Source of the DNA: an uncultured Gammaproteobacteria bacterium | GTDB taxonomy: Bacteria; Patescibacteriota; Microgenomatia; Levybacterales; GWA1-39-11 | NCBI GenBank assembly: GCA_964448725.1 | Contig: CAYVAJ010000001.1 | Span: 135,525 to 199,524 of the forward strand | DNA length: 64,000 bases | Direction of reading: 5' to 3' | In this document: positions 1-64,000 of the stretch, one piece after another | Layout: each line of letters begins with the position of its first letter | Position numbering within the stretch: position 1 is the stretch's first letter | Program-made: the position numbers and the translations under genes | The notes under the pieces: model-generated | Told to the model about the DNA's origin: nothing | Seen by the model: only the letters and a program-made list of their open reading frames with translations | Databases searched by the model: none

Positions 1-1836
1 CTAAAAAGCAAAAGAATATAGGGATTTGGGAGTGGCAATATATATTGTTTTTGATGATTCATCAACGGTAAAATCAACAGCACTACTAAAAATATTCCAT
101 GAAAATTCTTGCTTGACCTCACCATTTTTACTGGTTATCAAAAGTCTTTGATTTGTTTTGTCTAATATATACACATAAGTATAGTCTTGAGCACTAAAAA
201 CTTGTGAGTTTTTACTCACAGATCCTTGTATTCCGGTGACGGTATATCCATCCTCTACTCCACGAGTAAATTTTTGTACTTTTCCCGAATCAAGGACAAC
301 ATAAATAGACCCATCAATACCCAGTGAGACTGGTGTGGTTTCAAGGGGATTTTCTAAATAGTTAGATGCACGATAGCTGCTTGGAGAGTATTTCTCAACC
401 ATTTTATCAGCACTATTAAGGATATATAAATTGCTCCCGAAAATATCAATTGATTTTCGTGCAGAATCAAGTTCAAACAACTCATCTTCAGACCCATTTC
501 CAAGATCTACTTCTTGGACACCAGTATCGGTAAGTAAATAGGCAAAGTCACGATTTGAAGTACTATCAATAATTGTTTTAGTTTCCAGATCGAATGAATC
601 CTTGATTTCTCCATCGTTTGTAAGAGTAACCAACGTATTTGCTTTATCTGTTACTATTAATGTTCCTCCTTTTACAGTAACAGTCTGGAGAGCATCTATT
701 TCTAAATCTTGTGCTGTTGCAACTTCCTCTCCGTTTTCAACCCGTACACCAGATGAAAATTGAGATAATTTAGTATCTACTTTTGCGAGTAAGGAAGTTA
801 CTGCTTTAATATTTTTATCATTGGGATATTGCTGGGCAGTTTTTGTGAGTAACTCTTTTGCTTTAGTAAATTTCTCGAGTGCTAATGGCCTGTTGATCGA
901 TTCAAGTGCAATTCCTTCTTCGTATTCAGCAGTTGCAGTGGATACTGTTTGCTCAATTGCTGCACTATTATCAGCAGATTGTTCTTGGTGAGAGCGGATA
1001 ATTATGCTACCCACTAATATGATGAGCAGGACGAGAATAAGCAAGCCAAGAAATAGTTTTTTACGAGATTGAAGAACTGAGATACCATTTTTTAGAGATG
1101 AAAGAGAGACTGCAGGGAGTGGTAATTTTTTTTGTTTTGGACTATCAGTGAGCAATTCTGTAACAGACTCATCAGAATAATCATTAGTTGTCTGCTCTTC
1201 TTCAATCGGTTCATCCTCTATAGAAGGAGTATCTGTAATAACTGTGGCTTCTGGATTAATGTATTGTAAAAGAATTGCTGCTTCTCCGCCAGTAGAATCT
1301 GCATGTAACAGAGGTGCAATATTTTCTGATAGTTCAGTAATGTTTGCTGTATGGAGGTAGGGATTGAGTACTGACGGGGTGAGTTTGTGTGCAAAATCAT
1401 CAGTCTGTATGATAATAATATCTCCATCTTGCAGTGGGCCGGTTACAGGAAGTACAGAATCTAGTTGTCCTTTTGCAATAATACCGAATTTCTCACCTCG
1501 TTTAATCGATACAGTTCCAGGTCCTGCAGTGATAATATACAGTGTGTCCTGATTATTGGTTACGAGAATCAGGGAGTGTTTTATGTTTGTTTCAACAGAG
1601 GCAATAGTATTTTCTACAGCTTTTTTTATACTTTCAATTGATTTTTCATCGAGAGAAAAATACTCGCGTTGTAATCTCTCAAGCATCTCTTTGCCTATTT
1701 GGGTTATTGGTTTTTCTCCTGTTTCCTCAACTGAGACGCTGAGTGTAACATAGAAATTTAATGTCGAGTATGCTTGTGACCACGATGTCTCTGTCGCGTT
1801 TGCGGCTAATTTTTCAATAAGAAATTGTGGATTCAT
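1..1836 (-). CDS. Partial CDS (C-terminus runs off the window start): membrane-anchored protein with N-terminal cytoplasmic domain, one TM segment and an extracytoplasmic beta-propeller-like repeat region
   Basis: 611-aa ORF open at position 1. Mid-protein hydrophobic segment LFLGLLILVLLIILVGSIII. C-terminal half shows repeated strand/turn pattern (YVYILD, IYIATP, LYILNS) typical of propeller repeats. No family assigned with certainty. Confidence 0.5.
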   Translation of the reverse strand: MNPQFLIEKLAANATETSWSQAYSTLNFYVTLSVSVEETGEKPITQIGKEMLERLQREYFSLDEKSIESIKKAVENTIASVETNIKHSLILVTNNQDTLYIITAGPGTVSIKRGEKFGIIAKGQLDSVLPVTGPLQDGDIIIIQTDDFAHKLTPSVLNPYLHTANITELSENIAPLLHADSTGGEAAILLQYINPEATVITDTPSIEDEPIEEEQTTNDYSDESVTELLTDSPKQKKLPLPAVSLSSLKNGISVLQSRKKLFLGLLILVLLIILVGSIIIRSHQEQSADNSAAIEQTVSTATAEYEEGIALESINRPLALEKFTKAKELLTKTAQQYPNDKNIKAVTSLLAKVDTKLSQFSSGVRVENGEEVATAQDLEIDALQTVTVKGGTLIVTDKANTLVTLTNDGEIKDSFDLETKTIIDSTSNRDFAYLLTDTGVQEVDLGNGSEDELFELDSARKSIDIFGSNLYILNSADKMVEKYSPSSYRASNYLENPLETTPVSLGIDGSIYVVLDSGKVQKFTRGVEDGYTVTGIQGSVSKNSQVFSAQDYTYVYILDKTNQRLLITSKNGEVKQEFSWNIFSSAVDFTVDESSKTIYIATPKSLYSFAF

Positions 1837-2075
1837 AGTGTGAGGCTCAGTATAGTATACCCAATAACCAGAACTGACGCTACTATATTTCCCATAGCGA
1901 TAAAACGTAAGACAGGAGAAAAGGAAATTTGGTCAACGTATCGAATAAGCGAGTTTATCTGTATATATAACATGAGTGAAAAAATACTATAAAGTACAGA
2001 GAATATAACAAGTACTGCTCGGTAAACGAGATCTTGTCCAGATAATATTGTATTTATGAGATCGATAGTTTCCAT
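1833..2075 (-). CDS. Small hydrophobic membrane protein, hypothetical
   Basis: 80-aa ORF with two hydrophobic stretches, stop/start overlap with flanking genes (operon-like packing). Confidence 0.4.
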   Translation of the reverse strand: METIDLINTILSGQDLVYRAVLVIFSVLYSIFSLMLYIQINSLIRYVDQISFSPVLRFIAMGNIVASVLVIGYTILSLTL

Positions 2076-2764
2076 TATTCTGATTTGTCTCTTGCCGCAT
2101 TTGCAAGTTGATTAATAATTTCTGCTACTTGAGATGGGTGTGAAACTTTATCAAATTCAAAGTTTGCCTCTACTGCTTCTGTCTGAATATTTACAGTTCC
2201 ATATCGAAAAACGGATTGAAGAATTCCTTTTTGCGTGTATGCCACATCTTCAACTGCTGCAATCTCAGTTTCAGCCACATTTTTTGACAAAATATTGTGC
2301 ATATCAATATCAACGAGTCGCTTATTGGTAATAAGTCCTACATGAAAATACCACTCAGCGAACTTAAGCAAACTATAGCCAAAAAGACTGAGATAATAGA
2401 GTAATAAAAAGCTTGTGGTGGTGAAAGGTGAGACCTGAATAAAAGAGAACGGTTGGGAAAAGATAGGAATGAGCAGAGGTACAAATAATAAGAAAATAAC
2501 CAGTAAAATCCAAGGAAGGTTTGTTATATGATGACGTCGTACGAGTATATGAATGGTCTCGTCTGGATCCTGACTGACAATAGTGACATTTTGAGGGTCA
2601 ATACAGAGTGATGAAAGGAAATTCAGCGAGTGACGTCTAATTTCTGGGTAGTGTGTATGAGGATGGTCATCAGATTTGCTTGAGGCAGAGTCTGAACGAG
2701 ATTCAGACGATGGAATAGCTGTCTTCTGTTGTAAAATAAACTCTCCTGATAAATTTTTGCTCAT
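2075..2764 (-). CDS. Membrane protein with bacterial PH (bPH_2, YdbS/YdbT-like) domain
   Basis: Two TM helices (LPWILLVIFLLFVPLLIPIF, FLLLYYLSLFGYSLL) followed by HVGLITNKRLVDIDMHNILSKNV..GILQSVFRYGTVNIQT, the bPH_2 pattern. Confidence 0.6.
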   Translation of the reverse strand: MSKNLSGEFILQQKTAIPSSESRSDSASSKSDDHPHTHYPEIRRHSLNFLSSLCIDPQNVTIVSQDPDETIHILVRRHHITNLPWILLVIFLLFVPLLIPIFSQPFSFIQVSPFTTTSFLLLYYLSLFGYSLLKFAEWYFHVGLITNKRLVDIDMHNILSKNVAETEIAAVEDVAYTQKGILQSVFRYGTVNIQTEAVEANFEFDKVSHPSQVAEIINQLANAARDKSE

Positions 2765-2766
2765 AA

Positions 2767-4479
2767 TTATTTTTTAGCTACATTAAAGAATGGATCTCCA
2801 TAGGTGCCTGGATACTGAGGAATTCTCAGTCTTCCTGGAGCACGAAGATTGAATGCTGTTCTAAAGTCTGCTCCAGAAATACTAACTCCATTTATTGTCA
2901 CACTATTTGTTACACCATTTCCTTGAGATATTGACACGCTTGTTGCCGATGAAATACCTTTGTCTCCTAATAAACTTCTCAGTTCATCCATGCTATACGG
3001 ATTTCCTCCCCAGCAGGACGTTGTAGTAGGGGTAATTCTACTCGTATCAATACCTGGGGTTTTTAATGCTATTGCTGCATTTACTATGTCTGCCATTTCT
3101 TGAGGAGATAACCAAGGATTTGATCTACCGCATGTATCTCCCTTCACACTGTATCCTTCTCTCCACCATATTTTTTCAAGCCAAGGAGAATTTCCAAGTC
3201 TTTCGTATGCTTTCTCAAGGAAACCAGGTCCACCACTCTTATCGGTTGTATCCCATCCTGAAGTTCTACTAAATCCTCCATGTGTTGAAGCGTATTGAGT
3301 AGATACAGGTTTGCCGCTGCCATCTACAAGTACCCATCCTTTAGTTTCATTTACCGCTTGTTCCCAAGCTCCTCCTTTTTTTTCATTTTTAAAAACTTGG
3401 CAACTTTCAGTAGTGCAGATAGAACCTTGGCCATTATCTGTATGTCTGACAGCGTAAGTACGAGCTGCAATTGCTTGTGCTTTCAATGCGTTTACATGCC
3501 AAGAGGAAGGTATCTCATAGATACCTTGGAGATATTGATCTTCAAATGGCATAGAACCATGTCCTTCAACGGTAATATTTTCCATGACACTATAGTCTTT
3601 TTTAAGAGTGGCGTTTGGGTAGTATGCTTTTAATATTTCTTCAACTGATTGTCCCGCTTCTGCTCTTCCTCTTGCACCATATTGGCTCATACCATTTCTG
3701 TGAGAGTATCCACCAAAAGAAAACACTGCAAAGTAACCGCTTGGCGCTGATTCTTGGAACCCCTTCGCAGAGGATAGATACTCGTCTGCAAGTTCTCCAC
3801 TTCCAAGAGTAAAGGTAAAGCTTCCTGATCTTGAGTTGATAATTTCTTGTTGTTTTGCGCTCAACGCAGCAATCTCACCACTCAATGATTGCTGATAATC
3901 TTTGGCGCCTGCAACGACTTTGTCAATTTCTGCTTTATCTTTTGCAAGCTTTGCTTTTAATACAGAGAGGCGTGACTCTTCGTGTTCGAGATCTCTCTTT
4001 GCTTGTTCAAGATCAGTGATTTTTAGCGCAATTGAAGTAATAAGAGCCTTATCCTGATTCGCATCTTTTTGCTGATAGGCAAGTAAGCGGGTAATTTGTG
4101 AAGCATCTGCACTCGATATAAAAACAAGCAAAGGAGAAAAGAGTGCATTTTTCATATAGAACTCTCGTACTGTTTTATCAAATACTTCCTTTTGACTACC
4201 AAGGTCACTATATCCTTTTGCTATATAATCTTTTTTTGATTCTATATCCTGTTCAATTGTGCGAATTTGAGACTCTATTCCACCGAGTTGATTTTTTATA
4301 CTTGTGGCTTGTGATTCAAGCGGAGTTGTCGCTTTTTTGGATGCTTCCAATGCTGTTTGTAGTTCGCTAATCTTTCTATTCAGTTCATCAAGCTCATCTG
4401 AATATACAGGAGTTGTAGTGAATGAGAAGGAAATTGCAAAAGCAATACAAATGAAAACTATGGCAATGATCTTTTTCAT
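2767..4479 (-). CDS. SpoIID/LytB-domain protein with N-terminal signal peptide and long coiled-coil (peptidoglycan remodelling)
   Basis: Signal peptide MKKIIAIVFICIAFAISF. Heptad-rich coiled coil aa 30-220. SpoIID/LytB signature NALKAQAIAARTYA and SQYGARG. Confidence 0.85.
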   Translation of the reverse strand: MKKIIAIVFICIAFAISFSFTTTPVYSDELDELNRKISELQTALEASKKATTPLESQATSIKNQLGGIESQIRTIEQDIESKKDYIAKGYSDLGSQKEVFDKTVREFYMKNALFSPLLVFISSADASQITRLLAYQQKDANQDKALITSIALKITDLEQAKRDLEHEESRLSVLKAKLAKDKAEIDKVVAGAKDYQQSLSGEIAALSAKQQEIINSRSGSFTFTLGSGELADEYLSSAKGFQESAPSGYFAVFSFGGYSHRNGMSQYGARGRAEAGQSVEEILKAYYPNATLKKDYSVMENITVEGHGSMPFEDQYLQGIYEIPSSWHVNALKAQAIAARTYAVRHTDNGQGSICTTESCQVFKNEKKGGAWEQAVNETKGWVLVDGSGKPVSTQYASTHGGFSRTSGWDTTDKSGGPGFLEKAYERLGNSPWLEKIWWREGYSVKGDTCGRSNPWLSPQEMADIVNAAIALKTPGIDTSRITPTTTSCWGGNPYSMDELRSLLGDKGISSATSVSISQGNGVTNSVTINGVSISGADFRTAFNLRAPGRLRIPQYPGTYGDPFFNVAKK

Positions 4480-4518
4480 ATGCAGTACCTATTATAACAA
4501 ATTGTTTTGTGCGTATTT

Positions 4519-5898
4519 TTACTCTGGTTTTGGAGAAGTGAGGCAGTTACGTTCTCTTGTTTCATAATTAGCACATATCTCATATTTTGCCGCGTTATCT
4601 AATAGGCTATATTCATATTCCTTACGTGTAAGCGGGTCAGTGGGAAGTGTTTTATCGTTTGGAAGCTCTATCTCTGCAAGTGAATTAGGATATGTGCTAT
4701 TAAATACTCGATGATAGAGAATTGCTCCTTGTATTGTCTCTAAATCTTCTTGCCTCTGAATATCTCTACCTTCAGGAGTTGTAAGGGCATTTTTTGGTGC
4801 GGAAAAAGATTCGTTGTTGTTCTCAAATCTGGAGGAGTTGCTTAAAGATACAAACACTACTGCTCCCATAAGCCCTGCTATTGCAATAACTGCTAAAACA
4901 GGAGTAAATGAAAGTAAAAGGCGCGATTTCTGTGAAGGTGTAAATACAATAGTTTCAGCAGTTCTTTTAAGGTGAGTATACAACACATAATGATAAAGCA
5001 AATAAATTGGTGTGAGTGCGACCATTATTAATAAAACAATGAGAGATACAATCACTTGTATGGAGTTACCGCTTGTTGTTTCAGAAAGAATTCGTATAAC
5101 AATATACATGATGAGGCTAAAGCTTTGAATCACAGCTAGCCTGCCTAGTACACTCCAGAAACGTTTTTTAACATATAATTTACTTTTGAGTAATGCAGAA
5201 GCTCCATTGATATTTTCTTCTGAGAATATATAGATAAAGAAGCCAAACCAGGTAATAAATACAATATACAACAGTGGAAATAATAAGCTGAGAATTAATA
5301 GAGAACTGAAGATAAGCTGAGTCCAGTAGAATTTTCTAACTCGGGAGAATGCCATTTTAAATGACGGTATAATTTTTCTTTTTTGACTGATTCCTCCTAT
5401 GAGATAAATAAACGTGAGCTGTACCCATGTTTGAATATATACAGAATAAACGATATATATGAGAACCAAACTCCCTAGTATGATCAATAATGGGATAGGG
5501 TTTTGGGAAAATGCAACAGCAAGATTTTGAGGAGAAAATACAAAGATTCCTGTTATGTTTAAGCCAAATACAATTGCTCCAAGGACAAGTACAAAAAGAA
5601 TAAGTGCAAATATAAAAACAAATGTTAATAAAAAGAGTGACCCTACAATTCGGATAAAGTTTTGCTGGTAAAGAGAGAGTGTCTCAGTGAATAATTGAGC
5701 AATGTTGGGTAATGGAAAAAGAGTTTGAGATACTCCCTGTGTTGAATTTGTTTGTCTTTTATATTCTGCAAAGGCTGCATTAATATATGATTCCTGATAT
5801 CCATTTTGAAGTAATGTTGTTTTAATTTGGTCTTCTGTATACCCTTGGATCAGTGAAGTATTAATATAATCGAGTATTTCCTGAGGAATTGAATCCAT
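4519..5898 (-). CDS. Polytopic membrane protein, hypothetical
   Basis: 459-aa ORF with at least 8 hydrophobic helices between a small N-terminal soluble domain and a C-terminal tail. No recognised motif. Confidence 0.55.
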   Translation of the reverse strand: MDSIPQEILDYINTSLIQGYTEDQIKTTLLQNGYQESYINAAFAEYKRQTNSTQGVSQTLFPLPNIAQLFTETLSLYQQNFIRIVGSLFLLTFVFIFALILFVLVLGAIVFGLNITGIFVFSPQNLAVAFSQNPIPLLIILGSLVLIYIVYSVYIQTWVQLTFIYLIGGISQKRKIIPSFKMAFSRVRKFYWTQLIFSSLLILSLLFPLLYIVFITWFGFFIYIFSEENINGASALLKSKLYVKKRFWSVLGRLAVIQSFSLIMYIVIRILSETTSGNSIQVIVSLIVLLIMVALTPIYLLYHYVLYTHLKRTAETIVFTPSQKSRLLLSFTPVLAVIAIAGLMGAVVFVSLSNSSRFENNNESFSAPKNALTTPEGRDIQRQEDLETIQGAILYHRVFNSTYPNSLAEIELPNDKTLPTDPLTRKEYEYSLLDNAAKYEICANYETRERNCLTSPKPE

Positions 5899-6027
5899 AC
5901 TTTATTTAATCAGAAAAGTACAAACCAAGCAATTTTTCTTGTACGCCTCTTACCCGTTTTTCAATAGATCTTTATAGATTATGCTTAGCATTACAGATGT
6001 ATGAGACGAAAGGTGGTGATAGTTCCT

Positions 6028-6108
6028 ATGCCATATATACTGGCATGGTTATTAGGAGTACCGTTAGGAATATTATTATTAATCTGGCTTGCTACTCAAA
6101 TACTGTAA
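6028..6108 (+). CDS. Unannotated 26-aa hydrophobic small ORF (MPYILAWLLGVPLGILLLIWLATQIL)
   Basis: ATG at 6028 preceded at optimal spacing by strong SD AAAGGTGGTGA. Single predicted TM helix. TAA stop at 6106. Sits in a 212-bp intergenic gap. Below the 60-aa cutoff of the ORF track. Confidence 0.3.
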   Translation: MPYILAWLLGVPLGILLLIWLATQIL

Positions 6109-6110
6109 GT

Positions 6111-6449
6111 TTAGTGACGTATAGTTATTCTTTCTCGCAGCTTTGAAGCGGCAAGTCGAAATGGTGTTGCTGGTACAATTGGGATAAGTGCTGCAAGAAA
6201 GGATATAATACGATCTAACGTATCGAGCTGCGGACCAAAAATCATTTTTCCTTTATATGCCTCATACAAGCTTATCGCATCCCCTATTCCATAAGGTCCT
6301 AGTCCAAAAGGGATAGATTCGATGAATGTCCGTAGGGCAATAACTCCATTAGACATTTTGTCGTAAGGGTTATAAGAAACTTTTTCTAAATTTATTGTTT
6401 TCATCTTAAAATACTTAGGTCGGTTTAGTATAAAAAAAGGATATGACAA
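6111..6449 (-). CDS. Hypothetical protein
   Basis: 112-aa ORF. Possible internal start MKTINLEK. No recognised motif. Confidence 0.4.
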   Translation of the reverse strand: MSYPFFILNRPKYFKMKTINLEKVSYNPYDKMSNGVIALRTFIESIPFGLGPYGIGDAISLYEAYKGKMIFGPQLDTLDRIISFLAALIPIVPATPFRLAASKLRERITIRH

Positions 6450-6480
6450 TTATGTAAGAATGTGTGTAGATTATAAAAAT

Positions 6481-6555
6481 GGGTGCGCCTGCTTGGGATC
6501 GAACCAAGGACATCTACTTTATAAGAGTAGTGCTCTACCACTGAGCTACAGGCGC
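6481..6555 (-). tRNA. tRNA with anticodon UAU (reads AUA; tRNA-Ile2 type), no encoded CCA
   Basis: Reverse complement folds by hand as GCGCCTG-TA-GCTC-AGTGGTA-GAGC-A-CTACT-CTTATAA-AGTAG-ATGTC-CTTGG-TTCGATC-CCAAG-CAGGCGC-A. Anticodon loop CTTATAA gives TAT at positions 34-36. Confidence 0.7.
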
Positions 6556-6621
6556 AGTATTACTTTTTATCTTCAGATAAAGTAGGGTAATTATACACAA
6601 ATTTTGTGTTGGTAAAAAGTT

Positions 6622-9024
6622 TTAAATTTTCCCTTTTTGCCGAGGATCATTTTGATTGCCATCACTATCGCCGAGTACCTCAAATAATCGTGATCTTTTT
6701 GCTATCTCAGCTTCAACTAATTCTACTGGCCGTCCGTATTTTAATCTAGACAGTTCTCTGATAAGCTCAGTGACCCGAGGATTTTCAAGTTTCTTTTCAG
6801 CCTCAATATCACGGGTTAAATCCAGTGAAAATGGAGGGACAGGTTCTTCATTAATTTGAGTTTTGACATATGCATGATAACGCTCTACGTTAATTAAATC
6901 ACCTTCAGTAATATTGGGCTGGAATTCGTGCTGTAAATAATTTGCATCAGTAACACCAACACGAAATGATACAATGGTGCCAACATTTCCAAAAATAGCA
7001 TTTTTAATATCTTCATCCATCTGTCCAATAAATTGATTTGCAACAGTTAAGTTAAGTCGATATTTTCGTGCCTCAGATAAAATAGTGGCAAAATCAGGTG
7101 TTGCAAAGTTTTGAAACTCATCAACATAGAGATAAAAATCTTTTCTCTGATCTTGAGGGATGTCTTGTCTACTCATGGCAGCACTTAATAATTTTGGTAC
7201 TAATAGAAGTCCTAAGAATGCAGAATTTTCCTCACCAATTTTTCCTTTGGCAAGTGAGACAAATAGAATCTTTTTATTATCCATAACATCGCGAAATGAA
7301 AAAGCACTTTCACTTTGTCCGATCATATTTCTCATCATCTTATTGGTTACAAATCGACCGAATTTGGAGACGATATAGTCAAGTACTTCTGATTTATGGA
7401 AATCACTGGTTTGTGCGATCTGATCAGTCCAGTAGCGCCGTACCATCGGATCATTTACTTTTGGCAGAAGTTCTTGTACAAAAGATGGATCAGTGAGGAT
7501 TCGTACAACTTCTATAAATGTATTTCCTTTCTCTGCCATAACAGTCAACATGGCATTACGTACTGCATGCTCAAAGCGAGGACCTATAATACCAGTTTGG
7601 TTCGGATCAAAGAGTTTTCCCATAAGACCAATTACTGAGGCAACAATAAAATGTTTTTGTTCTTCTGTTGCTGCTTCAAGCATGTTGAGCCCCATTGGTC
7701 GGGTAGTATCTGAAGGGTCAAATATAATGACATCTTCTGCTCTCTCAGGTGGAATAAGTGGCAAGATTTGATCAATCGTATCGTGTGGATCAATAAAACA
7801 AACACCTTCTCCATTTCGAATATCCTGTAAAATCATATCCTTTAAAAATTCAGATTTACCAACACCAGTTTTACCAATAATATACATGTGTCTACGTCTG
7901 TCACTGCGCTGGAGATAGATGGGTTTGGAAATTCCGCGGTAAATACTTTTTCCAACAAATAGCCCAGTTGTTGGTACATTTGCTGGAGCTGGAGCAAGAC
8001 GTGATTTCATCCAGTTAATACTCGGAGAGTCAACGCTTTTATTTGGAAAGTGAAAAATCGTTGCAAGCTCTTCTGTGTTGAGTACTGAGCCTGAACCCCA
8101 GAGTGGTAAGTGGCGGTAGATAAAATCAACCATGAAAAAGCCTTTGGTCCAGCGCATTGTGTCTTTAGTAAAAGAATTATAGCCGGAAAATTGGGTAAAG
8201 GCACTGACAATATTTCCAAGATGAGCGTCAGCTGATTCTTCAGTTGATGATACTGTAACAATTCTGATAAATGTCTGAAATGCGGCTTTTGTCATTTTCT
8301 GATCAACTGCTTCAAGTTCTTTTTGATCTACAGAATATTTTGCTGTTTCAGGATCAGCCTCTTGTTTCTTTGTGTTTGAGATATGTGCGCGTCCGCCTGA
8401 TTTCCAGGAAGAATCAGCAGGAGTAATTAGTATCTGAATTGCAGCAGCTTCGCCTTCTTGCATTTTGCCAAGTGTGCTGGCAAAAGTAGAGAGAGGATCA
8501 ACCGGAAGATCTTTATATGTGCGGATTGGCTTATATTCTGCCTCATCAAGCTTGAGAGATGCGTATGCAACTTTTCCTTCTGGATTATCAAAGATATTAT
8601 ATTCTTCTACCTCTTCAATTTGTGCATCTGGATATGAACCATGGATCTGCTTCTCAACCATATCAAGTAATTTTTTGGGAACACTGACATACATACGAAT
8701 GTCTTGGGGTTTTGCGACAATGTCAAATGTGATAGAATCTGGGACTTTGAAAAATTTTAGTCTTCCTTTTGCTGTTTTAAGACTGGCAAAACTGGCAAAC
8801 ATTTGCTCTGCTGCGTCAATTTTTATTTCATTATCTCGGGGTAGGCGGATCTCAAGATGCGCCATATTTAGTGCTTTTTCATGGCGAGTTTTATTCTTTT
8901 TCCAGAGACCATAGAGAAATGCCAAACCAGTAATAAGTGCAATACTTGCAGAAACAATAATAAACGCCAAAATTATTGCGATTAATGTGTCTACTACTGA
9001 TGTGATTAACGTGTCAGGCTGCAT
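6622..9024 (-). CDS. VirD4/TraD/TrwB-like type IV coupling-protein family ATPase (FtsK/HerA-superfamily P-loop), N-terminal TM anchor plus unusually long pre-ATPase domain
   Basis: N-terminal hydrophobic hairpin. Walker A YIIGKTGVGKSEF followed by CFIDPHDT...VIIFDPSDTTRPMGLNML, the layout of T4CPs. Walker B-like FYLYVDEFQNF. C-terminal RLKYGRP tail. Confidence 0.7.
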   Translation of the reverse strand: MQPDTLITSVVDTLIAIILAFIIVSASIALITGLAFLYGLWKKNKTRHEKALNMAHLEIRLPRDNEIKIDAAEQMFASFASLKTAKGRLKFFKVPDSITFDIVAKPQDIRMYVSVPKKLLDMVEKQIHGSYPDAQIEEVEEYNIFDNPEGKVAYASLKLDEAEYKPIRTYKDLPVDPLSTFASTLGKMQEGEAAAIQILITPADSSWKSGGRAHISNTKKQEADPETAKYSVDQKELEAVDQKMTKAAFQTFIRIVTVSSTEESADAHLGNIVSAFTQFSGYNSFTKDTMRWTKGFFMVDFIYRHLPLWGSGSVLNTEELATIFHFPNKSVDSPSINWMKSRLAPAPANVPTTGLFVGKSIYRGISKPIYLQRSDRRRHMYIIGKTGVGKSEFLKDMILQDIRNGEGVCFIDPHDTIDQILPLIPPERAEDVIIFDPSDTTRPMGLNMLEAATEEQKHFIVASVIGLMGKLFDPNQTGIIGPRFEHAVRNAMLTVMAEKGNTFIEVVRILTDPSFVQELLPKVNDPMVRRYWTDQIAQTSDFHKSEVLDYIVSKFGRFVTNKMMRNMIGQSESAFSFRDVMDNKKILFVSLAKGKIGEENSAFLGLLLVPKLLSAAMSRQDIPQDQRKDFYLYVDEFQNFATPDFATILSEARKYRLNLTVANQFIGQMDEDIKNAIFGNVGTIVSFRVGVTDANYLQHEFQPNITEGDLINVERYHAYVKTQINEEPVPPFSLDLTRDIEAEKKLENPRVTELIRELSRLKYGRPVELVEAEIAKRSRLFEVLGDSDGNQNDPRQKGKI

Positions 9025-9427
9025 CTTTATGTTCCTCCTTTACTTTATTTACTGATTTCACATCAGAACGATATGAATCATCTTTGCTGAAAGGATTTCT
9101 TGAAAAGACACTATCAATTATCCCGGCAAATGGTTCAAAGAGAAAATCTATTGGATTATGCTTTGATTTTATCTCTGTAGCTTCTAGTGAATTGGTGTTA
9201 TGCCTGGGAGGATATTCAATAGGTATGTCTCTGTTGAGATTTGGATTTGCGATATTTGCTTCACCTGCAGTTGTTACATTTAAATTATGTTGTTCATATA
9301 GTTTCTGCACATCATTATTTAATTCATCATCTAGATTATGTGGATGAACATATTCTTCTGTCTCTTTTTCTGGTGTATATGGTGTGTTTTCACCTGCAAG
9401 TTGTGGGTGTAATTTTTCTGGTTCCAT
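9014..9427 (-). CDS. Acidic hypothetical protein, translationally coupled to the coupling-protein-like gene
   Basis: 137-aa ORF overlapping the stop of the upstream gene by 11 nt. No motif. Confidence 0.45.
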   Translation of the reverse strand: MEPEKLHPQLAGENTPYTPEKETEEYVHPHNLDDELNNDVQKLYEQHNLNVTTAGEANIANPNLNRDIPIEYPPRHNTNSLEATEIKSKHNPIDFLFEPFAGIIDSVFSRNPFSKDDSYRSDVKSVNKVKEEHKDAA

Positions 9428-9499
9428 ATGTTCATAATACCATAAATAGGTACTCGAATAGCTATATTTGCATCACAAAAACGTCACAAGATACACAAA

Positions 9500-9528
9500 T
9501 TGCGCAAGCTTATCCTTTTGGGTATAAT
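9500..9528 (+). promoter_or_regulatory. Putative sigma70-type promoter of tRNA-Ser(GCU): TTGCGC-17 bp-TATAAT
   Basis: TATAAT at 9523-9528, 13 nt before the tRNA 5' end. TTGCGC 17 bp upstream. Confidence 0.4.
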
Positions 9529-9541
9529 GTGCTGTACCACT

Positions 9542-9629
9542 GGAGGAGTCGCATAGCACGGTCCATTGCGGGGGATTGCTAATCCCCTGAGCCGAAAGGC
9601 TCGCGCAGGTTCGAATCCTGTCTCCTCCG
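9542..9629 (+). tRNA. tRNA-Ser (anticodon GCU), long variable arm, no encoded CCA
   Basis: GGAGGAG acceptor stem. Anticodon arm GGGGA-TTGCTAA-TCCCC. Variable hairpin GAGCC-GAAA-GGCTC. T-arm GCAGG-TTCGAAT-CCTGT. Acceptor CTCCTCC. Confidence 0.85.
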
Positions 9630-9719
9630 CACGTCAAACGTGGCTGTCGTGTTTGACGCGATGCCATAAGACAGGATGAGAAGCCCGCCTCGATGTTCAT
9701 CGGCAGTCCCCTTGGGGGA

Positions 9720-9745
9720 AATCCTGTCTCCTCCGCACGTCAAAC
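9720..9745 (+). repeat. 26-bp direct repeat of the tRNA-Ser(GCU) 3' end (AATCCTGTCTCCTCCGCACGTCAAAC), second copy 106 bp downstream of the first (9614-9639); att-site-like scar
   Basis: Exact 26/26 identity read directly from sequence. Intervening 80 bp contains two small palindromes (CGTCAAACG..CGTTTGACG; CGATG..CATCG). Confidence 0.7.
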
Positions 9746-9801
9746 AATACACCTTATTAACTCACTCTTATCATATATCGAAACAGTTATATAATAACAA
9801 C

Positions 9802-10485
9802 ATGACTGCTTTTCAAATAAAGCTGATTGCGATTATTACTATGACCATTGACCATGTGGGACTCTTTTTCTTCCCAGACGTAGAGGTATTGAGAATAATT
9901 GGGAGACTCTCATTTCCTCTCTTTGCTTGGCTTATTGCAAACGGTGCATATCATACAAAGAATATCAAGTCTTATATGCTACGGCTTTTTGTCTTTGCAT
10001 TTATTTCTCAAGTTCCATTTTGGCTTGCCTTTCACCTGATTTTTCCTGTAGACCTTGGATTAAATATTTTCTTCACTTTATTTCTCGGACTTGTTGCAAT
10101 TTATGGGAAACAAAAAATAAAAAACAATGTAGGGTGGATGTTATTAGTAATGCTCTGTTCTTTTACCGCGTTAATACTAAATACTGATTATGGCGCAGCA
10201 GGGGTATTGTCTATTGTAGGTTTTTATGTATTCTTTAATAATTTACCAAAATTGGTTGTCTTTCAAATGCTCCTATTTTTTCTGTTTTTTACTGTTCCTG
10301 CAATTTTATTGTATACGGAGACACTGCAATTGAATATCGTAGGTTTGTTACAGCCTATTGCCGTCACATCGTTATTTTTTATCGCAAAATATAATAAAAA
10401 AGAAGGACTAAAAGCAAAATATCTTTTTTACTTTTTTTATCCGCTTCATTTACTTGCTATTTATCTCATCTTTGTCTGGATATGA
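9802..10485 (+). CDS. TraX-family membrane protein
   Basis: MTAFQIKLIAIITMTIDHVGLFFFP matches the TraX N-terminal signature (K.IA...M.iDH.g). Polytopic. ORF-track start at 9676 overlaps the tRNA and is rejected; ATG at 9802 used. Confidence 0.7.
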   Translation: MTAFQIKLIAIITMTIDHVGLFFFPDVEVLRIIGRLSFPLFAWLIANGAYHTKNIKSYMLRLFVFAFISQVPFWLAFHLIFPVDLGLNIFFTLFLGLVAIYGKQKIKNNVGWMLLVMLCSFTALILNTDYGAAGVLSIVGFYVFFNNLPKLVVFQMLLFFLFFTVPAILLYTETLQLNIVGLLQPIAVTSLFFIAKYNKKEGLKAKYLFYFFYPLHLLAIYLIFVWI

Positions 10486-10488
10486 TAG

Positions 10489-10902
10489 TTATGTACTGGT
10501 ATCATTAGGTGTACTAGATGCAGGGTTTTCCTGTTCACCTTTTTTATATCTGAAATACCCATATCCGATTGCCGCAAGAAGAATCACTTCAACTGCAAAA
10601 TCAAGAAAATAGACCCAGTGGATTTGTGCACGGTAGATAATCTCGATAACCATAAATGCCAATGGTGAACCCGCAGCAAGGAAAAGAATGCTCCGTGTCT
10701 TTTCTTGACGAATAGATAATAACAAAGCTATTCCTATGACAATGATAAGCGCTGACACCATATGAAGTAAGAAGATATTGTTCTTTGGACCAGTTACAGC
10801 TTCAAAACTACTCAAATGCATAAAAGGCCAGATTCCTGTTAAGACATAATAACTTCCTTGTATTCCAAGTACCCAATCAAGGAGAGAAAAAGCTTTCTTC
10901 AT
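10489..10902 (-). CDS. Small polytopic membrane protein, hypothetical
   Basis: 137-aa ORF, four hydrophobic helices. Confidence 0.5.
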   Translation of the reverse strand: MKKAFSLLDWVLGIQGSYYVLTGIWPFMHLSSFEAVTGPKNNIFLLHMVSALIIVIGIALLLSIRQEKTRSILFLAAGSPLAFMVIEIIYRAQIHWVYFLDFAVEVILLAAIGYGYFRYKKGEQENPASSTPNDTST

Positions 10903-10991
10903 AAAATTACTTTACTGTTGCAAGATATGAAAAATGTGAAAAAAGTTGTGTGATAGTGTTAGAAAACAAGAGCTGCTTCTGATTTAAAAGA

Positions 10992-11020
10992 TTGACTGGA
11001 ATTGCGTGATAGCGTACAAT
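10992..11020 (+). promoter_or_regulatory. Putative promoter of tRNA-Ser(UGA): TTGACT-17 bp-TACAAT
   Basis: TTGACT at 10992-10997, 17-bp spacer, TACAAT 11015-11020, 14 nt before the tRNA start. Confidence 0.4.
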
Positions 11021-11034
11021 AAGTTCCACTATAA

Positions 11035-11121
11035 GGAGAGTTGGCCGAGCGGTTTATGGCGCTAGTCTTGAAAACTAGTGGGAGCAATCCCTCACAGGTT
11101 CGAATCCTGTACTCTCCGCCA
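11035..11121 (+). tRNA. tRNA-Ser (anticodon UGA), long variable arm, CCA encoded
   Basis: GGAGAGT acceptor. Anticodon arm CTAGT-CTTGAAA-ACTAG. Variable arm GGGAGCAATCCCTC. T-arm ACAGG-TTCGAAT-CCTGT. ACTCTCC-G-CCA. Confidence 0.85.
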
Positions 11122-11205
11122 CGTTTGAATTCTTATGCCTTAGGCATCTTGACTTTCCTCCTTTCAAAGTTTTTTCCTTCTCAGCACCCATGATATACTC
11201 GGTGT

Positions 11206-12114
11206 ATGTCTAAGTTAAAGACCGTAATTGATGAAAAAGAAGTAATTTCGTTTTTGCAAAATAATTTTGATAAGAATGTTAACTCAGTAAATTTTATAAC
11301 AGGAGGCGAAATGTCTCAGGCTTTTTCATTTTATACTGATAAAAATTATGTTATTCGTATTAATTCAAAGCAAGAAAGTTTTAATAAAGACAGATATGCT
11401 TTTGATCACTTCGCAAGTTACGAGCTTCCTATACCTCAGATATTTAAGATAGACCGATTTAATGAAAAATATTATTTTGCAATATCAGAGTTAGCAAAAG
11501 GAAAAAATTTAGACACATATAGTATAGATGATCAATACAAACTTCTTCCTCAGCTCATATCAATACTCGACACCATTCATAGTGTCCAGATTGATGATAC
11601 TAAGAAGTTTGGCTATTGGAATGAGAAGGGGGAGGCATTATTTGAAAGCTGGAAAGATTATATACTCAATAAGAAAGATGATGTTTATTCAAACTGGGAG
11701 AAGTTATATGAGGAGACATCTTTAGAAAAAGAAATTGTGAATCAAATCACAGAAAAAATAAATAAGCTTTGTGAGTTTTTACCTGAAGAAAGATATTTGG
11801 TACATGGGGATTATGGTAGTAATAATGTTACTGCAGATGGAGAGAAAATAACAGGTATTCTTGATTGGGGAGAATCTTTATATGGCGACTTCCTTTATGA
11901 TGTTGCATGGCTTCAATTCTGGTCATCTGGTATTTCTTATAGCGTGATTTTTAAGGATCATTATGAAAAGACCAACAAGAATTGTGATTATTATCATGAA
12001 AGATTACTTTGTTATCAACTCCACTTGGGATTAGGTGCTTTGGGGTTTTTTGCATTATCAGATCAAAAGAGTTCATATATATGGACTAAAGAGAAGATAC
12101 TTTCTTTAATGTAG
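11206..12114 (+). CDS. Aminoglycoside phosphotransferase of the APH(4)/hygromycin-B kinase (Hph) family
   Basis: Collinear similarity to Hph recalled from memory: SQAFSF, YVIRINS..FNKDRYAFDHFAS.ELPIPQIF (Hph: YVLRVNS..FYKDRYVYRHFAS.ALPIPEVL). Catalytic LVHGDYGSNNV..DGEKITGILDWGESLYGD (Hph: LVHADFGSNNV..DNGRITAVIDWSEAMFGD). Confidence 0.85.
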   Translation: MSKLKTVIDEKEVISFLQNNFDKNVNSVNFITGGEMSQAFSFYTDKNYVIRINSKQESFNKDRYAFDHFASYELPIPQIFKIDRFNEKYYFAISELAKGKNLDTYSIDDQYKLLPQLISILDTIHSVQIDDTKKFGYWNEKGEALFESWKDYILNKKDDVYSNWEKLYEETSLEKEIVNQITEKINKLCEFLPEERYLVHGDYGSNNVTADGEKITGILDWGESLYGDFLYDVAWLQFWSSGISYSVIFKDHYEKTNKNCDYYHERLLCYQLHLGLGALGFFALSDQKSSYIWTKEKILSLM

Positions 12115-12151
12115 TAACTAAATTTAGGTAAAAACTAATAATATCTACTCA

Positions 12152-13036
12152 TTACTTCTTTTTTAATCCAGGAAGAGAGCCTTTTGTTGGTACTTGTTGT
12201 AGTTCCACAAATTTGCTGTATAGAAAGAACAAAATTCCGATTGCTAGGTATATCTCCATCAGTTCTTCCCATTGGTCAAACATGGCATCACCAAATCTTC
12301 CACGTAAGTACGCATATACAATTATGGGAATGAAAAAGCCAATTAATCTCCATGAAGGACTGAAATATCCTATTACTGTAGTTACAAGACGGGGAAATCG
12401 AGCCTTGTGCATTCCTTTAACTATAGCCCAGGCAGAAGCTGCATAAAAACCAAGTAATGCATAAGCCAAATATACATATTGAAATACTGATTTTTGGTTA
12501 TGAATATTAAATTCAAACTGAGTATTATTTTTAGCAATTGCATCAGGTGTTTCAAATCCGATAATTCGCTGTCCCCACGATATTTCTTCTCCAGCAATCA
12601 CAAAAGAAGCAACCATAATACCAGCAAAAATGATGAGATAAAATCGTTTCCATGAAGACGGAAGTTTGGGCATTTTTTGAATGAGACGTACACAGCGATA
12701 AGAAACAACACCTGCTAATATATATACTCCAAATGTTAGATACTCAGTAAGAGAATCTTCTTTTTCTATATACCAAAAAACATCTGGTAAATTCCATTTA
12801 AAGTACACAGCTAAAGATAAGACCCAGAATGGAATTACGAATAGCAACCAATTCTTATATTTTTTTAAAAAAGCCAAATCAAAAATCAGTAAGGAAATAG
12901 CTGAAAGATAAAGTGCGATTGGCTCAAGAAGTGGCGGGTGAATATGAAAAGTACTAAAGAAGAAATTAGCATGGACTATTGGGTGGATGATCTGGATACC
13001 TGCACAGGTGGCTACAATTATGGGAAATATAATCAA
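12152..13036 (-). CDS. Polytopic membrane protein, hypothetical
   Basis: 294-aa ORF, about 8 hydrophobic helices. No recognised motif. Confidence 0.55.
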   Translation of the reverse strand: MIIFPIIVATCAGIQIIHPIVHANFFFSTFHIHPPLLEPIALYLSAISLLIFDLAFLKKYKNWLLFVIPFWVLSLAVYFKWNLPDVFWYIEKEDSLTEYLTFGVYILAGVVSYRCVRLIQKMPKLPSSWKRFYLIIFAGIMVASFVIAGEEISWGQRIIGFETPDAIAKNNTQFEFNIHNQKSVFQYVYLAYALLGFYAASAWAIVKGMHKARFPRLVTTVIGYFSPSWRLIGFFIPIIVYAYLRGRFGDAMFDQWEELMEIYLAIGILFFLYSKFVELQQVPTKGSLPGLKKK

Positions 13037-13042
13037 AATTAC

Positions 13043-13228
13043 TTACTGTAATTTTTCAGGGAAAGATTTACGTAAGATGAAGCGGTAGACAAAAAGAGCA
13101 ATCAGACTTGGAAGAAATACAAAATCTGTTGAGATTTTAAAATGATTAGCGATAAATCCTGAATACGTAAAGAGTTCTAAAAAATAGATGCCTACGGTAA
13201 AAAGAACAAGAGCCAAAACAAAGTACAT
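13043..13228 (-). CDS. Small membrane protein, hypothetical
   Basis: 61-aa ORF, two hydrophobic helices, 6 nt downstream of the preceding gene. Confidence 0.35.
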   Translation of the reverse strand: MYFVLALVLFTVGIYFLELFTYSGFIANHFKISTDFVFLPSLIALFVYRFILRKSFPEKLQ

Positions 13229-13366
13229 ATCTACACCATACTATCGGAAAACAAGAAAATGCGCAATAGGACTCAGAACTTATAAGATATGACTATTATT
13301 TCCTTGCTCTCTTCTTACAAAACTATCGTATCTCTCTCACTATAAGCCAGTATAGTATGCTCAAAG

Positions 13367-14443
13367 ATGAAGATTGCACAGATTGCTCCTTTGAGTGAAC
13401 GTGTACCACCTCCAAAATATGGAGGAACGGAACGCATAGTCTATGAACTCACCGAAGGATTGGTAAAAAAGGGGCATGATGTTACATTATTTGCCAGTGG
13501 AAATTCCAAGACTTCAGGCCGCTTATACTCTCTCATCCCAAAATCTCTTAGAGAACTAAATGTTAAAAATCCATATGGATTAAGTGAGTGGAATATGCTT
13601 AATGTCGGCGTGGCGTATGCACATCAGAGTGAGTTTGATATTATCCATGATCATAACTACGTAATTAGTATGCCTGTTGCTAATCTTTCAAGAACTCCAG
13701 TGGTTCACACAGTACATGGTAGTTTTCATGAAGATAATATTTCATTATATTCTGTCTTGAACAATGTTAATTTGGTGACTATATCAAAAGCACAGCAAAA
13801 GAATGGCCGTGGTTTAAATATACTGGACACTGTGTATAACGGGCTTTCAATGGACCATTATCCTTTTAGTAGAGATCATGATGGGTATTTGTTAGTTATT
13901 GCTCGTATGTCGCGAGAAAAAGGTATTCATTATGCAATAGATGTCGCAGAGGCACTTAATTTACCCTTGATTATTGGTGGCAGGATTTCAGCTAATGAAC
14001 AAGAGTATTTTACTCAGATGATAAAGCCACGGCTTTCAAGGAAGGTAAAATGGGTTGGAGAAGTTGGTGAACGAGAGCGGAATATCTTGATGAGCAAAGC
14101 ATTGTGTATGCTGCATCCTATTACATGGCCTGAACCATTCGGGCTAACGATGATTGAGGCTATGGCTTGCGGGTGTCCAGTAGTCGCCTTCAAGCAAGGG
14201 TCAATATCAGAGGTTATCGATGACGGAAGAACAGGATTTGTTGTAGAGACTGTTGATGAGATGAAGCGTGCAGTACAGAATATTGGACAAATCAGACGGA
14301 CTGCCTGCCGGGCATATGCGCTCGATGAATTTAATGCAGAAAAAATGATCATTGCTTATGAATCTATTTATGAGAAGGTACTTGGTATGGCAAAAAAAAA
14401 GAGCACTATTACTCGTCCTTCTCCAAAAATAAGAAAGTCATAA
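13367..14443 (+). CDS. Glycosyltransferase family 4 (GT-B fold)
   Basis: N-terminal KYGGTERIV and C-terminal EPFGLTMIEAMACGCPVVA..GFVV motifs characteristic of GT4 retaining transferases. Confidence 0.85.
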   Translation: MKIAQIAPLSERVPPPKYGGTERIVYELTEGLVKKGHDVTLFASGNSKTSGRLYSLIPKSLRELNVKNPYGLSEWNMLNVGVAYAHQSEFDIIHDHNYVISMPVANLSRTPVVHTVHGSFHEDNISLYSVLNNVNLVTISKAQQKNGRGLNILDTVYNGLSMDHYPFSRDHDGYLLVIARMSREKGIHYAIDVAEALNLPLIIGGRISANEQEYFTQMIKPRLSRKVKWVGEVGERERNILMSKALCMLHPITWPEPFGLTMIEAMACGCPVVAFKQGSISEVIDDGRTGFVVETVDEMKRAVQNIGQIRRTACRAYALDEFNAEKMIIAYESIYEKVLGMAKKKSTITRPSPKIRKS

Positions 14444-14453
14444 TTAAATGTGA

Positions 14454-15809
14454 GTGCTTGCTTGCCTAAAAGAAAAAAAAGTTGATATAGTGTTTCTCAT
14501 GCCCGAGAATTTATTAGGAAATACAATACAGAATTTATCCCGTAACTTAGTTGAACTTTCTACGGATATTGGATTTAATGCGTCTGGGAGAGATGAGGTG
14601 TATGGATGTCTCTTTGGTAGGGATAGTGCACTGACTATTCTTCATATTTTGCAATCACTCAATAGTAAGTCTTCCCAGCATGGATTCAATCACGATGAAT
14701 TGCTTGCTATTTGTAAACGCACCTTGCTGACATTAGTAGAATTACAAGGTCAAACAGTAAATCTTGAGAGTGGAGAGGAGCCTGGAAAATTCATACATGA
14801 ATACCGGACTGAAAAATATGAGCGGTTGTTGCAACTACCTAAACCTTGGTATGTGTACCCTGATGGAGTATTAAGAAATTATGATTCTATTGACTCTACT
14901 CCCCTTGTGCTTATAGCACTTCACCGATATTATCATGTCACTGGCGATGATGAATTTTTATTAAAAGTTCTACCCGCTGTTGAGCGCGGCTTGAACTGGA
15001 TTGTCTCTTATGGAGACAAAGACAAGGACTCCTTACTCGAATATGAACTTCCTCATGATCGTATAAGTGGTGGGTTGCAAGTACAGTCCTGGACAGATTC
15101 GATCGAATCGATGCTTAGACCCGATGGAACAATGCCTCCATATCCTATTGCACCTGTTGAAGTACAAGGTTATGCTTGGCTTGCATTGCAATCCTGGTCA
15201 CGATGGTATCTTGATCAACCTTCACCATCTCATCACCAGTTCGGACATCAATTATTAGCCGATGCACAAAGACTCAAGGCTCGATTTAATGAAGTTTTTC
15301 TTATAGAAAACAATGAATTATTCTTTCCAGTGCAAGCATTGGATGGTGAAAAAAACAAAATAGACACCATTACTGGCAATTCTCTTATTTTGCTCTGGGC
15401 AACCGATCCTGAAAGTAAAGAGTGTATATTATTTGATGAATATGTCGATCCTCTGGTGAAACGTTCGTTTCAACACGACTTGTTTGATCAGGATGCAGGA
15501 ATTCGGACTATGAGCACGTTATCGTTAACATATAATCCGGGACATGACTCATATCATAATGGTAGCTTTTGGCCAATACTGAATGGGCTTGCTTATGAAG
15601 GGTTACGAAAGTGGGGATATGCACACGAAGCACAGCAGTTAAAGCATGCGTCATTAAAACCCTATCATTATTTCCAAGTTCCGATCGAGTTGTATATTAA
15701 GAAAGAAGACGGAAGCTATGGAGAGTTCTGTGGAGAGGACGGACAGCAAAGCTGCAAAATACAAGCATGGTCAGCTGCAGCATTTTTACATATGCTTGTG
15801 TCTTCATAG
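14454..15809 (+). CDS. Six-hairpin glycoside hydrolase of the amylo-alpha-1,6-glucosidase (GDE_C)-like family
   Basis: GCLFGRDS, YHNGSFWP and (alpha/alpha)6-barrel-like periodicity resembling the GDE_C/GH63 clan. Exact start uncertain (possibly MPENLLGN at 14502). Confidence 0.55.
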   Translation: MLACLKEKKVDIVFLMPENLLGNTIQNLSRNLVELSTDIGFNASGRDEVYGCLFGRDSALTILHILQSLNSKSSQHGFNHDELLAICKRTLLTLVELQGQTVNLESGEEPGKFIHEYRTEKYERLLQLPKPWYVYPDGVLRNYDSIDSTPLVLIALHRYYHVTGDDEFLLKVLPAVERGLNWIVSYGDKDKDSLLEYELPHDRISGGLQVQSWTDSIESMLRPDGTMPPYPIAPVEVQGYAWLALQSWSRWYLDQPSPSHHQFGHQLLADAQRLKARFNEVFLIENNELFFPVQALDGEKNKIDTITGNSLILLWATDPESKECILFDEYVDPLVKRSFQHDLFDQDAGIRTMSTLSLTYNPGHDSYHNGSFWPILNGLAYEGLRKWGYAHEAQQLKHASLKPYHYFQVPIELYIKKEDGSYGEFCGEDGQQSCKIQAWSAAAFLHMLVSS

Positions 15810-15884
15810 ATATACCGTAAAGGTAACTTCACTTTTCTTGTTAGGATATTTTTCTTACCAATCAAATTCTGATACACTCATACT

Positions 15885-16745
15885 ATGGCGCAAAATGATG
15901 TAATTTATGTTGTTAAGAAAAATGGTGAACGTGAACCATTTTCTGAGGAGAAAGTTATTCGTGCAATGAAGCGGATAGGTCTTGATGAATCACGTCAATC
16001 AGAGATACTGGCAGATGTAAAATCACGGTTGCATCAGGACATAGAAACAGTAGAGATATATTCACATATCCGTGAGTATCTGGAAAAGAATGATAAAAAA
16101 GCATCAATAAAATATAATCTTAAGCAGGCAATTTTTGATCTAGGACCAACAGGTTTTCCTTTTGAACGATACATTCAACGGATTTTTGATGGATTGGGGT
16201 ATAGCACAAAAGTTGGGGAGATTATGCAAGGTGCATGTGTAACTCATGAGATTGATTTGCAAATTGAAAAAGATGGAAAAAGAGAGATTATGGAGGCAAA
16301 ATTTCATAATCAACAAGGGGTAAAGACTGATGTACAAGTTCTTCTCTACACTTACGCACGGTTCTTGGATGTCCAAGAAGCAAACCCAGTTGAAGGTGTA
16401 TGGATTGTTACTAATACAAAATTGACGCTTGATGCAAGTAATTATGCTCAATGTAAAGGAGTCAAAGTAATAGGATGGAACTATCCAGAACACAATAATT
16501 TGCAAGATTATGTAGAAAAGCCAGAGATGTATCCGATTACAATTCTCAAATCACTCTCAAAGCAGGAAAAAGAAAGTTTGCTTGCTGGTAATATTATTCT
16601 TTGTAGTGATCTGCTGAACGCTTCAGATCATGAATTACAGGACACTTATTTTTTGAGTCAGGAAACAATTGCGAATGCAAAAGAACAAGCACAGGCAATC
16701 TCAGGTAACTCCACTACTTCTTCATTTCCACAGAATAGAGAATAA
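15885..16745 (+). CDS. ATP-cone domain fused to a restriction-endonuclease-like (Mrr_cat-type) domain
   Basis: N-terminal VIYVVKKNGEREPFSEEKVIRAMKRIGL is the ATP-cone pattern (NrdR/RNR type). Central FERYIQRIFDGLGY..THEIDLQIEKDGKREIMEAKFH resembles Mrr/REase catalytic-core (D..E.K) layout. Confidence 0.6.
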   Translation: MAQNDVIYVVKKNGEREPFSEEKVIRAMKRIGLDESRQSEILADVKSRLHQDIETVEIYSHIREYLEKNDKKASIKYNLKQAIFDLGPTGFPFERYIQRIFDGLGYSTKVGEIMQGACVTHEIDLQIEKDGKREIMEAKFHNQQGVKTDVQVLLYTYARFLDVQEANPVEGVWIVTNTKLTLDASNYAQCKGVKVIGWNYPEHNNLQDYVEKPEMYPITILKSLSKQEKESLLAGNIILCSDLLNASDHELQDTYFLSQETIANAKEQAQAISGNSTTSSFPQNRE

Positions 16746-16784
16746 TAGTTGCGATATATTCAGTACTCATAGTACAGTTATACC

Positions 16785-17333
16785 ATGATTATCATAAGTA
16801 TTCTCTTGGTTATTATCGTTATACTTCTGGTTATTTTGTCATTTGTTTGGCCACCTGATAGTCCTTGGGCACCGCAATGGAGAACCTCGCGTAATGTGGC
16901 ACGAGATCTTCTTAAATTTGCCGATATTAAAGAAGAAGATGTTGTATATGAACTGGGAAGTGGGGATGGAGAAGTGATTTTAAGTGCTGTTAAAGATTTT
17001 GGCGCAAGGTCAGTTGGCATTGAGATAGATCCGATTCGAGCATTTATATCAATCTGTCGTGTTAAGGCTAAGAGATTATCTTCGAGTGTCACAGTAATAC
17101 GAAAAGATTTTAAAAGTGTTGATTTGTCACCAGCAACCATTGTGTATATGTATTTAGTCCCAGCAGGAATGAAACGATTACTACCTAAACTAAAAAATGA
17201 ACTTGCCTCTGGTACTCGAATAGTGAGTTATCGCTATAAAATCCCTTTAGAAAAAGATGAAAAACAAATCCTGTTGGTCAAGAAAGATATGAAAAATAAA
17301 ATATATTTATATGTATTAAAAACAATGAAATAG
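16785..17333 (+). CDS. Membrane-anchored class I SAM-dependent methyltransferase (small)
   Basis: N-terminal TM then motif I VYELGSGDGEV and post-I acidic loop GIEID. No DPPY/NPPY, so not an amino-DNA methyltransferase. Confidence 0.6.
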   Translation: MIIISILLVIIVILLVILSFVWPPDSPWAPQWRTSRNVARDLLKFADIKEEDVVYELGSGDGEVILSAVKDFGARSVGIEIDPIRAFISICRVKAKRLSSSVTVIRKDFKSVDLSPATIVYMYLVPAGMKRLLPKLKNELASGTRIVSYRYKIPLEKDEKQILLVKKDMKNKIYLYVLKTMK

Positions 17334-18692
17334 ATTAAGTTGATTTCCAATTCCCTCAGCATTGACTGCAATACTCTTCTTTAAATTGCATTCTTTTAAT
17401 ACTCTTTCTTTCACAATAATCTCGTCAATAATTGGTTCATGGATATTGAACTGTGGGTAATAAGCTCCGTGGGATACAATCATAGAATTTTTATTAATTG
17501 CATCAGTAGTAAGTTTTTTTGCATCAAGAATCCCCTTGCGATACAAGTTAGTATTAGTGTCTGTAATATTATTGAGTAATGAGGTATTTGTTTTAAATGC
17601 AAGAAGCGGAGTAATGTCATTAGGCCCATACAGGTATGTTGGTTTTGCAGATGTTATTTCTTGAACTAATGGCTGTATATCGACTTTTTGTAACAAATGA
17701 AAATTTCCTGAAAAATACATACCAAGATTAATTCCTGCAATTACACACGCAATTGTAGGTAACACGAGTCTCTGTAGTGAGAAAACAGTCTGTATTTTTT
17801 CTGCATAAATACTAATAGAAACGACTGTTATGGGAAGCAGAAAATTGAGATATAGAAAATAAATATCCTGATAAAATGCAATAAATACGATCGAGAATAG
17901 AGAAAAAAGTGCAAAAAATAGATGCTTTTTATACATAAAAAGGTTAATAATGAATACTACAAAAATGACTAAATCGTGTAGTGCAAAGAACTGAATTACT
18001 GCAAATTTTTCTATTCCAGCTCCTCTGGTTAAAGAGTATCCGACAATATCTGCAAATAATTCATTTGAGGCTAAAATAAGAAATGGTAAGAGCACAACAA
18101 TGCCTGTACTGCCTGCACCGAGAATGAATTTAATGAGAGTATTCCACTGACGAGTGAGCATATAATATGCAAAATAGGCTGCTGCTAATGGTAAAAAATA
18201 AGCTTTAGTGAGTATAGTACAGGCAGTAAGAACTCCTATCAGGAAGCCTCTTTTTTTTAGAAAAAAAAGATACGAAAGAATGGTAAATAATGATGCAAGA
18301 AATACTCCGGATTGGTGATCTGTTGTTGCAAGCAGCATAAATGAGAATAAATACAGTATTTGTCCTGAAAATGCTATAACACGCTTTTTTGTCATCATAT
18401 AGATTGCTGCATAAATAAGAAAAGAGGTAATGCTGGATTCTATTGCTGATGAAAAATAAAAAGCCTCGATATTATTACCTGTCAACAAAAGATACAGAGA
18501 TGAGATATATGGAAAAAGAGGAAAATTGGTGAAAAAGATATCACGATATAAAAGGTCACCAGTAAGGATTTTCCAGGCAGTATAGAAATATACATTGGTA
18601 TCTGATAGACGAATACTCAGTGTAGAAAGTTTTATGAATAAAAAAATTGCCGTTGGGATAAGAGCAACTGCATGGAGATTAAAAATTTTCAT
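17316..18692 (-). CDS. Polytopic membrane protein with C-terminal soluble domain, possibly GT-C-like
   Basis: 458-aa ORF, about 10 TM helices in the N-terminal 300 aa, soluble C-terminal 150 aa. No firm motif. Confidence 0.5.
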   Translation of the reverse strand: MKIFNLHAVALIPTAIFLFIKLSTLSIRLSDTNVYFYTAWKILTGDLLYRDIFFTNFPLFPYISSLYLLLTGNNIEAFYFSSAIESSITSFLIYAAIYMMTKKRVIAFSGQILYLFSFMLLATTDHQSGVFLASLFTILSYLFFLKKRGFLIGVLTACTILTKAYFLPLAAAYFAYYMLTRQWNTLIKFILGAGSTGIVVLLPFLILASNELFADIVGYSLTRGAGIEKFAVIQFFALHDLVIFVVFIINLFMYKKHLFFALFSLFSIVFIAFYQDIYFLYLNFLLPITVVSISIYAEKIQTVFSLQRLVLPTIACVIAGINLGMYFSGNFHLLQKVDIQPLVQEITSAKPTYLYGPNDITPLLAFKTNTSLLNNITDTNTNLYRKGILDAKKLTTDAINKNSMIVSHGAYYPQFNIHEPIIDEIIVKERVLKECNLKKSIAVNAEGIGNQLNLFHCF

Positions 18693-19718
18693 TTATGTAA
18701 AATGCTTTTTAAGTCTGAGCAATGTCCATCGGAGCACGTCTGTTCCTTGATATATTTTATATAATGCTGGCTGTAACACAAAATCGTAACTGCCAATAAA
18801 TTCAGTTAGTGTTGCACCGTAATTTTGTTTAAATCGATGAAACCCATACCAGGGATCATCAGAGTTAGGATCAGGTCCTAATGCTCCCCACATATCAAAT
18901 TGTTCTAACCCTAGTTTCTTACCAAACTTAATTGCTTCCCACATGATAAGATTTGAGGCCATTTTATCGCGGTGCGAACTTGCTGATGCACCATACGGAT
19001 AATACAGCGTGTTATTAAATACAAATAAAATCCATGAGGCAAGTGTCTCATTCTCAAATTTTGCAGTTAGGAGATGGGAACTTAATACATTTTTATGCGC
19101 AGTATGTGGTAGTGTCTCCCACTGAAGAGTATGATATCGGTGTGAATGAGCATAAAATTTTTGCCGATGAGTTGTTTCATCAGTAAGTTTTAAATACGTA
19201 TTAAAGGCTTTCTCAGTATTTTCTTCTGATACAGTTACTCCTTTCCTCTGGGCGACTCGGATGTTATATCTGGTTTTGTGGTGCATATTTGCAAGCAGCT
19301 CTTCTTCACTTTTTGTTATATCAAGCAAAAAGGTAAAACGAGTGAATAAAGGATGATGTGAAGGTCGTAGTCCTAACTGTGAACTATGAACTGTGAACTG
19401 TGAACTACGAACTATGTTTGGTTCCAGTTGAATAAAAATACATTTGTGTTTACGTCCTATTGTTTCTAGTGCATGTAACATCTCTTTTGTAGGAAGATTT
19501 CCTTTTGGAACATAGCCAATGGTAAAAGGTGTATGAGGAATAGAATGGATCGTTACGGTGAATGCATCTGCTAAGTTGCCGTTTCTTTCCAGCCCTTGCC
19601 GCACAACTATTACTCCTGTTTTTGTGCGAAATTCTCCCCATTCAAATGACTGTAATGGGTGTGTCACTCGTGTATTGTACTCTTGCCGGTATTTTTCAGT
19701 AATATCAATAATTTTCAT
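18693..19718 (-). CDS. FemAB-family aminoacyl-tRNA-dependent peptidoglycan interpeptide-bridge transferase
   Basis: Overall FemX/FemA-like pattern: WGEF, IGYVPKG, C-terminal RFKQNYGAT, YYPYGAS. Contains a 42-nt imperfect heptanucleotide repeat (see findings). Confidence 0.75.
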   Translation of the reverse strand: MKIIDITEKYRQEYNTRVTHPLQSFEWGEFRTKTGVIVVRQGLERNGNLADAFTVTIHSIPHTPFTIGYVPKGNLPTKEMLHALETIGRKHKCIFIQLEPNIVRSSQFTVHSSQLGLRPSHHPLFTRFTFLLDITKSEEELLANMHHKTRYNIRVAQRKGVTVSEENTEKAFNTYLKLTDETTHRQKFYAHSHRYHTLQWETLPHTAHKNVLSSHLLTAKFENETLASWILFVFNNTLYYPYGASASSHRDKMASNLIMWEAIKFGKKLGLEQFDMWGALGPDPNSDDPWYGFHRFKQNYGATLTEFIGSYDFVLQPALYKIYQGTDVLRWTLLRLKKHFT

Positions 19719-21575
19719 CTAAAATAAATCAGGATCGGTTATCTCATAACCCCGTAAGTTTTTTTCAAGTACTTTCATAGGGAGCTCCATGATGAAGCGT
19801 GATACTGTTGGAGTTATGCGCTGGCCAAAAAATAATCGTCTTTTGGCAAATGTGAGAATTAAAGTTGTTTTTGCCCTTGTAATTCCAACATAACACAATC
19901 TTCTCTCCTCTTCCAGTTCTGATGTGTCGTAGAGTGCTTGACTATGAGGAAAGATCCCTTCTTCCATACCTATCATAAATACCATTGCAAACTCAAGTCC
20001 TTTTGCTGCATGCAGTGTCATAAGAGTAATAGCATTAGGCCGTCTGGCTCCCTTCATTGATTTATCTGATGCATATTCTTGCTCTACTAATGCCACATTT
20101 TGCAGGAACTCTATAAGTTTTGGAAACTCAAGCGCAACAGACCGGAGTTCGCGAATGTTTTCAAGCCGTGCTTCATCTTCAGGATCATTGTGGTCATACA
20201 TTTCAAGATATTGTGTTTTCCGTAATACTTCATCCAAAATATCGATAGTGGCTTTTGTCTCTCCAAAATTTCCTTGATCAAATTCAACCAAGTATTCTAA
20301 GAAATAGGATAGACGTTTTTTGCCGAGTTTGCTGATTCGTTTGAGTGCAACTGCGTCTTTTTGGGTAGCAAGGTAGGAAAGATATGAGAGTACATCCTTA
20401 ATTTCTTTTCGTTCATAGAACCTGAGTCCTCCTATAAGTACATACGGAATTCCATGGTGTAGCAACACTTCCTCAATAGTGCGAGACTGTGCATTCATTC
20501 GGTATAAAATAGCCACATCTGCATAGGTCATTTCTGGATTTTGGTCCATGGTACGATGAATAAGACGGATAATCTGCTCAACTTCTTGGTGCTCATTTTC
20601 GGTTTGTACGATGCGTAAGTCCTCTCCAGTTGGATTCTCTGTCCACAAATTAAGAACAGGATGGGACGTGTTATTCGATATGACACTATATGCAGCATCT
20701 AGGATGTTTTGAGTTGAACGATAATTTTGCGAGAGAGGAAATACTTGTGCGTGTGGAAAATCTTGTTGAAATTTCTTGAGATTGCGAAAGTCAGCTCCTC
20801 TGAAACTATAAATACTCTGAGAAAAATCTCCAACGATACAGACATTATGATATTTATCTGAGAGCATCTTGGTTAGTTCATATTGTGCATGGTTGGTGTC
20901 TTGATATTCATCTATAAGGATATAACGGAACTGGTCTTGGTATTTTTCCAAAATTTCAGGATGTGTGCGAAAAAGCCTGATCGTTTCAAGCATGAGATCG
21001 TCAAAGTCAAGTGCCTCACGATCACGCATTAACTGCTGATAGAGGGGGTAAATTTTTGCGACTGCTTCTTGAAATCTGCCCCGTGCAAAAGAAGCATAAG
21101 TTACAGGATCAATAAGCTGATTTTTGTTCTGTGATATAGCCGATAAAACAGAACGGGGCTTTGCATCTTTTACTGACATGGAGAGTTGTGACATGGCGTC
21201 TTTAACTGTTTGTTGTTGATCAGAGGTATCATAAATGAGATAGTTACGAGATATATTAATTGCTTCCCCGTCAACTCTCAGAATTCGGGCACATAAGGAG
21301 TGAAATGTTCCGACAGTTGGTGGAGAGAGTACCTGACCAGGTGTTTGTAGAGCGTTCATAATTCTCTCTTTCATTTCACCAGCAGCTTTATTTGTGAATG
21401 TCATCATCAAAATGTTGTGTGGGGCAATATGTTTTTCCTGAATAAGATACAGTACTTTGTGTACCAATACTCTGGTTTTACCGCTTCCTGCACCAGCTAG
21501 AATAATAGTTGGCCCATCAGTTGCAAGGACTGCTTTTTTTTGTTCTTCATTTAATTTATTGAGAATTGTGCTCAT
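19719..21575 (-). CDS. uvrD: UvrD/PcrA-family ATP-dependent DNA helicase
   Basis: LNEEQKKAV, Walker A AGAGSGKTRVL, FTNKAAGEM, DEYQDTN, QNYRST and VGITRAK helicase motifs Q through VI. Confidence 0.9.
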   Translation of the reverse strand: MSTILNKLNEEQKKAVLATDGPTIILAGAGSGKTRVLVHKVLYLIQEKHIAPHNILMMTFTNKAAGEMKERIMNALQTPGQVLSPPTVGTFHSLCARILRVDGEAINISRNYLIYDTSDQQQTVKDAMSQLSMSVKDAKPRSVLSAISQNKNQLIDPVTYASFARGRFQEAVAKIYPLYQQLMRDREALDFDDLMLETIRLFRTHPEILEKYQDQFRYILIDEYQDTNHAQYELTKMLSDKYHNVCIVGDFSQSIYSFRGADFRNLKKFQQDFPHAQVFPLSQNYRSTQNILDAAYSVISNNTSHPVLNLWTENPTGEDLRIVQTENEHQEVEQIIRLIHRTMDQNPEMTYADVAILYRMNAQSRTIEEVLLHHGIPYVLIGGLRFYERKEIKDVLSYLSYLATQKDAVALKRISKLGKKRLSYFLEYLVEFDQGNFGETKATIDILDEVLRKTQYLEMYDHNDPEDEARLENIRELRSVALEFPKLIEFLQNVALVEQEYASDKSMKGARRPNAITLMTLHAAKGLEFAMVFMIGMEEGIFPHSQALYDTSELEEERRLCYVGITRAKTTLILTFAKRRLFFGQRITPTVSRFIMELPMKVLEKNLRGYEITDPDLF

Positions 21576-21672
21576 ATATTGCTATAATACTTTGAGGAGA
21601 GGTATCATTTATTATATTCGTACGAGCCCATAGATACAACCATTGAGTCTATAACACAATTTTCCATAATCC

Positions 21673-22350
21673 ATGAAAAATATTATTGCTGCCAACTGGA
21701 AATCACATAAGATAACAAGTGAAACACAAAATTTCTTTGAGTATCTTGATCAAAATAAAGAGAGACTTTCTTCTGCAGCAACAGAGATCCTTATCTGTCC
21801 TCCTTTTTCTAGTTTGTTTGTTGCTCGACAATCGATTGACGAGCATGCGCTGCCTATATTACTTGGAGCACAAAATTGTTCGCCTTTTCCTCAAGGAGCA
21901 TATACTGGAGAAATTGCAGCAAATCAGGTTAAAGAGTTTGCCCAGTATGTGATCATCGGGCATTCAGAAAGACGTAATAATTTTCATGAAGATGAAGCTG
22001 TTATTGAACAGAAAGTGAAACAAGCGCGAGATGCAGGATTGCATATTATTCTCTGCGTGCAAGATGAACACGCAGTGGTATATGAAGGTGTTGATACAGT
22101 TGCATATGAGCCAATTGGGGCAATCGGTACAGGAAAGCCTGATGATCCTTCTCATGTTGCTCACGTACTGCAAATACTTCATGAAAAGTATCCGTCTGTA
22201 CGATTACTCTATGGTGGTAGTGTTGATAAAAATTCGATTCATGCGTATACACAAATTTCACAGCTAAACGGCTTTCTTGTTGGTGGAGCAAGTCTAGATG
22301 CTGAATCATTTCTCACACTTATAGCAGCATGCGACACAAAAAACTCTTAA
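21673..22350 (+). CDS. tpiA: Triose-phosphate isomerase
   Basis: IAANWKSHK, IIGHSERR and AYEPIGAIGTGK catalytic motifs. Confidence 0.9.
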   Translation: MKNIIAANWKSHKITSETQNFFEYLDQNKERLSSAATEILICPPFSSLFVARQSIDEHALPILLGAQNCSPFPQGAYTGEIAANQVKEFAQYVIIGHSERRNNFHEDEAVIEQKVKQARDAGLHIILCVQDEHAVVYEGVDTVAYEPIGAIGTGKPDDPSHVAHVLQILHEKYPSVRLLYGGSVDKNSIHAYTQISQLNGFLVGGASLDAESFLTLIAACDTKNS

Positions 22351-23459
22351 TAGCAGCAATTATTGTTGTGATAATTTTTGTGCTTGGATTTAAATATCTT
22401 CGAGCAGGGATTCCTTTCTTATACGAATTATTTGTAAAAAAAGATGAAATCCAACTCAAGCGAGAAGAACAACACTCATTGAATATTTTGCTACTCGGGA
22501 TAGGAGGAGCAAATCATGAAGGACCAAATCTCTCTGATACGATTATTCTTGCGAATATTAACCCCCAAAAAAATGAGGTAAATATGTTCTCTCTCCCTCG
22601 TGATCTTTGGATTCCACAATTAAAAGATAGAATTAATTCTGCCTATGCCTATGGTGAAGAAAAAGATAAAAAAGGCATGTTGTTAGCATCGACAGTTGTT
22701 GAGAAAGTAACAGGCCAGCCAGTAGACTATGTGTTCGTGATCGATTTTTCAGGTTTTGTAAAAGGAGTTGATCATATGGGAGGAATTGATGTTGAAGTTG
22801 CTCGTACATTAGATGATTATGCCTACCCTATTGCAGGAAAAGAGAATGATCTGTGTGGACATACACCTGAGGATGTGGATGCACTTGTTGCAACTGCAGA
22901 GGCAGAGCTGGGATTAGAGGTGTTCCCGTGTCGGTATAAGCATGTTCATGTTGAAAAAGGGCAACAACACATGAATGGACAGCAAGCGCTTGAGTTTGTG
23001 AGATCACGGCACGCGATTGGGGAAGAAGGATCAGATTTTGCTAGAAGTCGCCGTCAACAAGAAGTGATTGCAGCTGTTCGGAAAAAGGCGCTGTCACTGG
23101 GAATTCTGCTTAATCCAGTAAAAGTATTAGGGTTGGTAAATATTGTTCAAGAAAATATAAATACAGATATAAAAAAAGAAGAATATGATGACTTTATCAA
23201 ACTTGCAAATAAAATGGAAAATGTCACAATCAAAAGCCATGTAATTGGTATGGCAGAAAGTGATCAAGAATATGGTCTGCTCATTAACCCAACTCCATCA
23301 GAAGAATATCAGTACAAGTGGGTACTGACTCCTCGAAAAGGGAGTGGGGATTTTTCAGAATTACATGCATATATTGAGTGTGTACTAAAAGGGAATAATT
23401 GTGAAATTACTAAGACAGGAATACGTACTGCCACGGATGCGGCCTCACTAGTACATTAA
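22329..23459 (+). CDS. LytR-CpsA-Psr (LCP) family cell-wall polymer transferase
   Basis: N-terminal TM, then LNILLLGIGGANHEGPNLSDTIILANINP..FSLPRDLW, the LCP core. Overlaps tpiA stop by 22 nt. Confidence 0.85.
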   Translation: MRHKKLLIAAIIVVIIFVLGFKYLRAGIPFLYELFVKKDEIQLKREEQHSLNILLLGIGGANHEGPNLSDTIILANINPQKNEVNMFSLPRDLWIPQLKDRINSAYAYGEEKDKKGMLLASTVVEKVTGQPVDYVFVIDFSGFVKGVDHMGGIDVEVARTLDDYAYPIAGKENDLCGHTPEDVDALVATAEAELGLEVFPCRYKHVHVEKGQQHMNGQQALEFVRSRHAIGEEGSDFARSRRQQEVIAAVRKKALSLGILLNPVKVLGLVNIVQENINTDIKKEEYDDFIKLANKMENVTIKSHVIGMAESDQEYGLLINPTPSEEYQYKWVLTPRKGSGDFSELHAYIECVLKGNNCEITKTGIRTATDAASLVH

Positions 23460-25594
23460 TTAGTAATTTTATAAATTGTTACTGTATTGTTTTTATATAC
23501 AACTTTTCCAAGTGTTTTAAATTTTTCTTCAGATAAATGAGTATATTTTTGTTTTTCAAGGTCGCCAATGTAGACATATTCAATGCCATACTTTCGTACT
23601 AATTCTTGTGTCGTAGCTAGAGAGGATGTTTCATATAGTATCCGTATATCCTCAATTCGCGGTGCAGGAATATCATAGCTTCCTCGCCAAAGCCATTCAT
23701 GCACTGTCCATCCCAGTACTGTGGGAAGACCGGTATTAACAGATATGCGCGCATAATCAGTATATGAATCACCGTGTGATTCAAGAATAATTGGTTGTCC
23801 TGTGATAGTATTGTTCAGCCATGTAATTGCTTCATAATCTGAAGGATACCGATCTTTAAGATAAGCAGTACCATCAAGTCCTTGGTAAAGCGAAAGATTA
23901 TTATAATAGGAATGAATTGCAAAACGCGGATATAACAGTACTAATGCAATGAGTAACACTGATACAGCTGTGAGTACAATATTTTTCTTTGGTTTTATTA
24001 CCGTTGTTGCTACGACTGCACTGACGAGTGAGAGCATAATAAATGCTTGGTAAGTGAGCTTAAACATGGTATTTGCCCGGTAATGATCAGGGTAGATATC
24101 TTTTATATAGGCAAATTCAGGAATAATAATAAGTACTGTCGCTACAAGAGCCAGAATAATACAAAAAACATATGCAGGCTTTATACGATCTTTTGTACTT
24201 TTCCATAGTGCTATAAACAGGGTTATAACAAAAAAATAGAAGAAACCATATAATACCAACAACATCCACCACTCTGATCGTTGACAGTGATCTTGCTCAA
24301 ACAGAAAAGGACCGATTGCACCATAATTTGTTAAAAAATCTGGGGCACACAAGATTCCAATACCTGAGGCAAATGGTTTAAAATGCAGACTAAATGGAAG
24401 AGTAAATGCGAGTGCACTCAGGATAATAAGAATGAATGGTCTCAGACCGTCAAGTACTATATGCGAAAAAAATGATTCATCTGAATATTTCTTCTTCTTA
24501 TTCTTCAAAGCAAACACTGATTTTTTTTGTAGGAGTAAATAGCCAAGTGTTACTCCTGTCAGAATACTATAAATTCCAAAATCAAGGACATTTGTCATAT
24601 ACATGATCGAAAGCAAAAAACCTAGAAAAATCACTTTCAAATAAGAAAGTTTTTTTGTTTGAATAAGAGTAAAAAGAAATGCAATACAGGTGAGGACGAC
24701 AGGAATATCAAATACATGTCCATGGAGATCTGAGACAACAAACGAATAGAGAGGGAATTCGTGAATCGTATTCGGTATAAAACGTGTTGCGTTTGGATAC
24801 CAGTACCCGTTTGATAAAATCCCAAATGGTTTAAAAGCAAGATCCCAGAATGGAACAGGATTTTCTGATGGAACATATGATGCAAAAAATGCATACAGTA
24901 TATGAAGATTTCCAGATACACTAACAAGGAGTGCTGCTAGTGTTGCAGTAAGAATACTTTTAATAATAGAGAGTTTGAGATTTTGTGCTAATGCATAGCC
25001 GATTGAAAAACTTGTTCCAACGGTAAGTGCAAATAACGTAGCAACCATTAAGTTATACGTATAATTTGAGGGAAGAAAAGAAAGTTTTGTCAACACTGCG
25101 GTTATTAAATGTCCAAAGTAATAATAATTAATTGAAAATGGTGGGAACCACATATCTAAAGGAGGAAAGTATTCACTGCGTAAAATCGAGTTAATGAATC
25201 CAAAATCCATAAATTTTTCCAGACCATTAATACTTGGTTCATGACTACGCACATAACTCCATAATGCAAGTGCTACAAAGAAAAGGATCTCTTCGCCAAT
25301 CCATATAAGAAATGTCTTTTTAGAAATAGTTTTTACCTGTTTTTTAAATAAAATAACATTGAGAATTAAGATACTTCCGGTTATCAGTAAAAGAGATGGT
25401 GCCGAAAACGGAAGAACTTTAAGTGTCCCAAGAAGAAACATGATATATGATAAAAGAAGCGCTGCAATAACCTTTGAGAATAAATATCCTTTATCTGCAA
25501 ACGATGCAAAGATTATCATAGTAATAGGTAAGGAGATAAGTCCGAGTAATAAAAGCACTCCGTACCATTGAAAAAATATGGTGATATCAGTCAT
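23456..25594 (-). CDS. Chlor_Arch_YYY (DUF2298)-type large polytopic membrane protein, putative GT-C-like glycosyltransferase
   Basis: 712 aa, more than 12 TM helices. Motif FPPFSINYYYFGH (the YYY signature) at the expected N-proximal position. C-terminal soluble domain. Confidence 0.65.
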   Translation of the reverse strand: MTDITIFFQWYGVLLLLGLISLPITMIIFASFADKGYLFSKVIAALLLSYIMFLLGTLKVLPFSAPSLLLITGSILILNVILFKKQVKTISKKTFLIWIGEEILFFVALALWSYVRSHEPSINGLEKFMDFGFINSILRSEYFPPLDMWFPPFSINYYYFGHLITAVLTKLSFLPSNYTYNLMVATLFALTVGTSFSIGYALAQNLKLSIIKSILTATLAALLVSVSGNLHILYAFFASYVPSENPVPFWDLAFKPFGILSNGYWYPNATRFIPNTIHEFPLYSFVVSDLHGHVFDIPVVLTCIAFLFTLIQTKKLSYLKVIFLGFLLSIMYMTNVLDFGIYSILTGVTLGYLLLQKKSVFALKNKKKKYSDESFFSHIVLDGLRPFILIILSALAFTLPFSLHFKPFASGIGILCAPDFLTNYGAIGPFLFEQDHCQRSEWWMLLVLYGFFYFFVITLFIALWKSTKDRIKPAYVFCIILALVATVLIIIPEFAYIKDIYPDHYRANTMFKLTYQAFIMLSLVSAVVATTVIKPKKNIVLTAVSVLLIALVLLYPRFAIHSYYNNLSLYQGLDGTAYLKDRYPSDYEAITWLNNTITGQPIILESHGDSYTDYARISVNTGLPTVLGWTVHEWLWRGSYDIPAPRIEDIRILYETSSLATTQELVRKYGIEYVYIGDLEKQKYTHLSEEKFKTLGKVVYKNNTVTIYKITN

Positions 25595-26148
25595 AGTCCT
25601 TTAATGTCTAAAGCAGTAGTAATTTTTTGTATGTTCTCAAATGGAATATATCGCTTTGATATCTTACTGGGATTAATCCAATAGAATTGGATTGTTGGAT
25701 TATTCTTGGCAAGGTACATAAGCAGATCAAGGTCGTCATCGACAAAATGGGTGAGATGGAGTTTTTTTATCATTCTGTCCTTAAAAATATGAGGCTGTTC
25801 ATTTTGGAAGTTAAAATGTATTTCTTGAAAATATTTTTTAAGATTATATTTGTTAAGCCAATGATTTGTTCGTTTCTCTAAAAATCCAAATCTGCCTGAT
25901 ATAAGAAAAATAGGAGTATTTTTCTTTGAAAGTTTTTTTACTACTTCTATATTCTCATTCATTGGATGGCGAAAGGGAGGAAAATGGGAGAGGATTCTAA
26001 TTTTTTGTTCAATAGATCCTGGAAAGCGGTATTTAAGTGTTTTACTGCGTTTTTTATAAATCCAATTAATAAATAAATCTGGTATAAGTGGTGGATAATT
26101 CACTAATACTTTATCAAAATCAAAGCCAATTCGAACCTTCTTTTTCAT
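25591..26148 (-). CDS. HAD-superfamily hydrolase-like protein
   Basis: Motif I IGFDFDKVL (DxDx[TV]), later ISGRF and terminal FVDDDLD consistent with HAD motifs I-IV. Weak overall. Confidence 0.45.
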   Translation of the reverse strand: MKKKVRIGFDFDKVLVNYPPLIPDLFINWIYKKRSKTLKYRFPGSIEQKIRILSHFPPFRHPMNENIEVVKKLSKKNTPIFLISGRFGFLEKRTNHWLNKYNLKKYFQEIHFNFQNEQPHIFKDRMIKKLHLTHFVDDDLDLLMYLAKNNPTIQFYWINPSKISKRYIPFENIQKITTALDIKGL

Positions 26149-27191
26149 ACAAATCGATTGAGGAGATTAAGTAATTTAAAATTCCAAATTGTCCTGTGAG
26201 TTGTCCCAGTTGCTCCAATAAATTCTTCTCTGTGTTTTTTATACCAATCATAACTTTCAATCAAAATTTCTTTATTTGATTTTGTTGGTTTGAAACGTAA
26301 ATACTTTTGCGCTTTTTCTATTGAAACATATGAATCTACTGGTAGTGTTTTATAATGCCAAGCAACAATTGGAGAAAGATTAAGCTTTTCAAGTATGGAA
26401 AGGATCGCTTGTGAAGCTTTTACGGGGAAACTTACAATTTTTGATTGAGATTTTGCATGTGTTATCAATGCACCAAGGTCTTTTGCCCACGTATCAAATC
26501 TATCAGTTCCGACATTAAATATTTCTCCGCTTTTTCTTGAAAGGAGTGCTGATTCAACTGCTTGACAAAGATCTGTTACTTCAAGTAACTGATATACATT
26601 GTGTCCTTTTCCCAGCATAAATACTGGTTTATTTGAATAAATTGCTTCAAACCATAATGTGAAAACACCAAGTCTCTCAGGACCTAAAAATGTTTTAGGA
26701 CGTAAAATATTTACTTTTAGTCCTTTTTTATGATACTGCAGACAAAGTCGTTCTCCTAACTGCTTTGATTCACCATAATGGCCGATTGGACTAACAGGAT
26801 CTGTCTCTTTTTCAGGAAGATGTTGTGGTACTCCATATAATGCAGTGCTGGAAATAAATACCAGCCGTTTTACTTTTTCTTTCAATGAAACAGCAAGGAC
26901 ATTTTTTGTTCCAGTGACATTAATATCCATAATAGTCTTACGGTCATGATGAATAGGAAGTGCTGCAGCTGCATGAACAACATAATGAGGTTTATGTTTT
27001 TTAAAAATTTCTGAAAGCTTTTTTTTATTGCGAATATCAATTGATTCGACTATTGCTTTTCCAACAAGATCCTTTGCAGTAAGAGGTTCTATATCAAGCA
27101 AAACTACATGATACTTTTTTTTGAGAAAAAATCGGGCTAAATATACTCCTAAAAATCCGGTTCCGCCGGTAATTAGTACAGTTCTCTGCAT
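26145..27191 (-). CDS. NAD-dependent sugar epimerase/dehydratase (extended SDR)
   Basis: Rossmann TGGTGFLG at N-terminus, catalytic YGESK (YxxxK). Confidence 0.85.
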   Translation of the reverse strand: MQRTVLITGGTGFLGVYLARFFLKKKYHVVLLDIEPLTAKDLVGKAIVESIDIRNKKKLSEIFKKHKPHYVVHAAAALPIHHDRKTIMDINVTGTKNVLAVSLKEKVKRLVFISSTALYGVPQHLPEKETDPVSPIGHYGESKQLGERLCLQYHKKGLKVNILRPKTFLGPERLGVFTLWFEAIYSNKPVFMLGKGHNVYQLLEVTDLCQAVESALLSRKSGEIFNVGTDRFDTWAKDLGALITHAKSQSKIVSFPVKASQAILSILEKLNLSPIVAWHYKTLPVDSYVSIEKAQKYLRFKPTKSNKEILIESYDWYKKHREEFIGATGTTHRTIWNFKLLNLLNRFV

Positions 27192-27196
27192 GCATG

Positions 27197-28744
27197 TTAT
27201 TGTACAATTTCCCCAATAACAAAAGCAATATCACCGTTTGGGTAATAAATCGTTTGTTGAATAGCAAGCTGAATTTCAGGATGATTGGATAGATAATAAG
27301 GTGTTACTGCAAAGAGTTGTTTGAAATGTTTTTTTGCTAAAGTGTGTGGTTCACCAATTTTACAATTATAACATTCATATGGTGCATAAAATTTAAAAAA
27401 TATTTCAGGTGCATTAAATGAACTTTCCATGATTGTTTCATCATACTGTTTTTGATTATCTGCAAAATATGTGACGACTTCACGTGCACCATATTGCCAT
27501 CCCCAGAAGTTTGATGAATACTGTGGATATTCAAAAAAATATTTTTGCATATACTGAAAAAATGAAATACTTCCGATTACACAAAAGAAACACAAAATTA
27601 TAAAACGGGTAATCCTCGTGTTTCTTAGAATAGATTCTATTCCGAGAATCCCTATAGAAGAAATAATTTGAAACGGAATGACGCCTATTATGGATCGTGT
27701 TGCTTGTGCACTTTGGTCAAGAGTAAACATGCTTCCTACCGGATAGAGAAGAAGCCAAACTGTTAAAACACCAAATATCTTTTTGTTTTTTATAAAAAGA
27801 TAGAGAATACCAGAGAAAAGCAACGGTAATTGAAAAAGATATAACTCACCAAATCCTCGTACTGAGTGACGGGTAATAAATTGCCCAGGCATATCGATAT
27901 CACCTTTCGTAAAAAGAAAGTCATAGGAAAAATGACTAAGATAATTATGTGTAATATGATTGACAATACTTTGATTATGGGAGTGATTAGAAAAAATACT
28001 AACTTGATTCCACCTGTTGGAACCAGTGTCTATTAGGTGTAATAGCATAGGAGTGAGTATAAATGAAAGTAAGATAATGCATAGCACAGTAACTTTTTTG
28101 TAGGTGAAGAAAAATTGGTAATAAAGAATGGCAAGTCCTATTCCAAATAAAGGAATAAAAATACGGGCTGGAAAATATGAGTACATAGCAATTGCAAATA
28201 AAGTAATGCTCACAAGCATAAGAAAAGGTTTGTTTTGTGATTTTAAAAAAACATATAGTCCCAGTGTTGTAAAAAAAACAAATGCTGCTAACCCTTCAAG
28301 AGATACTCTACTGATATGAATATGCCATGGTGATATTGCAAGTAGTACTGCTGAAATTAATGATAAAGAATGTGCGTAATGTGATTTTTTTTGAAATATC
28401 TCTAGAGAAAGTAGGTATACGGCAATAATACCTAATACTCCATAGAATACAGAAACGAGTCGTATAGAAAATTCATTGAGTCCAAACAGCGTGATAAATG
28501 GAATAGTGCTATATGTTTGAATAGGGCTTTTAAATTCACCGAAGGCTTGAAAGAAAAGTGGAAGGTGATTTCCGTGCTCATCGTTCCCGGTAGCTAAGAT
28601 AGAAAATGCATTTACTCCAATTGACGCTTCGTCACAAAAAAAACCAGCTGGATTGGTAGAGAGATTCCATATCCGTATAACAAAGGCAAAGCAGAGAACT
28701 ATTAATACCGCGAATATTCCATAATTATATTTGGCTATTCTCAT
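27197..28744 (-). CDS. GT-C membrane glycosyltransferase, ArnT/PMT (GT39/GT83)-like
   Basis: Polytopic. First periplasmic loop FFCDEASIGVNAF carries the DE catalytic motif in the position seen in ArnT/PMT enzymes. Confidence 0.7.
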   Translation of the reverse strand: MRIAKYNYGIFAVLIVLCFAFVIRIWNLSTNPAGFFCDEASIGVNAFSILATGNDEHGNHLPLFFQAFGEFKSPIQTYSTIPFITLFGLNEFSIRLVSVFYGVLGIIAVYLLSLEIFQKKSHYAHSLSLISAVLLAISPWHIHISRVSLEGLAAFVFFTTLGLYVFLKSQNKPFLMLVSITLFAIAMYSYFPARIFIPLFGIGLAILYYQFFFTYKKVTVLCIILLSFILTPMLLHLIDTGSNRWNQVSIFSNHSHNQSIVNHITHNYLSHFSYDFLFTKGDIDMPGQFITRHSVRGFGELYLFQLPLLFSGILYLFIKNKKIFGVLTVWLLLYPVGSMFTLDQSAQATRSIIGVIPFQIISSIGILGIESILRNTRITRFIILCFFCVIGSISFFQYMQKYFFEYPQYSSNFWGWQYGAREVVTYFADNQKQYDETIMESSFNAPEIFFKFYAPYECYNCKIGEPHTLAKKHFKQLFAVTPYYLSNHPEIQLAIQQTIYYPNGDIAFVIGEIVQ

Positions 28745-30456
28745 AGATCAATGGTTGTTGGCGAAAAATTTATATTTTTAAATATCAAAACTTTGGGGTG
28801 ATCATATACAGTAAATGATTCATCTGCTGATTGGTCATCAATTGCAATATTGAGAATCGGGATGGTAGGATAATTGGTAAACTCAGCAACTTTTTCAAAT
28901 CCTAAATCTCCTGCAAATAACTGGTGATAGTATTGAGCTGTAGTAGGATAACATCTGCCAAGAGGAAGTTTATTGCAATCAGTCAATTTTTGAAGGGGTG
29001 TGTACAATCGATTGGAAGAGAGAATTATATAGTCTGTTTCCTGAAGATTTTCTTTCATCAATTGCCATTTTTTAACAGTATCTGGTTCATACAGGGGATA
29101 TTCGATAATATGGTAACGCTCAATACCGTAGAGTGGAAGACGATCATCCCAGTGCTCTACTCCTAGATTTTTTTCAGAGTCAATATTTTGATGTATCCAT
29201 TCAGAGGCGGCAACACGGGGATGTATGGAGAAATATATTTGTATAAATGATACTGGCCATAGTATAACGAGAAGAAAAAGAATAAAACTAGTGAATATCT
29301 TAACTGAGAGAAATGGAAGTCTTCCAATAAAAGGAAAAAATGTTTTTACGAGAGCAATACCAGCAAAAAGTGCGAGCAATGGATACAATGGAAGCATATA
29401 TCTCATCCACCCTACTGCAAAACTTCCAACAATAGCAAAATAGACGGCACAAAAAAAGATAATGCTCATAAATAAAACAGAATCTTTGTTTTTTATTCCT
29501 AGTTTAATAAACACAATACTGCCGACAAGAGAAAGAATGCTGATAGCTGGTCCCAGTCCCCAGAAGAATACGTTTTGTATCTCATACAAATACGGAATTT
29601 TTCCGACATACTGCAATGTATAAGGGAAAGTAAACGCACTTCTTGTCATTTCTGATTGAGCAGTAGTATCACTGATAAATGAAGAAAAATCTATCAATGC
29701 GTATGGTTGGCAAATAATTGTTGTAATACAAGCAAGAAGTAGAAAAGTAAGGGTGTTTTTTATGAGTTGTGACCAGTATTTTAAGGAAGTAATTGTTTTT
29801 AACTTTTTAGTATTTAATGAATGCAGCGGTAAAAGTAAGAAAATAATACCTAACGGTAATAATAGTGGTGCTGCGCTAATTTTTGTTGATATTGCACAAC
29901 CAAAACTTACAGCTGATGCAATAAGATATTTTTTTTCGTGTGTGGCAAAAAACTTAAGTCCACAGTACAATGTTCCCATCATAAAAAATGTAAGTAACAC
30001 ATCAACAACATAAAAATGAGAAGTTTGGATAGGAAGAACACTTATTGCATAAATAAATGCAGCAGCATACCCAACATACTTTGAAAATAAGAATCTCCCA
30101 AAAAGAAAAACAAGCACCATCGTTCCAACATCTACAAAAGCAGACAAATTTCTACCCACCATGAGCTGATACATGAAATTTTGGAAATCAGGATTATTAA
30201 GTGCTGCAAGCTGAATAAAGAATTTCAATAGATATATTGGCAGGCTTCCATAGGCAAAAAAATGTGGGTTAAGAGGGCTTTGTATTGAAAGGAATTCAGA
30301 GATAGATTGTGGAAGTGAAATATTTCCTATTATCATTACAATTGCCCGTTCATCAGGATGCAAACTATATCCATGATCCCAGTAGATTGATAGTACCCTC
30401 AGGAGAAAGGCAAGAGCGCAAAGAAGAAAAAGAATAATAAATGATTTAACGTTCAT
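28741..30456 (-). CDS. GT-C-like membrane glycosyltransferase paralogue (HPDER motif)
   Basis: Polytopic, 571 aa. First loop YSLHPDERAIV. Paralogous to 30446..32110 (shared HPDER, PHFFAYGSLPIY). C-terminal soluble domain. Confidence 0.6.
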   Translation of the reverse strand: MNVKSFIILFLLCALAFLLRVLSIYWDHGYSLHPDERAIVMIIGNISLPQSISEFLSIQSPLNPHFFAYGSLPIYLLKFFIQLAALNNPDFQNFMYQLMVGRNLSAFVDVGTMVLVFLFGRFLFSKYVGYAAAFIYAISVLPIQTSHFYVVDVLLTFFMMGTLYCGLKFFATHEKKYLIASAVSFGCAISTKISAAPLLLPLGIIFLLLPLHSLNTKKLKTITSLKYWSQLIKNTLTFLLLACITTIICQPYALIDFSSFISDTTAQSEMTRSAFTFPYTLQYVGKIPYLYEIQNVFFWGLGPAISILSLVGSIVFIKLGIKNKDSVLFMSIIFFCAVYFAIVGSFAVGWMRYMLPLYPLLALFAGIALVKTFFPFIGRLPFLSVKIFTSFILFLLVILWPVSFIQIYFSIHPRVAASEWIHQNIDSEKNLGVEHWDDRLPLYGIERYHIIEYPLYEPDTVKKWQLMKENLQETDYIILSSNRLYTPLQKLTDCNKLPLGRCYPTTAQYYHQLFAGDLGFEKVAEFTNYPTIPILNIAIDDQSADESFTVYDHPKVLIFKNINFSPTTIDL

Positions 30457-32110
30457 GATTTATTTTGAATATAGATACTGTCGGTCTGTCAAATACATTT
30501 GCAGTATCCTCTACTCCATATACTGGATCGCCAAGGTACAGTATTTTACAAAAAAAATCACAAGGTGTTTGATAAACCTGAGTAAAACGGGTGCTTGATA
30601 TCAGTGAAGAATAGAACATATGTCCATGAGGAAAATTCTGAGGATTATCAAGTCGTGATTTTATGATCCGTTGACTGGGAAGGATAATTATATCGTGATT
30701 TGATACTTCATGTGAGAGTGTATTTGCAAGATCTGGATTGTGTTCAAGATCATAAAAATTAAATAAAGAGATATGAGTAAATTTTTCATTAAAAGGCATA
30801 ATTCCGAGATCATAAACCTCAGAGAGTATTTTTGTTTCTTGAGAAAATATTTCATTTGCATAGATTGCAGCAGTAGTTCGTGTGTCTGGCTCTATATAGA
30901 CAGTTTTCAGTAATGCTGCTGTCCAGAGAACGCTTGATACCATTGCTACTCCTGTAATTAAGTAATGAATATTTTTAGTGAGATGTTTTTTTGAAAGCAC
31001 TGAAAGAGACAGTGCAACAATAAGGTATATAACAGGAAGCAGAGGAACAAAATAGCGAGTCCATTTTACAAAAAATACAAGTTGCGGAATTAATAAGAAT
31101 AGAAAAAAGAAAATGAGTAACGAAGTTTTGGAGTCTCTTTTTTTTAATTCGTATAAGAGAATAATAATAAATGCTGGTACAAAAATAGCAGCGATGAATG
31201 GATTGAGTAAATAAGGCAGTACATATAGTGCCTGATATATTCCGGGAATAGTATCGGTAAAGGTACCTGTATAAAAAACAGGAAGTGTTCCTAATGCGAC
31301 AGCAGATTCATATTGCATTGATCCACGAAATGCAGACCAGTCAAGAAAGGAAAATGGATTTGTGAGTATAAATATACCAATACAGATTGCTGCAAGTATT
31401 CCTGTGTTTGTACCTATTTTTTTAATAAGAGTAAGACGATTCCTTTTCGTTTTACTTGATCTTTTATTTTTTATTACTGTCAGGCTTACCAGTATTGGCA
31501 GTGGGAAAAGTGCAAGTGAAGATATTTTGATTGAAATAAGTATGCCAAGTGTTATACAAGTAAAGAGAAAATAACGATGGTGAGATGTTTTTAGATAGAG
31601 GACTAATTGATAAAGCAGTAATAATGAAAAGAATGTAAGATACATCTCAAAAGTACCAAAATGTGCGTATTGGATAAGTCCGACACTCAGAGTTGATAAA
31701 AAAACAGTAATAAGAGCGAATTTCTTGGAGATATAGTGAAGGGCTGTGAAATAGAGAAGAGCTAGGGTGCCAATACTTAGTCCAGCTGAAAAAAATCGTC
31801 CAATAATAATGGCTTGTTCAAATGATACATTCCAAATATCATTCTGCTGAAAAAGAAAGGTCATGCTATTAATAATGACGCCAGTGAAATAGATACTGTA
31901 AATTGGCAGACTTCCATAGGCAAAAAAATGTGGATTTAATTGTTCAGGTGCATAGAGCTGACTAATTGATGATGCAATATTGCGTTCATCAGGATGAAAA
32001 TAAAAAGGAGCACCCCAATTGAGATCGTAAAATCGCAGAAACACTGCTACTGCTAATAAAAAGATAAGTATGAAGTGACTGTTTTTTATATATGTAAAAA
32101 AAGACTTCAT
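30446..32110 (-). CDS. GT-C-like membrane glycosyltransferase paralogue (HPDER motif)
   Basis: YFHPDERNIASS and PHFFAYGSLPIY shared with the upstream paralogue. Polytopic, 554 aa. Confidence 0.6.
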   Translation of the reverse strand: MKSFFTYIKNSHFILIFLLAVAVFLRFYDLNWGAPFYFHPDERNIASSISQLYAPEQLNPHFFAYGSLPIYSIYFTGVIINSMTFLFQQNDIWNVSFEQAIIIGRFFSAGLSIGTLALLYFTALHYISKKFALITVFLSTLSVGLIQYAHFGTFEMYLTFFSLLLLYQLVLYLKTSHHRYFLFTCITLGILISIKISSLALFPLPILVSLTVIKNKRSSKTKRNRLTLIKKIGTNTGILAAICIGIFILTNPFSFLDWSAFRGSMQYESAVALGTLPVFYTGTFTDTIPGIYQALYVLPYLLNPFIAAIFVPAFIIILLYELKKRDSKTSLLIFFFLFLLIPQLVFFVKWTRYFVPLLPVIYLIVALSLSVLSKKHLTKNIHYLITGVAMVSSVLWTAALLKTVYIEPDTRTTAAIYANEIFSQETKILSEVYDLGIMPFNEKFTHISLFNFYDLEHNPDLANTLSHEVSNHDIIILPSQRIIKSRLDNPQNFPHGHMFYSSLISSTRFTQVYQTPCDFFCKILYLGDPVYGVEDTANVFDRPTVSIFKINHER

Positions 32111-32148
32111 AATGAGAAATTAAATTCAGGGTTAATTAGCATAATTAG

Positions 32149-33438
32149 TTACTTTTCTTTATCGATCATTTCAGCAATTTTTTGTCCCAGTTCTACTGCA
32201 TAATTTGTTCCTCGATCCCAGGGATATACTTGCTGCATATTTGCTAAAAAAATTCCCTCAAGAGGTGTGGTAAATGATGGGATCATTTTTGAGTAGTTTG
32301 CAGGTACAATTGGTTGAGCAAAGGGCGCACGAAATACTTCATAATCAATAAGATTATTTGCATAGTCTGGGTTTATTTTTTTCAAAAATGGATCATATAA
32401 TTTGAGAAGTTGTTCATTAGATTGAGTAAATTTCATATCATCAACAGGCATGTAATTGCCAACATAGACAATATGTTCATTATTGTAGTTTTTTTTATTC
32501 ATAAAATTAGTGTGTTCTACCAATACCATAATATTTGCCTCAGTTGTACAGATGCTCAACCAATAAGTACCATCAGTAAGGAAGGGCTTTTTTAGGCGAA
32601 GTATCATATTCGTGGCAGCAAGCCCTTGTAGTTTGGCAAGATTTTTTGTGTATGTTGAGGGAAGCTGTGGAGTGACTTTTGTAAAAAGATGAGTAGGTAA
32701 GGTAACAATAACTTTATCAAATGTTTGTAATTCCTTTTTCCCTTGTCGTTCAAATTCCAGTGTGGGTTTAGTGTTATTTAGAGTTATTTTTTTTATTTCA
32801 CTCCCATAATAAATAGTTCCTCCTCCATTGATAATTTTTTTTGATAAATGTTGAGCAAATGGTAAAAATCCTCCTTTTGGATAGGCAAGTGATGTAGTAC
32901 GTTTTTTTATACGTGCCCAAAACCAAACAAGTGAAATGTCATCAACATACTTGCTAAGTTTATTAATCAGCTGAGGTTCCCAGATGAGTTTATATGCTTT
33001 TTCCCCAATAAGTTGAGGAAGAATTTTTGTTGTTTTAATATTCTCGAGTATTCTCCAAAATGGATTAAAGCGGAACAGAAAAGCAAATACGGCAGCCATC
33101 CGAAAACGGTCAAAAAGAGATAATAAAGGAAAGGTAAGGAGTTTGAGTGGTGAATCAAGCTGGTAAGTAGTATTATTAATATAGACTGATGTTTTTGGAC
33201 GATTGGTTATAACAGGATAGTCTGTTTCTTTTGCAAGAGTAAGAACTGAATCATCATTGGTAAACCAATGATGATAGTGCTGCTCTAGCGTCCACTCCCA
33301 TTTCTTTTCTGAATAGCCCAATGCAAGACCACCTGGTTGAAAATCTTTTTCAATCAGTACTACTTCATGGCCCTTTTTTTGTAATGCAAATCCGGCAGCA
33401 AGACCAGTAAATCCTGCACCAATAATTCCTACTTTCAT
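32149..33438 (-). CDS. FAD/NAD(P)-binding oxidoreductase (amine-oxidase/desaturase-like fold)
   Basis: N-terminal dinucleotide-binding KVGIIGAGFTGLAAGFAL...VLIEKDFQPGG. Confidence 0.75.
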   Translation of the reverse strand: MKVGIIGAGFTGLAAGFALQKKGHEVVLIEKDFQPGGLALGYSEKKWEWTLEQHYHHWFTNDDSVLTLAKETDYPVITNRPKTSVYINNTTYQLDSPLKLLTFPLLSLFDRFRMAAVFAFLFRFNPFWRILENIKTTKILPQLIGEKAYKLIWEPQLINKLSKYVDDISLVWFWARIKKRTTSLAYPKGGFLPFAQHLSKKIINGGGTIYYGSEIKKITLNNTKPTLEFERQGKKELQTFDKVIVTLPTHLFTKVTPQLPSTYTKNLAKLQGLAATNMILRLKKPFLTDGTYWLSICTTEANIMVLVEHTNFMNKKNYNNEHIVYVGNYMPVDDMKFTQSNEQLLKLYDPFLKKINPDYANNLIDYEVFRAPFAQPIVPANYSKMIPSFTTPLEGIFLANMQQVYPWDRGTNYAVELGQKIAEMIDKEK

Positions 33439-33441
33439 AGC

Positions 33442-34824
33442 TTACCCAAGGATAAAAAGTAAAGTGGCTCCTGTTACGATCAGTATAACAGACCCAAATG
33501 TTATAAGCAGTGTAGAAACACTTCCAGGTGGCGTTGGAGTTATTGTAATAATTGGTTGTATTGTAGGTATTGGAGTGGCTGTAGGAATTACAGTAGGTAT
33601 TGCTGTAGGAATTACAGTAGGAGTAGGGGTAACTGTCTCTGTCACTGTTGGAGAGGGCATAACTGTTGTTGTAGGAGAAGGCTCTGCTGTTGGAGTAGGT
33701 GTGCGTGTTGGAGTGAGAGTAGCTGAGGGTGTTGCAGTCTCTGCTACTTGTGATCCTGCAGGGAAAATTAAAAAATCATGAGTTACTGCTTTTGTTACAC
33801 CATAAGAATCTTTTGCTTGCGCAGTAATGGTATTTTTTCCTTGAGGTAGTGGACTATCTGGTCTGAACTGCCACTGTCCTGTTGAACTGGTAGTAACAGT
33901 AGTTGTAAGATTGCTTGGTTCAAGAAAAAGAGAGACGGTTGTTCGAGGAGCTGCAGTTCCCTTGATCAGTGGTTGATCATCAATAGTTGATTCTCCAATC
34001 ACTGGATTGGTAATACGTACTGTTGATTGTATAGTACTTGGAGTTGGAATTGTTAATTGTGCCTCACTTGTTGCTTCTGGTGTATCTGGAGCGATTACCG
34101 AAAAATCATAATTTTGGGAAAGAGTAAGTGGAGGAATTTCAAAAATATTTTCATAATTAACGGTTGCTCGTGATGCAAGATCAGCACTATATGCGGCAAT
34201 AGTAAATGTGGTGTGTCTAGTAAAATCAACATATTTTGAAAGGTCACGTGATTTTAATCGTGATATGTCAAAAATGTACTCCCCCTCACCATTAGTTAGT
34301 ATACTCAGTATTTGTGAATCAGTACTTTGTAATGTGACTAAAACATTTGTACCTATTGACCCATCAGTATTAATTATTTTTCCTGTTACCGGAAGCGTGT
34401 TTATCTCGGTATCTTCCAGTAAAGGTGCAGTTGTTACCCTATATGGCTCTTCGTTGTCCCGAAAGGTTTTTCCTTCAAGTAATATTACATACTCATACTC
34501 TGTTGATGGACTGAGATTGGGGATAGTTATCCGATGTGTTGTTCGCGCTTCTGGAGATGAGTTTTGAAAAAAGACAGAGGTAGGAAGTGTTGATCCTGAT
34601 ACTTGAACACCGGCAACGGACTCTGTTTTAGTAGTAAAAGCAATGGTAAAGGTATCGTGTGCAAGATCAGTGACATATATATTTTGTGGTTGAGTGTCAG
34701 AGGAGGCTTGTCCTACAGTTCCTGTTTGTTGTACCACAAAATACCGAGTCAGAAAAATACTTCCTGCAATAAGAAGCAGAGCAAAAAGAGTTGGTATGCG
34801 GATTTCCCATAGTGGTTTTTTCAT
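33442..34824 (-). CDS. Cell-surface protein: N-terminal signal/anchor, beta-rich domains, Pro/Thr-rich linker and C-terminal TM anchor
   Basis: N-terminal hydrophobic segment. Long TPTPT/PTV repeat region. C-terminal VSTLLITFGSVILIVTGATLLFILG. Confidence 0.65.
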   Translation of the reverse strand: MKKPLWEIRIPTLFALLLIAGSIFLTRYFVVQQTGTVGQASSDTQPQNIYVTDLAHDTFTIAFTTKTESVAGVQVSGSTLPTSVFFQNSSPEARTTHRITIPNLSPSTEYEYVILLEGKTFRDNEEPYRVTTAPLLEDTEINTLPVTGKIINTDGSIGTNVLVTLQSTDSQILSILTNGEGEYIFDISRLKSRDLSKYVDFTRHTTFTIAAYSADLASRATVNYENIFEIPPLTLSQNYDFSVIAPDTPEATSEAQLTIPTPSTIQSTVRITNPVIGESTIDDQPLIKGTAAPRTTVSLFLEPSNLTTTVTTSSTGQWQFRPDSPLPQGKNTITAQAKDSYGVTKAVTHDFLIFPAGSQVAETATPSATLTPTRTPTPTAEPSPTTTVMPSPTVTETVTPTPTVIPTAIPTVIPTATPIPTIQPIITITPTPPGSVSTLLITFGSVILIVTGATLLFILG

Positions 34825-34827
34825 ACG

Positions 34828-35145
34828 TTATATAGGTTCTTCTATTTGATTGGATGATTCCTCAACCTCAGCACTGATTGAACTCTCTTGTATCTCAGTA
34901 TTAGGTGGAAGAATATACTCCGCAGTTTCAGAGAGATCAATTGGGACTGAAATTCGACTACCTACTTGTTCCATTGTCTGAGTATCAAAAGAGGGAGGAA
35001 TAGGGGTTGTATACTTGCTTGTATCTTCTGAAATCGTTGGACTAGTGATACTAAAGTATAGTGTTGCTCCAATCCAAGTTACCACAACAAAGGTTGTTAA
35101 GATTGCTCCATAGTATAAGTGTTTTAATACTGTATTACTGTGCAT
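34828..35145 (-). CDS. Small single-pass membrane protein, hypothetical (pilus-assembly-operon member)
   Basis: 105 aa, one TM (ILTTFVVVTWIGATLYF), acidic C-terminus. Start overlaps the upstream gene stop. Confidence 0.45.
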   Translation of the reverse strand: MHSNTVLKHLYYGAILTTFVVVTWIGATLYFSITSPTISEDTSKYTTPIPPSFDTQTMEQVGSRISVPIDLSETAEYILPPNTEIQESSISAEVEESSNQIEEPI

Positions 35146-35755
35146 AGAAAAAGACCCTTCCCGTTATCGTTACTTCTGATCGGCTTGTATCTGTTCGGCC
35201 GGTACCTATTGTGTCAATGCTTAATATTCTGTCAAAATTTATAACCTCTGATATAAAGGTATTAATATCTTCTGTACTTCCTATGAGATTCATATTGAGA
35301 GTATACGAATATAATGGTGGCGTTTTTTTTGCTGTAGGAAAATACTCAATTGCTCCGGTATTAATTCCGGCAATAAAAAGGCTGTTTCTTTGTGCAAGAA
35401 CCTCTATTTTTCTAATAACTTCAGGAATTTGTGCTGTTGCTGGTATTGCCTCATTAACTCGTGTAATTTGTGAGGCATTTTGTGCATACAGAGAGTCCAG
35501 TGTTTGTAGGTTTTGTAATTTAGTTGAGAGATTGTCATAAACTAATTGTTTGTCCGCATATTGCTTACGGAGTGTTGAAATAGTTGAAAGAGTTGGCATA
35601 ATTGCAAAAAGACCAAAAAAAGATACGGTAAATAATGTCAAGGTAAGATAAAGGTATGCAACATATTTTTGCTGTTCATGAAATTTACGTAATTCAGGGT
35701 ACTTAGTACTATATACCTTATAAAGTTCTTTAAAATTTAATTTTGGTTTATTCAT
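35135..35755 (-). CDS. PilO-like type IV pilus assembly protein
   Basis: Short cytoplasmic N-terminus, one TM, coiled-coil then periplasmic domain. Size and topology as PilO. Translationally coupled to the PilN-like gene. Confidence 0.5.
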   Translation of the reverse strand: MNKPKLNFKELYKVYSTKYPELRKFHEQQKYVAYLYLTLTLFTVSFFGLFAIMPTLSTISTLRKQYADKQLVYDNLSTKLQNLQTLDSLYAQNASQITRVNEAIPATAQIPEVIRKIEVLAQRNSLFIAGINTGAIEYFPTAKKTPPLYSYTLNMNLIGSTEDINTFISEVINFDRILSIDTIGTGRTDTSRSEVTITGRVFFYAQ

Positions 35756-36387
35756 AAGAGAGTATTAGCTTCTGGTTCTGAGTTTTCTGTTTCTTCTGTA
35801 AGTTCAGCAAGTGTAATATTTAGTTTAAATAAAATACCTGCATCAGTACTGGTAATCTCATCAATACTAATGCTTGTGACGTAATCATTTGCCTTGAGAT
35901 CTTCGACAAAATTGTGTATTGAAAAGATTGACGATGCTACTCCATTGAGAGATATAATATTTTTATTTACATTAAGATTATTTGCAGAAAATATTCCTCT
36001 ATTTGTAGTATCAAGAACTTTATTCATAACGTCTATTTTTGCGTCAGTATCGAGTTTAATAGTTTGTATCATTGATAATTTATCTTGTACTGCTCTAAAT
36101 TGATTTTCTTTTTCTTCATTACTTCTTATGAGCAAAACTTGTGTGGCAATTTGATCATTAATATCGGCAATTTGTCGGTCAATGACAAATCGATAAAAAA
36201 GCGCAGATAATGCAACCAGCTCAGTAAGTACAATAACAATACGCCCAATATTAATTGCCCATTTATAGAAAAGGCTTCCCGTTGATTCTTTTGGTCTTCC
36301 TGATAGATTAATGGAAATGTTTTTTTTCTCTTCACCAGAAGAGTTCCCTTGTGAGGCATCTTTTTGTACTCCTGAATCGGCAGGCAT
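35752..36387 (-). CDS. PilN-like (fimbrial assembly) protein
   Basis: Cytoplasmic N-terminal stretch, single TM (IVIVLTELVALSALFY), coiled-coil (DINDQIATQVLLIRSNEEKENQ) and periplasmic domain, the PilN architecture. Confidence 0.5.
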   Translation of the reverse strand: MPADSGVQKDASQGNSSGEEKKNISINLSGRPKESTGSLFYKWAINIGRIVIVLTELVALSALFYRFVIDRQIADINDQIATQVLLIRSNEEKENQFRAVQDKLSMIQTIKLDTDAKIDVMNKVLDTTNRGIFSANNLNVNKNIISLNGVASSIFSIHNFVEDLKANDYVTSISIDEITSTDAGILFKLNITLAELTEETENSEPEANTLL

Positions 36388-36456
36388 AGTAACTATCAGT
36401 GTAGTGGATTTTTGACACGTTTGTCAAAGATAATTTGAGGGGAAGAAGAGCTTTTT

Positions 36457-36732
36457 TTACGCACTCGCTTGAGTTTTTGCTTTGCTTACTTTTGCGGGCT
36501 TGATTGTTTTTGCAATTTGTGACTTTAATCGTGCTGCTTTATTGCTATGCAATAAGTTCTTTTTTGCTGCTTTATCCACAATAGAATATGCTTCTTTGAG
36601 TACTGCTATGTCTGCATTGCTTTTTTTGACTTGTCGCAGAGTATCTCGAAGCTCTTTGCGGAATTCATCATTCCGTATTTCCCGTACACGATCTTTACGA
36701 AGTTTTTTAATTGCTGATTTAATAACTGGCAT
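36457..36732 (-). CDS. rpsT: 30S ribosomal protein S20
   Basis: MPVIKSAIKKLRKD..AKKNLLHSNKAARLKSQ is the bS20 signature. Confidence 0.9.
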   Translation of the reverse strand: MPVIKSAIKKLRKDRVREIRNDEFRKELRDTLRQVKKSNADIAVLKEAYSIVDKAAKKNLLHSNKAARLKSQIAKTIKPAKVSKAKTQASA

Positions 36733-36847
36733 AGGCGTATTCTACCATGTTATACTTAGGAACACAAGAATCTTGAATTTTCGTGTCAAAAATCACCTCT
36801 TGATTGTAGTACTGAAATTCTGCGATTATTAAATCCGTGTATGGTAT

Positions 36848-38494
36848 ATGGTAAAAGACCTATTTAAAAAAGGTATTGGGGCAATAACGTCAAAACAAAC
36901 AAGCATATTTTCTGCCGCATTCTTTATTGTGCTTACTTCGGCAGCAGGCCAATTCTTAGGGTATTTTAAATATCGCTTGCTTGCAATGATTTATGGACCA
37001 TCTCCTGATTTGGGAGTTTACCTCGCATCATTTAAGGTTCCTGATTTTATTTTTCAGGTATTTATCGCAAGTGCGCTTACTTCAGCATTTATTCCAATCT
37101 TTACTGATTATTTAGATAAAGAGGATAAAAAGCGTACGAATGAATTTATTTCATCACTCATGACTATCGGGGTTGGCTTTTATGGAGTTGTTGCCCTTGT
37201 TATTGCAGTATTTGCGTATCCTATTTCTCAAAAAATTGCACCAGGATTCAATCCGCGAGAACTTGAATTAATGGTTAATCTCACAAGAATTATATTATTT
37301 TGCCAAGTGTTTTTTATACTTGGAACTATTGCTACTGGCATGCTGCAATCATTGCAGCATTTTTTACTTGCAGGGCTTGCATCAGCACTCTATAACCTGG
37401 GAATTATTGTAGGGTTACTTATATTTGCATCAACCTATGGAATTTACGGTGCAGTATTGGGAGTGTTACTTGGAGCATTTTTGTTCTTTGTTGTCCAAGT
37501 CCCATTACTGATTCGTTCTGGATATAAATTTATCCCTCGGCTTATTATAAGTTCTGGAGCGATAAAAGTATTGCATCTAATGGGCCCTCGTGCATTAACT
37601 TCTCTTGTTATTCAACTTGTATCGCTTGCAAATCTTTTTTTTATTTCACTAATTTCTGCTCGCAGCATGGTATTCTTTGAATTTGCCAGTACCCTTATGC
37701 TTGTGCCAGTTTTACTTTTTGGACAATCTATTGCTCAGGCAAGCTTTCCTTCTCTTGCAAAAAAATCAAAAAATCATCAAGAATTCCTCAATATTTTTGT
37801 TCCATCATTTAATCAGATTCTTTTTTTCGCGCTGCCGATTAGTGCACTTTTTATAATCTTGAGAATACCAATTGTTCGTCTTGCATTTGGGGTCGATAGA
37901 TTTGATTGGGAAGCAACAGTACTTACGGGAATGACACTTGCTGCGTTTGCCTTGTCTATTGCTGCTCAATCATTAATCTATTTATTAAGCCGCGCATTTT
38001 TTGCAATGAAGGACACAAAAACTCCGTTTTTGATCACAACGGTTTCGGTCATAATCAATATTACACTTGCATATCTTTTTATTATAGTTTTGAAAAAAGA
38101 TGTCTACTATTTAGCTCTTGCGTTTTCAATTGCGAATATTATCTCAGCAGTTATTATGACGATTTATATGAATATCCATATTGAACTACCAAAGTTTTCA
38201 ATGGGAGTAAGTGTAGTAAAAACGTTGATAGCTACTCTTATCATGGGTTTTTCCCTCTACATTCCTATTAAGCTTCTTGATCAGTTAGTATTTGATACGA
38301 CTCGCACAATAGGTTTGATTATGCTTACTGGAATTGCATCATTTCTAGGGTTGCTCTCATTTCTGTTCTTTACTTGGTTACTTGAAATACGAGAAGCATA
38401 CTATATACTTGCAGTGGTAAGACGGTTTAGTAGCCGCACCCCAATTCTTAAAAATATAGGAGAAATTATCGATGGACCAAAAATTAATACGTAA
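36848..38494 (+). CDS. murJ: Lipid II flippase MurJ (MviN family)
   Basis: 14-TM MOP-superfamily pattern. N-terminal SAAGQFLGYFKYRLLAMIYG and SFKVPDFIFQVF motifs typical of MurJ. Confidence 0.85.
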   Translation: MVKDLFKKGIGAITSKQTSIFSAAFFIVLTSAAGQFLGYFKYRLLAMIYGPSPDLGVYLASFKVPDFIFQVFIASALTSAFIPIFTDYLDKEDKKRTNEFISSLMTIGVGFYGVVALVIAVFAYPISQKIAPGFNPRELELMVNLTRIILFCQVFFILGTIATGMLQSLQHFLLAGLASALYNLGIIVGLLIFASTYGIYGAVLGVLLGAFLFFVVQVPLLIRSGYKFIPRLIISSGAIKVLHLMGPRALTSLVIQLVSLANLFFISLISARSMVFFEFASTLMLVPVLLFGQSIAQASFPSLAKKSKNHQEFLNIFVPSFNQILFFALPISALFIILRIPIVRLAFGVDRFDWEATVLTGMTLAAFALSIAAQSLIYLLSRAFFAMKDTKTPFLITTVSVIINITLAYLFIIVLKKDVYYLALAFSIANIISAVIMTIYMNIHIELPKFSMGVSVVKTLIATLIMGFSLYIPIKLLDQLVFDTTRTIGLIMLTGIASFLGLLSFLFFTWLLEIREAYYILAVVRRFSSRTPILKNIGEIIDGPKINT

Positions 38495-40232
38495 CTTTGC
38501 AATTATCGCGCATGTTGATCATGGTAAGTCAACGCTTGCTGACCGTTTGCTTGAAATTACCGGTACAATTCCTGCTGAACAATTACAAGAACAGTTTCTT
38601 GACTCAAATCCAATATCTCGTGAACGTGGTATTACCATTAAATTGGCTCCTGTGAGGATGAGTTATACATCCAAAGGAACAGAGTATCAGCTTAATCTCA
38701 TTGATACTCCTGGACACGTAGATTTTTCCTATGAAGTAGTTCGTACTATGAATGCGTGTGAAGGGGCAATACTTCTTGTTGATGCCACCAAAGGTATTCA
38801 GGCTCAGACAATCGCAAATTATAACTTTGCAAAACGGCTCAATTTGACCATAATTCCAGTGGTTAACAAAATTGATCTCCCATCAGCAAATGTAGAAAAA
38901 GTAATGGCTGATATGGAAAGTCTTGGATTTGCAGAAAGAGATATTTTAAAAATATCGGCTAAAACAGGTCTTGGTGTTAAAGAGTTGCTTGACACTGTTG
39001 TGTCTCTTGTTCCACCTCCAGACGGAGATCGTGATGTTGATACACAGGCTCTTATTTTTGATTCTGTTTATGATGAACATAAAGGTATTGTAATTTATGT
39101 GAGACTTAAAAACGGAACAATAAAAAAAGGAGATGAGATAACATTTCTTTCAGATAACTCAACAGCTGTTGTTCTTGATGTAGGATATATGAAGCCAACA
39201 TATAGCTCAACTCAGTCACTTGATAATGGAGAAGTAGGGTATGTAATTACAAATATAAAAGACATTACTCAAGCGAAAGTTGGAGATACCATCACGTTAC
39301 GCGGACAACAGCCAGCTATGCTCCCAGGCTATAAGCCGTTAAAACCCTTTGTGTTTTTGAGTATTTATCCAGCAACAAATGCAGAGTTCCAAAATTTGCG
39401 TAAGGCACTTCATACGTTAAAACTGACTGATGCATCATTGGTATTTACTCCTGAGCAATCCTCGCTATTTGGACCAGGGTTTCGATGCGGATTTTTAGGA
39501 CTGCTCCATGCACAGATTATTATTGAACGGCTCGAACGTGAATATAACCTTGATGTATTTACCGCACCGCCGAGTATTGAATACAGTGTTGATGGAGAAA
39601 AAATATCAAATCCAAAAGACTTTGATATTTCGAAAAAAGATATACAGGAGCCATTTATGCTTGCTGAAATTTATACTCCTCAGGAATATCTTGGACAAAT
39701 ACTTGAGCTTATTTATGCTCGCCGTGGAGAACAGCAAGATATTGCTTACTACTCTTCTCAAGTTCGTGTCACTTTTGTAATGCCGCTTGCAAATGTTATT
39801 TATGATTTTTTTGATAAAGTTAAGTCAGTCTCATCTGGATTTGCTTCGTTTGATTACGAATTTTTAGAGTATCGTCCGTCTGATTTAGTGCGGGTTGATA
39901 TTTCGGTTAATGATCAGATTATTCCAGAGCTGTCGTTTATTGTGCATAGGTCAGAAAGTGATTATTTTGGCCGTAGAATTGTAGAGCTTTTATCAAAAGA
40001 AATTCCTAAACATCAATTTGTTATTGCTGTTCGGGCAAACATTGGTTCGCGAGTAATTGCCAGTGAAAAAATTGCAGCTTTATCGAAAAATGTTACCGCA
40101 AAACTGTATGGCGGCGATGTAACCCGCAAAAATAAACTACTAGACAAGCAAAAAGAAGGAAAAAAGAAAATGAAGACAATTGGACGAGTATCAGTCCCTA
40201 AAGAGGCGTTTTTATCTGTTCTGAAGGTTTAG
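38472..40232 (+). CDS. lepA: Elongation factor 4 (LepA)
   Basis: IRNFAIIAHVDHGKSTLADRLL G-domain, DTPGHVDF, NKID, and LepA-specific C-terminal domain. Confidence 0.95.
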   Translation: MDQKLIRNFAIIAHVDHGKSTLADRLLEITGTIPAEQLQEQFLDSNPISRERGITIKLAPVRMSYTSKGTEYQLNLIDTPGHVDFSYEVVRTMNACEGAILLVDATKGIQAQTIANYNFAKRLNLTIIPVVNKIDLPSANVEKVMADMESLGFAERDILKISAKTGLGVKELLDTVVSLVPPPDGDRDVDTQALIFDSVYDEHKGIVIYVRLKNGTIKKGDEITFLSDNSTAVVLDVGYMKPTYSSTQSLDNGEVGYVITNIKDITQAKVGDTITLRGQQPAMLPGYKPLKPFVFLSIYPATNAEFQNLRKALHTLKLTDASLVFTPEQSSLFGPGFRCGFLGLLHAQIIIERLEREYNLDVFTAPPSIEYSVDGEKISNPKDFDISKKDIQEPFMLAEIYTPQEYLGQILELIYARRGEQQDIAYYSSQVRVTFVMPLANVIYDFFDKVKSVSSGFASFDYEFLEYRPSDLVRVDISVNDQIIPELSFIVHRSESDYFGRRIVELLSKEIPKHQFVIAVRANIGSRVIASEKIAALSKNVTAKLYGGDVTRKNKLLDKQKEGKKKMKTIGRVSVPKEAFLSVLKV

Positions 40233-40788
40233 GCACAGTAAGACTTTTTTTCACTTCAAAATATTTAAATCTATCTATCTGATTCCAAAGATAGGCATAC
40301 ACAACAAAAGACGGAATCAGTGAACAAACAATAATCCAGCCGAGCCAGAAAAAATAATGAATTAAAATATCTGGATTAATGGTTATTTTATCTAACGAAT
40401 TTACAATATCATTAGTGGATAAAGAAAGAAGATAAATTCCAAATAAGAGTTCAGACCAGAAATTTATAAGCATAAAGGTAATAATGGGGAACACAGCGAA
40501 GAATGGCAGAAAAGCAAGTATTCGAAGCGCGTATAGACTCCATCTTGTGTATACATACAGGCAGGCAAAAACGAACAAGAACGAAAGGACAGAGAACCAA
40601 TCATACCACCATAATGGGAAAGTATAGCCCCAATAGGTTTTGATAAACACAAGTGGAATTAAGAGAAATATCCACTGAATCACCTTTACGCTTCGCGGTT
40701 TGGCGCTGTGAATTTGCAAAACAAAAAAGATGAGTTGAAGGATGTTTTTCTTTATGTCTGGTCGAGAAGCTTTACTTTCTGGTTGCAT
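40198..40788 (-). CDS. Polytopic membrane protein, hypothetical
   Basis: 196 aa, 5-6 hydrophobic helices. 3' end overlaps the lepA 3' end by 35 nt (convergent). Confidence 0.5.
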   Translation of the reverse strand: MQPESKASRPDIKKNILQLIFFVLQIHSAKPRSVKVIQWIFLLIPLVFIKTYWGYTFPLWWYDWFSVLSFLFVFACLYVYTRWSLYALRILAFLPFFAVFPIITFMLINFWSELLFGIYLLSLSTNDIVNSLDKITINPDILIHYFFWLGWIIVCSLIPSFVVYAYLWNQIDRFKYFEVKKSLTVPKPSEQIKTPL

Positions 40789-40793
40789 AAAAT

Positions 40794-41912
40794 TTAAAGT
40801 AAGAACAGCAGTACTCCCCCGATAATGGTAAGTATTACCGCCCCACCGATTCCTATAGCTGTTCCAATTGATCCAGGAGGTGCTAGAGTCGGCACAACTG
40901 TTGCTGGAATGTCAGTTGGTGAAACAGGCATTTGGGCACTTGGTGATCCTTCTTCAACAGTAACAGGCTGAGTACAGGATATACTAGTTCCTCCTCTATC
41001 GTCTGTAAAGATAACTGTTGCTGAATGTGAGCCAGTAATTGTATATGTGTGGCTCTGTTGTACCGATGCTGATGCGCTGCCAAGACCTGCGGTAACATCT
41101 ACTACTTGTCCATCTCCAAAGTTAAATGTAGCTTTTACAATCTGACCATCAGAATCATTACCAGTTGCAGTAAACTGGGATGTAAGCGGTGCTGAGCCAC
41201 TTGCAGGTATTACCGTAAGATTAGTACAGACTGGTACGATATTTGGAATAAGAGTAGGCGAAGGAGACGGTGTTCTTGAGGGAGTTGCCGATGGAGTTGC
41301 AGATGGGGTTGCAGTTGGTGATGGTGTGCCACCTCCTGTTCCATCAAGTATAGTGATGAGCGCAGGGGTTGTATTAACGAGGACATTTTCTCCTGGGTTA
41401 TCATCGGTTGCGATTGAGAGTACCTGTGTAGATCCTGGAAATTCAAAGGCTACTTGTGTTGGTGTCTCTGTCTTTTCTAAGGCTTCCAGCTCAATAGTCG
41501 CAACTTTAAATGGTTGATTGAAACTTTGAGTGGGATCGTATCCAGTTAGCGCTTTGTTAATTCCAAACTCTACACTTGCACTTCCACTTGTAATTGTTGG
41601 TCCGGAAAGTGTAGTAGAAATATTCTGTGAATCAGGAGTAATCTGAGAAATTGCCACTTTTTCTGCATCATAATTCAGTGAGAACTTGACGAATGAAGGA
41701 ATATTATTGCCTGGGTCTAACATAACATCAATGGTAAAAATTTCACCGACTGTAACAGTATTCTTTGAAGTTATAAGTGAAAGGTTACTTGATGGGGCAG
41801 CGCTACTTCTTAGATCTTGTTGTTGTTTTACAAAAAAGAGTGTGAGTGGAATTGTTATTAATAGTAGAACAAGAATCCCAATAAGAAAGAACTGTTTCCC
41901 GTTTAATTTCAT
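40794..41912 (-). CDS. Surface-anchored protein with N-terminal cohesin-like module, PT/PS-rich linker, a second beta domain and C-terminal TM anchor
   Basis: Signal peptide with extended c-region PLTLFFVKQQQDLRSSAA. Module TVTVGEIFTIDVML..FVKFSLNYDAEKVAISQI..FKVATIELEALEKT fits the cohesin beta-sandwich pattern. TPSPTATPSATPSATPSRTPSPSPT linker. C-terminal GGAVILTIIGGVLLFLL. Confidence 0.55.
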   Translation of the reverse strand: MKLNGKQFFLIGILVLLLITIPLTLFFVKQQQDLRSSAAPSSNLSLITSKNTVTVGEIFTIDVMLDPGNNIPSFVKFSLNYDAEKVAISQITPDSQNISTTLSGPTITSGSASVEFGINKALTGYDPTQSFNQPFKVATIELEALEKTETPTQVAFEFPGSTQVLSIATDDNPGENVLVNTTPALITILDGTGGGTPSPTATPSATPSATPSRTPSPSPTLIPNIVPVCTNLTVIPASGSAPLTSQFTATGNDSDGQIVKATFNFGDGQVVDVTAGLGSASASVQQSHTYTITGSHSATVIFTDDRGGTSISCTQPVTVEEGSPSAQMPVSPTDIPATVVPTLAPPGSIGTAIGIGGAVILTIIGGVLLFLL

Positions 41913-42021
41913 AGGTATATGAGACAGAAATAACTGCTGATATTAGCGTAGTGGAAACGTAAAAAGAAGTCAATAATGTAAGAGATTAGTAAAAAACATA
42001 CTGTATGAGATTGCAAAGGTC

Positions 42022-42075
42022 TTGACAACACAATATTTTTTGGGTATATTAGCAGTCGTACAGTCTAAATGACAA
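42022..42075 (+). promoter_or_regulatory. groES-groEL promoter (TTGACA-17-TATATT) with CIRCE-like half-site TTAGCAGTC overlapping the -10 region
   Basis: TTGACA 42022-42027, TATATT 42045-42050, TTAGCAGTC 42049-42057. Right half of the inverted repeat is degenerate (AAATGACAA). Confidence 0.45.
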
Positions 42076-42096
42076 AAATTTGAGTCAACTGAGAAT

Positions 42097-42408
42097 ATGG
42101 CAAAATCATCGACAAAACAGACAATTACTCCACTCTTTGGAAATGTCTTAGTAAAACCACTTGAAGCAGAAGAGAAAACAGTCGGCGGAATCTATCTTCC
42201 TGATACAGCGAAAGAAAAACCACAGATAGGAGAAATTATGGCTGTGGGTAAAGGATCATGGGATGAAGACGGTAAAAAAAGAATTCCAATGGAAGTATCA
42301 GTTGGACAAAAAGTAATGTATAAAAAATGGGGCGGAAATGAAGTTAAAGTAGGATCTGAAGAATGGACAATTGTAGATCAGAAAGATATACTCGCAATTG
42401 TTAGTTAA
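42097..42408 (+). CDS. groES: Co-chaperonin GroES
   Basis: Mobile-loop and core GroES pattern: PLFGNVLVKP, GGIYLPDTAKEKPQ, GEIMAVGKG. Confidence 0.9.
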   Translation: MAKSSTKQTITPLFGNVLVKPLEAEEKTVGGIYLPDTAKEKPQIGEIMAVGKGSWDEDGKKRIPMEVSVGQKVMYKKWGGNEVKVGSEEWTIVDQKDILAIVS

Positions 42409-42448
42409 ACAATTACGAAAGCGTCAAATATTAAATAACAAAAAATGA

Positions 42449-44152
<1,704 letters not shown>

Positions 44153-44238
44153 TTTCATTATTTTTTTCACTTCCTGCAATTTTAACTCCTTTGAAAAATC
44201 TTTTCCAAAAAGCTTGTTATTCATAGTAGAATAGATAC

Positions 44239-45039
44239 ATGGTTGATACTCATTGTCATTTGAATTTCCATAAATTTGCCGATGATGTGACAGATGTAGT
44301 AGAACGTGCGAATGCACATGGTGTGACGCACATTGTAAATGTTGGGACTCAAATTAGCTCAAGTAGAGAAGCGATTGATCTTGCTGAGCAGTTTGATTCT
44401 TGTTTGGCTGTTGTTGGAATCCACCCTCATCATGCAGATAAAGTTGAGAAAGGGTGGGAAAAAGAGCTTACTCAATTAGCAAAACACGAAAAAGTGATTG
44501 CAATTGGTGAGTGTGGAATGGACTATTTTTCCTATCAATCAAATGGGATAGTCGATCCCACAATTCAAAAAAAAGTGTTTGAGCAGCAATTGATGATTGC
44601 TCATGAATTACAACTTCCCTTACAGATCCACAATAGACATGCAGGAAAAGATATTATTGAGATTCTCAGACATCATAAATCATTATTGCAAGCTATTCCT
44701 GGTATGTTTCACTGTATGTCAGGTGACATTGAACTTTTGAATCAAGTATTAGACCTTAATTTTTATGTTGGATTTGATGGAAATATTACCTATCCAAAAC
44801 TTGCACCTGGAGAAAAAACTCATCTACAAGATTTAGTGAATGCTGCACCAATTGAACGAATTCTTATTGAAACAGATAGTCCTTACTTAACACCTATTCC
44901 TCATCGGGGCACGAGAAACGAGCCAAAAAATGCTATAATGGTAGCAGAATTTATTGCCCAATTAAAAGGAATTTCATTTGACGATGTTGAGAGAATAACA
45001 ACACAAAACTTTTCAACAGTATTTTCCATTGTACTATAA
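44239..45039 (+). CDS. tatD: TatD-family metal-dependent hydrolase/DNase
   Basis: MVDTHCHLN, IGECGMDY and DSPYL motifs of the TatD/TIM-barrel amidohydrolase family. Confidence 0.85.
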   Translation: MVDTHCHLNFHKFADDVTDVVERANAHGVTHIVNVGTQISSSREAIDLAEQFDSCLAVVGIHPHHADKVEKGWEKELTQLAKHEKVIAIGECGMDYFSYQSNGIVDPTIQKKVFEQQLMIAHELQLPLQIHNRHAGKDIIEILRHHKSLLQAIPGMFHCMSGDIELLNQVLDLNFYVGFDGNITYPKLAPGEKTHLQDLVNAAPIERILIETDSPYLTPIPHRGTRNEPKNAIMVAEFIAQLKGISFDDVERITTQNFSTVFSIVL

Positions 45040-45041
45040 CT

Positions 45042-46541
45042 ATGCATGCATTTTTTGACCGTATTTTTTATACCTATCCTATAAAAACCAGGAGAACTCT
45101 TGAAATTTTACCGCCATTAATTTCAATGTTTTTAATAACTATGCCAGTTTGGGGTGCATTATTATTTCCTGTTCAGCTTGCCTACTTTATTATTTTTTTT
45201 GATGTCTACTTTTTATGGAAGTCAATTTATTTAGTTGTTACAGCATCGATATCATCTCGAAAAATAAAGAAAACAGAAGAAGAAAATTGGCTTGCAAAGG
45301 CAAAAAAGCTTGATCACTTCACTGATATGCATCATGTTGTAATCATTCCAAGTTACACAGAAAGTGCTGCAAAACTTTCCCGAACAATTGAAACATTTAA
45401 AAATCAGACTTTTCCGACTGATCGAATACATGTCTATCTCGCGCTTGAAAAAAGAGAAGAAAATGTACAAGAAAAAGCTGATAATCTTGTTGCGTTGTAT
45501 AAGAATTCATTTGGTACATTTTCATATACTTTACATCCTGATGTAGAGGGAGAAGTGAAAGGAAAATCATCAAATCAGGCTTTTGCAGTGAAACACGCGT
45601 ATAAAGAGTTAGTTGAAGAGAAAAAATTAAATATTGATTACATGACAGTTTCTTCGGTAGATGCTGATGCAGTTTTTGATCCTCAGTATTATGCGAATCT
45701 GACCTACTTATTCCTTACCGCAAAAAATCCATATCTTCATATCTGGCAGTCAGCGACTGTATTTTATAATAATTTCTGGGAAATACCCTCCTTTACTCGT
45801 GTTATGACATTTTTTAGCAGCTTATGGCGGACTGCATTACTCGTACAAGGATTACGGTTACTCCCGCACTCAACATATTCTCTCTCTCTGAAATTATTGC
45901 ATGAAATTGGATACTGGGATACTGATGTGATTCCTGAGGATTATAGAGTTTTCTTTAAAGCGTTTTTCAAAAAACAAGGCAGGGTATCTGTTGAACCATT
46001 ATTTCTTAAAACATCACTTGATAGTGCACAATCACATACATATCGTGCAAGTCTGATGAATAAATATAACCAAGAAAGACGATGGGCATGGGGAGTATCT
46101 GATGATGCAGTGTATCTAAAATGGTGGTTTACAGTTCCTGGAGTACCATTTATAAAAAAGACATTTCTCATGTATTATGTGGTACTTGATCACATCCTCT
46201 GGCCAGTGGCTTGGTTTTTGATTACATTGTCGGCAAATATTGTTGTACTTATTAATCCAGTTTTTTCCCGTACAAGCTTGGGTTACTCTTTACCTCAATT
46301 ATCTGGATTTATCGTTACTCTGACGCTCATATCACTCGTGGCGATGATGTATATTGACTATACAATTCATCGATATAAACATTATAAAAAACCATCATTA
46401 TGGCGCCGAATTCTCTTCCCGCTTGAGTTTATTGTAATGCCAATTGCAGGTTTTTTCCTTTCTGCGCTACCTGCACTTATTTCACATATACAGTTATTTA
46501 TTGGGAAGCGTTTGGAATATAAAGTGACTGAAAAAGTATAG
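45042..46541 (+). CDS. Membrane-embedded GT2-like glycosyltransferase
   Basis: Two N-terminal TMs, then VVIIPSYTE (GT2 motif), VDADAVF (DxD), then 4-5 C-terminal TMs as in processive or polyprenyl-phosphate GT2 enzymes. Confidence 0.55.
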   Translation: MHAFFDRIFYTYPIKTRRTLEILPPLISMFLITMPVWGALLFPVQLAYFIIFFDVYFLWKSIYLVVTASISSRKIKKTEEENWLAKAKKLDHFTDMHHVVIIPSYTESAAKLSRTIETFKNQTFPTDRIHVYLALEKREENVQEKADNLVALYKNSFGTFSYTLHPDVEGEVKGKSSNQAFAVKHAYKELVEEKKLNIDYMTVSSVDADAVFDPQYYANLTYLFLTAKNPYLHIWQSATVFYNNFWEIPSFTRVMTFFSSLWRTALLVQGLRLLPHSTYSLSLKLLHEIGYWDTDVIPEDYRVFFKAFFKKQGRVSVEPLFLKTSLDSAQSHTYRASLMNKYNQERRWAWGVSDDAVYLKWWFTVPGVPFIKKTFLMYYVVLDHILWPVAWFLITLSANIVVLINPVFSRTSLGYSLPQLSGFIVTLTLISLVAMMYIDYTIHRYKHYKKPSLWRRILFPLEFIVMPIAGFFLSALPALISHIQLFIGKRLEYKVTEKV

Positions 46542-46543
46542 GT

Positions 46544-47995
46544 ATGAAGAGGTTATTATCATGGCAAATATTCCCTCATTTTTTTCTTTTTGGGATCGTT
46601 TGTCTCTTTATAGTATTAAGACTACCTTCGCTTATAGAACCATATTGGTATGGCGATGAAGGTATTTATGCCATAATTGGAAAATCAATGAGAGAAGGAT
46701 TTCTCTTGTATCGTGATATATGGGATAATAAACCTCCACTACTGTATGTTTTTTATGCGCTTGTATATGGTGAGTTATTTTGGATTAGGACCCTTTCACT
46801 TATCATAGGAACAGCGACAGTTATACTCTTTTTCAAACTATCACAAACAGTATTGAAAGAGAAAAGGTCAGTTATTATTGCGACCAGCATATTTACGCTT
46901 CTTTTCGGACTACCAATTCTAGAAGGGAATATCGCAAATGCAGAGAATTTTATGCTGCTTCCAATTTGTGCAGCGTTTTATCTTGTTTTGAAACAGAGAA
47001 CAATTAGATCGTATTTTGGTGCGGGAATAGTACTCTCTATTGCTCTTATGATAAAAAGTGTTGCATTATTTGATATTGCAGCATTGATGAGTATTATTTT
47101 CTTACAGCGTTTACATGAAAACACACCTGTTATTAAAGTGGTACAGAAATTTATTTTCTCTAGAAAAATTATGGCAATGTTGCTTGGCATCGTGAGTCTT
47201 CCGCTGATATTCTTGCTCTATTATCTCCAAATTGGGGCAGTATATGATTTTATTTCATCTACGCTAATCAAGAATGTTGGGTATGTTGGATTTGAAAATC
47301 ATTTTATTTTTCCATTGGGGCTGGTTTTTTTGAAAATATCCTTCCTATTAGTAGCAATCGGAAGCATATATTACTTTCGCAATAAACTTTCTAAGGAAGA
47401 ACTCATACTTTTTCCTTGGATGGCTTTTGCATTGTTTAGTATGTTCTTCTCTGATCGGCCATATACTCATTATATGCTTATGGGAATACTTCCTTTTTGT
47501 CTATTACTTGGATACCTCGTACGAACTGTTCAGATAAGGACATTGATAGTGATTGTTGCTATTATGAGTATCGTTATGATGCATTTTTCATGGTATGAAA
47601 AAAATATTTCCTATTATAAAAATTACATTGACTATGTATTTGGAGAGAAAAAATTTCGCGAATATACTGCCTTTTTTGATCGAAACTCTGTTGTTGACTA
47701 TGACATCGCACAAACAATTGCGGCCCTTACCAAGGGAGAGTCATCGGTATATTATTGGAGTGATAGTGCTCAGTTGTATATGCTGACAGACGTACTTCCA
47801 ATAACAAAGTATGTTGTTGCCTACCATAATGAATCCTATCCCCAGGCATTAGAAAAAACAGTACAGCAGATTCATGAGAAGTCACCCGATTATATTGTGT
47901 CGACACGAAATAATATAATTCCTTTTAAATTAGCTGATCATTATGAGTTAAAATATACAATAGAGTCAGCTCGAATTTATGAAAAACGTATTTAA
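46544..47995 (+). CDS. GT-C membrane glycosyltransferase, PMT/ArnT (GT39)-like
   Basis: First loop PYWYGDEGIYAIIG (DE motif) after TM1. About 11 TMs then soluble C-terminal domain. Confidence 0.6.
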   Translation: MKRLLSWQIFPHFFLFGIVCLFIVLRLPSLIEPYWYGDEGIYAIIGKSMREGFLLYRDIWDNKPPLLYVFYALVYGELFWIRTLSLIIGTATVILFFKLSQTVLKEKRSVIIATSIFTLLFGLPILEGNIANAENFMLLPICAAFYLVLKQRTIRSYFGAGIVLSIALMIKSVALFDIAALMSIIFLQRLHENTPVIKVVQKFIFSRKIMAMLLGIVSLPLIFLLYYLQIGAVYDFISSTLIKNVGYVGFENHFIFPLGLVFLKISFLLVAIGSIYYFRNKLSKEELILFPWMAFALFSMFFSDRPYTHYMLMGILPFCLLLGYLVRTVQIRTLIVIVAIMSIVMMHFSWYEKNISYYKNYIDYVFGEKKFREYTAFFDRNSVVDYDIAQTIAALTKGESSVYYWSDSAQLYMLTDVLPITKYVVAYHNESYPQALEKTVQQIHEKSPDYIVSTRNNIIPFKLADHYELKYTIESARIYEKRI

Positions 47996-48332
47996 CACCG
48001 TACTTTCTGATAATATCATTAAAATATCTACGGGTGTTTCATTGATATTACTGATATTTATAACAATACTCATTGCGTTTTTCTATCAAAAATTACCTCC
48101 TTATATTCCTTTTTTTAATAGCTTGCCGTGGGGAACTGAAAGACTATTTTCCTCAGTTGTTGTAGTATTTCTTCCAGTTGTTTTTTTGTCGGTTATAATC
48201 GTCAATACTATGATTAGTGCATATCTCTATGCAAGCCATGCATTAATTGCCCGTATGATCTCATTTAATGGATTATTAGTTATTATTCTTGGATTTCTTG
48301 CGTATTTACAAATTGTACTACTCGTATTGTAA
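47979..48332 (+). CDS. Small 3-TM membrane protein, hypothetical
   Basis: 117-aa ORF, overlaps neighbours at both ends. Confidence 0.4.
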   Translation: MKNVFNTVLSDNIIKISTGVSLILLIFITILIAFFYQKLPPYIPFFNSLPWGTERLFSSVVVVFLPVVFLSVIIVNTMISAYLYASHALIARMISFNGLLVIILGFLAYLQIVLLVL

Positions 48333-49395
48333 CTTTATGCTTTATACATTAATTATTGCACTCATAACAAGTTTTACGATAATGATTGTTATTACCCCTT
48401 TGGCAATAAAACTCATTAAACGCTTAAAACTTATTGATGATCCGACTACCCATAAACATCCAGCTATTATTCATACGCGGCCGATACCTCGAGGAGGAGG
48501 ACTTCCCATCTATATTGCCTTAGTAAGCAGTATGCTAGCTTTTCTTCCACTTACCCCTATTTTTATCGCAGTTATGGGAGCAGGACTTCTTGTTGTGGGA
48601 GTTGGATTACTTGATGATCGATATGATGTTTCCCCATATGTACGATTTATTATGAATATTGTATCTGCAACTATTGTAGTAGCAGCAGGGGCAACAATTC
48701 CCTTTATTACAAATCCATTAGGGGGAATACTACGGTTTGATGATGTTACTTTTATGATCGGAAATATGGTTATAGTGTTTCCGCTTGCACATATTTTAGC
48801 GGTTGTATGGATTATCTGGGTAATGAATATGTTGAACTGGAGTAAAGGAGTGGATGGCCAAATGCCAGGAATTGCTGCGATATCGGCAATTATTATCGGA
48901 ATTGCTGCACTTCGCTTTGGAATTATTGATGAATCAAGCCAGTACACATCTATTTTTGCATTTATTGTTGCCGGAACTGCACTGGGCTTTCTTGTATATA
49001 ATTTTTATCCGGCACGAATATTTCCTGGTTATAGTGCAACAATTTTAGGTTTTACACTCGGTGTTGTATCAATCCTTTCAAGTGTAAAACTCGCAACGGC
49101 ATTACTCGTCATGGGAATTCCTGCAGCAGACGCACTTTTTACGATTGCGAGAAGACTTGCTTCTAAAAAATCCCCCTTTTGGCACGATAAAGGGCATCTC
49201 CACCATCTTTTGCTAAATCTGGGTATGGGGCAGCGCACTATCGCGTTATTTTATTGGGGAATGTCATTTATTTTAGGTTTAGCAGCATTAACCCTTTCAA
49301 GTAAAGGCAAATTGTTTGCTATAATACTCGTGATTGTATTGGTAATTGGAGTGATATTAACATTGCGATTTTTGATAAATAAAGAAAGAAAATGA
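48289..49395 (+). CDS. Polyprenyl-phosphate N-acetylhexosamine-1-phosphate transferase (MraY/WecA GT4 family; WecA/TagO-like by context)
   Basis: GLLDDRYDV, MNMLNWSKGVDGQ (NxxNxxDGxDG) and C-terminal cytoplasmic-loop motifs of the MraY/WecA family. About 10 TMs. Confidence 0.8.
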   Translation: MDFLRIYKLYYSYCNFMLYTLIIALITSFTIMIVITPLAIKLIKRLKLIDDPTTHKHPAIIHTRPIPRGGGLPIYIALVSSMLAFLPLTPIFIAVMGAGLLVVGVGLLDDRYDVSPYVRFIMNIVSATIVVAAGATIPFITNPLGGILRFDDVTFMIGNMVIVFPLAHILAVVWIIWVMNMLNWSKGVDGQMPGIAAISAIIIGIAALRFGIIDESSQYTSIFAFIVAGTALGFLVYNFYPARIFPGYSATILGFTLGVVSILSSVKLATALLVMGIPAADALFTIARRLASKKSPFWHDKGHLHHLLLNLGMGQRTIALFYWGMSFILGLAALTLSSKGKLFAIILVIVLVIGVILTLRFLINKERK

Positions 49396-50336
49396 GACAC
49401 TCTCATATCTACTACCTCTTAAAATTGCTTCGTCCACGTCAGTGGATTAAAAACCTCGCTCTTTTTGCAGGAATTACCTTTAGCGGACAACTCTTTGAAG
49501 CAGATGCCCTTAGTCGTGTTGCAGTTGCCTTTCTCGCTTTCTGTTTTCTATCATCAGCCACCTATATTATTAATGATGTGCTGGATCTAAAAAAAGATCG
49601 ACTGCACCCATTTAAAAAAATGCGCCCACTTGCGAGCGGAAGAATTCAGATGTTTGAGGCTGCAATATTGTTTGCTGTGCTTCTTTCTTCTGCACTGATT
49701 TTAGCCAAGGGGTTAGGAGGATTATTTATCTTTATTGCCATTATCTATTTAACACTTCAGATTGCGTACTCATTGGTATTCAAAGGTGTGGTAATTTTTG
49801 ATATCTTTTTTATTGCTTCAGGGTATATTTTGCGCGTGTTGGCAGGAGGAGAGATTGTGAACTATCATATCTCTGTATGGCTACTTCTTACTACTGTTTC
49901 TCTCTCTCTCTTCCTCGCAGTTGGAAAGCGCAGGTCTGAGTTAACACTTTTGCGGAACATAAAAGGATCAAAAATTATGGAGATTCGTCAAAGTCTTTCC
50001 CATTATTCAGAAAATTTACTTGATGCATATACTGCTATTTTTGCAACTACTGCAATTATGTTTTATACCATGTTCACTTTTCTGGAGCATCCCCGTGGTA
50101 TACGTATAACACTTGAGTTATTATTGCCTGAATTTTTGCCTTACTACTTGCAAAGGAAATGGCTGATGATAACGATTCTTCCAGTAATTTATGGCATTAT
50201 GCGTTATATGCAGGATATTTATGAAAAAAGTGAGGGAGAAAGTCCTGACCGGGTATTACTCGCCGATAAAGCACTTCTTGCTTCAGTCATATCATGGGTG
50301 TTGATGGTCATTTTTATTATATACTTTATTGGGTAA
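49392..50336 (+). CDS. UbiA-family prenyltransferase resembling decaprenyl-phosphate 5-phosphoribosyltransferase (DPPR synthase)
   Basis: YIINDVLDLKKDRLHPFKKMRPLASG (NDxxDxxxD..K..RP.A.G) matches the DPPR-synthase subgroup of UbiA. 8-9 TMs. Confidence 0.7.
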   Translation: MRHSHIYYLLKLLRPRQWIKNLALFAGITFSGQLFEADALSRVAVAFLAFCFLSSATYIINDVLDLKKDRLHPFKKMRPLASGRIQMFEAAILFAVLLSSALILAKGLGGLFIFIAIIYLTLQIAYSLVFKGVVIFDIFFIASGYILRVLAGGEIVNYHISVWLLLTTVSLSLFLAVGKRRSELTLLRNIKGSKIMEIRQSLSHYSENLLDAYTAIFATTAIMFYTMFTFLEHPRGIRITLELLLPEFLPYYLQRKWLMITILPVIYGIMRYMQDIYEKSEGESPDRVLLADKALLASVISWVLMVIFIIYFIG

Positions 50337-51204
50337 TTTCAGTAACATAGTTCCCGCTTACCCAGCCTGATTCTCCATTATCTAAAGTGATTTTATACCA
50401 TCCATTCTGTGTATCGGTATAAGGAAATATTTCTCCAGGGTCAACTGTAGTAATCTGTCGACCAGCAGTTGATGGAGTAGATCGTACTCGTAAAAAACCT
50501 ACTGAATTCTCATCAATTTCAACTTTCTGTGCAATACTTTCTTCATCTTCTGATAGTTCATCATCTGTCTCAGTAGGTGTAGGAGTTGGGCTTACTTTTT
50601 CAAGGGTAGATTCATCTTCAGCTGATTCTGTGCCAAGATATGCTGAAACAACCAGCTTATATTCAGGAACGGTTCTAACTCTGATAGTTTTCTTAGCAAA
50701 TCCATCCTTTTGAATTTCTATTTCATGCTCTGAAGGTGAGATAGATTCCATAAAATAAGGACTAGTTCCACGTGGTGTACTGTCGACCGCAACCATGGCA
50801 GAGTTAGGAAGCGTACCAACAAAGAGCTGTGGTTCTTTTTCAGCTATTTTTTCAAGAGTTAATATATATGCACTTGCGAGAGATCCTGGTAAGAATGTTC
50901 GTTCAACAGCAGTCAGTACGCCTGGTGTTACGGTTACTTTGACGACAAAGGGTGTAAACTGTGTGTCTTCAGGAACAATCTTTACGGTATATTCTCCTTG
51001 TGTGATGGTATTGTTCTGTTCACACTTACATACTGGTGTCTGTCCGAGTAACTTGTCATCAAGATATACTGAGCTTTTTATATTTGCAGTTACTTGTAGT
51101 GCTCCTTGTCCTGATGGTCGTACATTCTGTATTACTTGGGTGAGAAGGAATAATCCGATAAGAATAAGAATAACAGCCAAGACCAGGAGGAAATTTCGTT
51201 TCAT
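50326..51204 (-). CDS. Secreted/anchored protein with PEGA-like repeats and C-terminal SH3b-like domain
   Basis: Signal/anchor MKRNFLLVLAVILILIGLFLL. PEGA-like YTVKIVPEDTQFTPFVV and EHEIEIQKDGFAKKTIRV. C-terminal GFLRVRS..GWYKITLDNGESGWVSGNYV (bacterial SH3). Confidence 0.55.
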   Translation of the reverse strand: MKRNFLLVLAVILILIGLFLLTQVIQNVRPSGQGALQVTANIKSSVYLDDKLLGQTPVCKCEQNNTITQGEYTVKIVPEDTQFTPFVVKVTVTPGVLTAVERTFLPGSLASAYILTLEKIAEKEPQLFVGTLPNSAMVAVDSTPRGTSPYFMESISPSEHEIEIQKDGFAKKTIRVRTVPEYKLVVSAYLGTESAEDESTLEKVSPTPTPTETDDELSEDEESIAQKVEIDENSVGFLRVRSTPSTAGRQITTVDPGEIFPYTDTQNGWYKITLDNGESGWVSGNYVTEITQ

Positions 51205-51298
51205 GCGTATTCACTATCATACCAAACTTATATATATATGCTCAAGAAAATGATTGATTATTTCGTGTAATAAACTGTTAAGAAAAGGCTCAAAGGTC

Positions 51299-51332
51299 TT
51301 GACAATTAGCAGTCTGATTGGTAGACTGATAA
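51299..51332 (+). promoter_or_regulatory. hsp20 promoter (TTGACA-17-TAGACT) overlapping a near-consensus CIRCE operator TTAGCAGTC-N9-GACTGATAA
   Basis: TTGACA 51299-51304. CIRCE 51306-51332 (consensus TTAGCACTC-N9-GAGTGCTAA; 2-3 mismatches, perfect internal IR CAGTCT..AGACTG). Confidence 0.55.
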
Positions 51333-51439
51333 TATTAAAGTTTAAGAGTGAAGGAGATTTGTCTTCCGTAGCCTGACACAATATTGTACTTAAAACTCCT
51401 TCACACGAGGCTCCGGAAGGCGAAGGGAGGTGAGTATCT

Positions 51440-51853
51440 ATGGCAGATGTAAGACTTCGACCATTTCGACCGTTTTTACTCCCATCTTTGTGGGATGAGG
51501 ACGAATGGCAGCCATTCACATCAGGATCACATGGTATGGATGTGTATGAAACTGATAGTGAAATAGTTGTCAAAGCACCTGTTCCTGGAATTCCTGTAGA
51601 AAATGTTGATGTGTCTTTTGAAGAAGGAGTACTGCGAATCAGAGGACGACATGAGGAAAAGGAAGAGGAAAAGAAGCGAAAGAAAGTTGTGCATCAATCA
51701 CAGCGTGTTACTACATTTGACTATGCAACTACTCTTCCACGCCCGATTGATGTAGAAAAAGTACAAGCAGAAGTAAGTAACGGAGTAGTAATCGTAACTG
51801 CTCCACTCGCATCAGAAGCAAAACCTCGAAAAATCTCTGTGAAAGCAGGGTAA
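51440..51853 (+). CDS. Small heat-shock protein, Hsp20/alpha-crystallin family
   Basis: Alpha-crystallin domain pattern DVYETDSEIVVKAPVPGI..VSFEEGVLRIRG..F.Y...LP..ID..KVQAEVSNGVV. Confidence 0.85.
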   Translation: MADVRLRPFRPFLLPSLWDEDEWQPFTSGSHGMDVYETDSEIVVKAPVPGIPVENVDVSFEEGVLRIRGRHEEKEEEKKRKKVVHQSQRVTTFDYATTLPRPIDVEKVQAEVSNGVVIVTAPLASEAKPRKISVKAG

Positions 51854-51874
51854 TTCTGAGTACAATATAAAAAA

Positions 51875-51902
51875 CCTCTCCAGCTTTGGGGAGGTTTTTT
51901 TA
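51875..51902. terminator. Bidirectional rho-independent terminator between convergent hsp20 and metG
   Basis: AAAAACCTCTCC-agcttt-GGGGAGGTTTTTTT: GC-rich stem (one mismatch) flanked by A-run and T-run. Confidence 0.6.
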
Positions 51903-53327
51903 TGGAAGTCGAGGAAAAAGAGGATTTGCTGATTGTACTTGTCCTGAAAATTGATTCATAACCTTTTGTGCTGTCTCTGGCATAAAAGGCTGAAGATCAA
52001 AGGCTGCCTGTTGAATGGCAGTAATGTAGCTCAGAAGTAATTCTTTTAATTCTTCTTGGTTATTAATTTTCCATGGTTCGTCTTGATTTATTTTTCTATC
52101 AATTTCACGAAGTTCTCTCCATATTGAACCTAATGCATCAGCGAACTGATATTTTATCAAGTGATCGTGGACAGTATTAGAAAAGGCCAAATTAAGAGAA
52201 GATGGAAGGGTTATTTCTGCATTTTCTGCAAGTTTTGCAACCCGCGCAACAAGATTGCCCAGTCCATTTGCAAGATCTGCACTGTAAACTTCTTTAAATC
52301 TGTCAACACTTGCCTCACCATCATCAGCAAGCGGAATTTGAGATAACAAGTAATATCGAAATGGCTCTAATCCGAATTTTTCTACCATCTCAAAAGGGTC
52401 AACTACATTCCCCAATGATTTACTCATCTTTTGTCCGCCAGGCGCAGTAATAAAGCTGTGAATAAGTATCTGCTTTGGGAGTGGAAGTTTTGCGGAGAGC
52501 AACATTGCAGGCCAGTAGACAGTATGAAATCGGTTAATATCTTTTCCTATAATATGAAGGTCAGCTGGCCACCATTTTTCCCACTTTTTTTCATCTGTCC
52601 CAAATCCTATGCCTGTCATATAAATTGATAAAGCATCAAACCATACATACATAACTTGATTGTCATCTCCAGGTACGGGAACGCCAACACCTCTTGCACG
52701 AGCTTTAGATCTTGATATGCTGAAATCCTCCAAACCTCGTTTGATAAATGAGAGTGCCTCGGCACGTTTGTTGCTTGGAATGATGTGTAATGTATCTGAT
52801 TCAATAAGTTGTTCTAACTGCTCTTGATAGCGGGATAATTTAAAAAAATAATTTTCTTCTTTTACAAGCTCTGGTTTTTTTAGATGATCTGGACACTCAC
52901 CTTGATCGTTCAGTTCTTCTGGAGTTTTGAAGCTTTCACAGCCAACACAGTATAGACCTTCATATGACTTTTTATAAATATCTTCGTTTGTCTCACATAA
53001 TTTCCAAAGTTTTTGTACTCCTGGCCAATGCAACTGTGTATCAGATCCTCTCTGAAAGACATCGAGATGTACGCCAAGTTGTGCAAATGCTTCTTTAAAA
53101 ACTTTTGAATTTTTGTCTAAAAAGGTTTGAGTATCTATTCCTTCTTTTTCTGCAGCTTGTACATTTTTGAGTGCATTTTCATCAGCACCAGACAGTAATA
53201 ATGTCTCTTCACCGAGAAGATCGTGGAAACGGCGTGTTGTGTCTGCTTGAAAGTATTCAAGTGCATGACCCAGGTGAGGTTTACCATTTACATATGGAAT
53301 AGCGGTTGTCAGATAAAACTTGCTCAT
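51900..53327 (-). CDS. metG: Methionyl-tRNA synthetase (short form)
   Basis: Class I HIGH motif PHLGHAL, KMSKS as KMSKSLGN, MetRS-type CxxC knuckle CVGCESF..ECPDH. Confidence 0.9.
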   Translation of the reverse strand: MSKFYLTTAIPYVNGKPHLGHALEYFQADTTRRFHDLLGEETLLLSGADENALKNVQAAEKEGIDTQTFLDKNSKVFKEAFAQLGVHLDVFQRGSDTQLHWPGVQKLWKLCETNEDIYKKSYEGLYCVGCESFKTPEELNDQGECPDHLKKPELVKEENYFFKLSRYQEQLEQLIESDTLHIIPSNKRAEALSFIKRGLEDFSISRSKARARGVGVPVPGDDNQVMYVWFDALSIYMTGIGFGTDEKKWEKWWPADLHIIGKDINRFHTVYWPAMLLSAKLPLPKQILIHSFITAPGGQKMSKSLGNVVDPFEMVEKFGLEPFRYYLLSQIPLADDGEASVDRFKEVYSADLANGLGNLVARVAKLAENAEITLPSSLNLAFSNTVHDHLIKYQFADALGSIWRELREIDRKINQDEPWKINNQEELKELLLSYITAIQQAAFDLQPFMPETAQKVMNQFSGQVQSANPLFPRLP

Positions 53328-53354
53328 ACAGATACAGTGTATTGTACCAAAAAT

Positions 53355-53726
53355 CTATGATTTGCGCTCTGGAGAAGGTTGTTTCAAACGCTTGGGAGGT
53401 CTACGAAAATAGACAGTACTGAGTAATACGATTAAAAGAAGAATAACCACATAAGAGCCTTCGGTATATCCAAGCATACGCAACAAAAGTGTTGCGACTA
53501 CAAAAAGAGCAAAAAATACTCCTTTAATACTGTTAATAAAGATGTATGTAAAGATGAGATAAGAAGCAAGGAATATTAAGATAAAAAAGAGAATAATCGG
53601 ATCGATCATAAAAGTATATATTTCAATTTTTTGCTTCGGATCTACAAAATAAATGAGCTCAAAGAGGGCAATTAAAAAGATTGTAAATGCCATAACAAAA
53701 TGAAGTAGTCGTTTTCTCATATGCAT
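53355..53726 (-). CDS. Small polytopic membrane protein, hypothetical
   Basis: 123-aa ORF, 3-4 hydrophobic helices, basic C-terminal tail. Confidence 0.4.
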   Translation of the reverse strand: MHMRKRLLHFVMAFTIFLIALFELIYFVDPKQKIEIYTFMIDPIILFFILIFLASYLIFTYIFINSIKGVFFALFVVATLLLRMLGYTEGSYVVILLLIVLLSTVYFRRPPKRLKQPSPERKS

Positions 53727-53832
53727 GTATTAAGTGTAAAGCGTAAATTACAAAGTGTAAAGATATATCAATCTCCTTGACTTTTAAAAATTGCTTCTGA
53801 TACTCTTAAACTAGCAAATAATATATCAAATT

Positions 53833-56169
53833 ATGATGGACGGATTTAATCATTTTGTGACCTCTCTTTTTTCCTCTTCTAAAAAAATGGCAGGCATGGT
53901 CATCATTCTTCTTATCGCAGTAGCCGTTCCAGTAACGCTTGGCCTTTTAAAGCAAAATCAGGATATCAGACAGGAAGCAGCGACAAACCTTACTTGTACG
54001 CTTCTTCCGCTTGAAAAATTATCTAACACTTCTTTTAAAGCAACTGTAGAGTTTAATGGAAGTGGTGCGCAAAACTACAGCACATTTGATTGGAAGCTCC
54101 ACTACTCAGATGGAACAGAAATTCCAAATAAACGTGTATGGACAGCAAAGCCTAACGATCCACCTGCCACTCATAATTTTCAAAATTTAGAATCAGGGAA
54201 ATCATATGCGTTGGTAGTACAGTTTACAAAAGCTAATGGAGGAGATCCATTTCCTTGTGGAACACAACATATCACTTTAAGTTCTAATAATGATCAGAAC
54301 CAAAATAATAACAATAATAGTGGAACAGTCCCCACCATTAACCCTTCAAATGCGCCATTTGTTCAAAACTTTGAAGTAAGACCTTCAGAGGTAAAGGAAA
54401 ATACAAAAACTGAAATTCTTATTCCATTGCCATCTGGACGTGCTGTGACAGAGTATGCTATTTATATTCACGGAACAAACCAACCTAAACCACTCCAAGC
54501 CTCTCAAAATAATTATAACCCTGATAATGTCGGTGCAGATACATTTTATAGGTTAAATACCCCTGGGTCATCAACTGCTAGATTTTCTGCTCCTGCAAAA
54601 GCTGGAACATATTATATTGCAGTCAATGCTGTAACAGGAGCATATATCTGTTCTTGGGATGGAAAAATCTATTATAGAAATCCGAATACTGGACAGGTAG
54701 AAGCTACAGGACAAACGTGCCAAAATAGTCTCAAGACCCTTAAAGTAACATCTTCAACTTCAGGAGGTGTTGGAGGACAAGCAAGCTGTACTCTTGATGT
54801 GTCAAGTGCCGTTCCAAATATAATTCGTGCCTCAGTTTCAGCGACAAATTTTTCATCTGAATATAATCGTATCCGTTGGAGGATATATAACTCTGGTGGC
54901 TCATTGGTAAAAGACGAACACACAACAGCAGATCCTAATTTTACTACTCCTATGTCTCAACAGTTCCCTAATATAGAAGCAGGAAGGTACGATGTTATTG
55001 CAGAGTATTATTCTACCCAATCACTTCCTGCTATTCTTTGCGGCAATAAGTCTGTTACTGTATCAGATCCAGTTGATCCTGGGACAAATAACCCAGGAAC
55101 AAATGATCCTGGGACAAGTAACCCAGGGACTAATAATCCTGGTGGATGGGATCCGGGTTCAGGCTTTCCTGGTGGCAATCCAGGAGGAATTGGCGGTGGT
55201 CCTATTAGTTCGCTTTTCTCTATTAAAGGTACTGTATTTGTAGATGCCAATAAAAACAAGAGGATGGATAGTGGGGAAAAAGGTTTTGAAGGTGCTACAG
55301 TTAAAGCATATGGCACCCAGGTTAATACCGATTCATCAGGTAAGTATAGTATTCCTGTAAGTGGTTTGACTATGAGTACATTAGAACTCACTGTCCCCCC
55401 TTGTTATACTGCCACGACTGATACGAGCATACGGGTAAGTCCACTTAGTTTTGGTGATATAAATTTTGGTATCATGCCATCTACTGGAGCAGGATGTGGT
55501 ACAACTCCTACTGTTACTCCTACGGTTACTACGACTCCTGTCCCTGCTTGTGGTGCAACGTGTGCAAGTAGTGCAGCATGTGCTGGTGCAGCAAACGGTT
55601 GTTCTACCTGCGTGACAGGAAGCAATGGTCAGAAGACTTGCCAGGCATCTACGAATACGAATCAAATTAACCTTGCAGTCTCTGTAGAGATGCCAGGTAT
55701 TGGTACGAGGACAGGAGATAATAGAAATCCAGCACGTACTACAAGAACCGGAAAAGTAGAGGTATACAATACTCAAAATGAGAAAGTAAAAGAAGGAGAT
55801 ATTAACTTTACCTTTACATTGGCAAGTCAATCAGCAGTGTATAACGGAACTGTTGAGATGACAAATATGGCAGAAGGGACATATTATGTAAAAGTTCGTT
55901 TTGACAATACAGTGTTTGAACAGCTTCCAGGGGTATATAATCTGAAAAAAGGCAATAATACACTTCCTACGATTGCGCTTGCACCTGGAGATCTAAACCA
56001 GGATAATAACCTGGACATGCAAGATTACTCAGTTTTTGTCAGCTGCTATGGAGATAAGAATTGTGGAGACAATACGAAAAAATTGGCTGACTTTAACGAT
56101 GATGGAAAAGTAGATGGAGTAGATTATAATATACTTATTCGGTCATTTGCGATTCGCTCAGGAGACTAA
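53833..56169 (+). CDS. Large secreted multidomain protein: two homologous Cys-pair beta modules, Pro/Gly/Asn-rich linker, CarboxypepD_reg/SdrD-B-like domain, Cys-rich segment, and C-terminal dockerin-like duplicated Ca-binding repeat
   Basis: Signal peptide with extended c-region VPVTLGLLKQNQDIRQEAA. Internal repeat (LTCTLLP..FDWKLHYSDG..FPCGTQHITL versus SCTLDVS..IRWRIYNSGG..LCGNKSVTV). GTNNPGTNDPGTSNPGTNNPGG linker. SIKGTVFVDANKNKRMDSGEKGFEGATVKAYG. C-terminal DLNQDNNLDMQD and DFNDDGKVDGVD loops. Confidence 0.7.
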   Translation: MMDGFNHFVTSLFSSSKKMAGMVIILLIAVAVPVTLGLLKQNQDIRQEAATNLTCTLLPLEKLSNTSFKATVEFNGSGAQNYSTFDWKLHYSDGTEIPNKRVWTAKPNDPPATHNFQNLESGKSYALVVQFTKANGGDPFPCGTQHITLSSNNDQNQNNNNNSGTVPTINPSNAPFVQNFEVRPSEVKENTKTEILIPLPSGRAVTEYAIYIHGTNQPKPLQASQNNYNPDNVGADTFYRLNTPGSSTARFSAPAKAGTYYIAVNAVTGAYICSWDGKIYYRNPNTGQVEATGQTCQNSLKTLKVTSSTSGGVGGQASCTLDVSSAVPNIIRASVSATNFSSEYNRIRWRIYNSGGSLVKDEHTTADPNFTTPMSQQFPNIEAGRYDVIAEYYSTQSLPAILCGNKSVTVSDPVDPGTNNPGTNDPGTSNPGTNNPGGWDPGSGFPGGNPGGIGGGPISSLFSIKGTVFVDANKNKRMDSGEKGFEGATVKAYGTQVNTDSSGKYSIPVSGLTMSTLELTVPPCYTATTDTSIRVSPLSFGDINFGIMPSTGAGCGTTPTVTPTVTTTPVPACGATCASSAACAGAANGCSTCVTGSNGQKTCQASTNTNQINLAVSVEMPGIGTRTGDNRNPARTTRTGKVEVYNTQNEKVKEGDINFTFTLASQSAVYNGTVEMTNMAEGTYYVKVRFDNTVFEQLPGVYNLKKGNNTLPTIALAPGDLNQDNNLDMQDYSVFVSCYGDKNCGDNTKKLADFNDDGKVDGVDYNILIRSFAIRSGD

Positions 56170-56173
56170 TATT

Positions 56174-56770
56174 ATGCCAAGAAGAACAGTTATACTTATC
56201 ATTATTCTTACAATACTCACTGGTGTGTTAGTCTTTCTTGCTGTGCAAAATGAACAGCGTAAAGTACAAGCGCCTGATATGACAGTGGGAACAGAATCTC
56301 CTACGCAGCAACCAGTATCCAAAACGGCTACTGTTTCATTTGATCCAATGAGTGTCCAGGCAGTTGCTTCGACACGATCAGCATCAACAGTTGATGTTAT
56401 TCTTGATAGTAAAGAACATACAATTGATAGTATTCAGTTAGAGTTTGTGTATGATCCGGCAATTCTTTCCAACGTAACAGTTGTTGCACCAGAATCGAAT
56501 TTTTTTGGAGATCAGGGAAGTTATACTGTTTTTCCTTTGTCAGATGATCCGCAAAGAGGCAGAGCCTCATATGCTGTTGGGATAAGTCCTGAGAGGGAAG
56601 CACGGCAAGGTATTGGAGTAGTTGCTCAGATATCATTCTCTGTAAATCCTCAATCTACTGCTTCTGCAACCGAAATCCAGGTATTAGATCGTTCTATGGC
56701 AAATGAACCAAATAGCCATCAAAGTGTGCTTGCACCGGTAGAACCTCTCACTATTACAATTGTGCGTTAA
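56174..56770 (+). CDS. Membrane-anchored cohesin-like domain protein
   Basis: N-terminal anchor IIILTILTGVLVFLAVQNEQRKVQAP. Ectodomain TATVSFDPMSVQAV..IDSIQLEFVYDPAILSNVTVV..GSYTVFPL..ASYAVGIS..GVVAQISFSVNP fits the type-I cohesin pattern. ATG 56174 chosen (GGAGA SD 9 nt upstream) over track start 56147. Confidence 0.55.
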   Translation: MPRRTVILIIILTILTGVLVFLAVQNEQRKVQAPDMTVGTESPTQQPVSKTATVSFDPMSVQAVASTRSASTVDVILDSKEHTIDSIQLEFVYDPAILSNVTVVAPESNFFGDQGSYTVFPLSDDPQRGRASYAVGISPEREARQGIGVVAQISFSVNPQSTASATEIQVLDRSMANEPNSHQSVLAPVEPLTITIVR

Positions 56771-56777
56771 GACTTGC

Positions 56778-57539
56778 ATGAAAAATATATTATCTCAACT
56801 TTCACAGATGCTTTCTGGACATACTCGAATAATTCCTATCTTAGGGGTGTTGGCCTTAGTGCTTGCTCTTCCGTTAACTCTGAGTCTTCTGGAACAAAAT
56901 CAAGATAATCGTCAGCAGGCTGCAGGCACAGAGGAGCAGTTATTCTCACAAGCAGACCCAAGTGCAAGTTCATCTGCTACAACTTGTGCTTCAGTAGGAG
57001 GAGAGTGTGTTGCTGATTCAGAATGGGTAAATTCACAAGCCCTTTTTGCCGCAGCATCTGTAGATGGAACGTATTCATGTCCTAGAACTGGTGATGTATG
57101 TGTCGTGCAGAAGCGGCCGACTGTTGAAAATCAAACATGCACGGGAAGCTGCGATATATCAAGTTCTATGTGTGAAGCAAATGGAGGTATTGTGACATCA
57201 GATACTTGTCATAATAAAAATCTGTGCTGTATGGTTCCATCTCAACCTGAACCTACTATAACATATCCTCCTCTAGGTAGTGCATGTTCTGATGGATCTG
57301 GAAATTTTTCATGCGGATTTGGTACTACTGACACAGAATGTCCTGTATGTAGCCCAGTTGCTGATTGTAGCACAGGAAATTATTCTATATTAAGTTGTTC
57401 AGGAACAGCAGTATGTACACAAGATTCAGATTGTGCTAACAATCCCCCAAGCTGTCCTGCTGGAAAAACAGGGACAGTTGTGTGTAATATTCCTTCTGGT
57501 CAAACACAAGGAAGCTGTCAGACGGTAAACTGCAAGTAG
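56778..57539 (+). CDS. Secreted cysteine-rich protein (about 30 Cys in about 200 mature residues)
   Basis: Signal peptide IIPILGVLALVLALPLTLSLLEQNQDNRQQAAG. Mature region dense in Cys-spaced motifs (CxxxxxECV, SCPRTGDVCVV, CTGSCD, LCCMVP, CPVCSPVADC, CSGTAVCTQDSDC). Confidence 0.6.
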   Translation: MKNILSQLSQMLSGHTRIIPILGVLALVLALPLTLSLLEQNQDNRQQAAGTEEQLFSQADPSASSSATTCASVGGECVADSEWVNSQALFAAASVDGTYSCPRTGDVCVVQKRPTVENQTCTGSCDISSSMCEANGGIVTSDTCHNKNLCCMVPSQPEPTITYPPLGSACSDGSGNFSCGFGTTDTECPVCSPVADCSTGNYSILSCSGTAVCTQDSDCANNPPSCPAGKTGTVVCNIPSGQTQGSCQTVNCK

Positions 57540-57554
57540 ACAGAGTATCTTGTC

Positions 57555-57591
57555 TTGACAAACATTAGCAGTCATGCTATCATTTTGCTAA
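57555..57591 (+). promoter_or_regulatory. hrcA-grpE-dnaK operon promoter (TTGACA-17-TATCAT) overlapping a CIRCE-like operator TTAGCAGTC-N9-TTTTGCTAA
   Basis: TTGACA 57555-57560, TATCAT 57578-57583. CIRCE-like IR 57565-57591 (TTAGCA..TGCTAA arms). Confidence 0.55.
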
Positions 57592-57633
57592 TATTAATTT
57601 TAAACTCTACATTTTAAGTTAGAGTTTTATATC

Positions 57634-58356
57634 ATGTACGATCTTACACCGCGCCAAATAGAAATACTTAAAAATATTGTCAGAGAATATATTGATTCAG
57701 CTGAACCAGTAGGAAGTGAAACGCTGGAGAAAAAATATGATCTAGGAGTGTCACCTGCAACCATCCGAAATGAAATGGCTGATATGGTAAAGCTTGGCTA
57801 TTTAGCAAAACCCCATTCTTCTTCAGGTCGTATTCCAACAAGCAAAGCAATAAAACTCTATGTAACAGAGCTTATGAAAGAACGTGTCCTCTCTGTTGCA
57901 GATGAGGTTGAGGCAAAAGAAAAAGTATGGGATCTGCGAGCTGTTGAGTCACAATTTTTTCGTCAATTGACCCGCAGTCTTTCACAAAAAACAGGAACGC
58001 TTGCTGTTGCGGCAACACAAGAAGGTGATTTGTATTTTGCTGGGTACTCAAATATTCTTGATATGCCTGAATTTTATGACATTGATATTACAAAAAATTT
58101 ACTTGCGATCTTGGATGATGTGTCATACTTTGATATGATACTAAAACGGATTGAAAATGATTATGCAGTGTTATTAGGCGAAGAGTTAGGGCTTGAACCA
58201 CTGCGTCCATATGGATTTGTATTCTCAAAATATGTTACACGGAATAATCGCCAAGGATCAATCGGTGTAATTGGACCAGCACGCCTTCATTATGAAGTAG
58301 TAGTTCCATGCGTGCGATATTATGGGCACTTAGTTGGGGAAGTTGCAAATTGGTAA
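57634..58356 (+). CDS. hrcA: Heat-inducible transcription repressor HrcA (short form)
   Basis: LTPRQIEILKNIVREYIDSAEPVGSETL winged-helix N-terminus and GYLAKPHSSSGRIPT motif typical of HrcA. Only 240 aa. Confidence 0.85.
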   Translation: MYDLTPRQIEILKNIVREYIDSAEPVGSETLEKKYDLGVSPATIRNEMADMVKLGYLAKPHSSSGRIPTSKAIKLYVTELMKERVLSVADEVEAKEKVWDLRAVESQFFRQLTRSLSQKTGTLAVAATQEGDLYFAGYSNILDMPEFYDIDITKNLLAILDDVSYFDMILKRIENDYAVLLGEELGLEPLRPYGFVFSKYVTRNNRQGSIGVIGPARLHYEVVVPCVRYYGHLVGEVANW

Positions 58357-58383
58357 ATAAAATTGAAAGTTGAGAATTGAAAG

Positions 58384-58893
58384 ATGAAAGATGACAAAAA
58401 GAAACAAGATAAAAACGGTGAAGAATTAAAAGAAGTTGTTGAAGAGAAAGATCTGGAAGGACAGTCTGAAACACAACAACTAGAACAAAGAATTGCAGAG
58501 CTTGAAGATCAGTATAAAAGGGCAGTAGCTGATTATCGAAATCTTGAAAAGAGAGTTGCAGAAGATCGACTAGAATTTATAAAATTTGCAAATAAAGAAT
58601 TGCTCGAACGGTTACTTCCAGCATTTGACACACTTTTCTTAGCTGAGAGATATGTGCAAGATGATGGACTTAAGTTAACCATAAAATCACTTGCCGATGC
58701 ATTAGAACAAGTAGGTGTTACACGAGTACAAACAGTTGGAAATGACTTTGATCCAGAGACAATGGAATGTGTTGAGACAGTAGATGGAGAAGAAGAGAAT
58801 AAAGTAGTAGAAGAAATCCGACCTGGATTTGTTCTTTCTGGTAGAACCTTGCGTGCAGCACTGGTAAAGGTAGGTTCTACAAAGCAGAATTAA
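58384..58893 (+). CDS. grpE: Nucleotide exchange factor GrpE
   Basis: Coiled-coil N-terminal (QLEQRIAELEDQYKRAVADYRNLEKR) and C-terminal beta domain (FDPETMECVE..GFVLSGRTLRAALVKV). Confidence 0.9.
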   Translation: MKDDKKKQDKNGEELKEVVEEKDLEGQSETQQLEQRIAELEDQYKRAVADYRNLEKRVAEDRLEFIKFANKELLERLLPAFDTLFLAERYVQDDGLKLTIKSLADALEQVGVTRVQTVGNDFDPETMECVETVDGEEENKVVEEIRPGFVLSGRTLRAALVKVGSTKQN

Positions 58894-59004
58894 TAAAAAA
58901 AAGCGTCTGGTAATTAGTGTATAGCGCGTAGTTTGAAAAATACAAGATATAGTATAGAATATACTGAGCGCTAAACACTAGCAACTAAACGCTAGAAAGA
59001 AACT

Positions 59005-60924
59005 ATGGCAAAAATTATTGGTATTGATTTAGGTACAACAAATTCAGCAGTAGCTGTTATGGAAGGTGGCAGCCCAAAAATAATATTCTCATCTGAAGGG
59101 CGAAATGTCACACCATCTGTTGTTGATCCTGTTGATAGGATTGTAGGCGATGTTGCAAAGCGTCAGATGGCATTGAAGCCAAAAAGAATTATCTATTCTA
59201 TCAAACGACTAATGGGGCATCGCTTTAAAGATGAGGCAGTTCAAGAAGAGCTGAAACGACTTCCTTACACAATCAAGGAAGGACGAGATGGTATGGCGGT
59301 AGTGGAAGTAGAAGGAAAAACATATACTCCGCAGGAAATTTCAGCACAGATTCTCCAAAAATTGAAAAAGGATGCAGAAAGTTATCTGGGTGAGACAGTA
59401 TCCCAGGCAGTTATTACGGTTCCTGCTTACTTTGATGATGCGCAGCGTCAAGCAACTAAGCAAGCTGGTGAAATTGCTGGTCTTGAAGTACTGCGGGTGG
59501 TTAACGAGCCAACTGCAGCAGCGCTTGCATATGGATTGGATAAAAAGCATGCACACACTATTGCGGTGTATGATCTTGGAGGTGGAACATTTGATATTTC
59601 TCTTCTCGAATTGGGAGAGGGTGTCTATGAAGTAAAGGCTACAAATGGTGATACGCATCTTGGTGGAGATGATTTTGATAAAGCAATAATTGATTGGCTC
59701 GCTGATGAATTTAAAAAAGAGAATGGAGTTGATCTCAGACAGGATCCTCAAGCACTACAACGACTAAAAGAATCTGCAGAAAAAGCAAAGATCGAGCTTT
59801 CCACATCAATGGAAACAGAGATTAATCAACCGTTTATTACCATGGGACAAAATGGTCCATTGCATTTGACTGTCAAATTATCACGAAGTAAGTTGGAACA
59901 GCTTATCGATGATCTTGTACAACGAACATTTAAGCCAGTTGAGGATGCATTAAAAGACGCAGGACTCTCTGCTAACCAAATCGATGAAGTAATTCTTGTC
60001 GGTGGTATGACTCGCATGCCAAAAATAGTTGAAGCAGTCACAAAATTCTTCGGCAAAGAACCAAACAAAAGCGTAAATCCTGATGAAGTAGTTGCAATCG
60101 GTGCTGCTGTTCAAGCGGGAGTACTTGGTGGAGATGTAAAAGACGTATTGTTATTGGATGTTACTCCATTAACTCTTGGCATTGAGACACTTGGTTCAGT
60201 TGCGACTCCACTTATTCCACGAAATACTACAATTCCAACAAAGAAGTCTCAGGTTTTCTCAACTGCAGCAGATAATCAAACACAAGTTGAGATTCATGTT
60301 GTACAAGGTGAGCGGCCTATGGCACCAGATAACAAATCACTTGGTAAATTCATCTTAGATGGTATTCCGCCAGCTCCTCGAGGTGTACCTCAGATTGAGG
60401 TATCATTTGATCTAGATGCATCAGGTATATTGTCAGTTACTGCAAAAGACAAAGCATCAGGTAAAGAACAGAGTATTAAAATTACTGGATCTACTGGTCT
60501 GACCGATGAAGAGATTCAGAAAATGACACAGGAAGCAGAGAAAAATGCAGAAGAAGACGCAAAGAAAAAAGAGTTAATCGAAGCAAAAAATCTCGCTGAG
60601 AATACAGCCTTTACTGCTGAGAAATCTCTCAAAGATGCAGGAGATAAAGTTGCAGAAGATCTCAAAAAAGAGATCACTGATAAGGTTGCAGCAGTTCGCG
60701 AAGCAGTTAAAGGAGATAATAAGGAAGAAATTACTGCAAAAACAAATGAACTCTCAGAGAGTATGCAAAAAATAGGTGAAGCAATGTATTCTGCAGAACA
60801 GAATGCTTCAGGACCGCAAGGAACTACTGATTCAACCACAGAGGAATCGTCTACTGATACTTCAGAAGGAGCAAAAAAAGACTCAGACGAGCCTGTTGAA
60901 GGTGAAGTAGTTGATGAGAAATAA
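59005..60924 (+). CDS. dnaK: Molecular chaperone DnaK (Hsp70)
   Basis: [32 protein letters not shown] Hsp70 signatures. Acidic C-terminal tail. Confidence 0.95.
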
Positions 60925-61044
60925 TCTTCTAGTTACCTAACTTCTAAAAGGTAAATTGGTTTCATCACCGTTTGAGTAATTTTCAAGCTAATTTTCTTTT
61001 CTTCCTGTTTGTATAGATTTTCTTTTTTGTGATACTATTAATAT

Positions 61045-61341
61045 ATGCAAGCTTCTTGTGCTCAGAACGAAGTACATACTGATTTTGGGTGTATTCCAAA
61101 TGATCCGATTGGATTTGTTGAGAAATTTTATGGTATTGGATTATCGATTATTGGAATGGTTGCCCTGCTTTTTCTGATTATCGGAGGTTATTATATCCTT
61201 ACTTCACAAGGAAGCCCTGAAAAACTGCAAAAAGGTAGAGAGTATATCCTTTATTCTATCTTAGGATTGTTACTGGCAGTATTTGGATTTGTTTTTGTGC
61301 AAATAATTACCGGAGTATTACAGATTCCAGGATTTAGCTAA
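61045..61341 (+). CDS. Small two-TM protein, possibly VirB2/TrbC-type pilin-like
   Basis: 98 aa. Two hydrophobic helices (IGLSIIGMVALLFLIIGGYYIL; ILYSILGLLLAVFGFVFVQIITGV) separated by a charged loop. Sits directly upstream of a large polytopic protein. Assignment by architecture only. Confidence 0.35.
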   Translation: MQASCAQNEVHTDFGCIPNDPIGFVEKFYGIGLSIIGMVALLFLIIGGYYILTSQGSPEKLQKGREYILYSILGLLLAVFGFVFVQIITGVLQIPGFS

Positions 61342-61349
61342 AAGACCGT

Positions 61350-63719
61350 ATGAAAAAATTTCTGCCCAAAATTGTATTAGTTTTCTTCTTTTCTTTTGTT
61401 TTCCTTGTATTTGGAACAACTATTCATGCAAGTGGTCCTGCAACTCCTGCTCCTTCTGAGGTTTCTGTTGAGGACTGGGTAGAAGATCCAGAGGTTACAT
61501 TTGTGGGAAAAGCAGCAAATCGTGCCAATGATTTTTTGAACTGGACGCTGCAGAATTATGACTGGTTATGTGTACAAAAAGTAAATGATACTTGTGATAA
61601 TAGCGATAATCCACTTGTTGAATTTTGGGCACTTGTCCGCAATATCGTATACGCATTAATGCTCTTATTTGTACTCGGAACTGCGTTTGTAATCATTATC
61701 ACGCGTGGCCAAAATATTACCATAATGCGATTTGTTCCTCGATTTATCGCAATTATTGTGCTCGTAACCTTATCGTTTGCACTTGTACAGTTCTTATATG
61801 TTTTCATTGATATAATTCAAGGATTTTTCCTCAAGCCTGACGGGAAGATAATCTCATCAGCAGATCTTTTGTACATTGCTTTTCCATATGAATTTACTGG
61901 TTATCGTGCGGTAAGTGCTGCCAATGATGAGTCAGCTTTTATTTCCTTGTTGCTTATTAAGCTTACTGCAATCACCTATTATGTGATGACAGGAGTGCTG
62001 TTAGTACGAAAAATTATTTTATGGTTTTTCCTTATTGTCTCTCCTATTTTTCCATTACTTATTTTTTATAGTCCTATTCGTAACACTGCAAAAATCTGGG
62101 TTGGTGAATTTTTCCGATGGCTTCTGTATGCGCCGCTTTTTGCACTTTTCTTGCACGGATTAGTGGTAATGTGGAGAGATAAAATCCCATTAGCATTTGA
62201 TTTTACCACTCGTGTACCAGGAACAGATATACTCTATCCTACTTCAATAAATATTCTCCTTGGTGGTCCTGGTCAGGATATTGGATTCTATAATTCAGTA
62301 AACTTACCTGATACTTTTGCCCTGTATGTTGTAGCACTCATTATGCTTTGGGTAGTTATTTTACTACCATTTTTGCTACTTCGTATTTTTCTCGATTATT
62401 TGAATTCAGTTTCTATTGGCGGATTTATGTCAAAACAGGTTAATAAAAATTTCGCATTTTTGAATCCAAGAAGTCCATCAGGAGGACCTATGCCACCACC
62501 GCCGCCTGGAAAGGTGTTCCCTACTGGTATGGCTCGTCAATTGCCATTTTTGAATAAGCGTGGTGCGACAATTGAGGCAGGACGTCCTCTCGCTACAAAT
62601 ACGAATGTTCGATCAACAGTAAGTCAGCCAGCTGCAGTTCGTGAAGTAAATGATGTATTGAAGTCAATTAATATTAGTGTGCCAAAAATGCAGGATGTGG
62701 TGAAATATGAACGAGCACTCTTGAGCAATAATGTTACTGAAAGACAGCAAGCAACGCAGTTGAACGAGACATTAGCAAAGATTGCAAATCCAGCAAATGT
62801 TACATCTATTACTGAACGTCAACAATTCAGCCAAGTACATGAAAAATTAAAGAGTCAGCAAGATCGAGGTAATCCGCTTGCAACCTCTATTTTGACAGCT
62901 GCGGTGAAAACAACAGTAACACATAAAGTTGACGTTGACCAGCAACTGAGAACAATGCTGCAGCAGTTGTCCAATCCATCCATTTCCAATCCAAAACTGA
63001 GAACTAAGATGACAACACTTAAATCTCAGTTGTTAGGGGCACAGCAAGGAGGGAATAATCTTGCAACAACAGTGCTGTCTGTTTCTGAAAAAATACAGAA
63101 AAAAGAACTCTCTCCTGAACAAGAAAAAGTAGCAATTGAAGAAATTAAGAACAAAATTGAGGAACAAAAACAAGCAGAAGATCCAGTAGCACAATCAGTT
63201 GTCACAACGATGCAGGAAGCACAAGAAGTGACTGCAACACAATCACTGCCAGTTGTAAATCGAGTGCAACAAGTCAGCATTGAGGACTATGAAGAGGTAC
63301 GCAAGATGTGGGTAGAAAACTATGAAACCTTGGAACCTCCAACAACATTAGAAGGTAAACAGCTTGAGCGTGAGGAATGGGTTAACAGCGATATACAAAA
63401 AATTAATGAAGCGATCACATTACTTTCTTCTGTTGAACCTGAAAAAGTAACTGAAGGAATGGATATGGTAGGAAGCATTTTGCCATTCCTGCTTATGGGA
63501 GGATTCTCAAAATCAGAAGTTGTTGCCTATCTCAAGGCAAAACTTGCAGCAGCAAAATCAATTGTAGAGGCAAATCGTAAGAAACAAGAAGAAGAAGACA
63601 TGATGCTGGATCGCAAGGAAGCAACAACAGAGGCAAAACAAATGACTATGCAGAGAGAAGCAGAACTACCGCAGACACCAAAAGAACTTGGTCCAGACGA
63701 TGAATCTCAACAGTCATAG
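61350..63719 (+). CDS. Large polytopic membrane protein with long Gln/Glu-rich coiled-coil C-terminal domain, possibly VirB6/TrbL-like
   Basis: Signal-like N-terminus, 6-7 TMs in aa 90-350, PPPPPG segment, then about 400 aa low-complexity/coiled-coil with internal repeats (GNPLATSILTAAVKTTV / GNNLATTVLSVSEKIQ). Confidence 0.4.
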   Translation: MKKFLPKIVLVFFFSFVFLVFGTTIHASGPATPAPSEVSVEDWVEDPEVTFVGKAANRANDFLNWTLQNYDWLCVQKVNDTCDNSDNPLVEFWALVRNIVYALMLLFVLGTAFVIIITRGQNITIMRFVPRFIAIIVLVTLSFALVQFLYVFIDIIQGFFLKPDGKIISSADLLYIAFPYEFTGYRAVSAANDESAFISLLLIKLTAITYYVMTGVLLVRKIILWFFLIVSPIFPLLIFYSPIRNTAKIWVGEFFRWLLYAPLFALFLHGLVVMWRDKIPLAFDFTTRVPGTDILYPTSINILLGGPGQDIGFYNSVNLPDTFALYVVALIMLWVVILLPFLLLRIFLDYLNSVSIGGFMSKQVNKNFAFLNPRSPSGGPMPPPPPGKVFPTGMARQLPFLNKRGATIEAGRPLATNTNVRSTVSQPAAVREVNDVLKSINISVPKMQDVVKYERALLSNNVTERQQATQLNETLAKIANPANVTSITERQQFSQVHEKLKSQQDRGNPLATSILTAAVKTTVTHKVDVDQQLRTMLQQLSNPSISNPKLRTKMTTLKSQLLGAQQGGNNLATTVLSVSEKIQKKELSPEQEKVAIEEIKNKIEEQKQAEDPVAQSVVTTMQEAQEVTATQSLPVVNRVQQVSIEDYEEVRKMWVENYETLEPPTTLEGKQLEREEWVNSDIQKINEAITLLSSVEPEKVTEGMDMVGSILPFLLMGGFSKSEVVAYLKAKLAAAKSIVEANRKKQEEEDMMLDRKEATTEAKQMTMQREAELPQTPKELGPDDESQQS

Positions 63720-63802
63720 TGGTTGTTAGTGCTACTCAAGTGTGTCTATAATAGAGAAAGTCAGAAGTAAAACTAAGAAGTCAGACGTAAATTTTAATTA
63801 GT

Positions 63803-64000
63803 ATGTTTGGAAATTTATTTAATCAAAAAAAAGATTCTGAAGAGCAGAATGTGCCAGTTACACCATCGGTGCAGCAACCGCAGCCGCCACAAATGGTGCA
63901 AACCGGAAGTGTACAGCAAACGACTACTGGATTTGGTATACAAGCAGGCGTGCCTGTAGTAGGACCAGCTATTTTTACTCAAACTGATACGGTGACAAAT
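63803..64000 (+). CDS. Partial CDS (N-terminus only; continues past window end), Gln/Pro-rich hypothetical protein
   Basis: ATG at 63803, open through position 64000 (66 codons; MFGNLFNQKKDSEEQNVPVTPSVQQPQPPQMVQ..). Not in ORF track because no stop within the window. Confidence 0.35.
   Translation, partial: MFGNLFNQKKDSEEQNVPVTPSVQQPQPPQMVQTGSVQQTTTGFGIQAGVPVVGPAIFTQTDTVTN

Follow-up and report, generated by a model that had tools for sequence, protein, structure and literature searches.

The tRNA-rich part of the 64-kb window (the whole stretch of DNA analysed here) raises the question of whether it holds the remains of an integrative/conjugative element (ICE) or an ordinary part of the chromosome. 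The initial annotation placed three tRNA genes in 4.6 kb around genes for a T4CP-like ATPase (coupled to an acidic ORF), a TraX-family protein and an APH-like kinase, and interpreted this arrangement as the landing zone of a decayed or mosaic ICE and not as core chromosome. All of these features were recovered where they had been placed (Table 1), and ARAGORN and Rfam agree that the window contains exactly three tRNA genes. The predicted presence/absence polymorphism beside the tRNA-Ser genes was also found, but the "decayed ICE rather than core chromosome" part of the interpretation did not hold. In our view, the locus is probably a core tRNA-ATPase locus with turnover of small cargo beside the tRNA-Ser genes, and not a conjugative element.

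Table 1 Coordinates of the features of the locus within the 64-kb window.
Feature	Position	Strand	Evidence or remark
Second lineage-specific insertion	4502..6014	-	~97 bp instead in L007; absent from L001, L002
112-aa ORF downstream of tRNA-Ile	6111..6449	-	no family match (Pfam, NCBIfam)
tRNA-Ile(TAT)	6480..6556	-	ARAGORN; Rfam 74.7 bits
800-aa membrane-anchored P-loop ATPase, T4SS family	6622..9024	-	Pfam, NCBIfam, AF2 models, Foldseek, motifs
137-aa acidic, low-complexity small ORF	9014..9427	-	no family match (Pfam, NCBIfam)
tRNA-Ser(GCT)	9542..9630	+	ARAGORN + Rfam
26-nt repeat, copy 1	9614..9639	+	last 17 nt of tRNA-Ser(GCT) + 9 nt downstream
80-nt insert between 26-nt repeat copies	9640..9719	+	59% GC
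26-nt repeat, copy 2	9720..9745	+	exact match to copy 1
TraX-family (PF05857) polytopic membrane protein	9802..10485	+	Pfam 143.5 bits, E 1e-41
137-aa small membrane protein	10489..10902	-	no family match (Pfam, NCBIfam)
tRNA-Ser(TGA)	11035..11121	+	ARAGORN + Rfam
Lineage-specific 2.2-kb insertion vs L007	11135..13297	.	blastn breakpoints
APH-family small-molecule kinase	11206..12114	+	Pfam APH 78 bits
294-aa polytopic membrane protein, part of inserted APH module	12152..13036	-	no family match (Pfam, NCBIfam)
61-aa hydrophobic ORF, part of inserted APH module	13043..13228	-	no family

First, the framework of the locus is shared with relatives. The order tRNA-Ser(TGA), tRNA-Ser(GCT), small ORF, ATPase, tRNA-Ile(TAT) is kept in essentially all Levybacteria loci; the ATPase is flanked by tRNA-Ser and tRNA-Ile in all Levybacteria-type loci, tRNA-Ser(GCT) is conserved upstream of the ATPase operon, and tRNA-Ser(TGA) pairs with it in most Levybacteria. 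Across Microgenomates, 45 of 79 loci have tRNA-Ile(TAT) downstream of the ATPase at a distance of at most 1.6 kb, among them those of Gottesman-, Beckwith-, Chisholm- and Shapirobacteria. The synteny of SpoIID and two further genes is kept in more than 20 loci, and the 112-aa ORF downstream of tRNA-Ile is conserved only in the closest relatives (69-78% identical in L001, L002 and L007). The tRNA density is not a matter of chance, but it reflects an inherited conserved cluster and does not point to insertion. Composition was uniform, as GC, GC3, codon usage and tetranucleotide distance all stay within the norm of the window. The skeleton would be ancestral core chromosome of Levybacteria (Microgenomates, Patescibacteria/CPR) maintained by vertical inheritance; it consists of the three tRNA genes and an operon in which the DUF8128 ATPase is joined by the acidic, fast-evolving small ORF. 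All relatives are metagenome-assembled genomes, and L007, the closest one with long flanks, is only 65-80% identical in DNA; we infer by parsimony whether each indel was a gain or a loss.

Second, the ATPase itself was examined. Its N-terminus comprises a TM helix followed by a DUF8128 (PF26449) domain at about residues 53-340, and its motor is of the T4CP/VirB4 type, in which GKTGVGKS at 384 forms Walker A and LYVDEF at 632 forms Walker B. The T4CP profiles of Pfam matched weakly, although with scores that exceed their cutoffs (PF10412, 29.2 bits vs 20.5; PF02534, 25.5 vs 20.1; PF12696, 25.2 vs 22). Orthologues in 80 genomes are 58-93% identical, compared with 61-64% for UvrD and 41-67% for SpoIID at the same loci, and the ATPase is more conserved than either neighbour. 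Among 39 sequences, 237 columns are invariant, including both Walker motifs, and the family comprises 5,787 clusters at 50% identity (E<=1e-30). The ATPase belongs to a very large, chromosomal and vertically inherited Patescibacteria clade (PMC12102498), which speaks against its reading as a conjugation remnant. Nevertheless, the family stems ultimately from conjugation machinery and the ATPase strongly matches the phage/prophage protein family phrog_5156, so that it may have an ancient mobile origin.

The protein shares features with two known groups. Like TrwB, VirD4 and TraD, it is anchored in the membrane at its N-terminus and contains a P-loop motor in which a helical segment is inserted between Walker A and B, and the motor matched TrwB, DotL and Cag-beta (Foldseek E about 1e-9) as well as HerA and the VirB4 C-terminal domain. 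Unlike classical T4CPs, it carries the extra N-terminal domain of ~290 aa (DUF8128), its NCBIfam equivalog scores for TraD and VirD4 are 7-20 times below the cutoffs, and relaxase, oriT and MPF genes are all lacking near this vertically inherited core gene. With VirB4/TrwK it shares, over about 800 aa, a two-domain architecture of an N-terminal domain and a C-terminal motor of the RecA-like type, and the best full-length Foldseek matches reached E 1e-15. When the DUF8128 domain was modelled alone (pLDDT 87.8), the top 13 matches were all VirB4/TrwK, with E from 1.7e-8 to 8e-6. The domain is therefore predicted to adopt a VirB4-type N-terminal fold, a modest new point. However, identity to VirB4/TrwK is 8-10%, no VirB4 family profile matches except for a partial one of 20 bits, and neither VirB3, VirB6 nor VirB8 lies next to the gene. 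Patescibacteria encode their bona fide VirB4 in another gene, which is present in single copy and mostly located near dnaA/dnaN, and no VirB4 was found in the 64-kb window.

ATPases of this kind have precedents in Patescibacteria. Among 2,918 genomes, 5,713 homologues of VirD4-like T4CPs were reported, of which only 148 lie near virB4; few relaxases occur, the t4cp gene was non-essential in S. epibionticum, and the authors write that exaptation of the orphan homologues for a different role "cannot be ruled out" (Quinonero-Coronel et al. 2025, PMC12102498). Our ATPase resembles these orphans in being chromosomal and far from virB4 and relaxase, in its T4CP profile matches, in its intact Walker motifs and in the presence of its family in nearly every genome. 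We infer that it is a member of that set, which was defined there by CONJScan profiles. That study does not describe the VirB4-like DUF8128 fold, the linkage to tRNA-Ile and tRNA-Ser, or the small, fast-evolving ORF coupled to the ATPase. The protein would be an "orphan" chromosomal T4SS-family ATPase, far from virB4 and without relaxases, and most likely a membrane-bound oligomeric translocation motor rather than the coupling protein of an ICE; a housekeeping role or one in an epibiotic lifestyle is proposed. The acidic small ORF shares 11 nt with the start of the ATPase gene and is translationally coupled to it. In most loci the ATPase is immediately preceded by a co-oriented ORF of ~100-180 aa, often with the identical 11-nt overlap, and no sequence conservation was found between these ORFs from locus to locus.

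Third, what varies between relatives is the content of the spaces beside the two tRNA-Ser genes. Of 18 relatives, 11 have an empty gap of 12-244 nt between them, and in the other 7 it measures 890-2403 nt and holds unrelated cargo of one to three genes. In the window, TraX and the 137-aa membrane protein fill this gap, in which most Levybacteria have no gene; other loci carry LAGLIDADG, GIY-YIG or oxidoreductase genes there. TraX occurs at the locus only in L001, L002, L007 and L087, the last of which has yet other cargo at the equivalent locus, and a homologue in L088 lies in an unrelated housekeeping context. The 137-aa protein travels with TraX, with a 65% identical orthologue beside it in L007. 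Although the TraX protein shares family and fold (PF05857) with the pilin N-acetylase TraX of the F plasmid, its TraX_Ftype score is 50 against a cutoff of 149, scores for both NCBIfam equivalogs (F-type and TrbP) fall far below the cutoffs, and conjugation context is lacking. For this gene, ORF starts at 9676 and 9799 were rejected, and 9802 was taken as the true start.

The second slot lies 3' of tRNA-Ser(TGA), where the APH gene, the 294-aa protein and the 61-aa ORF form the 2.2-kb insertion, a clean indel relative to L007. The kinase has the fold and family (PF01636) of the hygromycin kinase APH(4)-Ia and the catalytic HxDxxxxN and DxG motifs (HGDYGSNN at 200, DWG at 220), but it scores 148 bits against the cutoff of 725 for the APH(4)-Ia model and has no resistance-element context. 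Its named homologues are all from Patescibacteria, and three other Levybacteria, one of them the MAG of L008, have homologues located between rpsG and fusA. None of the 80 loci contains a counterpart of the 294-aa protein. Named homologues of the TraX and APH genes are mostly chromosomal Patescibacteria genes, and both would be ordinary chromosomal accessory genes of this group, not conjugation or resistance-island cargo.

The absence of an integrase or relaxase, noted in the initial annotation, holds for the whole 64-kb window, which is the part of the genome covered here; a VirB4, relaxase or integrase may lie elsewhere in it. No integrase, relaxase or VirB4 adjoins the tRNA-Ser genes in relatives, and neither TraX nor the ATPase has linked conjugation genes in the window or in relatives. 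Since only small accessory genes vary between relatives, the locus is an ordinary gene-turnover hotspot, in which small cargo is exchanged without integrase, relaxase or usable att sites, and not the remains of a conjugative element. The spaces beside the two tRNA-Ser genes would serve as slots in which one to three small genes are gained and lost by lineage, occupied in the window by TraX with the small membrane protein and by the APH-like kinase with membrane proteins. Turnover would proceed without an integrase, and free-standing genes of the homing-endonuclease type fill the same slot in some relatives. As in tRNA-associated genomic islands, variable genes lie directly beside tRNA genes and differ between related genomes; unlike such islands, the locus lacks an integrase, att repeats flanking its cargo and a deviating composition, its cargo is limited to 1-3 genes, and homing-endonuclease-type genes take the slot in some relatives.

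Besides the ancestry of the ATPase family, two observations count against the core-locus reading. The perfect 26-nt duplication of the tRNA-Ser(GCT) 3' end resembles a scar of site-specific integration, and the APH module begins 13 nt past a tRNA 3' end, which is the classical position of an island. The duplication is real, as 0 of 100 shuffles gave even one match. The 80-nt insert between its copies is absent from L007, L001 and L002, identical in 3 independent assemblies, and contains a degenerate inverted copy of the 26-nt core; it has no tRNA similarity and no Rfam family, and its fold z-score is -1.6.

These observations speak for the alternative that the TraX and APH modules are remnants of integrase-mediated islets at tRNA-Ser 3' ends, with the integrases lost and the 26-nt repeat as attL/attR. 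The different cargo in different lineages would also agree with it. However, the repeats bracket only the 80 nt and neither module, and their polarity, with the partial copy on the upstream side of the TraX module, is at odds with integration of that module at a tRNA 3' end. Alignment of the APH junctions with L007 gave no clear att duplication, no integrase was present in about 20 versions of the locus, whether occupied or empty, and further copies of the core were absent from the window, viral contigs and metagenome contigs. The cargo, at 0.9-2.4 kb, is too small for typical islands, and we regard islet remnants as unlikely.

A second alternative concerns the ATPase operon, which could be an anciently domesticated remnant of an MPF-FATA (monoderm-type) conjugative element that integrated beside tRNA-Ile in a Microgenomates ancestor and has since been fixed and exapted. 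The T4SS ancestry of the ATPase, the tRNA-Ile(TAT) adjacency in 45 of 79 loci and the proposal of a single ancient horizontal T4SS transfer into Patescibacteria (PMC12102498) are consistent with this, but no other element genes are retained beside the operon and the adjacency may simply be ancestral gene order; in our estimate this history is very unlikely. It differs from the core-locus reading in deep history only, and the present data do not separate the two.

The least tenable alternative is the ICE landing zone itself, with the ATPase and TraX as surviving conjugation genes of the 5.6-kb stretch and the tRNAs as integration sites: the T4CP and PF05857 matches, the clustered tRNAs, the 26-nt repeat and the variable cargo speak for it, but it is unsupported because of the uniform composition, the synteny of ATPase and tRNAs (which largely refutes it already), an ATPase more conserved than its housekeeping neighbours and from a clade in which orphan chromosomal homologues are the rule (PMC12102498), a TraX from non-conjugative chromosomal contexts, and the lack of integrase, relaxase and VirB4 in the 64 kb and in any relative's equivalent region, so that we consider it extremely improbable.

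Lineage-specific gene content is also found on the other side of tRNA-Ile. The second insertion contains the gene of a 459-aa membrane protein (4519-5898) and is flanked by SpoIID, a conserved gene, and by the 112-aa ORF.

The stretch at 6481-12114, which the initial annotation read as a decayed or mosaic landing zone of an integrative/conjugative element (ICE), is a conserved chromosomal framework of tRNA genes and an ATPase gene, with small integrase-free accessory-gene slots beside the tRNA-Ser genes. Both of its components are of known kinds, the ATPase as an orphan of the T4SS family such as Patescibacteria encode, and the slots as places of gene plasticity next to tRNAs. The underlying observation was confirmed, since the described tRNAs, ORFs, family assignments and 26-nt repeat were all recovered by ARAGORN, Rfam, ORF calls and profile searches (see the table). 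Exactly three tRNA genes were found by ARAGORN in the 64-kb window, all of them within this stretch, with Rfam scores of 51-75 bits. The interpretation as an ICE remnant is not supported, for several reasons. First, the window carries no integrase, relaxase, transposase, VirB4 or other mating-pair formation (MPF) genes, no recombinase domain (tyrosine, serine or DDE) occurs in any window ORF of 120 aa or more, and in relatives the immediate neighbours of the tRNA-Ser genes include no recombinase. Second, the compositional deviation expected of foreign DNA was not seen; GC is uniform along the window (0.32-0.42), and gene by gene the flagged region stays inside the window's own distribution in GC, GC3 and the codon-usage and tetranucleotide distances. 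Third, an ICE should be present or absent as a unit, but the ATPase and tRNA genes are conserved in all relatives and only small modules vary. The result serves mainly as a correction: T4CP-like and TraX-family genes beside tRNAs in Patescibacteria should not be counted as ICE remnants.

Features of the locus and of related loci (L numbers denote related loci or contigs; L007 is the closest relative with long flanks)
Feature	Locus	Position	Strand	Basis or content
tRNA-Ile(TAT)	window	6480-6556	-	ARAGORN, Rfam
T4CP-like ATPase, 800 aa	window	6622-9024	-	Pfam/NCBIfam profiles
Acidic ORF, 137 aa	window	9014-9427	-	overlaps ATPase start by 11 nt
tRNA-Ser(GCT)	window	9542-9630	+	ARAGORN, Rfam
26-nt repeat	window	9614-9639 / 9720-9745		perfect copies
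TraX-family protein	window	true start 9802		PF05857 match
Membrane protein, 137 aa	window	after TraX gene	-
tRNA-Ser(TGA)	window	11035-11121	+	ARAGORN, Rfam
APH-family kinase	window	after tRNA-Ser(TGA)		APH(4)-Ia model, 148 bits against curated resistance cutoff 725
2.16-kb insertion	window	11135-13297		APH, 294-aa membrane protein, 61-aa ORF
Third lineage-specific insertion	window	4502-6014		between SpoIID and 112-aa ORF
tRNA-Ser gap cargo	window			TraX and small membrane protein; 1404 nt
tRNA-Ser gap cargo	L007			TraX, small membrane protein, MFS transporter
tRNA-Ser gap cargo	L001, L002			TraX
tRNA-Ser gap cargo	L010	7238-7936 (LAGLIDADG)		LAGLIDADG gene and DAO oxidoreductase
tRNA-Ser gap cargo	L011	8422-9195		LAGLIDADG gene alone
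tRNA-Ser gap cargo	L018			DAO oxidoreductase
tRNA-Ser gap cargo	L019	8734-8976 (GIY-YIG)		VIT1 and GIY-YIG
tRNA-Ser gap cargo	L015			two unknown genes
Same-locus cargo	L087	4917-5165 (GIY-YIG)		GIY-YIG, NUDIX, TraX, trehalose-phosphate synthase/phosphatase, MFS
APH homologue at rpsG/fusA	L081	6001-6927
APH homologue at rpsG/fusA	L082	6001-6915
APH homologue at rpsG/fusA	L083	6001-6927
tRNA-Ser(ACT)	L001	871-956
tRNA-Ser(ACT)	L002	1999-2084
tRNA-Ser(ACT)	L014	998-1083
tRNA-Ser(ACT)	L015	9116-9201

The ATPase behaves as a core gene. Homologues of the same length and architecture, 58-93% identical, were found in 80 genomes spanning Levy-, Gottesman-, Roizman-, Shapiro-, Woese-, Beckwith- and Chisholmbacteria. 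Because this identity exceeds that of UvrD (61-64%), SpoIID (41-67%) and two unknown genes (~30-63%) in the same loci, the ATPase is the most conserved protein of its neighbourhood. Alignment of 39 homologues gave 237 invariant columns, which include Walker A (GKTGVGKS at 384) and Walker B (LYVDEF at 632). The family is also large, as an exhaustive search at E<=1e-30 returned 5,787 clusters at 50% identity, and the motor domain occurs as the C-terminal part of 1,300-2,000-aa proteins as well (P0376, P0383, P0393-P0398, P0423-P0460). In all 80 loci examined, the neighbours of the ATPase are tRNAs, SpoIID and accessory genes, and no relaxase/Dtr module or MPF cluster is linked to it. Such a situation has been described before: a survey of 2,918 Patescibacteria genomes counted 5,713 VirD4-like T4CP homologues, only 148 of them near virB4, with relaxases scarce; the t4cp gene of Southlakia epibionticum was non-essential, and the authors noted that exaptation 'cannot be ruled out' (Quinonero-Coronel et al. 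2025, PMC12102498). In Patescibacteria, orphan ATPases of the T4SS family belong to the conserved core. The tRNA genes follow the same pattern. Anchoring the loci on the ATPase places tRNA-Ile(TAT) no more than 1.6 kb downstream of it in 45 of 79, among them every Levybacteria-type locus and many from other Microgenomates lineages. In Levybacteria loci the ATPase operon is preceded by the tRNA-Ser(TGA)/tRNA-Ser(GCT) pair, and on the far side the synteny of SpoIID and two more genes extends over more than 20 loci. Judged from this synteny, the tRNAs are conserved neighbours of the ATPase and not insertion boundaries.

The architecture of the ATPase does not fit a standard coupling protein. At the level of sequence profiles, its matches to Pfam PF10412, PF02534 and PF12696 are weak yet above the gathering cutoffs by a small margin, DUF87 is also matched, and in NCBIfam the TraD, VirD4 and TrbC models reach 30-51 bits where their cutoffs stand at 250-800. 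The AF2 model of the full-length protein (pLDDT 74.8) has as its best PDB match in Foldseek the full-length VirB4/TrwK of plasmid R388 (E 1e-15), followed by DotL, HerA, Cag-beta, TrwB and the VirB4 C-terminal domain (E 1e-9 to 1e-10), with TM-scores on the target of up to 0.69 (4ag6). When residues 1-350 were modelled alone (pLDDT 87.8, pTM 0.83), each of the 13 best PDB matches was a TrwK/VirB4 structure (E 1.7e-8 to 8e-6; TM-score on the query 0.42-0.48). The N-terminal region is covered in all homologues by Pfam DUF8128 (PF26449), of which we found no mention in the literature searched, and its likeness to the VirB4 N-terminal domain, as seen in the models, is the one modest new structural point. 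On the basis of the models, DUF8128 and the profile matches, the ATPase joins in one protein a lone TM helix at the N-terminus, an N-terminal domain of VirB4 type and a motor nearest to T4CPs in its sequence profile. It shares with type IV coupling proteins (VirD4/TraD/TrwB) the FtsK/HerA-superfamily P-loop motor with Walker A and B; however, in those proteins the TM anchor is followed directly by the NBD and all-alpha domain, whereas here about 290 aa of DUF8128 stand between. With VirB4 it shares, according to the models, the fold of the N-terminal domain, but the VirB4 Pfam families (CagE_TrbE_VirB, AAA_10) do not match the ATPase, NCBIfam VirB4_plasma gives only a partial match of 20 bits (cutoff 590), and no VirB3, VirB6 or VirB8 homologues adjoin it. 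Nor is it the canonical VirB4 of Patescibacteria, a single-copy gene that in most cases lies close to dnaA/dnaN (PMC12102498). We infer that the protein works in translocation as an oligomeric, membrane-bound motor, a member of the VirB4/VirD4 clade that has been kept as a core gene. A phage origin is suggested by a strong match to the uncharacterised phage family phrog_5156 (315 bits), and was rejected because relatives occur on only four IMG/VR contigs, at 33-42% identity and in the motor domain only. A defence-system ATPase was likewise set aside, as PADLOC mad8 scores only 65 bits, HerA matches are weak and partner genes are absent.

In most loci, a co-oriented ORF of ~100-180 aa lies upstream of the ATPase, often with the identical 11-nt overlap. 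Homology between the acidic ORF of the window and these counterparts was considered and rejected, since jackhmmer detected none and the ORFs have in common just their position and a C-terminus dictated by the overlap; the shared '...AA*' ending arises because overlap with the conserved ATPase start forces it. From its position and sequence, the acidic ORF is a very fast-evolving positional orthologue. For the field, the locus offers entry points into a very large uncharacterised family (>5,000 clusters at 50% identity), namely the VirB4-like DUF8128 fold, the coupled fast-evolving ORF and the deep tRNA-Ile(TAT) linkage. In Patescibacteria, epibiotic growth cannot proceed without the T4SS.

What varies at the locus is small. 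The presence/absence polymorphism proposed in the initial annotation holds for modules of one to three genes beside the tRNAs (gap occupancy and the APH indel) and fails for the ATPase and the tRNAs, and these modules vary independently of one another among relatives. In 11 of 18 loci, 12-244 nt separate the two tRNA-Ser genes, and in the other seven the gap spans 890-2403 nt and is filled with unrelated cargo. Next to it, a clean insertion relative to L007, whose ATPase is 93% identical, begins 13 nt after tRNA-Ser(TGA), and comparison of its junctions with L007 showed no convincing duplication. From tRNA-Ser(TGA) to a conserved ATP-cone gene, other Levybacteria carry 1-7 kb of mostly singleton genes, and those abutting the tRNA encode GNAT, NUDIX, alpha/beta-hydrolase, RibD_C, Na/Ca exchanger and M23 peptidase proteins, with 0 recombinases. 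The third lineage-specific insertion stands where L007 has ~97 bp and holds a 459-aa polytopic membrane protein without a family match. The tRNA-Ser slot is a small, clean case of accessory-gene turnover without an integrase in reduced genomes. Free-standing LAGLIDADG and small GIY-YIG genes were also observed in the tRNA-Ser gap of other Levybacteria (L010, L011, L019, L087), and homing-endonuclease-type genes may contribute to cargo turnover there.

Two of the cargo genes had suggested conjugation or resistance. The TraX-family protein matches PF05857 over its full length (143.5 bits, cutoff 25), a membership it shares with the F-type TraX pilin acetylase and TrbP, but both the equivalog score and the tra/trb operon context are absent here; TIGR02755, NF010260 and NF010454 give 50 against 149, 32 against 419 and 51 against 206, and no tra genes lie near the TraX homologue in the window, L007, L087 or L088. 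Homologues at ~50% identity are numerous, and the L088 copy sits in an unrelated housekeeping context. The APH protein (PF01636, 78 bits; HGDYGSNN at 200, DWG at 220) shares the APH/ePK-like fold and the HxDxxxxN and DxG motifs with the APH(4)-Ia hygromycin B kinase, yet its score is only a fraction of the curated resistance cutoff. Both proteins thus fall several-fold below the NCBIfam equivalog cutoffs (F-type TraX, TrbP, APH(4)-Ia). All named APH homologues come from Patescibacteria, and those 54-59% identical lie between rpsG and fusA in three other Levybacteria, one of which is the same MAG as L008, where the tRNA-Ser pair is unoccupied. By score and context, the TraX and APH genes are probably not conjugation or resistance-island genes. 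The interval between rpsG (S7) and fusA (EF-G) also holds other small accessory genes, and forms a second slot that splits the str operon.

A bolder and, in our judgement, rather unlikely proposal would make the ATPase a third branch of T4SS motors, not a coupling protein, with VirB4-type N-terminal domain, T4CP-like motor and single TM anchor. Together with the fast-evolving acidic partner, as host-specific adaptor or substrate, it would serve epibiotic life as a core translocase that is independent of the patescibacterial T4SS, e.g. in DNA/protein uptake or export at the host interface; separately, the tRNA-Ser slot would be a recurrent target of cargo-carrying free-standing homing endonucleases.

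The 26-nt repeat at the 3' end of tRNA-Ser(GCT) is far beyond chance, and it brackets only 80 nt and no gene. The 106-nt segment, made of this 80-nt insert (59% GC) and the second repeat copy, is absent from L007, L001 and L002. Three independent SRA assemblies carry it with 100% identity, which rules out an assembly artefact; contigs L084-L086, the only near-identical ones, also show 100% identity over it and therefore give no strain-level presence/absence information. Within the insert, at 9651-9678, the tRNA 3'-end core recurs in inverted, degenerate form (GTTTGACG...AGACAGGAT). The segment may have been left behind by an integrated element that was later lost, or may have arisen as a local duplication through template switching, and neither origin would make an ICE of the surrounding genes. 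An att site of a circulating element was rejected, as further copies of the 26-nt core are found neither in the window nor in IMG/VR or JGI metagenomes, and an internal 24-mer of the insert is absent from IMG/VR and JGI metagenomes too. A decayed tRNA-Ser(ACT) like that of L001, L002, L014 and L015 was discarded, because no alignment was obtained and local similarity was not above shuffles, and the insert itself has no tRNA similarity. A known or structured RNA was also set aside, with no Rfam match above noise and a fold z-score of -1.6, which is not significant. The insert also contains, at 9676, an in-frame ATG that makes the TraX ORF 42 codons longer (9676-9801; 269-aa ORF), and automatic annotation could mis-call the TraX start, because homologues start at MTAFQ (9802).

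Several minor observations concern the tRNA cluster and the rest of the window. The tRNA genes around the ATPase change strand among relatives (L004, L005, L006, L013, L014, L015, L017, L018, L021, L029); tRNA-Ile(TAT) is inverted in five loci, and the tRNA-Ser pair is elsewhere co-directional, inverted or divergent, which suggests frequent small inversions at the cluster. Four Levybacteria genomes carry beside tRNA-Ser(GCT) an extra, intact-looking tRNA-Ser(ACT) with A34 and the anticodon loop TTACTAA, and in L001 tRNA-Ser(GCT) was not detected. A tRNA-Ser with A34 is unusual for bacteria. The remainder of the window encodes, by profile searches, housekeeping and envelope functions, including SpoIID, TIM, UvrD, LepA, GroEL, MurJ, PilN/PilO, MetRS, HrcA-GrpE-DnaK, FemAB, LytR and many glycosyltransferases; the large ORFs at 1-1836, 46544-47995 and 61350-63719 gave no family match in these searches. 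At 23456-32110 and 35135-36387, DUF2298 and three or four PMT_2-type glycosyltransferase paralogues form a run with an epimerase, and PilO/PilN genes follow. The best protein matches are to MAGs of Candidatus Levybacteria/Levyibacteriota, that is, Microgenomates within Patescibacteria (CPR). Many public records with the Microgenomates-type locus bear titles such as 'uncultured Gammaproteobacteria bacterium', 'uncultured Pseudomonadales' and 'Weeksellaceae bacterium' (L003-L007, L011, L013, L014, L016, L070 and others), and these titles are probably taxonomic mislabels of MAGs.

Follow-up and report, generated by a model that had tools for sequence, protein, structure and literature searches.

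A two-module envelope gene block with a probable GT-C glycosylation locus in a Levybacteria-type CPR bacterium

Does a densely packed run of pilus-like and glycosyltransferase genes in a Levybacteria-type CPR bacterium work as one system, and what would such a system make? The run lies in a stretch of 64,000 nucleotides, called the window here, whose ORF listing shows 11 consecutive minus-strand ORFs from 36387 to 23456 (about 13 kb). A first-pass annotation had described an all-minus-strand run of adjacent or overlapping genes read as one block. This description stands: the junctions range from -11 to +38 nt, the tight and conserved spacing gives the block the appearance of one transcription unit, and every family call made at that time was confirmed by profile matches and sequence motifs. 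The spacing is -4 nt between PilN and PilO, -11 nt between PilO and a small membrane protein, +3 nt on each side of a surface protein (PTsurf), +38 nt between an FAD oxidoreductase (FAD) and the first GT-C enzyme (GTC1), the widest of the 10 junctions, -11 nt for GTC1/GTC2, -4 nt for GTC2/GTC3, +5 nt for GTC3/SDR, and -4 nt for both SDR/HAD and HAD/YYY.

The same-strand run really begins one gene upstream, with rpsT (S20; 36457-36732, minus strand), 69 nt from pilN. Inside this gap lies a promoter-like site, TTGACA-18-TACACT (36398..36427, minus strand), the top-scoring match of the region; it is only a hint, since such sites are overall no commoner than in shuffled sequence, and the promoter and terminator scans of the region were uninformative. 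The S20-PilN gap exceeds 20 nt in every relative (median 58 nt). Our comparisons covered 80 related genomes for gaps and identity, 70 Levybacteria loci, and 59 complete loci for the FAD-YYY interval. Close packing is kept in the 80 genomes, with median gaps of -4 nt between PTsurf and FAD and between HAD and YYY; of the HAD-YYY gaps, 91% are at most 20 nt. The stretch 36387-23456 is probably a single, tightly packed and co-transcribed envelope operon. Its synteny within Levybacteria is no evidence of coupling, because the flanks with LepA, MurJ, S20, tpiA and uvrD are as syntenic as the block.

Two modules make up the block, one at 36387-33442 (module 1) and the other at 33438-23456 (module 2). 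Module 1 starts with a PilN-like type IV pilus alignment protein (35752..36387, minus strand), a marginal match to PF05137 (24.7 bits, cutoff 22.8) with one TM segment at 47-65. Its N-terminal INL motif, which binds PilM, is kept in at least 70% of 46 homologues, and the protein was found in 68 of the 70 Levybacteria loci. The PilO-like alignment protein (35135..35755, minus strand; PF04350 37.5 bits, cutoff 22) also has one TM segment and occurs in 69 of the 70 loci. Next comes a bitopic membrane protein of 105 aa with a TM segment at 15-33 and an acidic C-terminus (34828..35145, minus strand). Profile searches placed it in no family. Its slot is filled in all relatives, and where BLAST misses the ORF, a gap of about 325 nt separates PilO from PTsurf.

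Module 2 opens with the FAD oxidoreductase (32149..33438, minus strand), a member of the PRK07233 family (NF005560 376 bits, cutoff 252) with HpnE as its second-best NCBIfam match. It has the amine-oxidase/phytoene-desaturase/protoporphyrinogen-oxidase fold, and its AF2 model (pLDDT 85) matches PPO, PDS and MAO structures in Foldseek at TM 0.7-0.8 (maximum 0.80). The first-pass annotation assigned this enzyme no role. Three GT-C glycosyltransferases follow on the same strand. GTC1 (30446..32110), with about 9-11 TM segments, scores just under the PMT_2 cutoff (24.8 against 26.1 bits) and carries an HPDER motif after TM1, in which D41 and E42 are invariant in 41 sequences. GTC2 (28741..30456) matches PF02366 PMT (51.6 bits) and PMT_2 (50.5 bits) and has an HPDER motif with invariant D35 and E36, while GTC3 (27197..28744; PMT_2 26.5 bits, just over the cutoff of 26.1) has a CDE motif in which D is invariant and E is kept in 9 of 10 sequences. 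The three had been called paralogues, which is correct with one refinement: GTC1 and GTC2 share 25% identity (E 1e-36), and GTC3 is a distant paralogue, related to their families at the profile level only (hhalign 99%, E 1e-18 to 1e-20).

The last gene encodes YYY, a DUF2298/Chlor_Arch_YYY membrane protein (23456..25594, minus strand; TIGR03662 508 bits, cutoff 300; PF10060). Its AF2 model (pLDDT 87, pTM 0.91) is a GT-C fold with a C-terminal outer domain, and its Foldseek matches were GT-C enzymes only: DPY19, STT3, AglB, PglB, AftA (TM 0.46-0.50), ArnT and Pmt4. By E-value the top matches were the protein-modifying DPY19, STT3, AglB and PglB, by TM-score AftA. D34, INYYYFGH, HEFP and DLHGH are invariant in YYY. 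The catalytic acidic motif after TM1, kept in YYY and in all three GTC proteins, bears out the original GT-C assignment. Between GTC3 and YYY lie an extended-SDR NAD-dependent epimerase/dehydratase/reductase (26145..27191, minus strand; PF01370 152 bits) with the motifs GGTGFLG and YGESK, whose closest solved relatives are GalE-type enzymes, and a HAD-like phosphatase (25591..26148, minus strand) with motifs DFDKV (I) and VDDD (IV), whose HAD_2/LNS2 matches are weak and below Pfam cutoffs.

How constant is this gene set? FAD is present in all loci with YYY as its invariant partner, and the gene content between them differs among the 59 complete loci. GTC2 is the commonest member of this cassette (45/59), followed by HAD (43/59), SDR (28/59) and GTC3 (14/59), and some cassettes hold GT4 and methyltransferases. 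All 59 intervals encode one or more additional GT-C-type proteins, if we count the in-frame fusion of FAD to a GTC2-type GT-C in L009. Such genome-to-genome variation between constant ends is what diversifying selection on a surface glycan would be expected to produce. FAD and SDR, with median identities of 59% and 60%, rank near the top of the block in conservation. As FAD is universal and SDR and HAD are not, a role common to all cassettes fits it better than that of a sugar-specific epimerase. We propose that it is an oxidase acting on a lipid-linked sugar or on its carrier, and that SDR is either its keto-reductase partner or a nucleotide-sugar epimerase.

Beyond Levybacteria, other CPR lineages share module 2 alone, and there it is flanked by different genes; across the lineages compared FAD is merely 40-48% identical. 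The gene order is FAD, UbiA, GTC1-type and, further on, YYY-like, SDR, GTC2-type, HAD and YYY in L171; FAD, YYY-like, HAD, GT4 and methyltransferase in L169; FAD, YYY-like, HAD and SDR in L172; and FAD, YYY-like and PMT_2 in L175, where PMT and LCP are convergent. The P0256 locus contains GT2, GT4, a PIG-V-like GT-C, FAD, Wzx and GT2. SDR is co-located with FAD in L171, L172 and L174, and HAD orthologues adjoin YYY/u545 in L169, L171 and L172. PilN/PilO do not adjoin FAD/YYY in any non-Levybacteria lineage examined. Co-conservation of the whole cluster, as the original reading would have it, is therefore not supported outside Levybacteria. Module 2 itself is very probably a GT-C glycosylation locus that uses a lipid-linked donor.

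If sugars are transferred, then we can ask: What receives them? The last gene of module 1 encodes PTsurf (33442..34824, minus strand), a candidate glycan acceptor by its domains, TM segments and composition. It consists of an N-terminal signal/anchor TM segment, FN3-like and Ig-like domains (Big_13, CarboxypepD_reg), a Pro/Thr stalk of about 90 aa (PT fraction 0.62-0.72), a TPPGS motif resembling a sorting signal and a C-terminal TM segment. Median identity among relatives is just 31%, and nearly all of 80 homologues keep the stalk and the C-terminal TM segment, some with IPKTGS/VPKTGS. A Pro/Thr-rich anchored protein stands directly upstream of FAD in all 70 Levybacteria loci. In L174 and L175 this slot is also taken by a protein that is rich in Pro/Thr and carries an LPXTG-like motif and a C-terminal TM segment, its globular parts being unrelated; no Pro/Thr-rich protein adjoins FAD in L169, L171 or L172. 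The recurrence in three lineages favors these proteins as acceptors, and the unrelated proteins of L174 and L175 lend independent support to the earlier suggestion that the stalk is modified. A Pro/Thr stretch before an LPXTG-type signal is also an ordinary wall-spanning spacer. Loci with the GTC1/2 cassette have stalks slightly richer in Pro/Thr (median 0.53 vs 0.475, p = 0.02, phylogeny not corrected for). Comparable Pro/Thr richness was found in only 2 of the 51 proteins of the window. A second candidate acceptor, with a PKD domain and a PT/PS linker (40794..41912, minus strand), has a PTsurf-like tail, LAPPGS and a TM segment, which suggests a general system instead of the dedicated one envisaged for a single surface protein. 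That Pro/Thr-stalk proteins are the acceptors is our tentative view.

The block had also been called self-contained, but it is not. It has neither a lipid-sugar synthase nor a flippase among its 11 genes, and the best candidate for donor synthesis is encoded at a distance of 13 kb, within a second glycan operon (45042..50336, plus strand). This operon has five genes: GT2 (45042-46541), a GT-C-like protein (46544-47995; a 500-aa protein with PMT_2 in the orthologous operon of other Levybacteria), a 117-aa protein (47979-48332), a WecA/MraY-like phosphotransferase (48289-49395) and a UbiA-family homologue of decaprenyl-phosphate phosphoribosyltransferase (49392-50336). The last passes the NCBIfam equivalog cutoff for that enzyme (NF008978 211 bits, cutoff 207) and reaches 225 bits against NF008977 (cutoff 234). 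Its orthologue directly follows FAD in L171, the only lineage with this adjacency among those examined. We propose that the second operon serves donor and primer synthesis.

A possible pathway can be outlined from these families. UbiA would make polyprenyl-P-ribose-5-P from PRPP, and the HAD protein would take off its 5-phosphate. Oxidation of the lipid-bound sugar by the PRK07233 flavoenzyme may then be followed by its reduction by the extended SDR, giving an arabinofuranose-like donor. In this role FAD and SDR would match DprE1/DprE2 by analogy, without being their homologues. DprE1 belongs to another flavoprotein family, and to our knowledge no characterized member of the fold family of FAD oxidizes sugar hydroxyls. 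After flipping, the GT-Cs with the DE motif and YYY, identified by fold and motifs, would transfer sugars at the outer face, the likeliest acceptors being stalk Ser/Thr of the C-terminally anchored PTsurf of the operon and of the PKD protein. A polyprenyl-P-pentose derivative as donor has nearly an even chance, and a DprE1/E2-like epimerase made of FAD (with SDR) is rather doubtful. The whole model, in which a decaprenyl-phospho-arabinose-like donor pathway (UbiA, HAD, FAD and SDR) feeds extracytoplasmic GT-Cs, is a tentative one.

The main rival to stalk-protein acceptors, in our judgment somewhat unlikely, resembles mycobacterial arabinogalactan: the GT-Cs would extend a polysaccharide that the WecA-like enzyme starts on polyprenyl-PP-GlcNAc, and an LCP protein would ligate it to peptidoglycan, PTsurf and PilN/PilO being merely co-transcribed envelope neighbors. 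The LCP (LytR-CpsA-Psr) glycopolymer phosphotransferase (22329..23459, plus strand; PF03816 123 bits; TIGR00350) is convergent with YYY, the stops overlapping by 4 nt, and this arrangement is found in 47 of the 59 loci and recurs in L175. MurJ is transcribed divergently from the operon, the WecA-like, GT2, GT-C and UbiA genes stand together in a single operon, the cassettes with GT4 and methyltransferases look like polysaccharide loci, and AftA, which heads the TM-scores of YYY, is an arabinan-priming enzyme. Yet this route leaves the Pro/Thr-rich anchored proteins upstream of FAD in three lineages unexplained, and the best E-values of YYY are to protein-modifying enzymes. LCP adjacency does not discriminate between wall and stalk proteins, because LCP enzymes can glycosylate a sortase substrate, as LcpA of Actinomyces oris does with GspA (PMC6381275). 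Another reading, equally doubtful, concerns the lipid: the PRK07233 enzyme would act not on the sugar but on the polyprenyl carrier, (de)saturating its isoprenoid chain and so providing the tailored carrier that YYY and the GT-Cs require, and SDR would be an ordinary nucleotide-sugar epimerase. The substrates of phytoene desaturase, protoporphyrinogen oxidase and HpnE, to which FAD is related by fold or profile, are hydrophobic and largely isoprenoid, and FAD is universal where sugar-tailoring genes vary. The top E-value matches of YYY use dolichyl carriers. Distant FAD homologues (L081-L160) are paired with UDP-glucose dehydrogenase (18 loci) or with the lipid-flippase-like LPG_synthase_TM protein (36 loci), to which FAD is fused in P0389 (in P0326 it is fused to a multi-TM domain); in these distant loci there is no UbiA, and few have a GT-C, which tells against the donor pathway outlined above. 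We know of no carrier-modifying enzyme in the PRK07233 family, and the UbiA gene that immediately follows FAD in L171, like the recurring trio of HAD, SDR and FAD, fits a sugar pathway instead.

The two remaining readings concern the link between the modules. Group IV pilins of Pseudomonas aeruginosa are arabinosylated by TfpW through the DPA pathway, and GT-Cs acting on type IV pilins in a similar way would account for PilN/PilO heading the operon. The identity of PilN and PilO is sound, as conservation of the INL motif shows, 68-69 of 70 loci have them in translational coupling with the remainder of the operon, and a DPA-type UbiA gene is present in the window; but neither a pilin nor PilM, PilB or PilC was found among the scanned ORFs of the window or in the loci screened or annotated, and PilN/PilO are absent from beside FAD/YYY outside Levybacteria, which makes pilin glycosylation very improbable. 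It is less improbable, though still unlikely, that the halves have no functional link and were kept together by compact CPR packing and the regional synteny of one lineage. The equal conservation of the housekeeping flanks, the presence of module 2 without module 1 in L169, L171 and L172, and the uninformative promoter and terminator scans agree with this, whereas the median PTsurf-FAD gap over the 80 genomes and the filling of the same slot by unrelated Pro/Thr-rich anchored proteins in L174 and L175 argue for a link. As for the biology of these bacteria, the enzymes of module 2 probably attach a sugar, delivered on a lipid carrier, to the cell surface.

Eleven minus-strand open reading frames (ORFs) follow one another in an unbroken series from 36387 down to 23456, with junctions of -11 to +38 nt in the ORF listing, so the tightly packed run described by the first-pass annotation is confirmed. 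The G+C content of the window is about 36%, and the closest relatives of its proteins come from Candidatus Levybacteria and Patescibacteria genomes, so the window derives from a CPR bacterium. In GTDB, many records whose gene content and synteny are of the Levybacteria type are titled "uncultured Gammaproteobacteria bacterium" (the loci L003, L004, L006 and others), and further such records bear the names Methylomirabilota, Sulfotelmatobacter or Saccharimonadales; these titles are apparently wrong. The true first gene of the same-strand run is rpsT (36457-36732), which is separated from pilN by a 69-nt gap. This gap carries the top promoter-like match of the region, a hint only, because the promoter and terminator scans gave counts no better than shuffles. 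The run is flanked by a divergent MurJ gene (36848-38494, plus strand) and by a convergent gene for a LytR-CpsA-Psr (LCP) glycopolymer transferase (22329-23459, plus strand), whose stop overlaps that of the last gene of the run by 4 nt.

All family calls made earlier for these genes hold by Pfam and NCBIfam scores and motifs. The PilO call is clear. The PilN call is marginal by score, yet its PilM-binding INL motif is conserved, and the features expected of PilMNO proteins (PilN and PilO domains, bitopic topology and an N-terminal INLLP-type motif in PilN) are all present. Neither pilM nor other pilus genes were found among the scanned ORFs of the window or in the loci with independent Pfam annotation. 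Elsewhere in the window lie genes for a VirD4/TrwB-like coupling protein (6622-9024, minus strand), a TraX protein (9676-10485, plus strand) and a small product with a weak T4SS_pilin match (about 61045-61341, plus strand, upstream of 61350; the match was seen in locus L167), which may be pieces of a type IV secretion or conjugation system. The window also has a tRNA-Ile gene with the anticodon TAT (UAU), uncommon in bacteria (6480-6556, minus strand), and one protein (15885-16745, plus strand) combines ATP-cone, Mrr_cat restriction-endonuclease-like and AF1548-like C-terminal domains.

PilN and PilO are followed on the minus strand by a small bitopic protein of 105 aa and by a 460-aa surface protein in which FN3/Ig-like domains are combined with a Pro/Thr stalk and, at the C-terminus, a transmembrane (TM) segment. 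The next gene (32149-33438) encodes a flavoenzyme, a full-length member of NF005560/PRK07233 (376.5 bits against a cutoff of 252, residues 1-428), and the last (23456-25594) a DUF2298 protein of the YYY type. Between them lies a cassette of three GT-C genes (GTC1-3), a short-chain dehydrogenase/reductase (SDR) gene and a HAD-type gene; the product of the latter has weak family scores, with DFDKV and VDDD motifs visible in its sequence. At E <= 1, Pfam gave no match for the 483-, 117-, 105- and 196-aa proteins of the window.

A scan with the flavoenzyme over one genome per GTDB species gave 80 Levybacteria loci, at 55-71% identity. Their gene order is near-universal: S20, PilN, PilO, a small ORF, the stalk protein, the flavoenzyme, a variable segment and YYY, then LCP and tpiA in the reverse direction and uvrD again forward. 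Where the upstream sequence was sufficient, the stalk protein was present in 70/70 loci, PilO in 69/70 and PilN in 68/70. The median gap is -4 nt both from the stalk protein to the flavoenzyme and from HAD to YYY; from S20 to PilN it is 58 nt, and never <=20 nt. Median identities are 60% for the SDR, 59% for the flavoenzyme, 49% for YYY, 44% for GTC1/2 and 30-31% for PilN, PilO and the stalk protein, which puts the flavoenzyme near the top of the block in conservation. The synteny within Levybacteria is by itself no proof of functional coupling, because the housekeeping flanks are equally syntenic. A "Saccharimonadales" homologue of the flavoenzyme was dropped as an outgroup, its locus showing Levybacteria synteny.

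The cassette differs from locus to locus. Among the 59 complete loci, GTC1-type genes occur in 33, GTC2-type in 45, GTC3-type in 14, the SDR in 28 and HAD in 43. The idea that some Levybacteria have no GT-C cassette was rejected: the gaps hold PMT_2 proteins and a YYY-like paralogue of about 545 aa missed by BLAST, together with other multi-TM proteins. This paralogue is a shortened YYY (hhalign 96.9%, E 2e-10 over 478 columns). Other cassettes carry GT4 enzymes, methyltransferases or a cyclase, and cassette proteins of 420, 487, 544 and 556 aa have no Pfam match at E <= 1. At least one extra GT-C-type protein is present in all 59 complete loci, if we include L009, where a single 979-aa ORF (8031-10970) joins the flavoenzyme (residues 1-425) in frame with a GTC2-type GT-C (437-965). 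This ORF, seen once, reflects either a genuine fusion or the loss of a stop codon. Such constant flanks around a variable set of glycosyltransferases are what surface-glycan loci show when they are under diversifying selection.

If synteny in one lineage cannot separate the functional unit from its surroundings, then we can ask: What stays together when the flanking genes change? The decisive part of the evidence comes from intermediate low-G+C lineages of CPR bacteria, in which the flavoenzyme is 40-48% identical and the flanks are different. In locus L171 the flavoenzyme is followed by UbiA, a GTC1-type gene and, further on, a YYY-like gene, a reversed SDR gene, a GTC2-type gene, HAD and YYY. 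In L169, after a reversed uvrD and a forward tpiA, the order is flavoenzyme, YYY-like, HAD, GT4 and methyltransferase, and in L172, after tpiA, it is flavoenzyme, YYY-like, an unassigned gene, HAD and SDR; each has a GTC2-type gene on the opposite strand. L175 has the flavoenzyme, a YYY-like gene and a PMT_2 gene, with a true PMT gene and LCP convergent. The locus of homologue P0256 consists of GT2, GT4, a PIG-V-like GT-C, an unassigned gene, the flavoenzyme, a Wzx-type flippase and GT2. What recurs across these lineages, and so forms the conserved functional unit, is the flavoenzyme and a YYY-type GT-C, with HAD, SDR and GTC1/2-type enzymes; PilN/PilO accompany it in Levybacteria only. The block had been read as a self-contained system which glycosylates and displays a surface protein. 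The surface-glycosylation locus stands, and the stalk proteins are plausible acceptors, but the system is not self-contained. It joins two modules, one for pilus and surface protein and one, conserved on its own, for glycosylation; the key conserved pair of the latter, the flavoenzyme and YYY, had been overlooked.

The YYY protein scores 508 bits against TIGR03662 (cutoff 300, residues 5-710) and E 4e-96 against PF10060; it is highly hydrophobic and some 700 aa long, with about 14 hydrophobic segments, and INYYYFGH, containing the YYYxG motif, is invariant in 41 sequences. All significant Foldseek PDB matches of its AlphaFold model (pLDDT 87, pTM 0.91) are GT-C enzymes: DPY19 C-mannosyltransferase, the oligosaccharyltransferases STT3/AglB/PglB, AftA, ArnT and Pmt4. 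The highest TM-score, that of the arabinosyltransferase AftA, is 0.46-0.50, and such low scores mark YYY as a distinct GT-C branch. In the model, the C-terminal domain resembles the globular domain of AglB. Acidic residues in the first extracytoplasmic loop are the catalytic hallmark of GT-C enzymes. They are kept after TM1 as HPDER in GTC1/2 (D and E invariant), as CDE in GTC3 (D invariant, E in 9/10) and as the invariant D34 in YYY, where the HEFP and DLHGH loops are invariant as well.

For GTC1-3 the GT-C assignment is based on PMT_2/PMT sequence evidence and 9-11 hydrophobic segments. GTC2 matches PF02366, the PMT N-terminal domain (51.6 bits, cutoff 22.7), while GTC1 and GTC3 match PMT_2 only (24.8 and 26.5 bits, cutoff 26.1). 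MIR and PMT_4TMC domains were not detected in the three proteins, and a true PMT with PMT_4TMC is found only in L175. Membership of the Agl23 family (TIGR03663) was rejected at 32.3, 34.5 and 17.2 bits (cutoff 126). Sequence searches of YYY, GTC2 and GTC3 against solved structures gave nothing useful. The three had been called tandem paralogues, which is clear for GTC1 and GTC2 (25% identity, E 1e-36), whereas GTC3 is related only at the profile level (hhalign 99%). From their fold, we infer that these GT-Cs use polyprenyl-phosphate-linked sugar donors on the outer face of the membrane. There is a further PMT_2 GT-C of 458 aa (17316-18692, minus strand), whose gene comes straight after one for a peptidyltransferase of the FemAB family (18693-19718, minus strand), so the window encodes at least six GT-C-type proteins.

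A possible source of the donor lies outside the block, in a second envelope-glycan operon (45042-50336, plus strand). With TatD at the head of the operon, this stretch has GT2, a 483-aa GT-C-like protein, a 117-aa protein, a WecA/MraY-like phosphotransferase and, last, UbiA (49392-50336). The operon is kept in other Levybacteria (L161-L165), where the orthologues of the 483-aa protein carry PMT_2. Against the NCBIfam equivalog models for decaprenyl-phosphate phosphoribosyltransferase, UbiA scores just above the cutoff of NF008978 (211 bits against 207) and just below that of NF008977 (225 against 234), and a Levybacteria homologue bears the NCBI name decaprenyl-phosphate phosphoribosyltransferase. 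The UbiA adjoining the flavoenzyme in L171 is its orthologue (259 bits).

In Corynebacterineae a UbiA-type enzyme starts the route to decaprenyl-phospho-arabinofuranose (DPA): polyprenyl-phospho-ribose-5-phosphate is made, dephosphorylated, oxidised by the flavoenzyme DprE1 and reduced by the SDR DprE2, after which GT-C arabinosyltransferases use the product and an LCP enzyme attaches the finished polymer. One CPR candidate could be put forward for each step, namely UbiA, HAD, the flavoenzyme, the SDR, the GT-Cs and LCP, and by analogy the CPR module may work like this pathway. The likeness extends to a homologous UbiA which passes the equivalog cutoff, to the equal number and order of assignable steps (phosphatase, flavin oxidase, NAD(P)H reductase), to multiple GT-Cs, with AftA giving YYY its highest TM-score, and to WecA-like and LCP genes nearby. 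However, the flavoenzyme has the amine-oxidase/phytoene-desaturase fold and not the DprE1 type, the SDR is of the extended GalE-like class with no DprE2 model among the matches shown, and the phosphatase is HAD-type, not PAP2; phosphatase and flavoenzyme have no homology to their mycobacterial counterparts, and the ultrasmall CPR bacterium has no mycolic acids. The module is not a member of the DPA pathway, because no DprE1-type flavoenzyme or DprE2-type short SDR had a family match among the scanned ORFs of the window, and Emb/Aft arabinosyltransferases had no Pfam/NCBIfam match, the YYY-AftA similarity (TM 0.46-0.50) being fold-level only.

For the substrate of the flavoenzyme there are two readings. 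Its model (pLDDT 85) has the protoporphyrinogen-oxidase/phytoene-desaturase/monoamine-oxidase fold; no solved close relative was found, only N-terminal Rossmann matches at E ~0.007. With these and no UDP-galactopyranose mutase among the top 50 fold matches, a role like that of the mutase was rejected. The company of UbiA, HAD and SDR favours a DprE1-like action on a lipid-linked sugar, a reading that we consider conceivable but doubtful. Equally conceivable, and equally doubtful, is that the enzyme acts on the isoprenoid carrier and not on the sugar, as its fold and HpnE-like similarity suggest; the flavoenzyme is also universal while the SDR is patchy (28/59 loci), and in distant lineages it pairs or fuses with a flippase-like lipid-transport domain. 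The PRK07233-type family, with 627 cluster representatives at E <= 1e-30, is a large one, and some homologues are fused: P0389 to the flippase-like LPG_synthase_TM domain, P0251 to a methyltransferase and P0326, whose N-terminus has no Pfam match at E <= 1, to a multi-TM domain. Among 80 distant high-G+C metagenome loci (L081-L160), LPG_synthase_TM precedes the flavoenzyme in 36 and a UDP-glucose/GDP-mannose dehydrogenase follows it in 18; YYY or GT-C genes are nearby in few only (e.g., L089, L100, L127), and UbiA had no matches beside these homologues. Neither the window nor any of the 80 Levybacteria loci has LPG_synthase_TM, and it was rejected as a partner here, being the typical neighbour only of distant homologues.

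The acceptor may be the stalk protein or the cell wall. The stalk protein of the window ends in ...TPTPPGSVSTLLITFGSVILIVTGATLLFILG, and a PKD-domain surface protein (40794-41912, minus strand) has a PT/PS-rich linker and the C-terminus ...LAPPGSIGTAIGIGGAVILTIIGGVLLFLL. The two tails, "LAPPGS" plus TM in the latter and "TPPGS" plus TM in the former, match each other, so that the proteins may share a sorting signal and glycosylation may have more than one target. Homologues of the stalk protein in other Levybacteria have IPKTGS, VPKTGS and similar motifs before the final TM segment, a predicted LPXTG-like sorting-signal architecture; in the window, TPPGS and TM are without a basic tail, and no sortase was found among the scanned ORFs. 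Another large protein of the window (778 aa; 53833-56169, plus strand) carries a dockerin type I domain at its C-terminus, and it also has an SdrD_B-like region. Directly upstream of the flavoenzyme, L174 encodes a 403-aa Pro/Thr-rich protein ending in LEKTGS and TM, and L175 a 161-aa protein with little beyond a signal, a Pro/Thr run, LPNAG and TM, with a further Pro/Thr-linker protein upstream of it; in neither locus are the globular parts related to those of the window's stalk protein. Since only 2/51 window proteins are this rich in Pro/Thr, finding such proteins at this position in three lineages is unlikely by chance (~1-2%, a crude estimate). It is the best evidence for the stalk as an O-glycosylation substrate, which is plausible, but L169, L171 and L172 have no Pro/Thr-rich neighbour beside the flavoenzyme.

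Transfer of the sugars to a peptidoglycan-linked polysaccharide fits equally well: the LCP, WecA-like and MurJ genes suit such a wall polymer as well as a stalk, and Pro/Thr stretches are in themselves ordinary wall-spanning spacers. Pro/Thr richness had a weak effect with cassette type (p = 0.02, with no phylogeny correction), which is not decisive. Nor can LCP adjacency separate the two models, because LcpA of Actinomyces oris glycosylates a sortase substrate (PMC6381275). DNA that codes for Pro/Thr runs stays open over long stretches on its reverse complement, as "GVGV" phantom ORFs (33464-33781, plus strand, in the window; 1408-1776, minus strand, in L175). In L175 the public gene call is the phantom strand and the real 161-aa protein was missed, so such proteins may be under-annotated.

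The known kind of system to which the locus belongs is GT-C glycosylation dependent on lipid-linked donors. The YYY protein is a full-length member of TIGR03662, paired with TIGR03663 in Chloroflexi and Archaea, and it is accompanied by PMT_2-type GT-Cs and a Rossmann enzyme, an association noted for these families; the GT-Cs here, at 17-35 bits against 126, are not Agl23-type. Chloroflexi bacterium 44-23 has a DUF2298-PMT2-Rossmann-PMT2 cluster (PMC8756737, appendix), and no description of a link of YYY to the PRK07233 flavoenzyme, HAD or UbiA was found in the literature. PMT O-mannosylation in eukaryotes and Actinobacteria shares the PMT/PMT_2 domains, the DE motif in the first outer loop, the expected polyprenyl-phosphate-sugar donor and Pro/Thr-rich acceptor regions, but the window GT-Cs are without MIR or PMT_4TMC, have scores near threshold, and the block lacks a polyprenyl-phosphate-mannose synthase. 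TfpW of Pseudomonas aeruginosa arabinosylates pilin and requires a DPA-type donor pathway. It resembles our locus in type IV pilus genes beside a GT-C and in DPA-type donor dependence; here there is no pilin gene, and outside Levybacteria PilN/PilO are not conserved together with the glycosylation genes. As in the LCP-mediated glycosylation of a sortase-anchored protein by A. oris LcpA-GspA-SrtA (PMC6381275), an LCP gene lies beside glycan-assembly genes and the surface protein has a C-terminal sorting-type signal, but here the sorting motif, TPPGS, is degenerate, the window showed no sortase and the described A. oris pathway is without GT-C enzymes. The haloarchaeal S-layer glycoprotein has a Thr-rich, O-glycosylated stalk and then a C-terminal anchor signal; the candidate acceptor is likewise a Thr-rich stalk followed by such a signal, and the YYY family is shared with Archaea, where Agl22/Agl23 are a further point of comparison (PMC11182771 for Agl23); in contrast, our host is bacterial, its GT-Cs are not Agl23 members and it has no PGF-CTERM motif or archaeosortase.

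In its most specific form, the model would make the flavoenzyme and the extended SDR a non-orthologous replacement of DprE1/DprE2, which would supply CPR with polyprenyl-phospho-arabinofuranose or some other lipid-linked pentose after epimerisation, and DUF2298/YYY an unrecognised protein O-glycosyltransferase which attaches that sugar to the Pro/Thr stalks of surface proteins with a sortase-type anchor; taken as a whole, we consider this improbable. Almost nothing was found in the literature on CPR surface chemistry, and nothing on DUF2298/YYY, the PRK07233 flavoenzyme family or a DPA-type pathway in CPR; the PRK07233/NF005560 family has no assigned function in its family record. The locus gives DUF2298/YYY and PRK07233 a concrete, testable context as a conserved core pair within lipid-linked glycan assembly. 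In one lineage the pair is physically joined to the enzyme that opens polyprenyl-phosphate-ribose/arabinose synthesis, and in three to Pro/Thr-stalk anchored proteins. If the model fails, it is still a clean example of a GT-C glycan locus with conserved flanks and a variable cassette. The DprE1/DprE2 step is a major drug target in mycobacteria, and if the model is true, a second, independent enzymatic solution to it would exist. The replacement and the YYY-transferase reading together would give functions to two widespread function-less families and a mycobacterium-like sugar donor to ultrasmall episymbionts. CPR/Patescibacteria live attached to host cells, and on the same model the hypervariable surface glycans of these bacteria would probably help to determine their specificity for hosts or phages.

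Follow-up and report, generated by a model that had tools for sequence, protein, structure and literature searches.

The window, the 64,000-nt stretch of DNA that was analyzed, contains three closely spaced genes in one orientation, referred to here as A, B, and C, and a fourth gene, D, on the opposite strand (Table 1). A encodes a dockerin-bearing cargo protein, B a membrane-anchored protein with a single cohesin, and D a candidate second anchor of the cohesin type. The open reading frames that the earlier note had assigned to A and D were both found. The start of A is backed by ~80% identity of residues 1-55 with orthologs. The mechanical list of open reading frames extends B upstream to a TTG at 56147; we took the downstream ATG, which has an AGGAG motif 5' of it, as the start. 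The spacing is operon-like, with 4 nt between the stop codon of A and the ATG of B and 7 nt between B and C. The region's best promoter-like site precedes the next gene, hrcA, and points to a separate transcription unit.

Table 1. Positions of the genes and protein features in the window
Feature	Position	Strand	Details and basis
Gene A (dockerin-bearing cargo)	53833..56169	+	778 aa, 16 Cys, stop TAA; ORF list
A leader, aa 1-50	53833..53982	+	hydrophobic helix, then PVTLGLLKQNQDIRQEAA; hydropathy
A Cys-bracketed beta-domain, copy 1, aa 55-149	53995..54279	+	BLASTP vs copy 2, E 3e-8
A Cys-bracketed beta-domain, copy 2, aa 319-410	54787..55062	+	pairwise BLASTP vs copy 1
A Pro/Gly/Thr/Asn-rich linker	55075..55203	+	translation; includes 15-nt tandem repeat
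A SdrD B-like/CarboxypepD_reg-like Ig-fold domain, aa 466-529	55228..55419	+	holds loop DANKNKRMDSGE
A conserved beta-sandwich before dockerin, X-module-like, aa 608-717	55654..55983	+	conservation, profile searches
A dockerin, aa 718-771	55984..56145	+	Pfam PF00404; two F-hand calcium loops
Gene B (membrane-anchored single-cohesin protein)	56174..56770	+	198 aa, no Cys, starts ATG 56174
B transmembrane helix, N-terminal, aa 3-27	56180..56254	+	AF2 helix aa 3-27, hydropathy, family conservation
B cohesin beta-sandwich, aa 52-197	56327..56764	+	
Gene C	56778..57539	+	253 aa from ATG, 22 Cys, leader as in A
Gene D (second cohesin-type anchor)	40794..41912	-	372 aa
D cohesin-like module, aa 42-189	41346..41789	-	hhalign, hmmsearch, AF2/Foldseek
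D PKD domain, aa 237-319	40956..41204	-	Pfam PKD_4 7.4e-9, PKD 3.9e-8, both above threshold
D C-terminal hydrophobic tail, PPGSIGTAIGIGGAVILTIIGGVLLFLL	40797..40877	-	kept in homologs; without basic end

The C-terminus of A carries a dockerin with duplicated loops, as the earlier note had claimed. The match of Dockerin_1 (PF00404) to this segment scored 29.1 bits (E 1.2e-6; gathering score, 22.9) and covered profile positions 1-55 of 57; the profile also matched eight of 10 related cargo ends (best 1.3e-9). The dockerin consists of two tandem segments of ~22 residues, each a DxNxDxxxDxxD-type loop followed by a helix, and the two loops, DLNQDNNLDMQD at 55990 and DFNDDGKVDGVD at 56089, are 33 residues apart. 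Searching all six frames of the whole 64 kb with the loop pattern returned one further match, DANKNKRMDSGE in the SdrD_B-like domain, and nothing outside A. Both loops are kept in the orthologs of 10-11 related lineages (loop 1 is degenerate in L014 and L019), and the alignment across these lineages contains invariant C, C, D, G, D, Y, and N residues. The invariant Cys pair lies in the linker between the loops, and the C-terminal tail ends in IRSGD. We infer that this dockerin is calcium dependent.

The beta-sandwich in front of the dockerin is conserved together with it even in distant loci, where identity falls to 25-36%. The only matches of a profile built from the beta-sandwich alone were to X-modules in X-dockerin dyads of A. 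cellulolyticus (4wi0_B at 0.0028, 4u3s_B at 0.0073), and these matches are marginal and span ~35 residues. When the profile of module plus dockerin was compared with solved structures, the best match was the X-dockerin of CipA (2b59_B, 1.8e-7), with the alignment extending into the X-module. The C-terminal unit of A thus appears closest in sequence to the cellulosomal type II X-module-dockerin dyads, which are used to anchor cellulosomes at the cell surface. The 'type I' label given to the dockerin previously could not be established, since this unit and the B-family profile are both nearest to type II, while the fold of B ranks type I first.

Hydropathy identified one hydrophobic segment in A, at the N-terminus. 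This leader is probably a signal peptide that is cut after Ala-Ala. Within the window, leaders of this type are found only in A, C, and D, and they also start the cargo genes at distant loci. Residues 70-137, in the first Cys-bracketed beta-domain, gave weak fn3 and Ig-like Pfam matches, and the second copy is 31% identical to the cargo of L006/L012. Direct repeat family D1 is located at 55074-55133, in the region of the linker. The proposal of a CarboxypepD_reg domain in the cargo fared less well, with both Pfam scores below threshold (CarboxypepD_reg E 0.19, SdrD_B E 4.8e-4); an SdrD_B match is precomputed for one A ortholog. Pfam, the sole basis for this result, identified no catalytic or carbohydrate-binding domain in A at E≤1, glycoside hydrolases, carbohydrate esterases, and lyases included, and leaves ~300 residues of the protein with no assigned domain. 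The leader and the X-dockerin end of the cargo are constant, while the middle is replaced between close relatives. Given the Ig-like, fn3-like, and SdrD-B-like modules, the Cys-rich linkers, the swapped middle, and no recognizable enzyme, we read A as an exchangeable adhesin or surface-recognition protein and not as a polysaccharide-degrading enzyme.

B is a cohesin on the basis of family HMM matches, a profile search against solved structures, and its fold, in agreement with its earlier description as a transmembrane-anchored, cohesin-like protein. The Pfam Cohesin profile (PF00963) gave no match to the sequence of B itself at E≤1; it matched four of six close orthologs (best 1.2e-5) and 105 of 137 members of the family (best E 4.3e-13). 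Comparison of the B-family profile with solved cohesins returned 11 below 2e-3, among them 3l8q at 2.1e-6, and the fold of B is a beta-sandwich of the cohesin type. Type II cohesins are distinguished by an extra helix and beta-flaps in a module of ~170 aa. Positions in the N-terminal helix of B are conserved across the family, with T5 and L12 present in at least 90%, and no other domain hinting at a different role was found in the protein.

D begins with the leader, followed by the cohesin-like module, a Pro/Thr linker, and a PKD domain, and it ends in a C-terminal transmembrane tail, so that there are hydrophobic segments at both termini. Several comparisons agree with the earlier suggestion that its N-terminal module is cohesin-like. 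This N-terminus had no Pfam Cohesin match itself; hhalign against the B family gave 94.8% probability (E 5.1e-8), and hmmsearch with the B-family profile on the open reading frames of the window returned exactly two matches, B (2.6e-68) and D (9.7e-8, taken over the full length of the profile). PF00963 matched two of four D-family members at 7.3e-4. The AF2 model of the module had a pLDDT of 86.9, and its top 50 Foldseek matches were all cohesins (1.2e-9). The evidence is weaker than that for B because the alignment used in modeling consisted mostly of B-family sequences. The PKD domain is missing from two of the three D homologs found. With B and D, the window holds two cohesins and one dockerin, that of A, so that either cohesin may be its partner.

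In 12 of the 15 lineages that were informative, the gene directly upstream of the membrane-cohesin gene ends in a dockerin, and cohesin identity in this set falls as low as 28%. Gene order persists even where the cohesins are only 28-36% identical and the middle of the cargo has been replaced, and some relatives have two to three tandem dockerin genes ahead of one cohesin gene, which would give several cargoes for a single socket. Against a paired reading, the cohesin gene stands alone in the more distant family members L013, L024, and L025, where no dockerin gene adjoins it. On none of the points that the earlier note had named as able to refute its claim (HMM support, predicted folds, calcium loops, and synteny) did the results go against it. 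Gene C lies within 53833-57539 and was not described in that note. It has neither a Pfam match nor a dockerin; only close relatives (L001, L003, L006, L008, L010-L012) have it as a third gene in the cluster, and it was not found after the cohesin gene in L014-L020.

The likely explanation, in our judgment, is that the locus is a non-cellulosomal cohesin-dockerin module for surface tethering in a small-genome Candidate Phyla Radiation bacterium, probably a Levybacteria-type Microgenomate. A would be exported through its N-terminal leader, which would then be cleaved. Its predicted calcium-binding dockerin, stiffened by the preceding beta-sandwich, would plug into the single cohesin of B, which would itself sit directly on the cytoplasmic membrane, held there by its N-terminal helix, which would stay uncleaved, and by a ~25-residue linker. 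A would thereby be kept non-covalently at the cell surface. D may provide a second socket, anchored at the C-terminus, that could accept the A dockerin or a dockerin protein encoded elsewhere in the genome.

This proposal depends on removal of the leader, as an uncleaved leader would make A itself membrane-anchored and tethering by B redundant, which would count against it. In such a case, the dockerin of A could bind a B or D protein of its own cell or of a neighboring one, giving a looped surface lattice or cell-cell links. The stretch from the hydrophobic core to Ala-Ala, KQNQDIRQEAA, is ~11 residues, long for a signal-peptidase substrate, and the leader sequence is unusually conserved. However, D combines an A-type leader with a C-terminal membrane tail, an arrangement that makes more sense with the leader cut off, and we consider retention of the helix in A very unlikely. 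An alternative that we judge improbable, though less so, is that the dockerin serves as a calcium-dependent module for something else, such as host glycans or the cell wall, and that B, a small membrane protein whose beta-sandwich is cohesin-like, acts independently of it, the adjacency of the two genes being regulatory or unrelated. Stand-alone B-family genes are consistent with this, as is the speculation of Wang et al. 2023 (PMC10633639) that an essential dockerin protein of a Saccharibacterium targets host-cell glycans. The tight retention of gene order over such divergent cohesins and despite replacement of the cargo middle argues against this alternative. In cargoes that otherwise vary, it is the X-module and dockerin that are conserved, which is what a constant partner at that end would predict; B also lacks any other domain pointing to a different role.

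Earlier genome papers on the Candidate Phyla Radiation have interpreted the same gene types enzymatically. Kantor et al. 2013 (PMC3812714) read dockerin-like and cellulosome-anchoring genes of SR1 and a 'cellulosome-related gene cluster' of OD1 as complex-carbon degradation, and the nearest solved relatives of the modules described here are all cellulosomal, so that the pair might be a miniature cellulosome assembling polysaccharide-degrading enzymes on the cell surface. We give this a very slight chance, as A had no Pfam domain of a glycoside hydrolase, carbohydrate esterase, lyase, or carbohydrate-binding type at E≤1, each cohesin protein has one cohesin with no scaffoldin of at least two, and 64 kb contain a single dockerin. 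As PMC13487519 summarizes Peer et al. 2009, non-cellulosomal cohesin and dockerin proteins are predominantly non-catalytic. The definition of a cellulosome as a scaffoldin with at least two cohesins plus a dockerin-bearing glycoside hydrolase (PMC13487519) does not describe the 64-kb window, where B and D have one cohesin each and the sole dockerin protein has no glycoside hydrolase.

The proposed tethering of A by B resembles that in Clostridium thermocellum, where a surface-held cohesin likewise takes a dockerin-bearing protein (OlpA, OlpC, SdbA, and OlpB, with the X-dockerin of CipA). The cohesins of OlpA/OlpC, which are single-cohesin anchors, are among the top fold matches of B (3ul4_A, 4dh2), and those of the type II anchors SdbA/OlpB are among the top B-family profile matches (2bm3, 2b59_A, 5g5d_A). 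The C. thermocellum anchors have S-layer-homology repeats, whereas B and D have a transmembrane helix, N-terminal and C-terminal, respectively. The A cargo further differs in having no enzyme domain (by Pfam only), in not being a scaffoldin, in the invariant Cys pair of its dockerin linker, and in coming from a bacterium of the Candidate Phyla Radiation. Ruminococcus flavefaciens ScaE has a single type III cohesin that is attached covalently to the cell wall via LPXTG and sortase and has X-dockerin partners. In contrast, B has no LPXTG/sortase signal, and type III cohesins score below type I or II in its fold comparison. Compared with non-cellulosomal modules, namely those surveyed by Peer et al. 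2009, the Archaeoglobus fulgidus cohesin (2xdh), and the toxin-complex cohesins of Clostridium perfringens (2jh2, 2vo8, 2w1n, 2o4e), the genes of cargo and socket are adjacent here and conserved as a pair, and the socket is a dedicated protein of ~200 aa, membrane helix plus cohesin, from a large family. The minimal cellulosome-like system of Cellulosilyticum lentocellum (PMC13487519) likewise consists of one cohesin and one dockerin and falls outside the cellulosome definition, but there a working GH5 cellulase carries the dockerin, and the cohesin protein has a carbohydrate-binding module, neither of which was found here by Pfam.

The earlier note had known of no cohesin-dockerin system in such organisms; the SR1/OD1 genes (PMC3812714) and the Saccharibacterium protein (PMC10633639) had in fact been mentioned in passing. 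The parts are known, and what is new is their paired arrangement and wide occurrence in the Levybacteria-type group, which had not been worked out before. The surface organization and host attachment of ultrasmall Candidate Phyla Radiation bacteria are largely unknown, and outside Saccharibacteria there is almost nothing testable. The locus offers a concrete and readily testable interaction of two proteins, an X-dockerin of ~170 aa and a cohesin ectodomain of ~150 aa, which recurs in many lineages, and a tethering role would correct the habit of inferring cellulose degradation from genes of this kind in these genomes. A broader reading, which we regard as doubtful, is that the gene pair is a general modular platform for host attachment in Microgenomates/Levybacteria, with a constant membrane socket (B, perhaps D) and exchangeable X-dockerin adhesins that follow host surfaces through strain-to-strain replacement of their central parts, and so a determinant of the episymbiotic lifestyle. 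If true, its importance would be comparable to that of the essential dockerin protein of the cultivated Saccharibacterium, and if the conserved ends and variable middle of the cargo reflect host tracking, the cargo genes would be host-range markers. The B family comprises 979 clusters at 50% identity, with members of ~190-250 aa that are deposited as 'hypothetical protein' where named.

The ORF calls agreed with the gene layout of the earlier note, which had proposed a minimal non-cellulosomal cohesin-dockerin assembly with A as dockerin-ended cargo and B and D as cohesin-bearing anchors. The start of B was taken at an ATG; the mechanical ORF list prolongs the gene to a TTG at 56147. Downstream of C, the third gene, comes the hrcA-grpE-dnaK operon, and the promoter-like site before hrcA is the best of the region (11/12 matches). 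D is flanked by lepA and a divergent groES-groEL pair. The G+C content of the window is 36.8%.

Features of the locus and its surroundings, in window coordinates
Feature	Position	Strand	Remarks
Large ORF	1-1836	-	611 aa
tRNA-Ile(TAT)	6480-6556		
Type IV secretion coupling-protein domains (TrwB_AAD_bind, T4SS-DNA_transf)	6622-9024	-	800-aa protein
DUF2298 protein	23456-25594	-	
PMT-type (protein O-mannosyltransferase-like) glycosyltransferase	27197-28744	-	
PMT-type glycosyltransferase	28741-30456	-	
Large ORF	30446-32110	-	554 aa
Polytopic membrane protein	40198-40788	-	196 aa; next gene, 5 nt from D
Gene D	40794..41912	-	372 aa
C-terminal tail of D	40797-40877	-	PPGSxGxxIGIGGxxxLTIIGGxLLFxL; conserved, no basic residues after
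Leader of D	41799-41912	-	
Gene A	53833..56169	+	778 aa, stop TAA
Leader of A	53833-53982	+	aa 1-50
Middle of A	54280-55650		
Linker between dockerin loops	56020-56085		
Gene B	56174-56770	+	198 aa; start 4 nt past TAA of A
Gene C	56778..57539	+	253 aa, 22 Cys; start 7 nt past B
Leader of C	56778-56920	+	
Promoter-like site	57555-57583		
Large ORF	61350-63719	+	789 aa

The dockerin claimed for the end of A was recovered by Pfam Dockerin_1 (PF00404), which matched residues 718-771 at 29.1 bits against a gathering score of 22.9. Its calcium loops, DLNQDNNLDMQD and DFNDDGKVDGVD, were found with a loop regex run on six frames of the 64 kb; a third match lies within the SdrD_B-like domain of A, and there was none outside A. 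A profile of dockerins from related loci, run on the window, likewise matched A alone. Aligning 10 lineages showed conservation of the loop residues and of the C-terminal ...IRSGD tail, with loop 1 degenerate in the related loci L014 and L019. In the linker between the loops, the two Cys of SCYGDKNCG are invariant in 10/10 lineages, which suggests that they may form a disulfide. Such a Cys pair is not known from the inter-helix linker of classical cellulosomal dockerins.

The cohesin nature of B emerged from its family and its fold. The B sequence itself had no match in Pfam or among solved structures, no NCBIfam model matched, and neither B nor D, used directly as a query, gave a significant match to a solved structure; only profiles succeeded. 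Pfam Cohesin (PF00963) was matched by four of six close orthologues of B. In an exhaustive profile search the family comprised 979 cluster representatives at E<=1e-3, of which 526 also passed E<=1e-10. With few exceptions they are proteins of 190-250 aa aligned end to end, and those bearing names are called 'hypothetical protein'. Among 137 aligned members of this family, 105 matched Pfam Cohesin (best 4.3e-13), and the family profile reached solved cohesins, the best being 3l8q (2.1e-6), with SdbA and OlpB among the next. The AlphaFold2 model of B, made with the family alignment (pLDDT 94.5), consists of a helix (aa 3-27), a linker and a beta-sandwich (aa 52-197), for which the top 50 Foldseek matches were cohesins only (best 8.1e-10). 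Because of these family matches and this fold we regard B as a cohesin, as had been proposed. In this helix, T5 and L12 are conserved and no obvious cleavage motif is present. Near-invariant Q88 and E90 may be the counterparts of the Asn37/Asp39 contact pair of C. thermocellum cohesin 2.

The second proposed cohesin module, at the N terminus of D, was also borne out as cohesin-like, on weaker evidence than for B. Residues 1-195 of D aligned to the B-family profile with 94.8% probability (E 5.1e-8), two of four D-family members reached PF00963 (7.3e-4), and the AlphaFold2 model of the module (pLDDT 86.9), from an alignment consisting mostly of B-family sequences, had only cohesins as top matches. 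The B-family HMM matched B and D in the window and nothing else. The module is followed by a Pro/Thr linker, a PKD domain above the Pfam threshold and a conserved hydrophobic tail, which resembles a sorting signal more than a plain anchor. In relatives D likewise sits next to groES and lepA, and no dockerin gene adjoins it. A sorting-enzyme role for the neighboring 196-aa membrane protein was considered and dropped because it has no family match and is missing from this place in the related loci L021 and L022.

The evidence on the type of the pair, whose dockerin was earlier labeled 'type I', is mixed. With a profile of the C-terminal unit of A, the best solved relatives were type II X-module-dockerin dyads, namely those of CipA (2b59_B, 1.8e-7), 3kcp_A, 5g5d_B and A. 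cellulolyticus 4wi0_B and 4u3s_B, with alignments that extend into the X-module; the part before the dockerin alone matched 4wi0_B (0.0028) and 4u3s_B (0.0073) only, marginally and over ~35 residues. The B sequence profile also favors type II cohesins, whereas the compact B fold ranks type I first. A and B resemble the anchoring class of the cohesin-dockerin interaction, which fits the proposed role in surface display.

Gene order was examined across relatives: 12 lineages have a dockerin-ended gene directly upstream of a B-type gene (the window and the related loci L003, L006/L012, L008, L010/L011, L014, L015, L016, L017, L018, L019 and L020, paired handles counting as one), over which identity of the cohesin to B falls from 61% to 28%. 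The arrangement varies in number: two tandem dockerin genes precede the single cohesin gene in L008, three do so in L017, and in L018 two cohesin genes follow one dockerin gene. In the more distant members L013, L024 and L025 the cohesin gene stands alone. A genome scan with a six-sequence alignment returned nine loci, a thin sampling of taxonomic breadth. C, which has neither a Pfam match nor a dockerin, is kept as third gene after the cohesin gene in the close clade only; L012 retains the entire dockerin-cohesin-C-hrcA-grpE-dnaK order.

The cargo protein is conserved at its ends. Relative to orthologues whose cohesins are 55-61% identical, the first 55 residues of A are ~80% identical and the last 170 are 68-73% identical. 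Most of the middle cannot be aligned, and the proteins range from 541 to 778 aa in length; against L003, L006, L008 and L012 the middle is replaced. At distant loci the last 110-180 residues alone align (25-36% identity), and a search with full-length A found at least three proteins. This cassette-like pattern of conserved ends and replaced middle suggests recombination or diversifying selection. A diversity-generating retroelement was rejected as the source of the variability after a search of the 10 kb at 50000-60000 showed no template/variable repeat pair. A contains two copies of a ~95-aa Cys-bracketed domain (pairwise E 3e-8), a Pro/Gly/Thr/Asn linker, an SdrD_B-like domain that is below threshold in A and recorded for an orthologue, a Cys-rich stretch, and a conserved beta-sandwich (aa 608-717) before the dockerin. 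Pfam at E<=1 showed neither an enzyme domain nor a carbohydrate-binding one in A. Because no enzyme domain was found and the middle is swapped, an adhesin or recognition protein is the most likely identity of the cargo.

A, C and D alone among the window ORFs share a distinctive N-terminal leader, composed of a hydrophobic helix, P[LV]TL, two or three residues and [KE]Q[NQ]QD-x-R-[QS]-x-AA. It matched no Pfam or NCBIfam model and possibly serves as a lineage-specific signal for export or sorting; similar leaders occur on dockerin cargo genes of the distant Levybacteria loci L015, L016, L017 and L020. A and C have one N-terminal hydrophobic segment, B has its N-terminal helix, and D has an N-terminal and a C-terminal segment. 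Spacing at the A-B locus is tight and gene order conserved. We propose that A would be exported and its leader cut after Ala-Ala, that B would remain in the membrane through its helix, and that calcium-dependent binding of the A dockerin to the B cohesin would display A on the cell, with D as a putative second socket. Interpretation of these genes as a cohesin-dockerin surface system is supported, and a putative role in host attachment is plausible.

The named loci and homologues belong to Candidatus Levybacteria, Levyibacteriota or the 'Patescibacteria group', and, judged by these names, the window, which holds no rRNA, most likely comes from a Candidate Phyla Radiation bacterium of the Levybacteria type. 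L012, L014 and L015 (CAZIAP010000002.1, CAZRWL010000018.1 and CAZYIC010000014.1) are titled 'uncultured Gammaproteobacteria bacterium', which on these related assemblies looks like a deposit label and not real taxonomy.

The earlier suggestion that no such system had been described in these organisms requires qualification. Our full-text literature search found no description of a cohesin-dockerin gene pair or membrane-anchored cohesin family for the Candidate Phyla Radiation, but dockerin and cellulosome-type genes have been mentioned. Kantor et al. (2013; PMC3812714) reported dockerin-like and cellulosome-anchoring proteins for SR1 and, for OD1, a 'cellulosome-related gene cluster', all taken as carbon degradation genes, and Wang et al. 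(2023; PMC10633639) found a Saccharibacterium dockerin-domain protein to be essential and speculated on host-glycan targeting. Non-cellulosomal cohesin and dockerin modules occur mostly on non-catalytic proteins according to the survey of Peer et al. (2009), as relayed in PMC13487519. The modules themselves are known; what is new is the conserved two-gene arrangement and the mode of anchoring in a poorly understood group.

Elsewhere in the window, the three large ORFs of the table had no Pfam match at E<=1e-5, and the ORF with coupling-protein domains adjoins the tRNA-Ile gene. The minus strand at 23456-32110 encodes a series of large membrane proteins, among them the two PMT-type glycosyltransferases and the DUF2298 protein, which could glycosylate Pro/Thr-rich linkers in surface proteins such as D.
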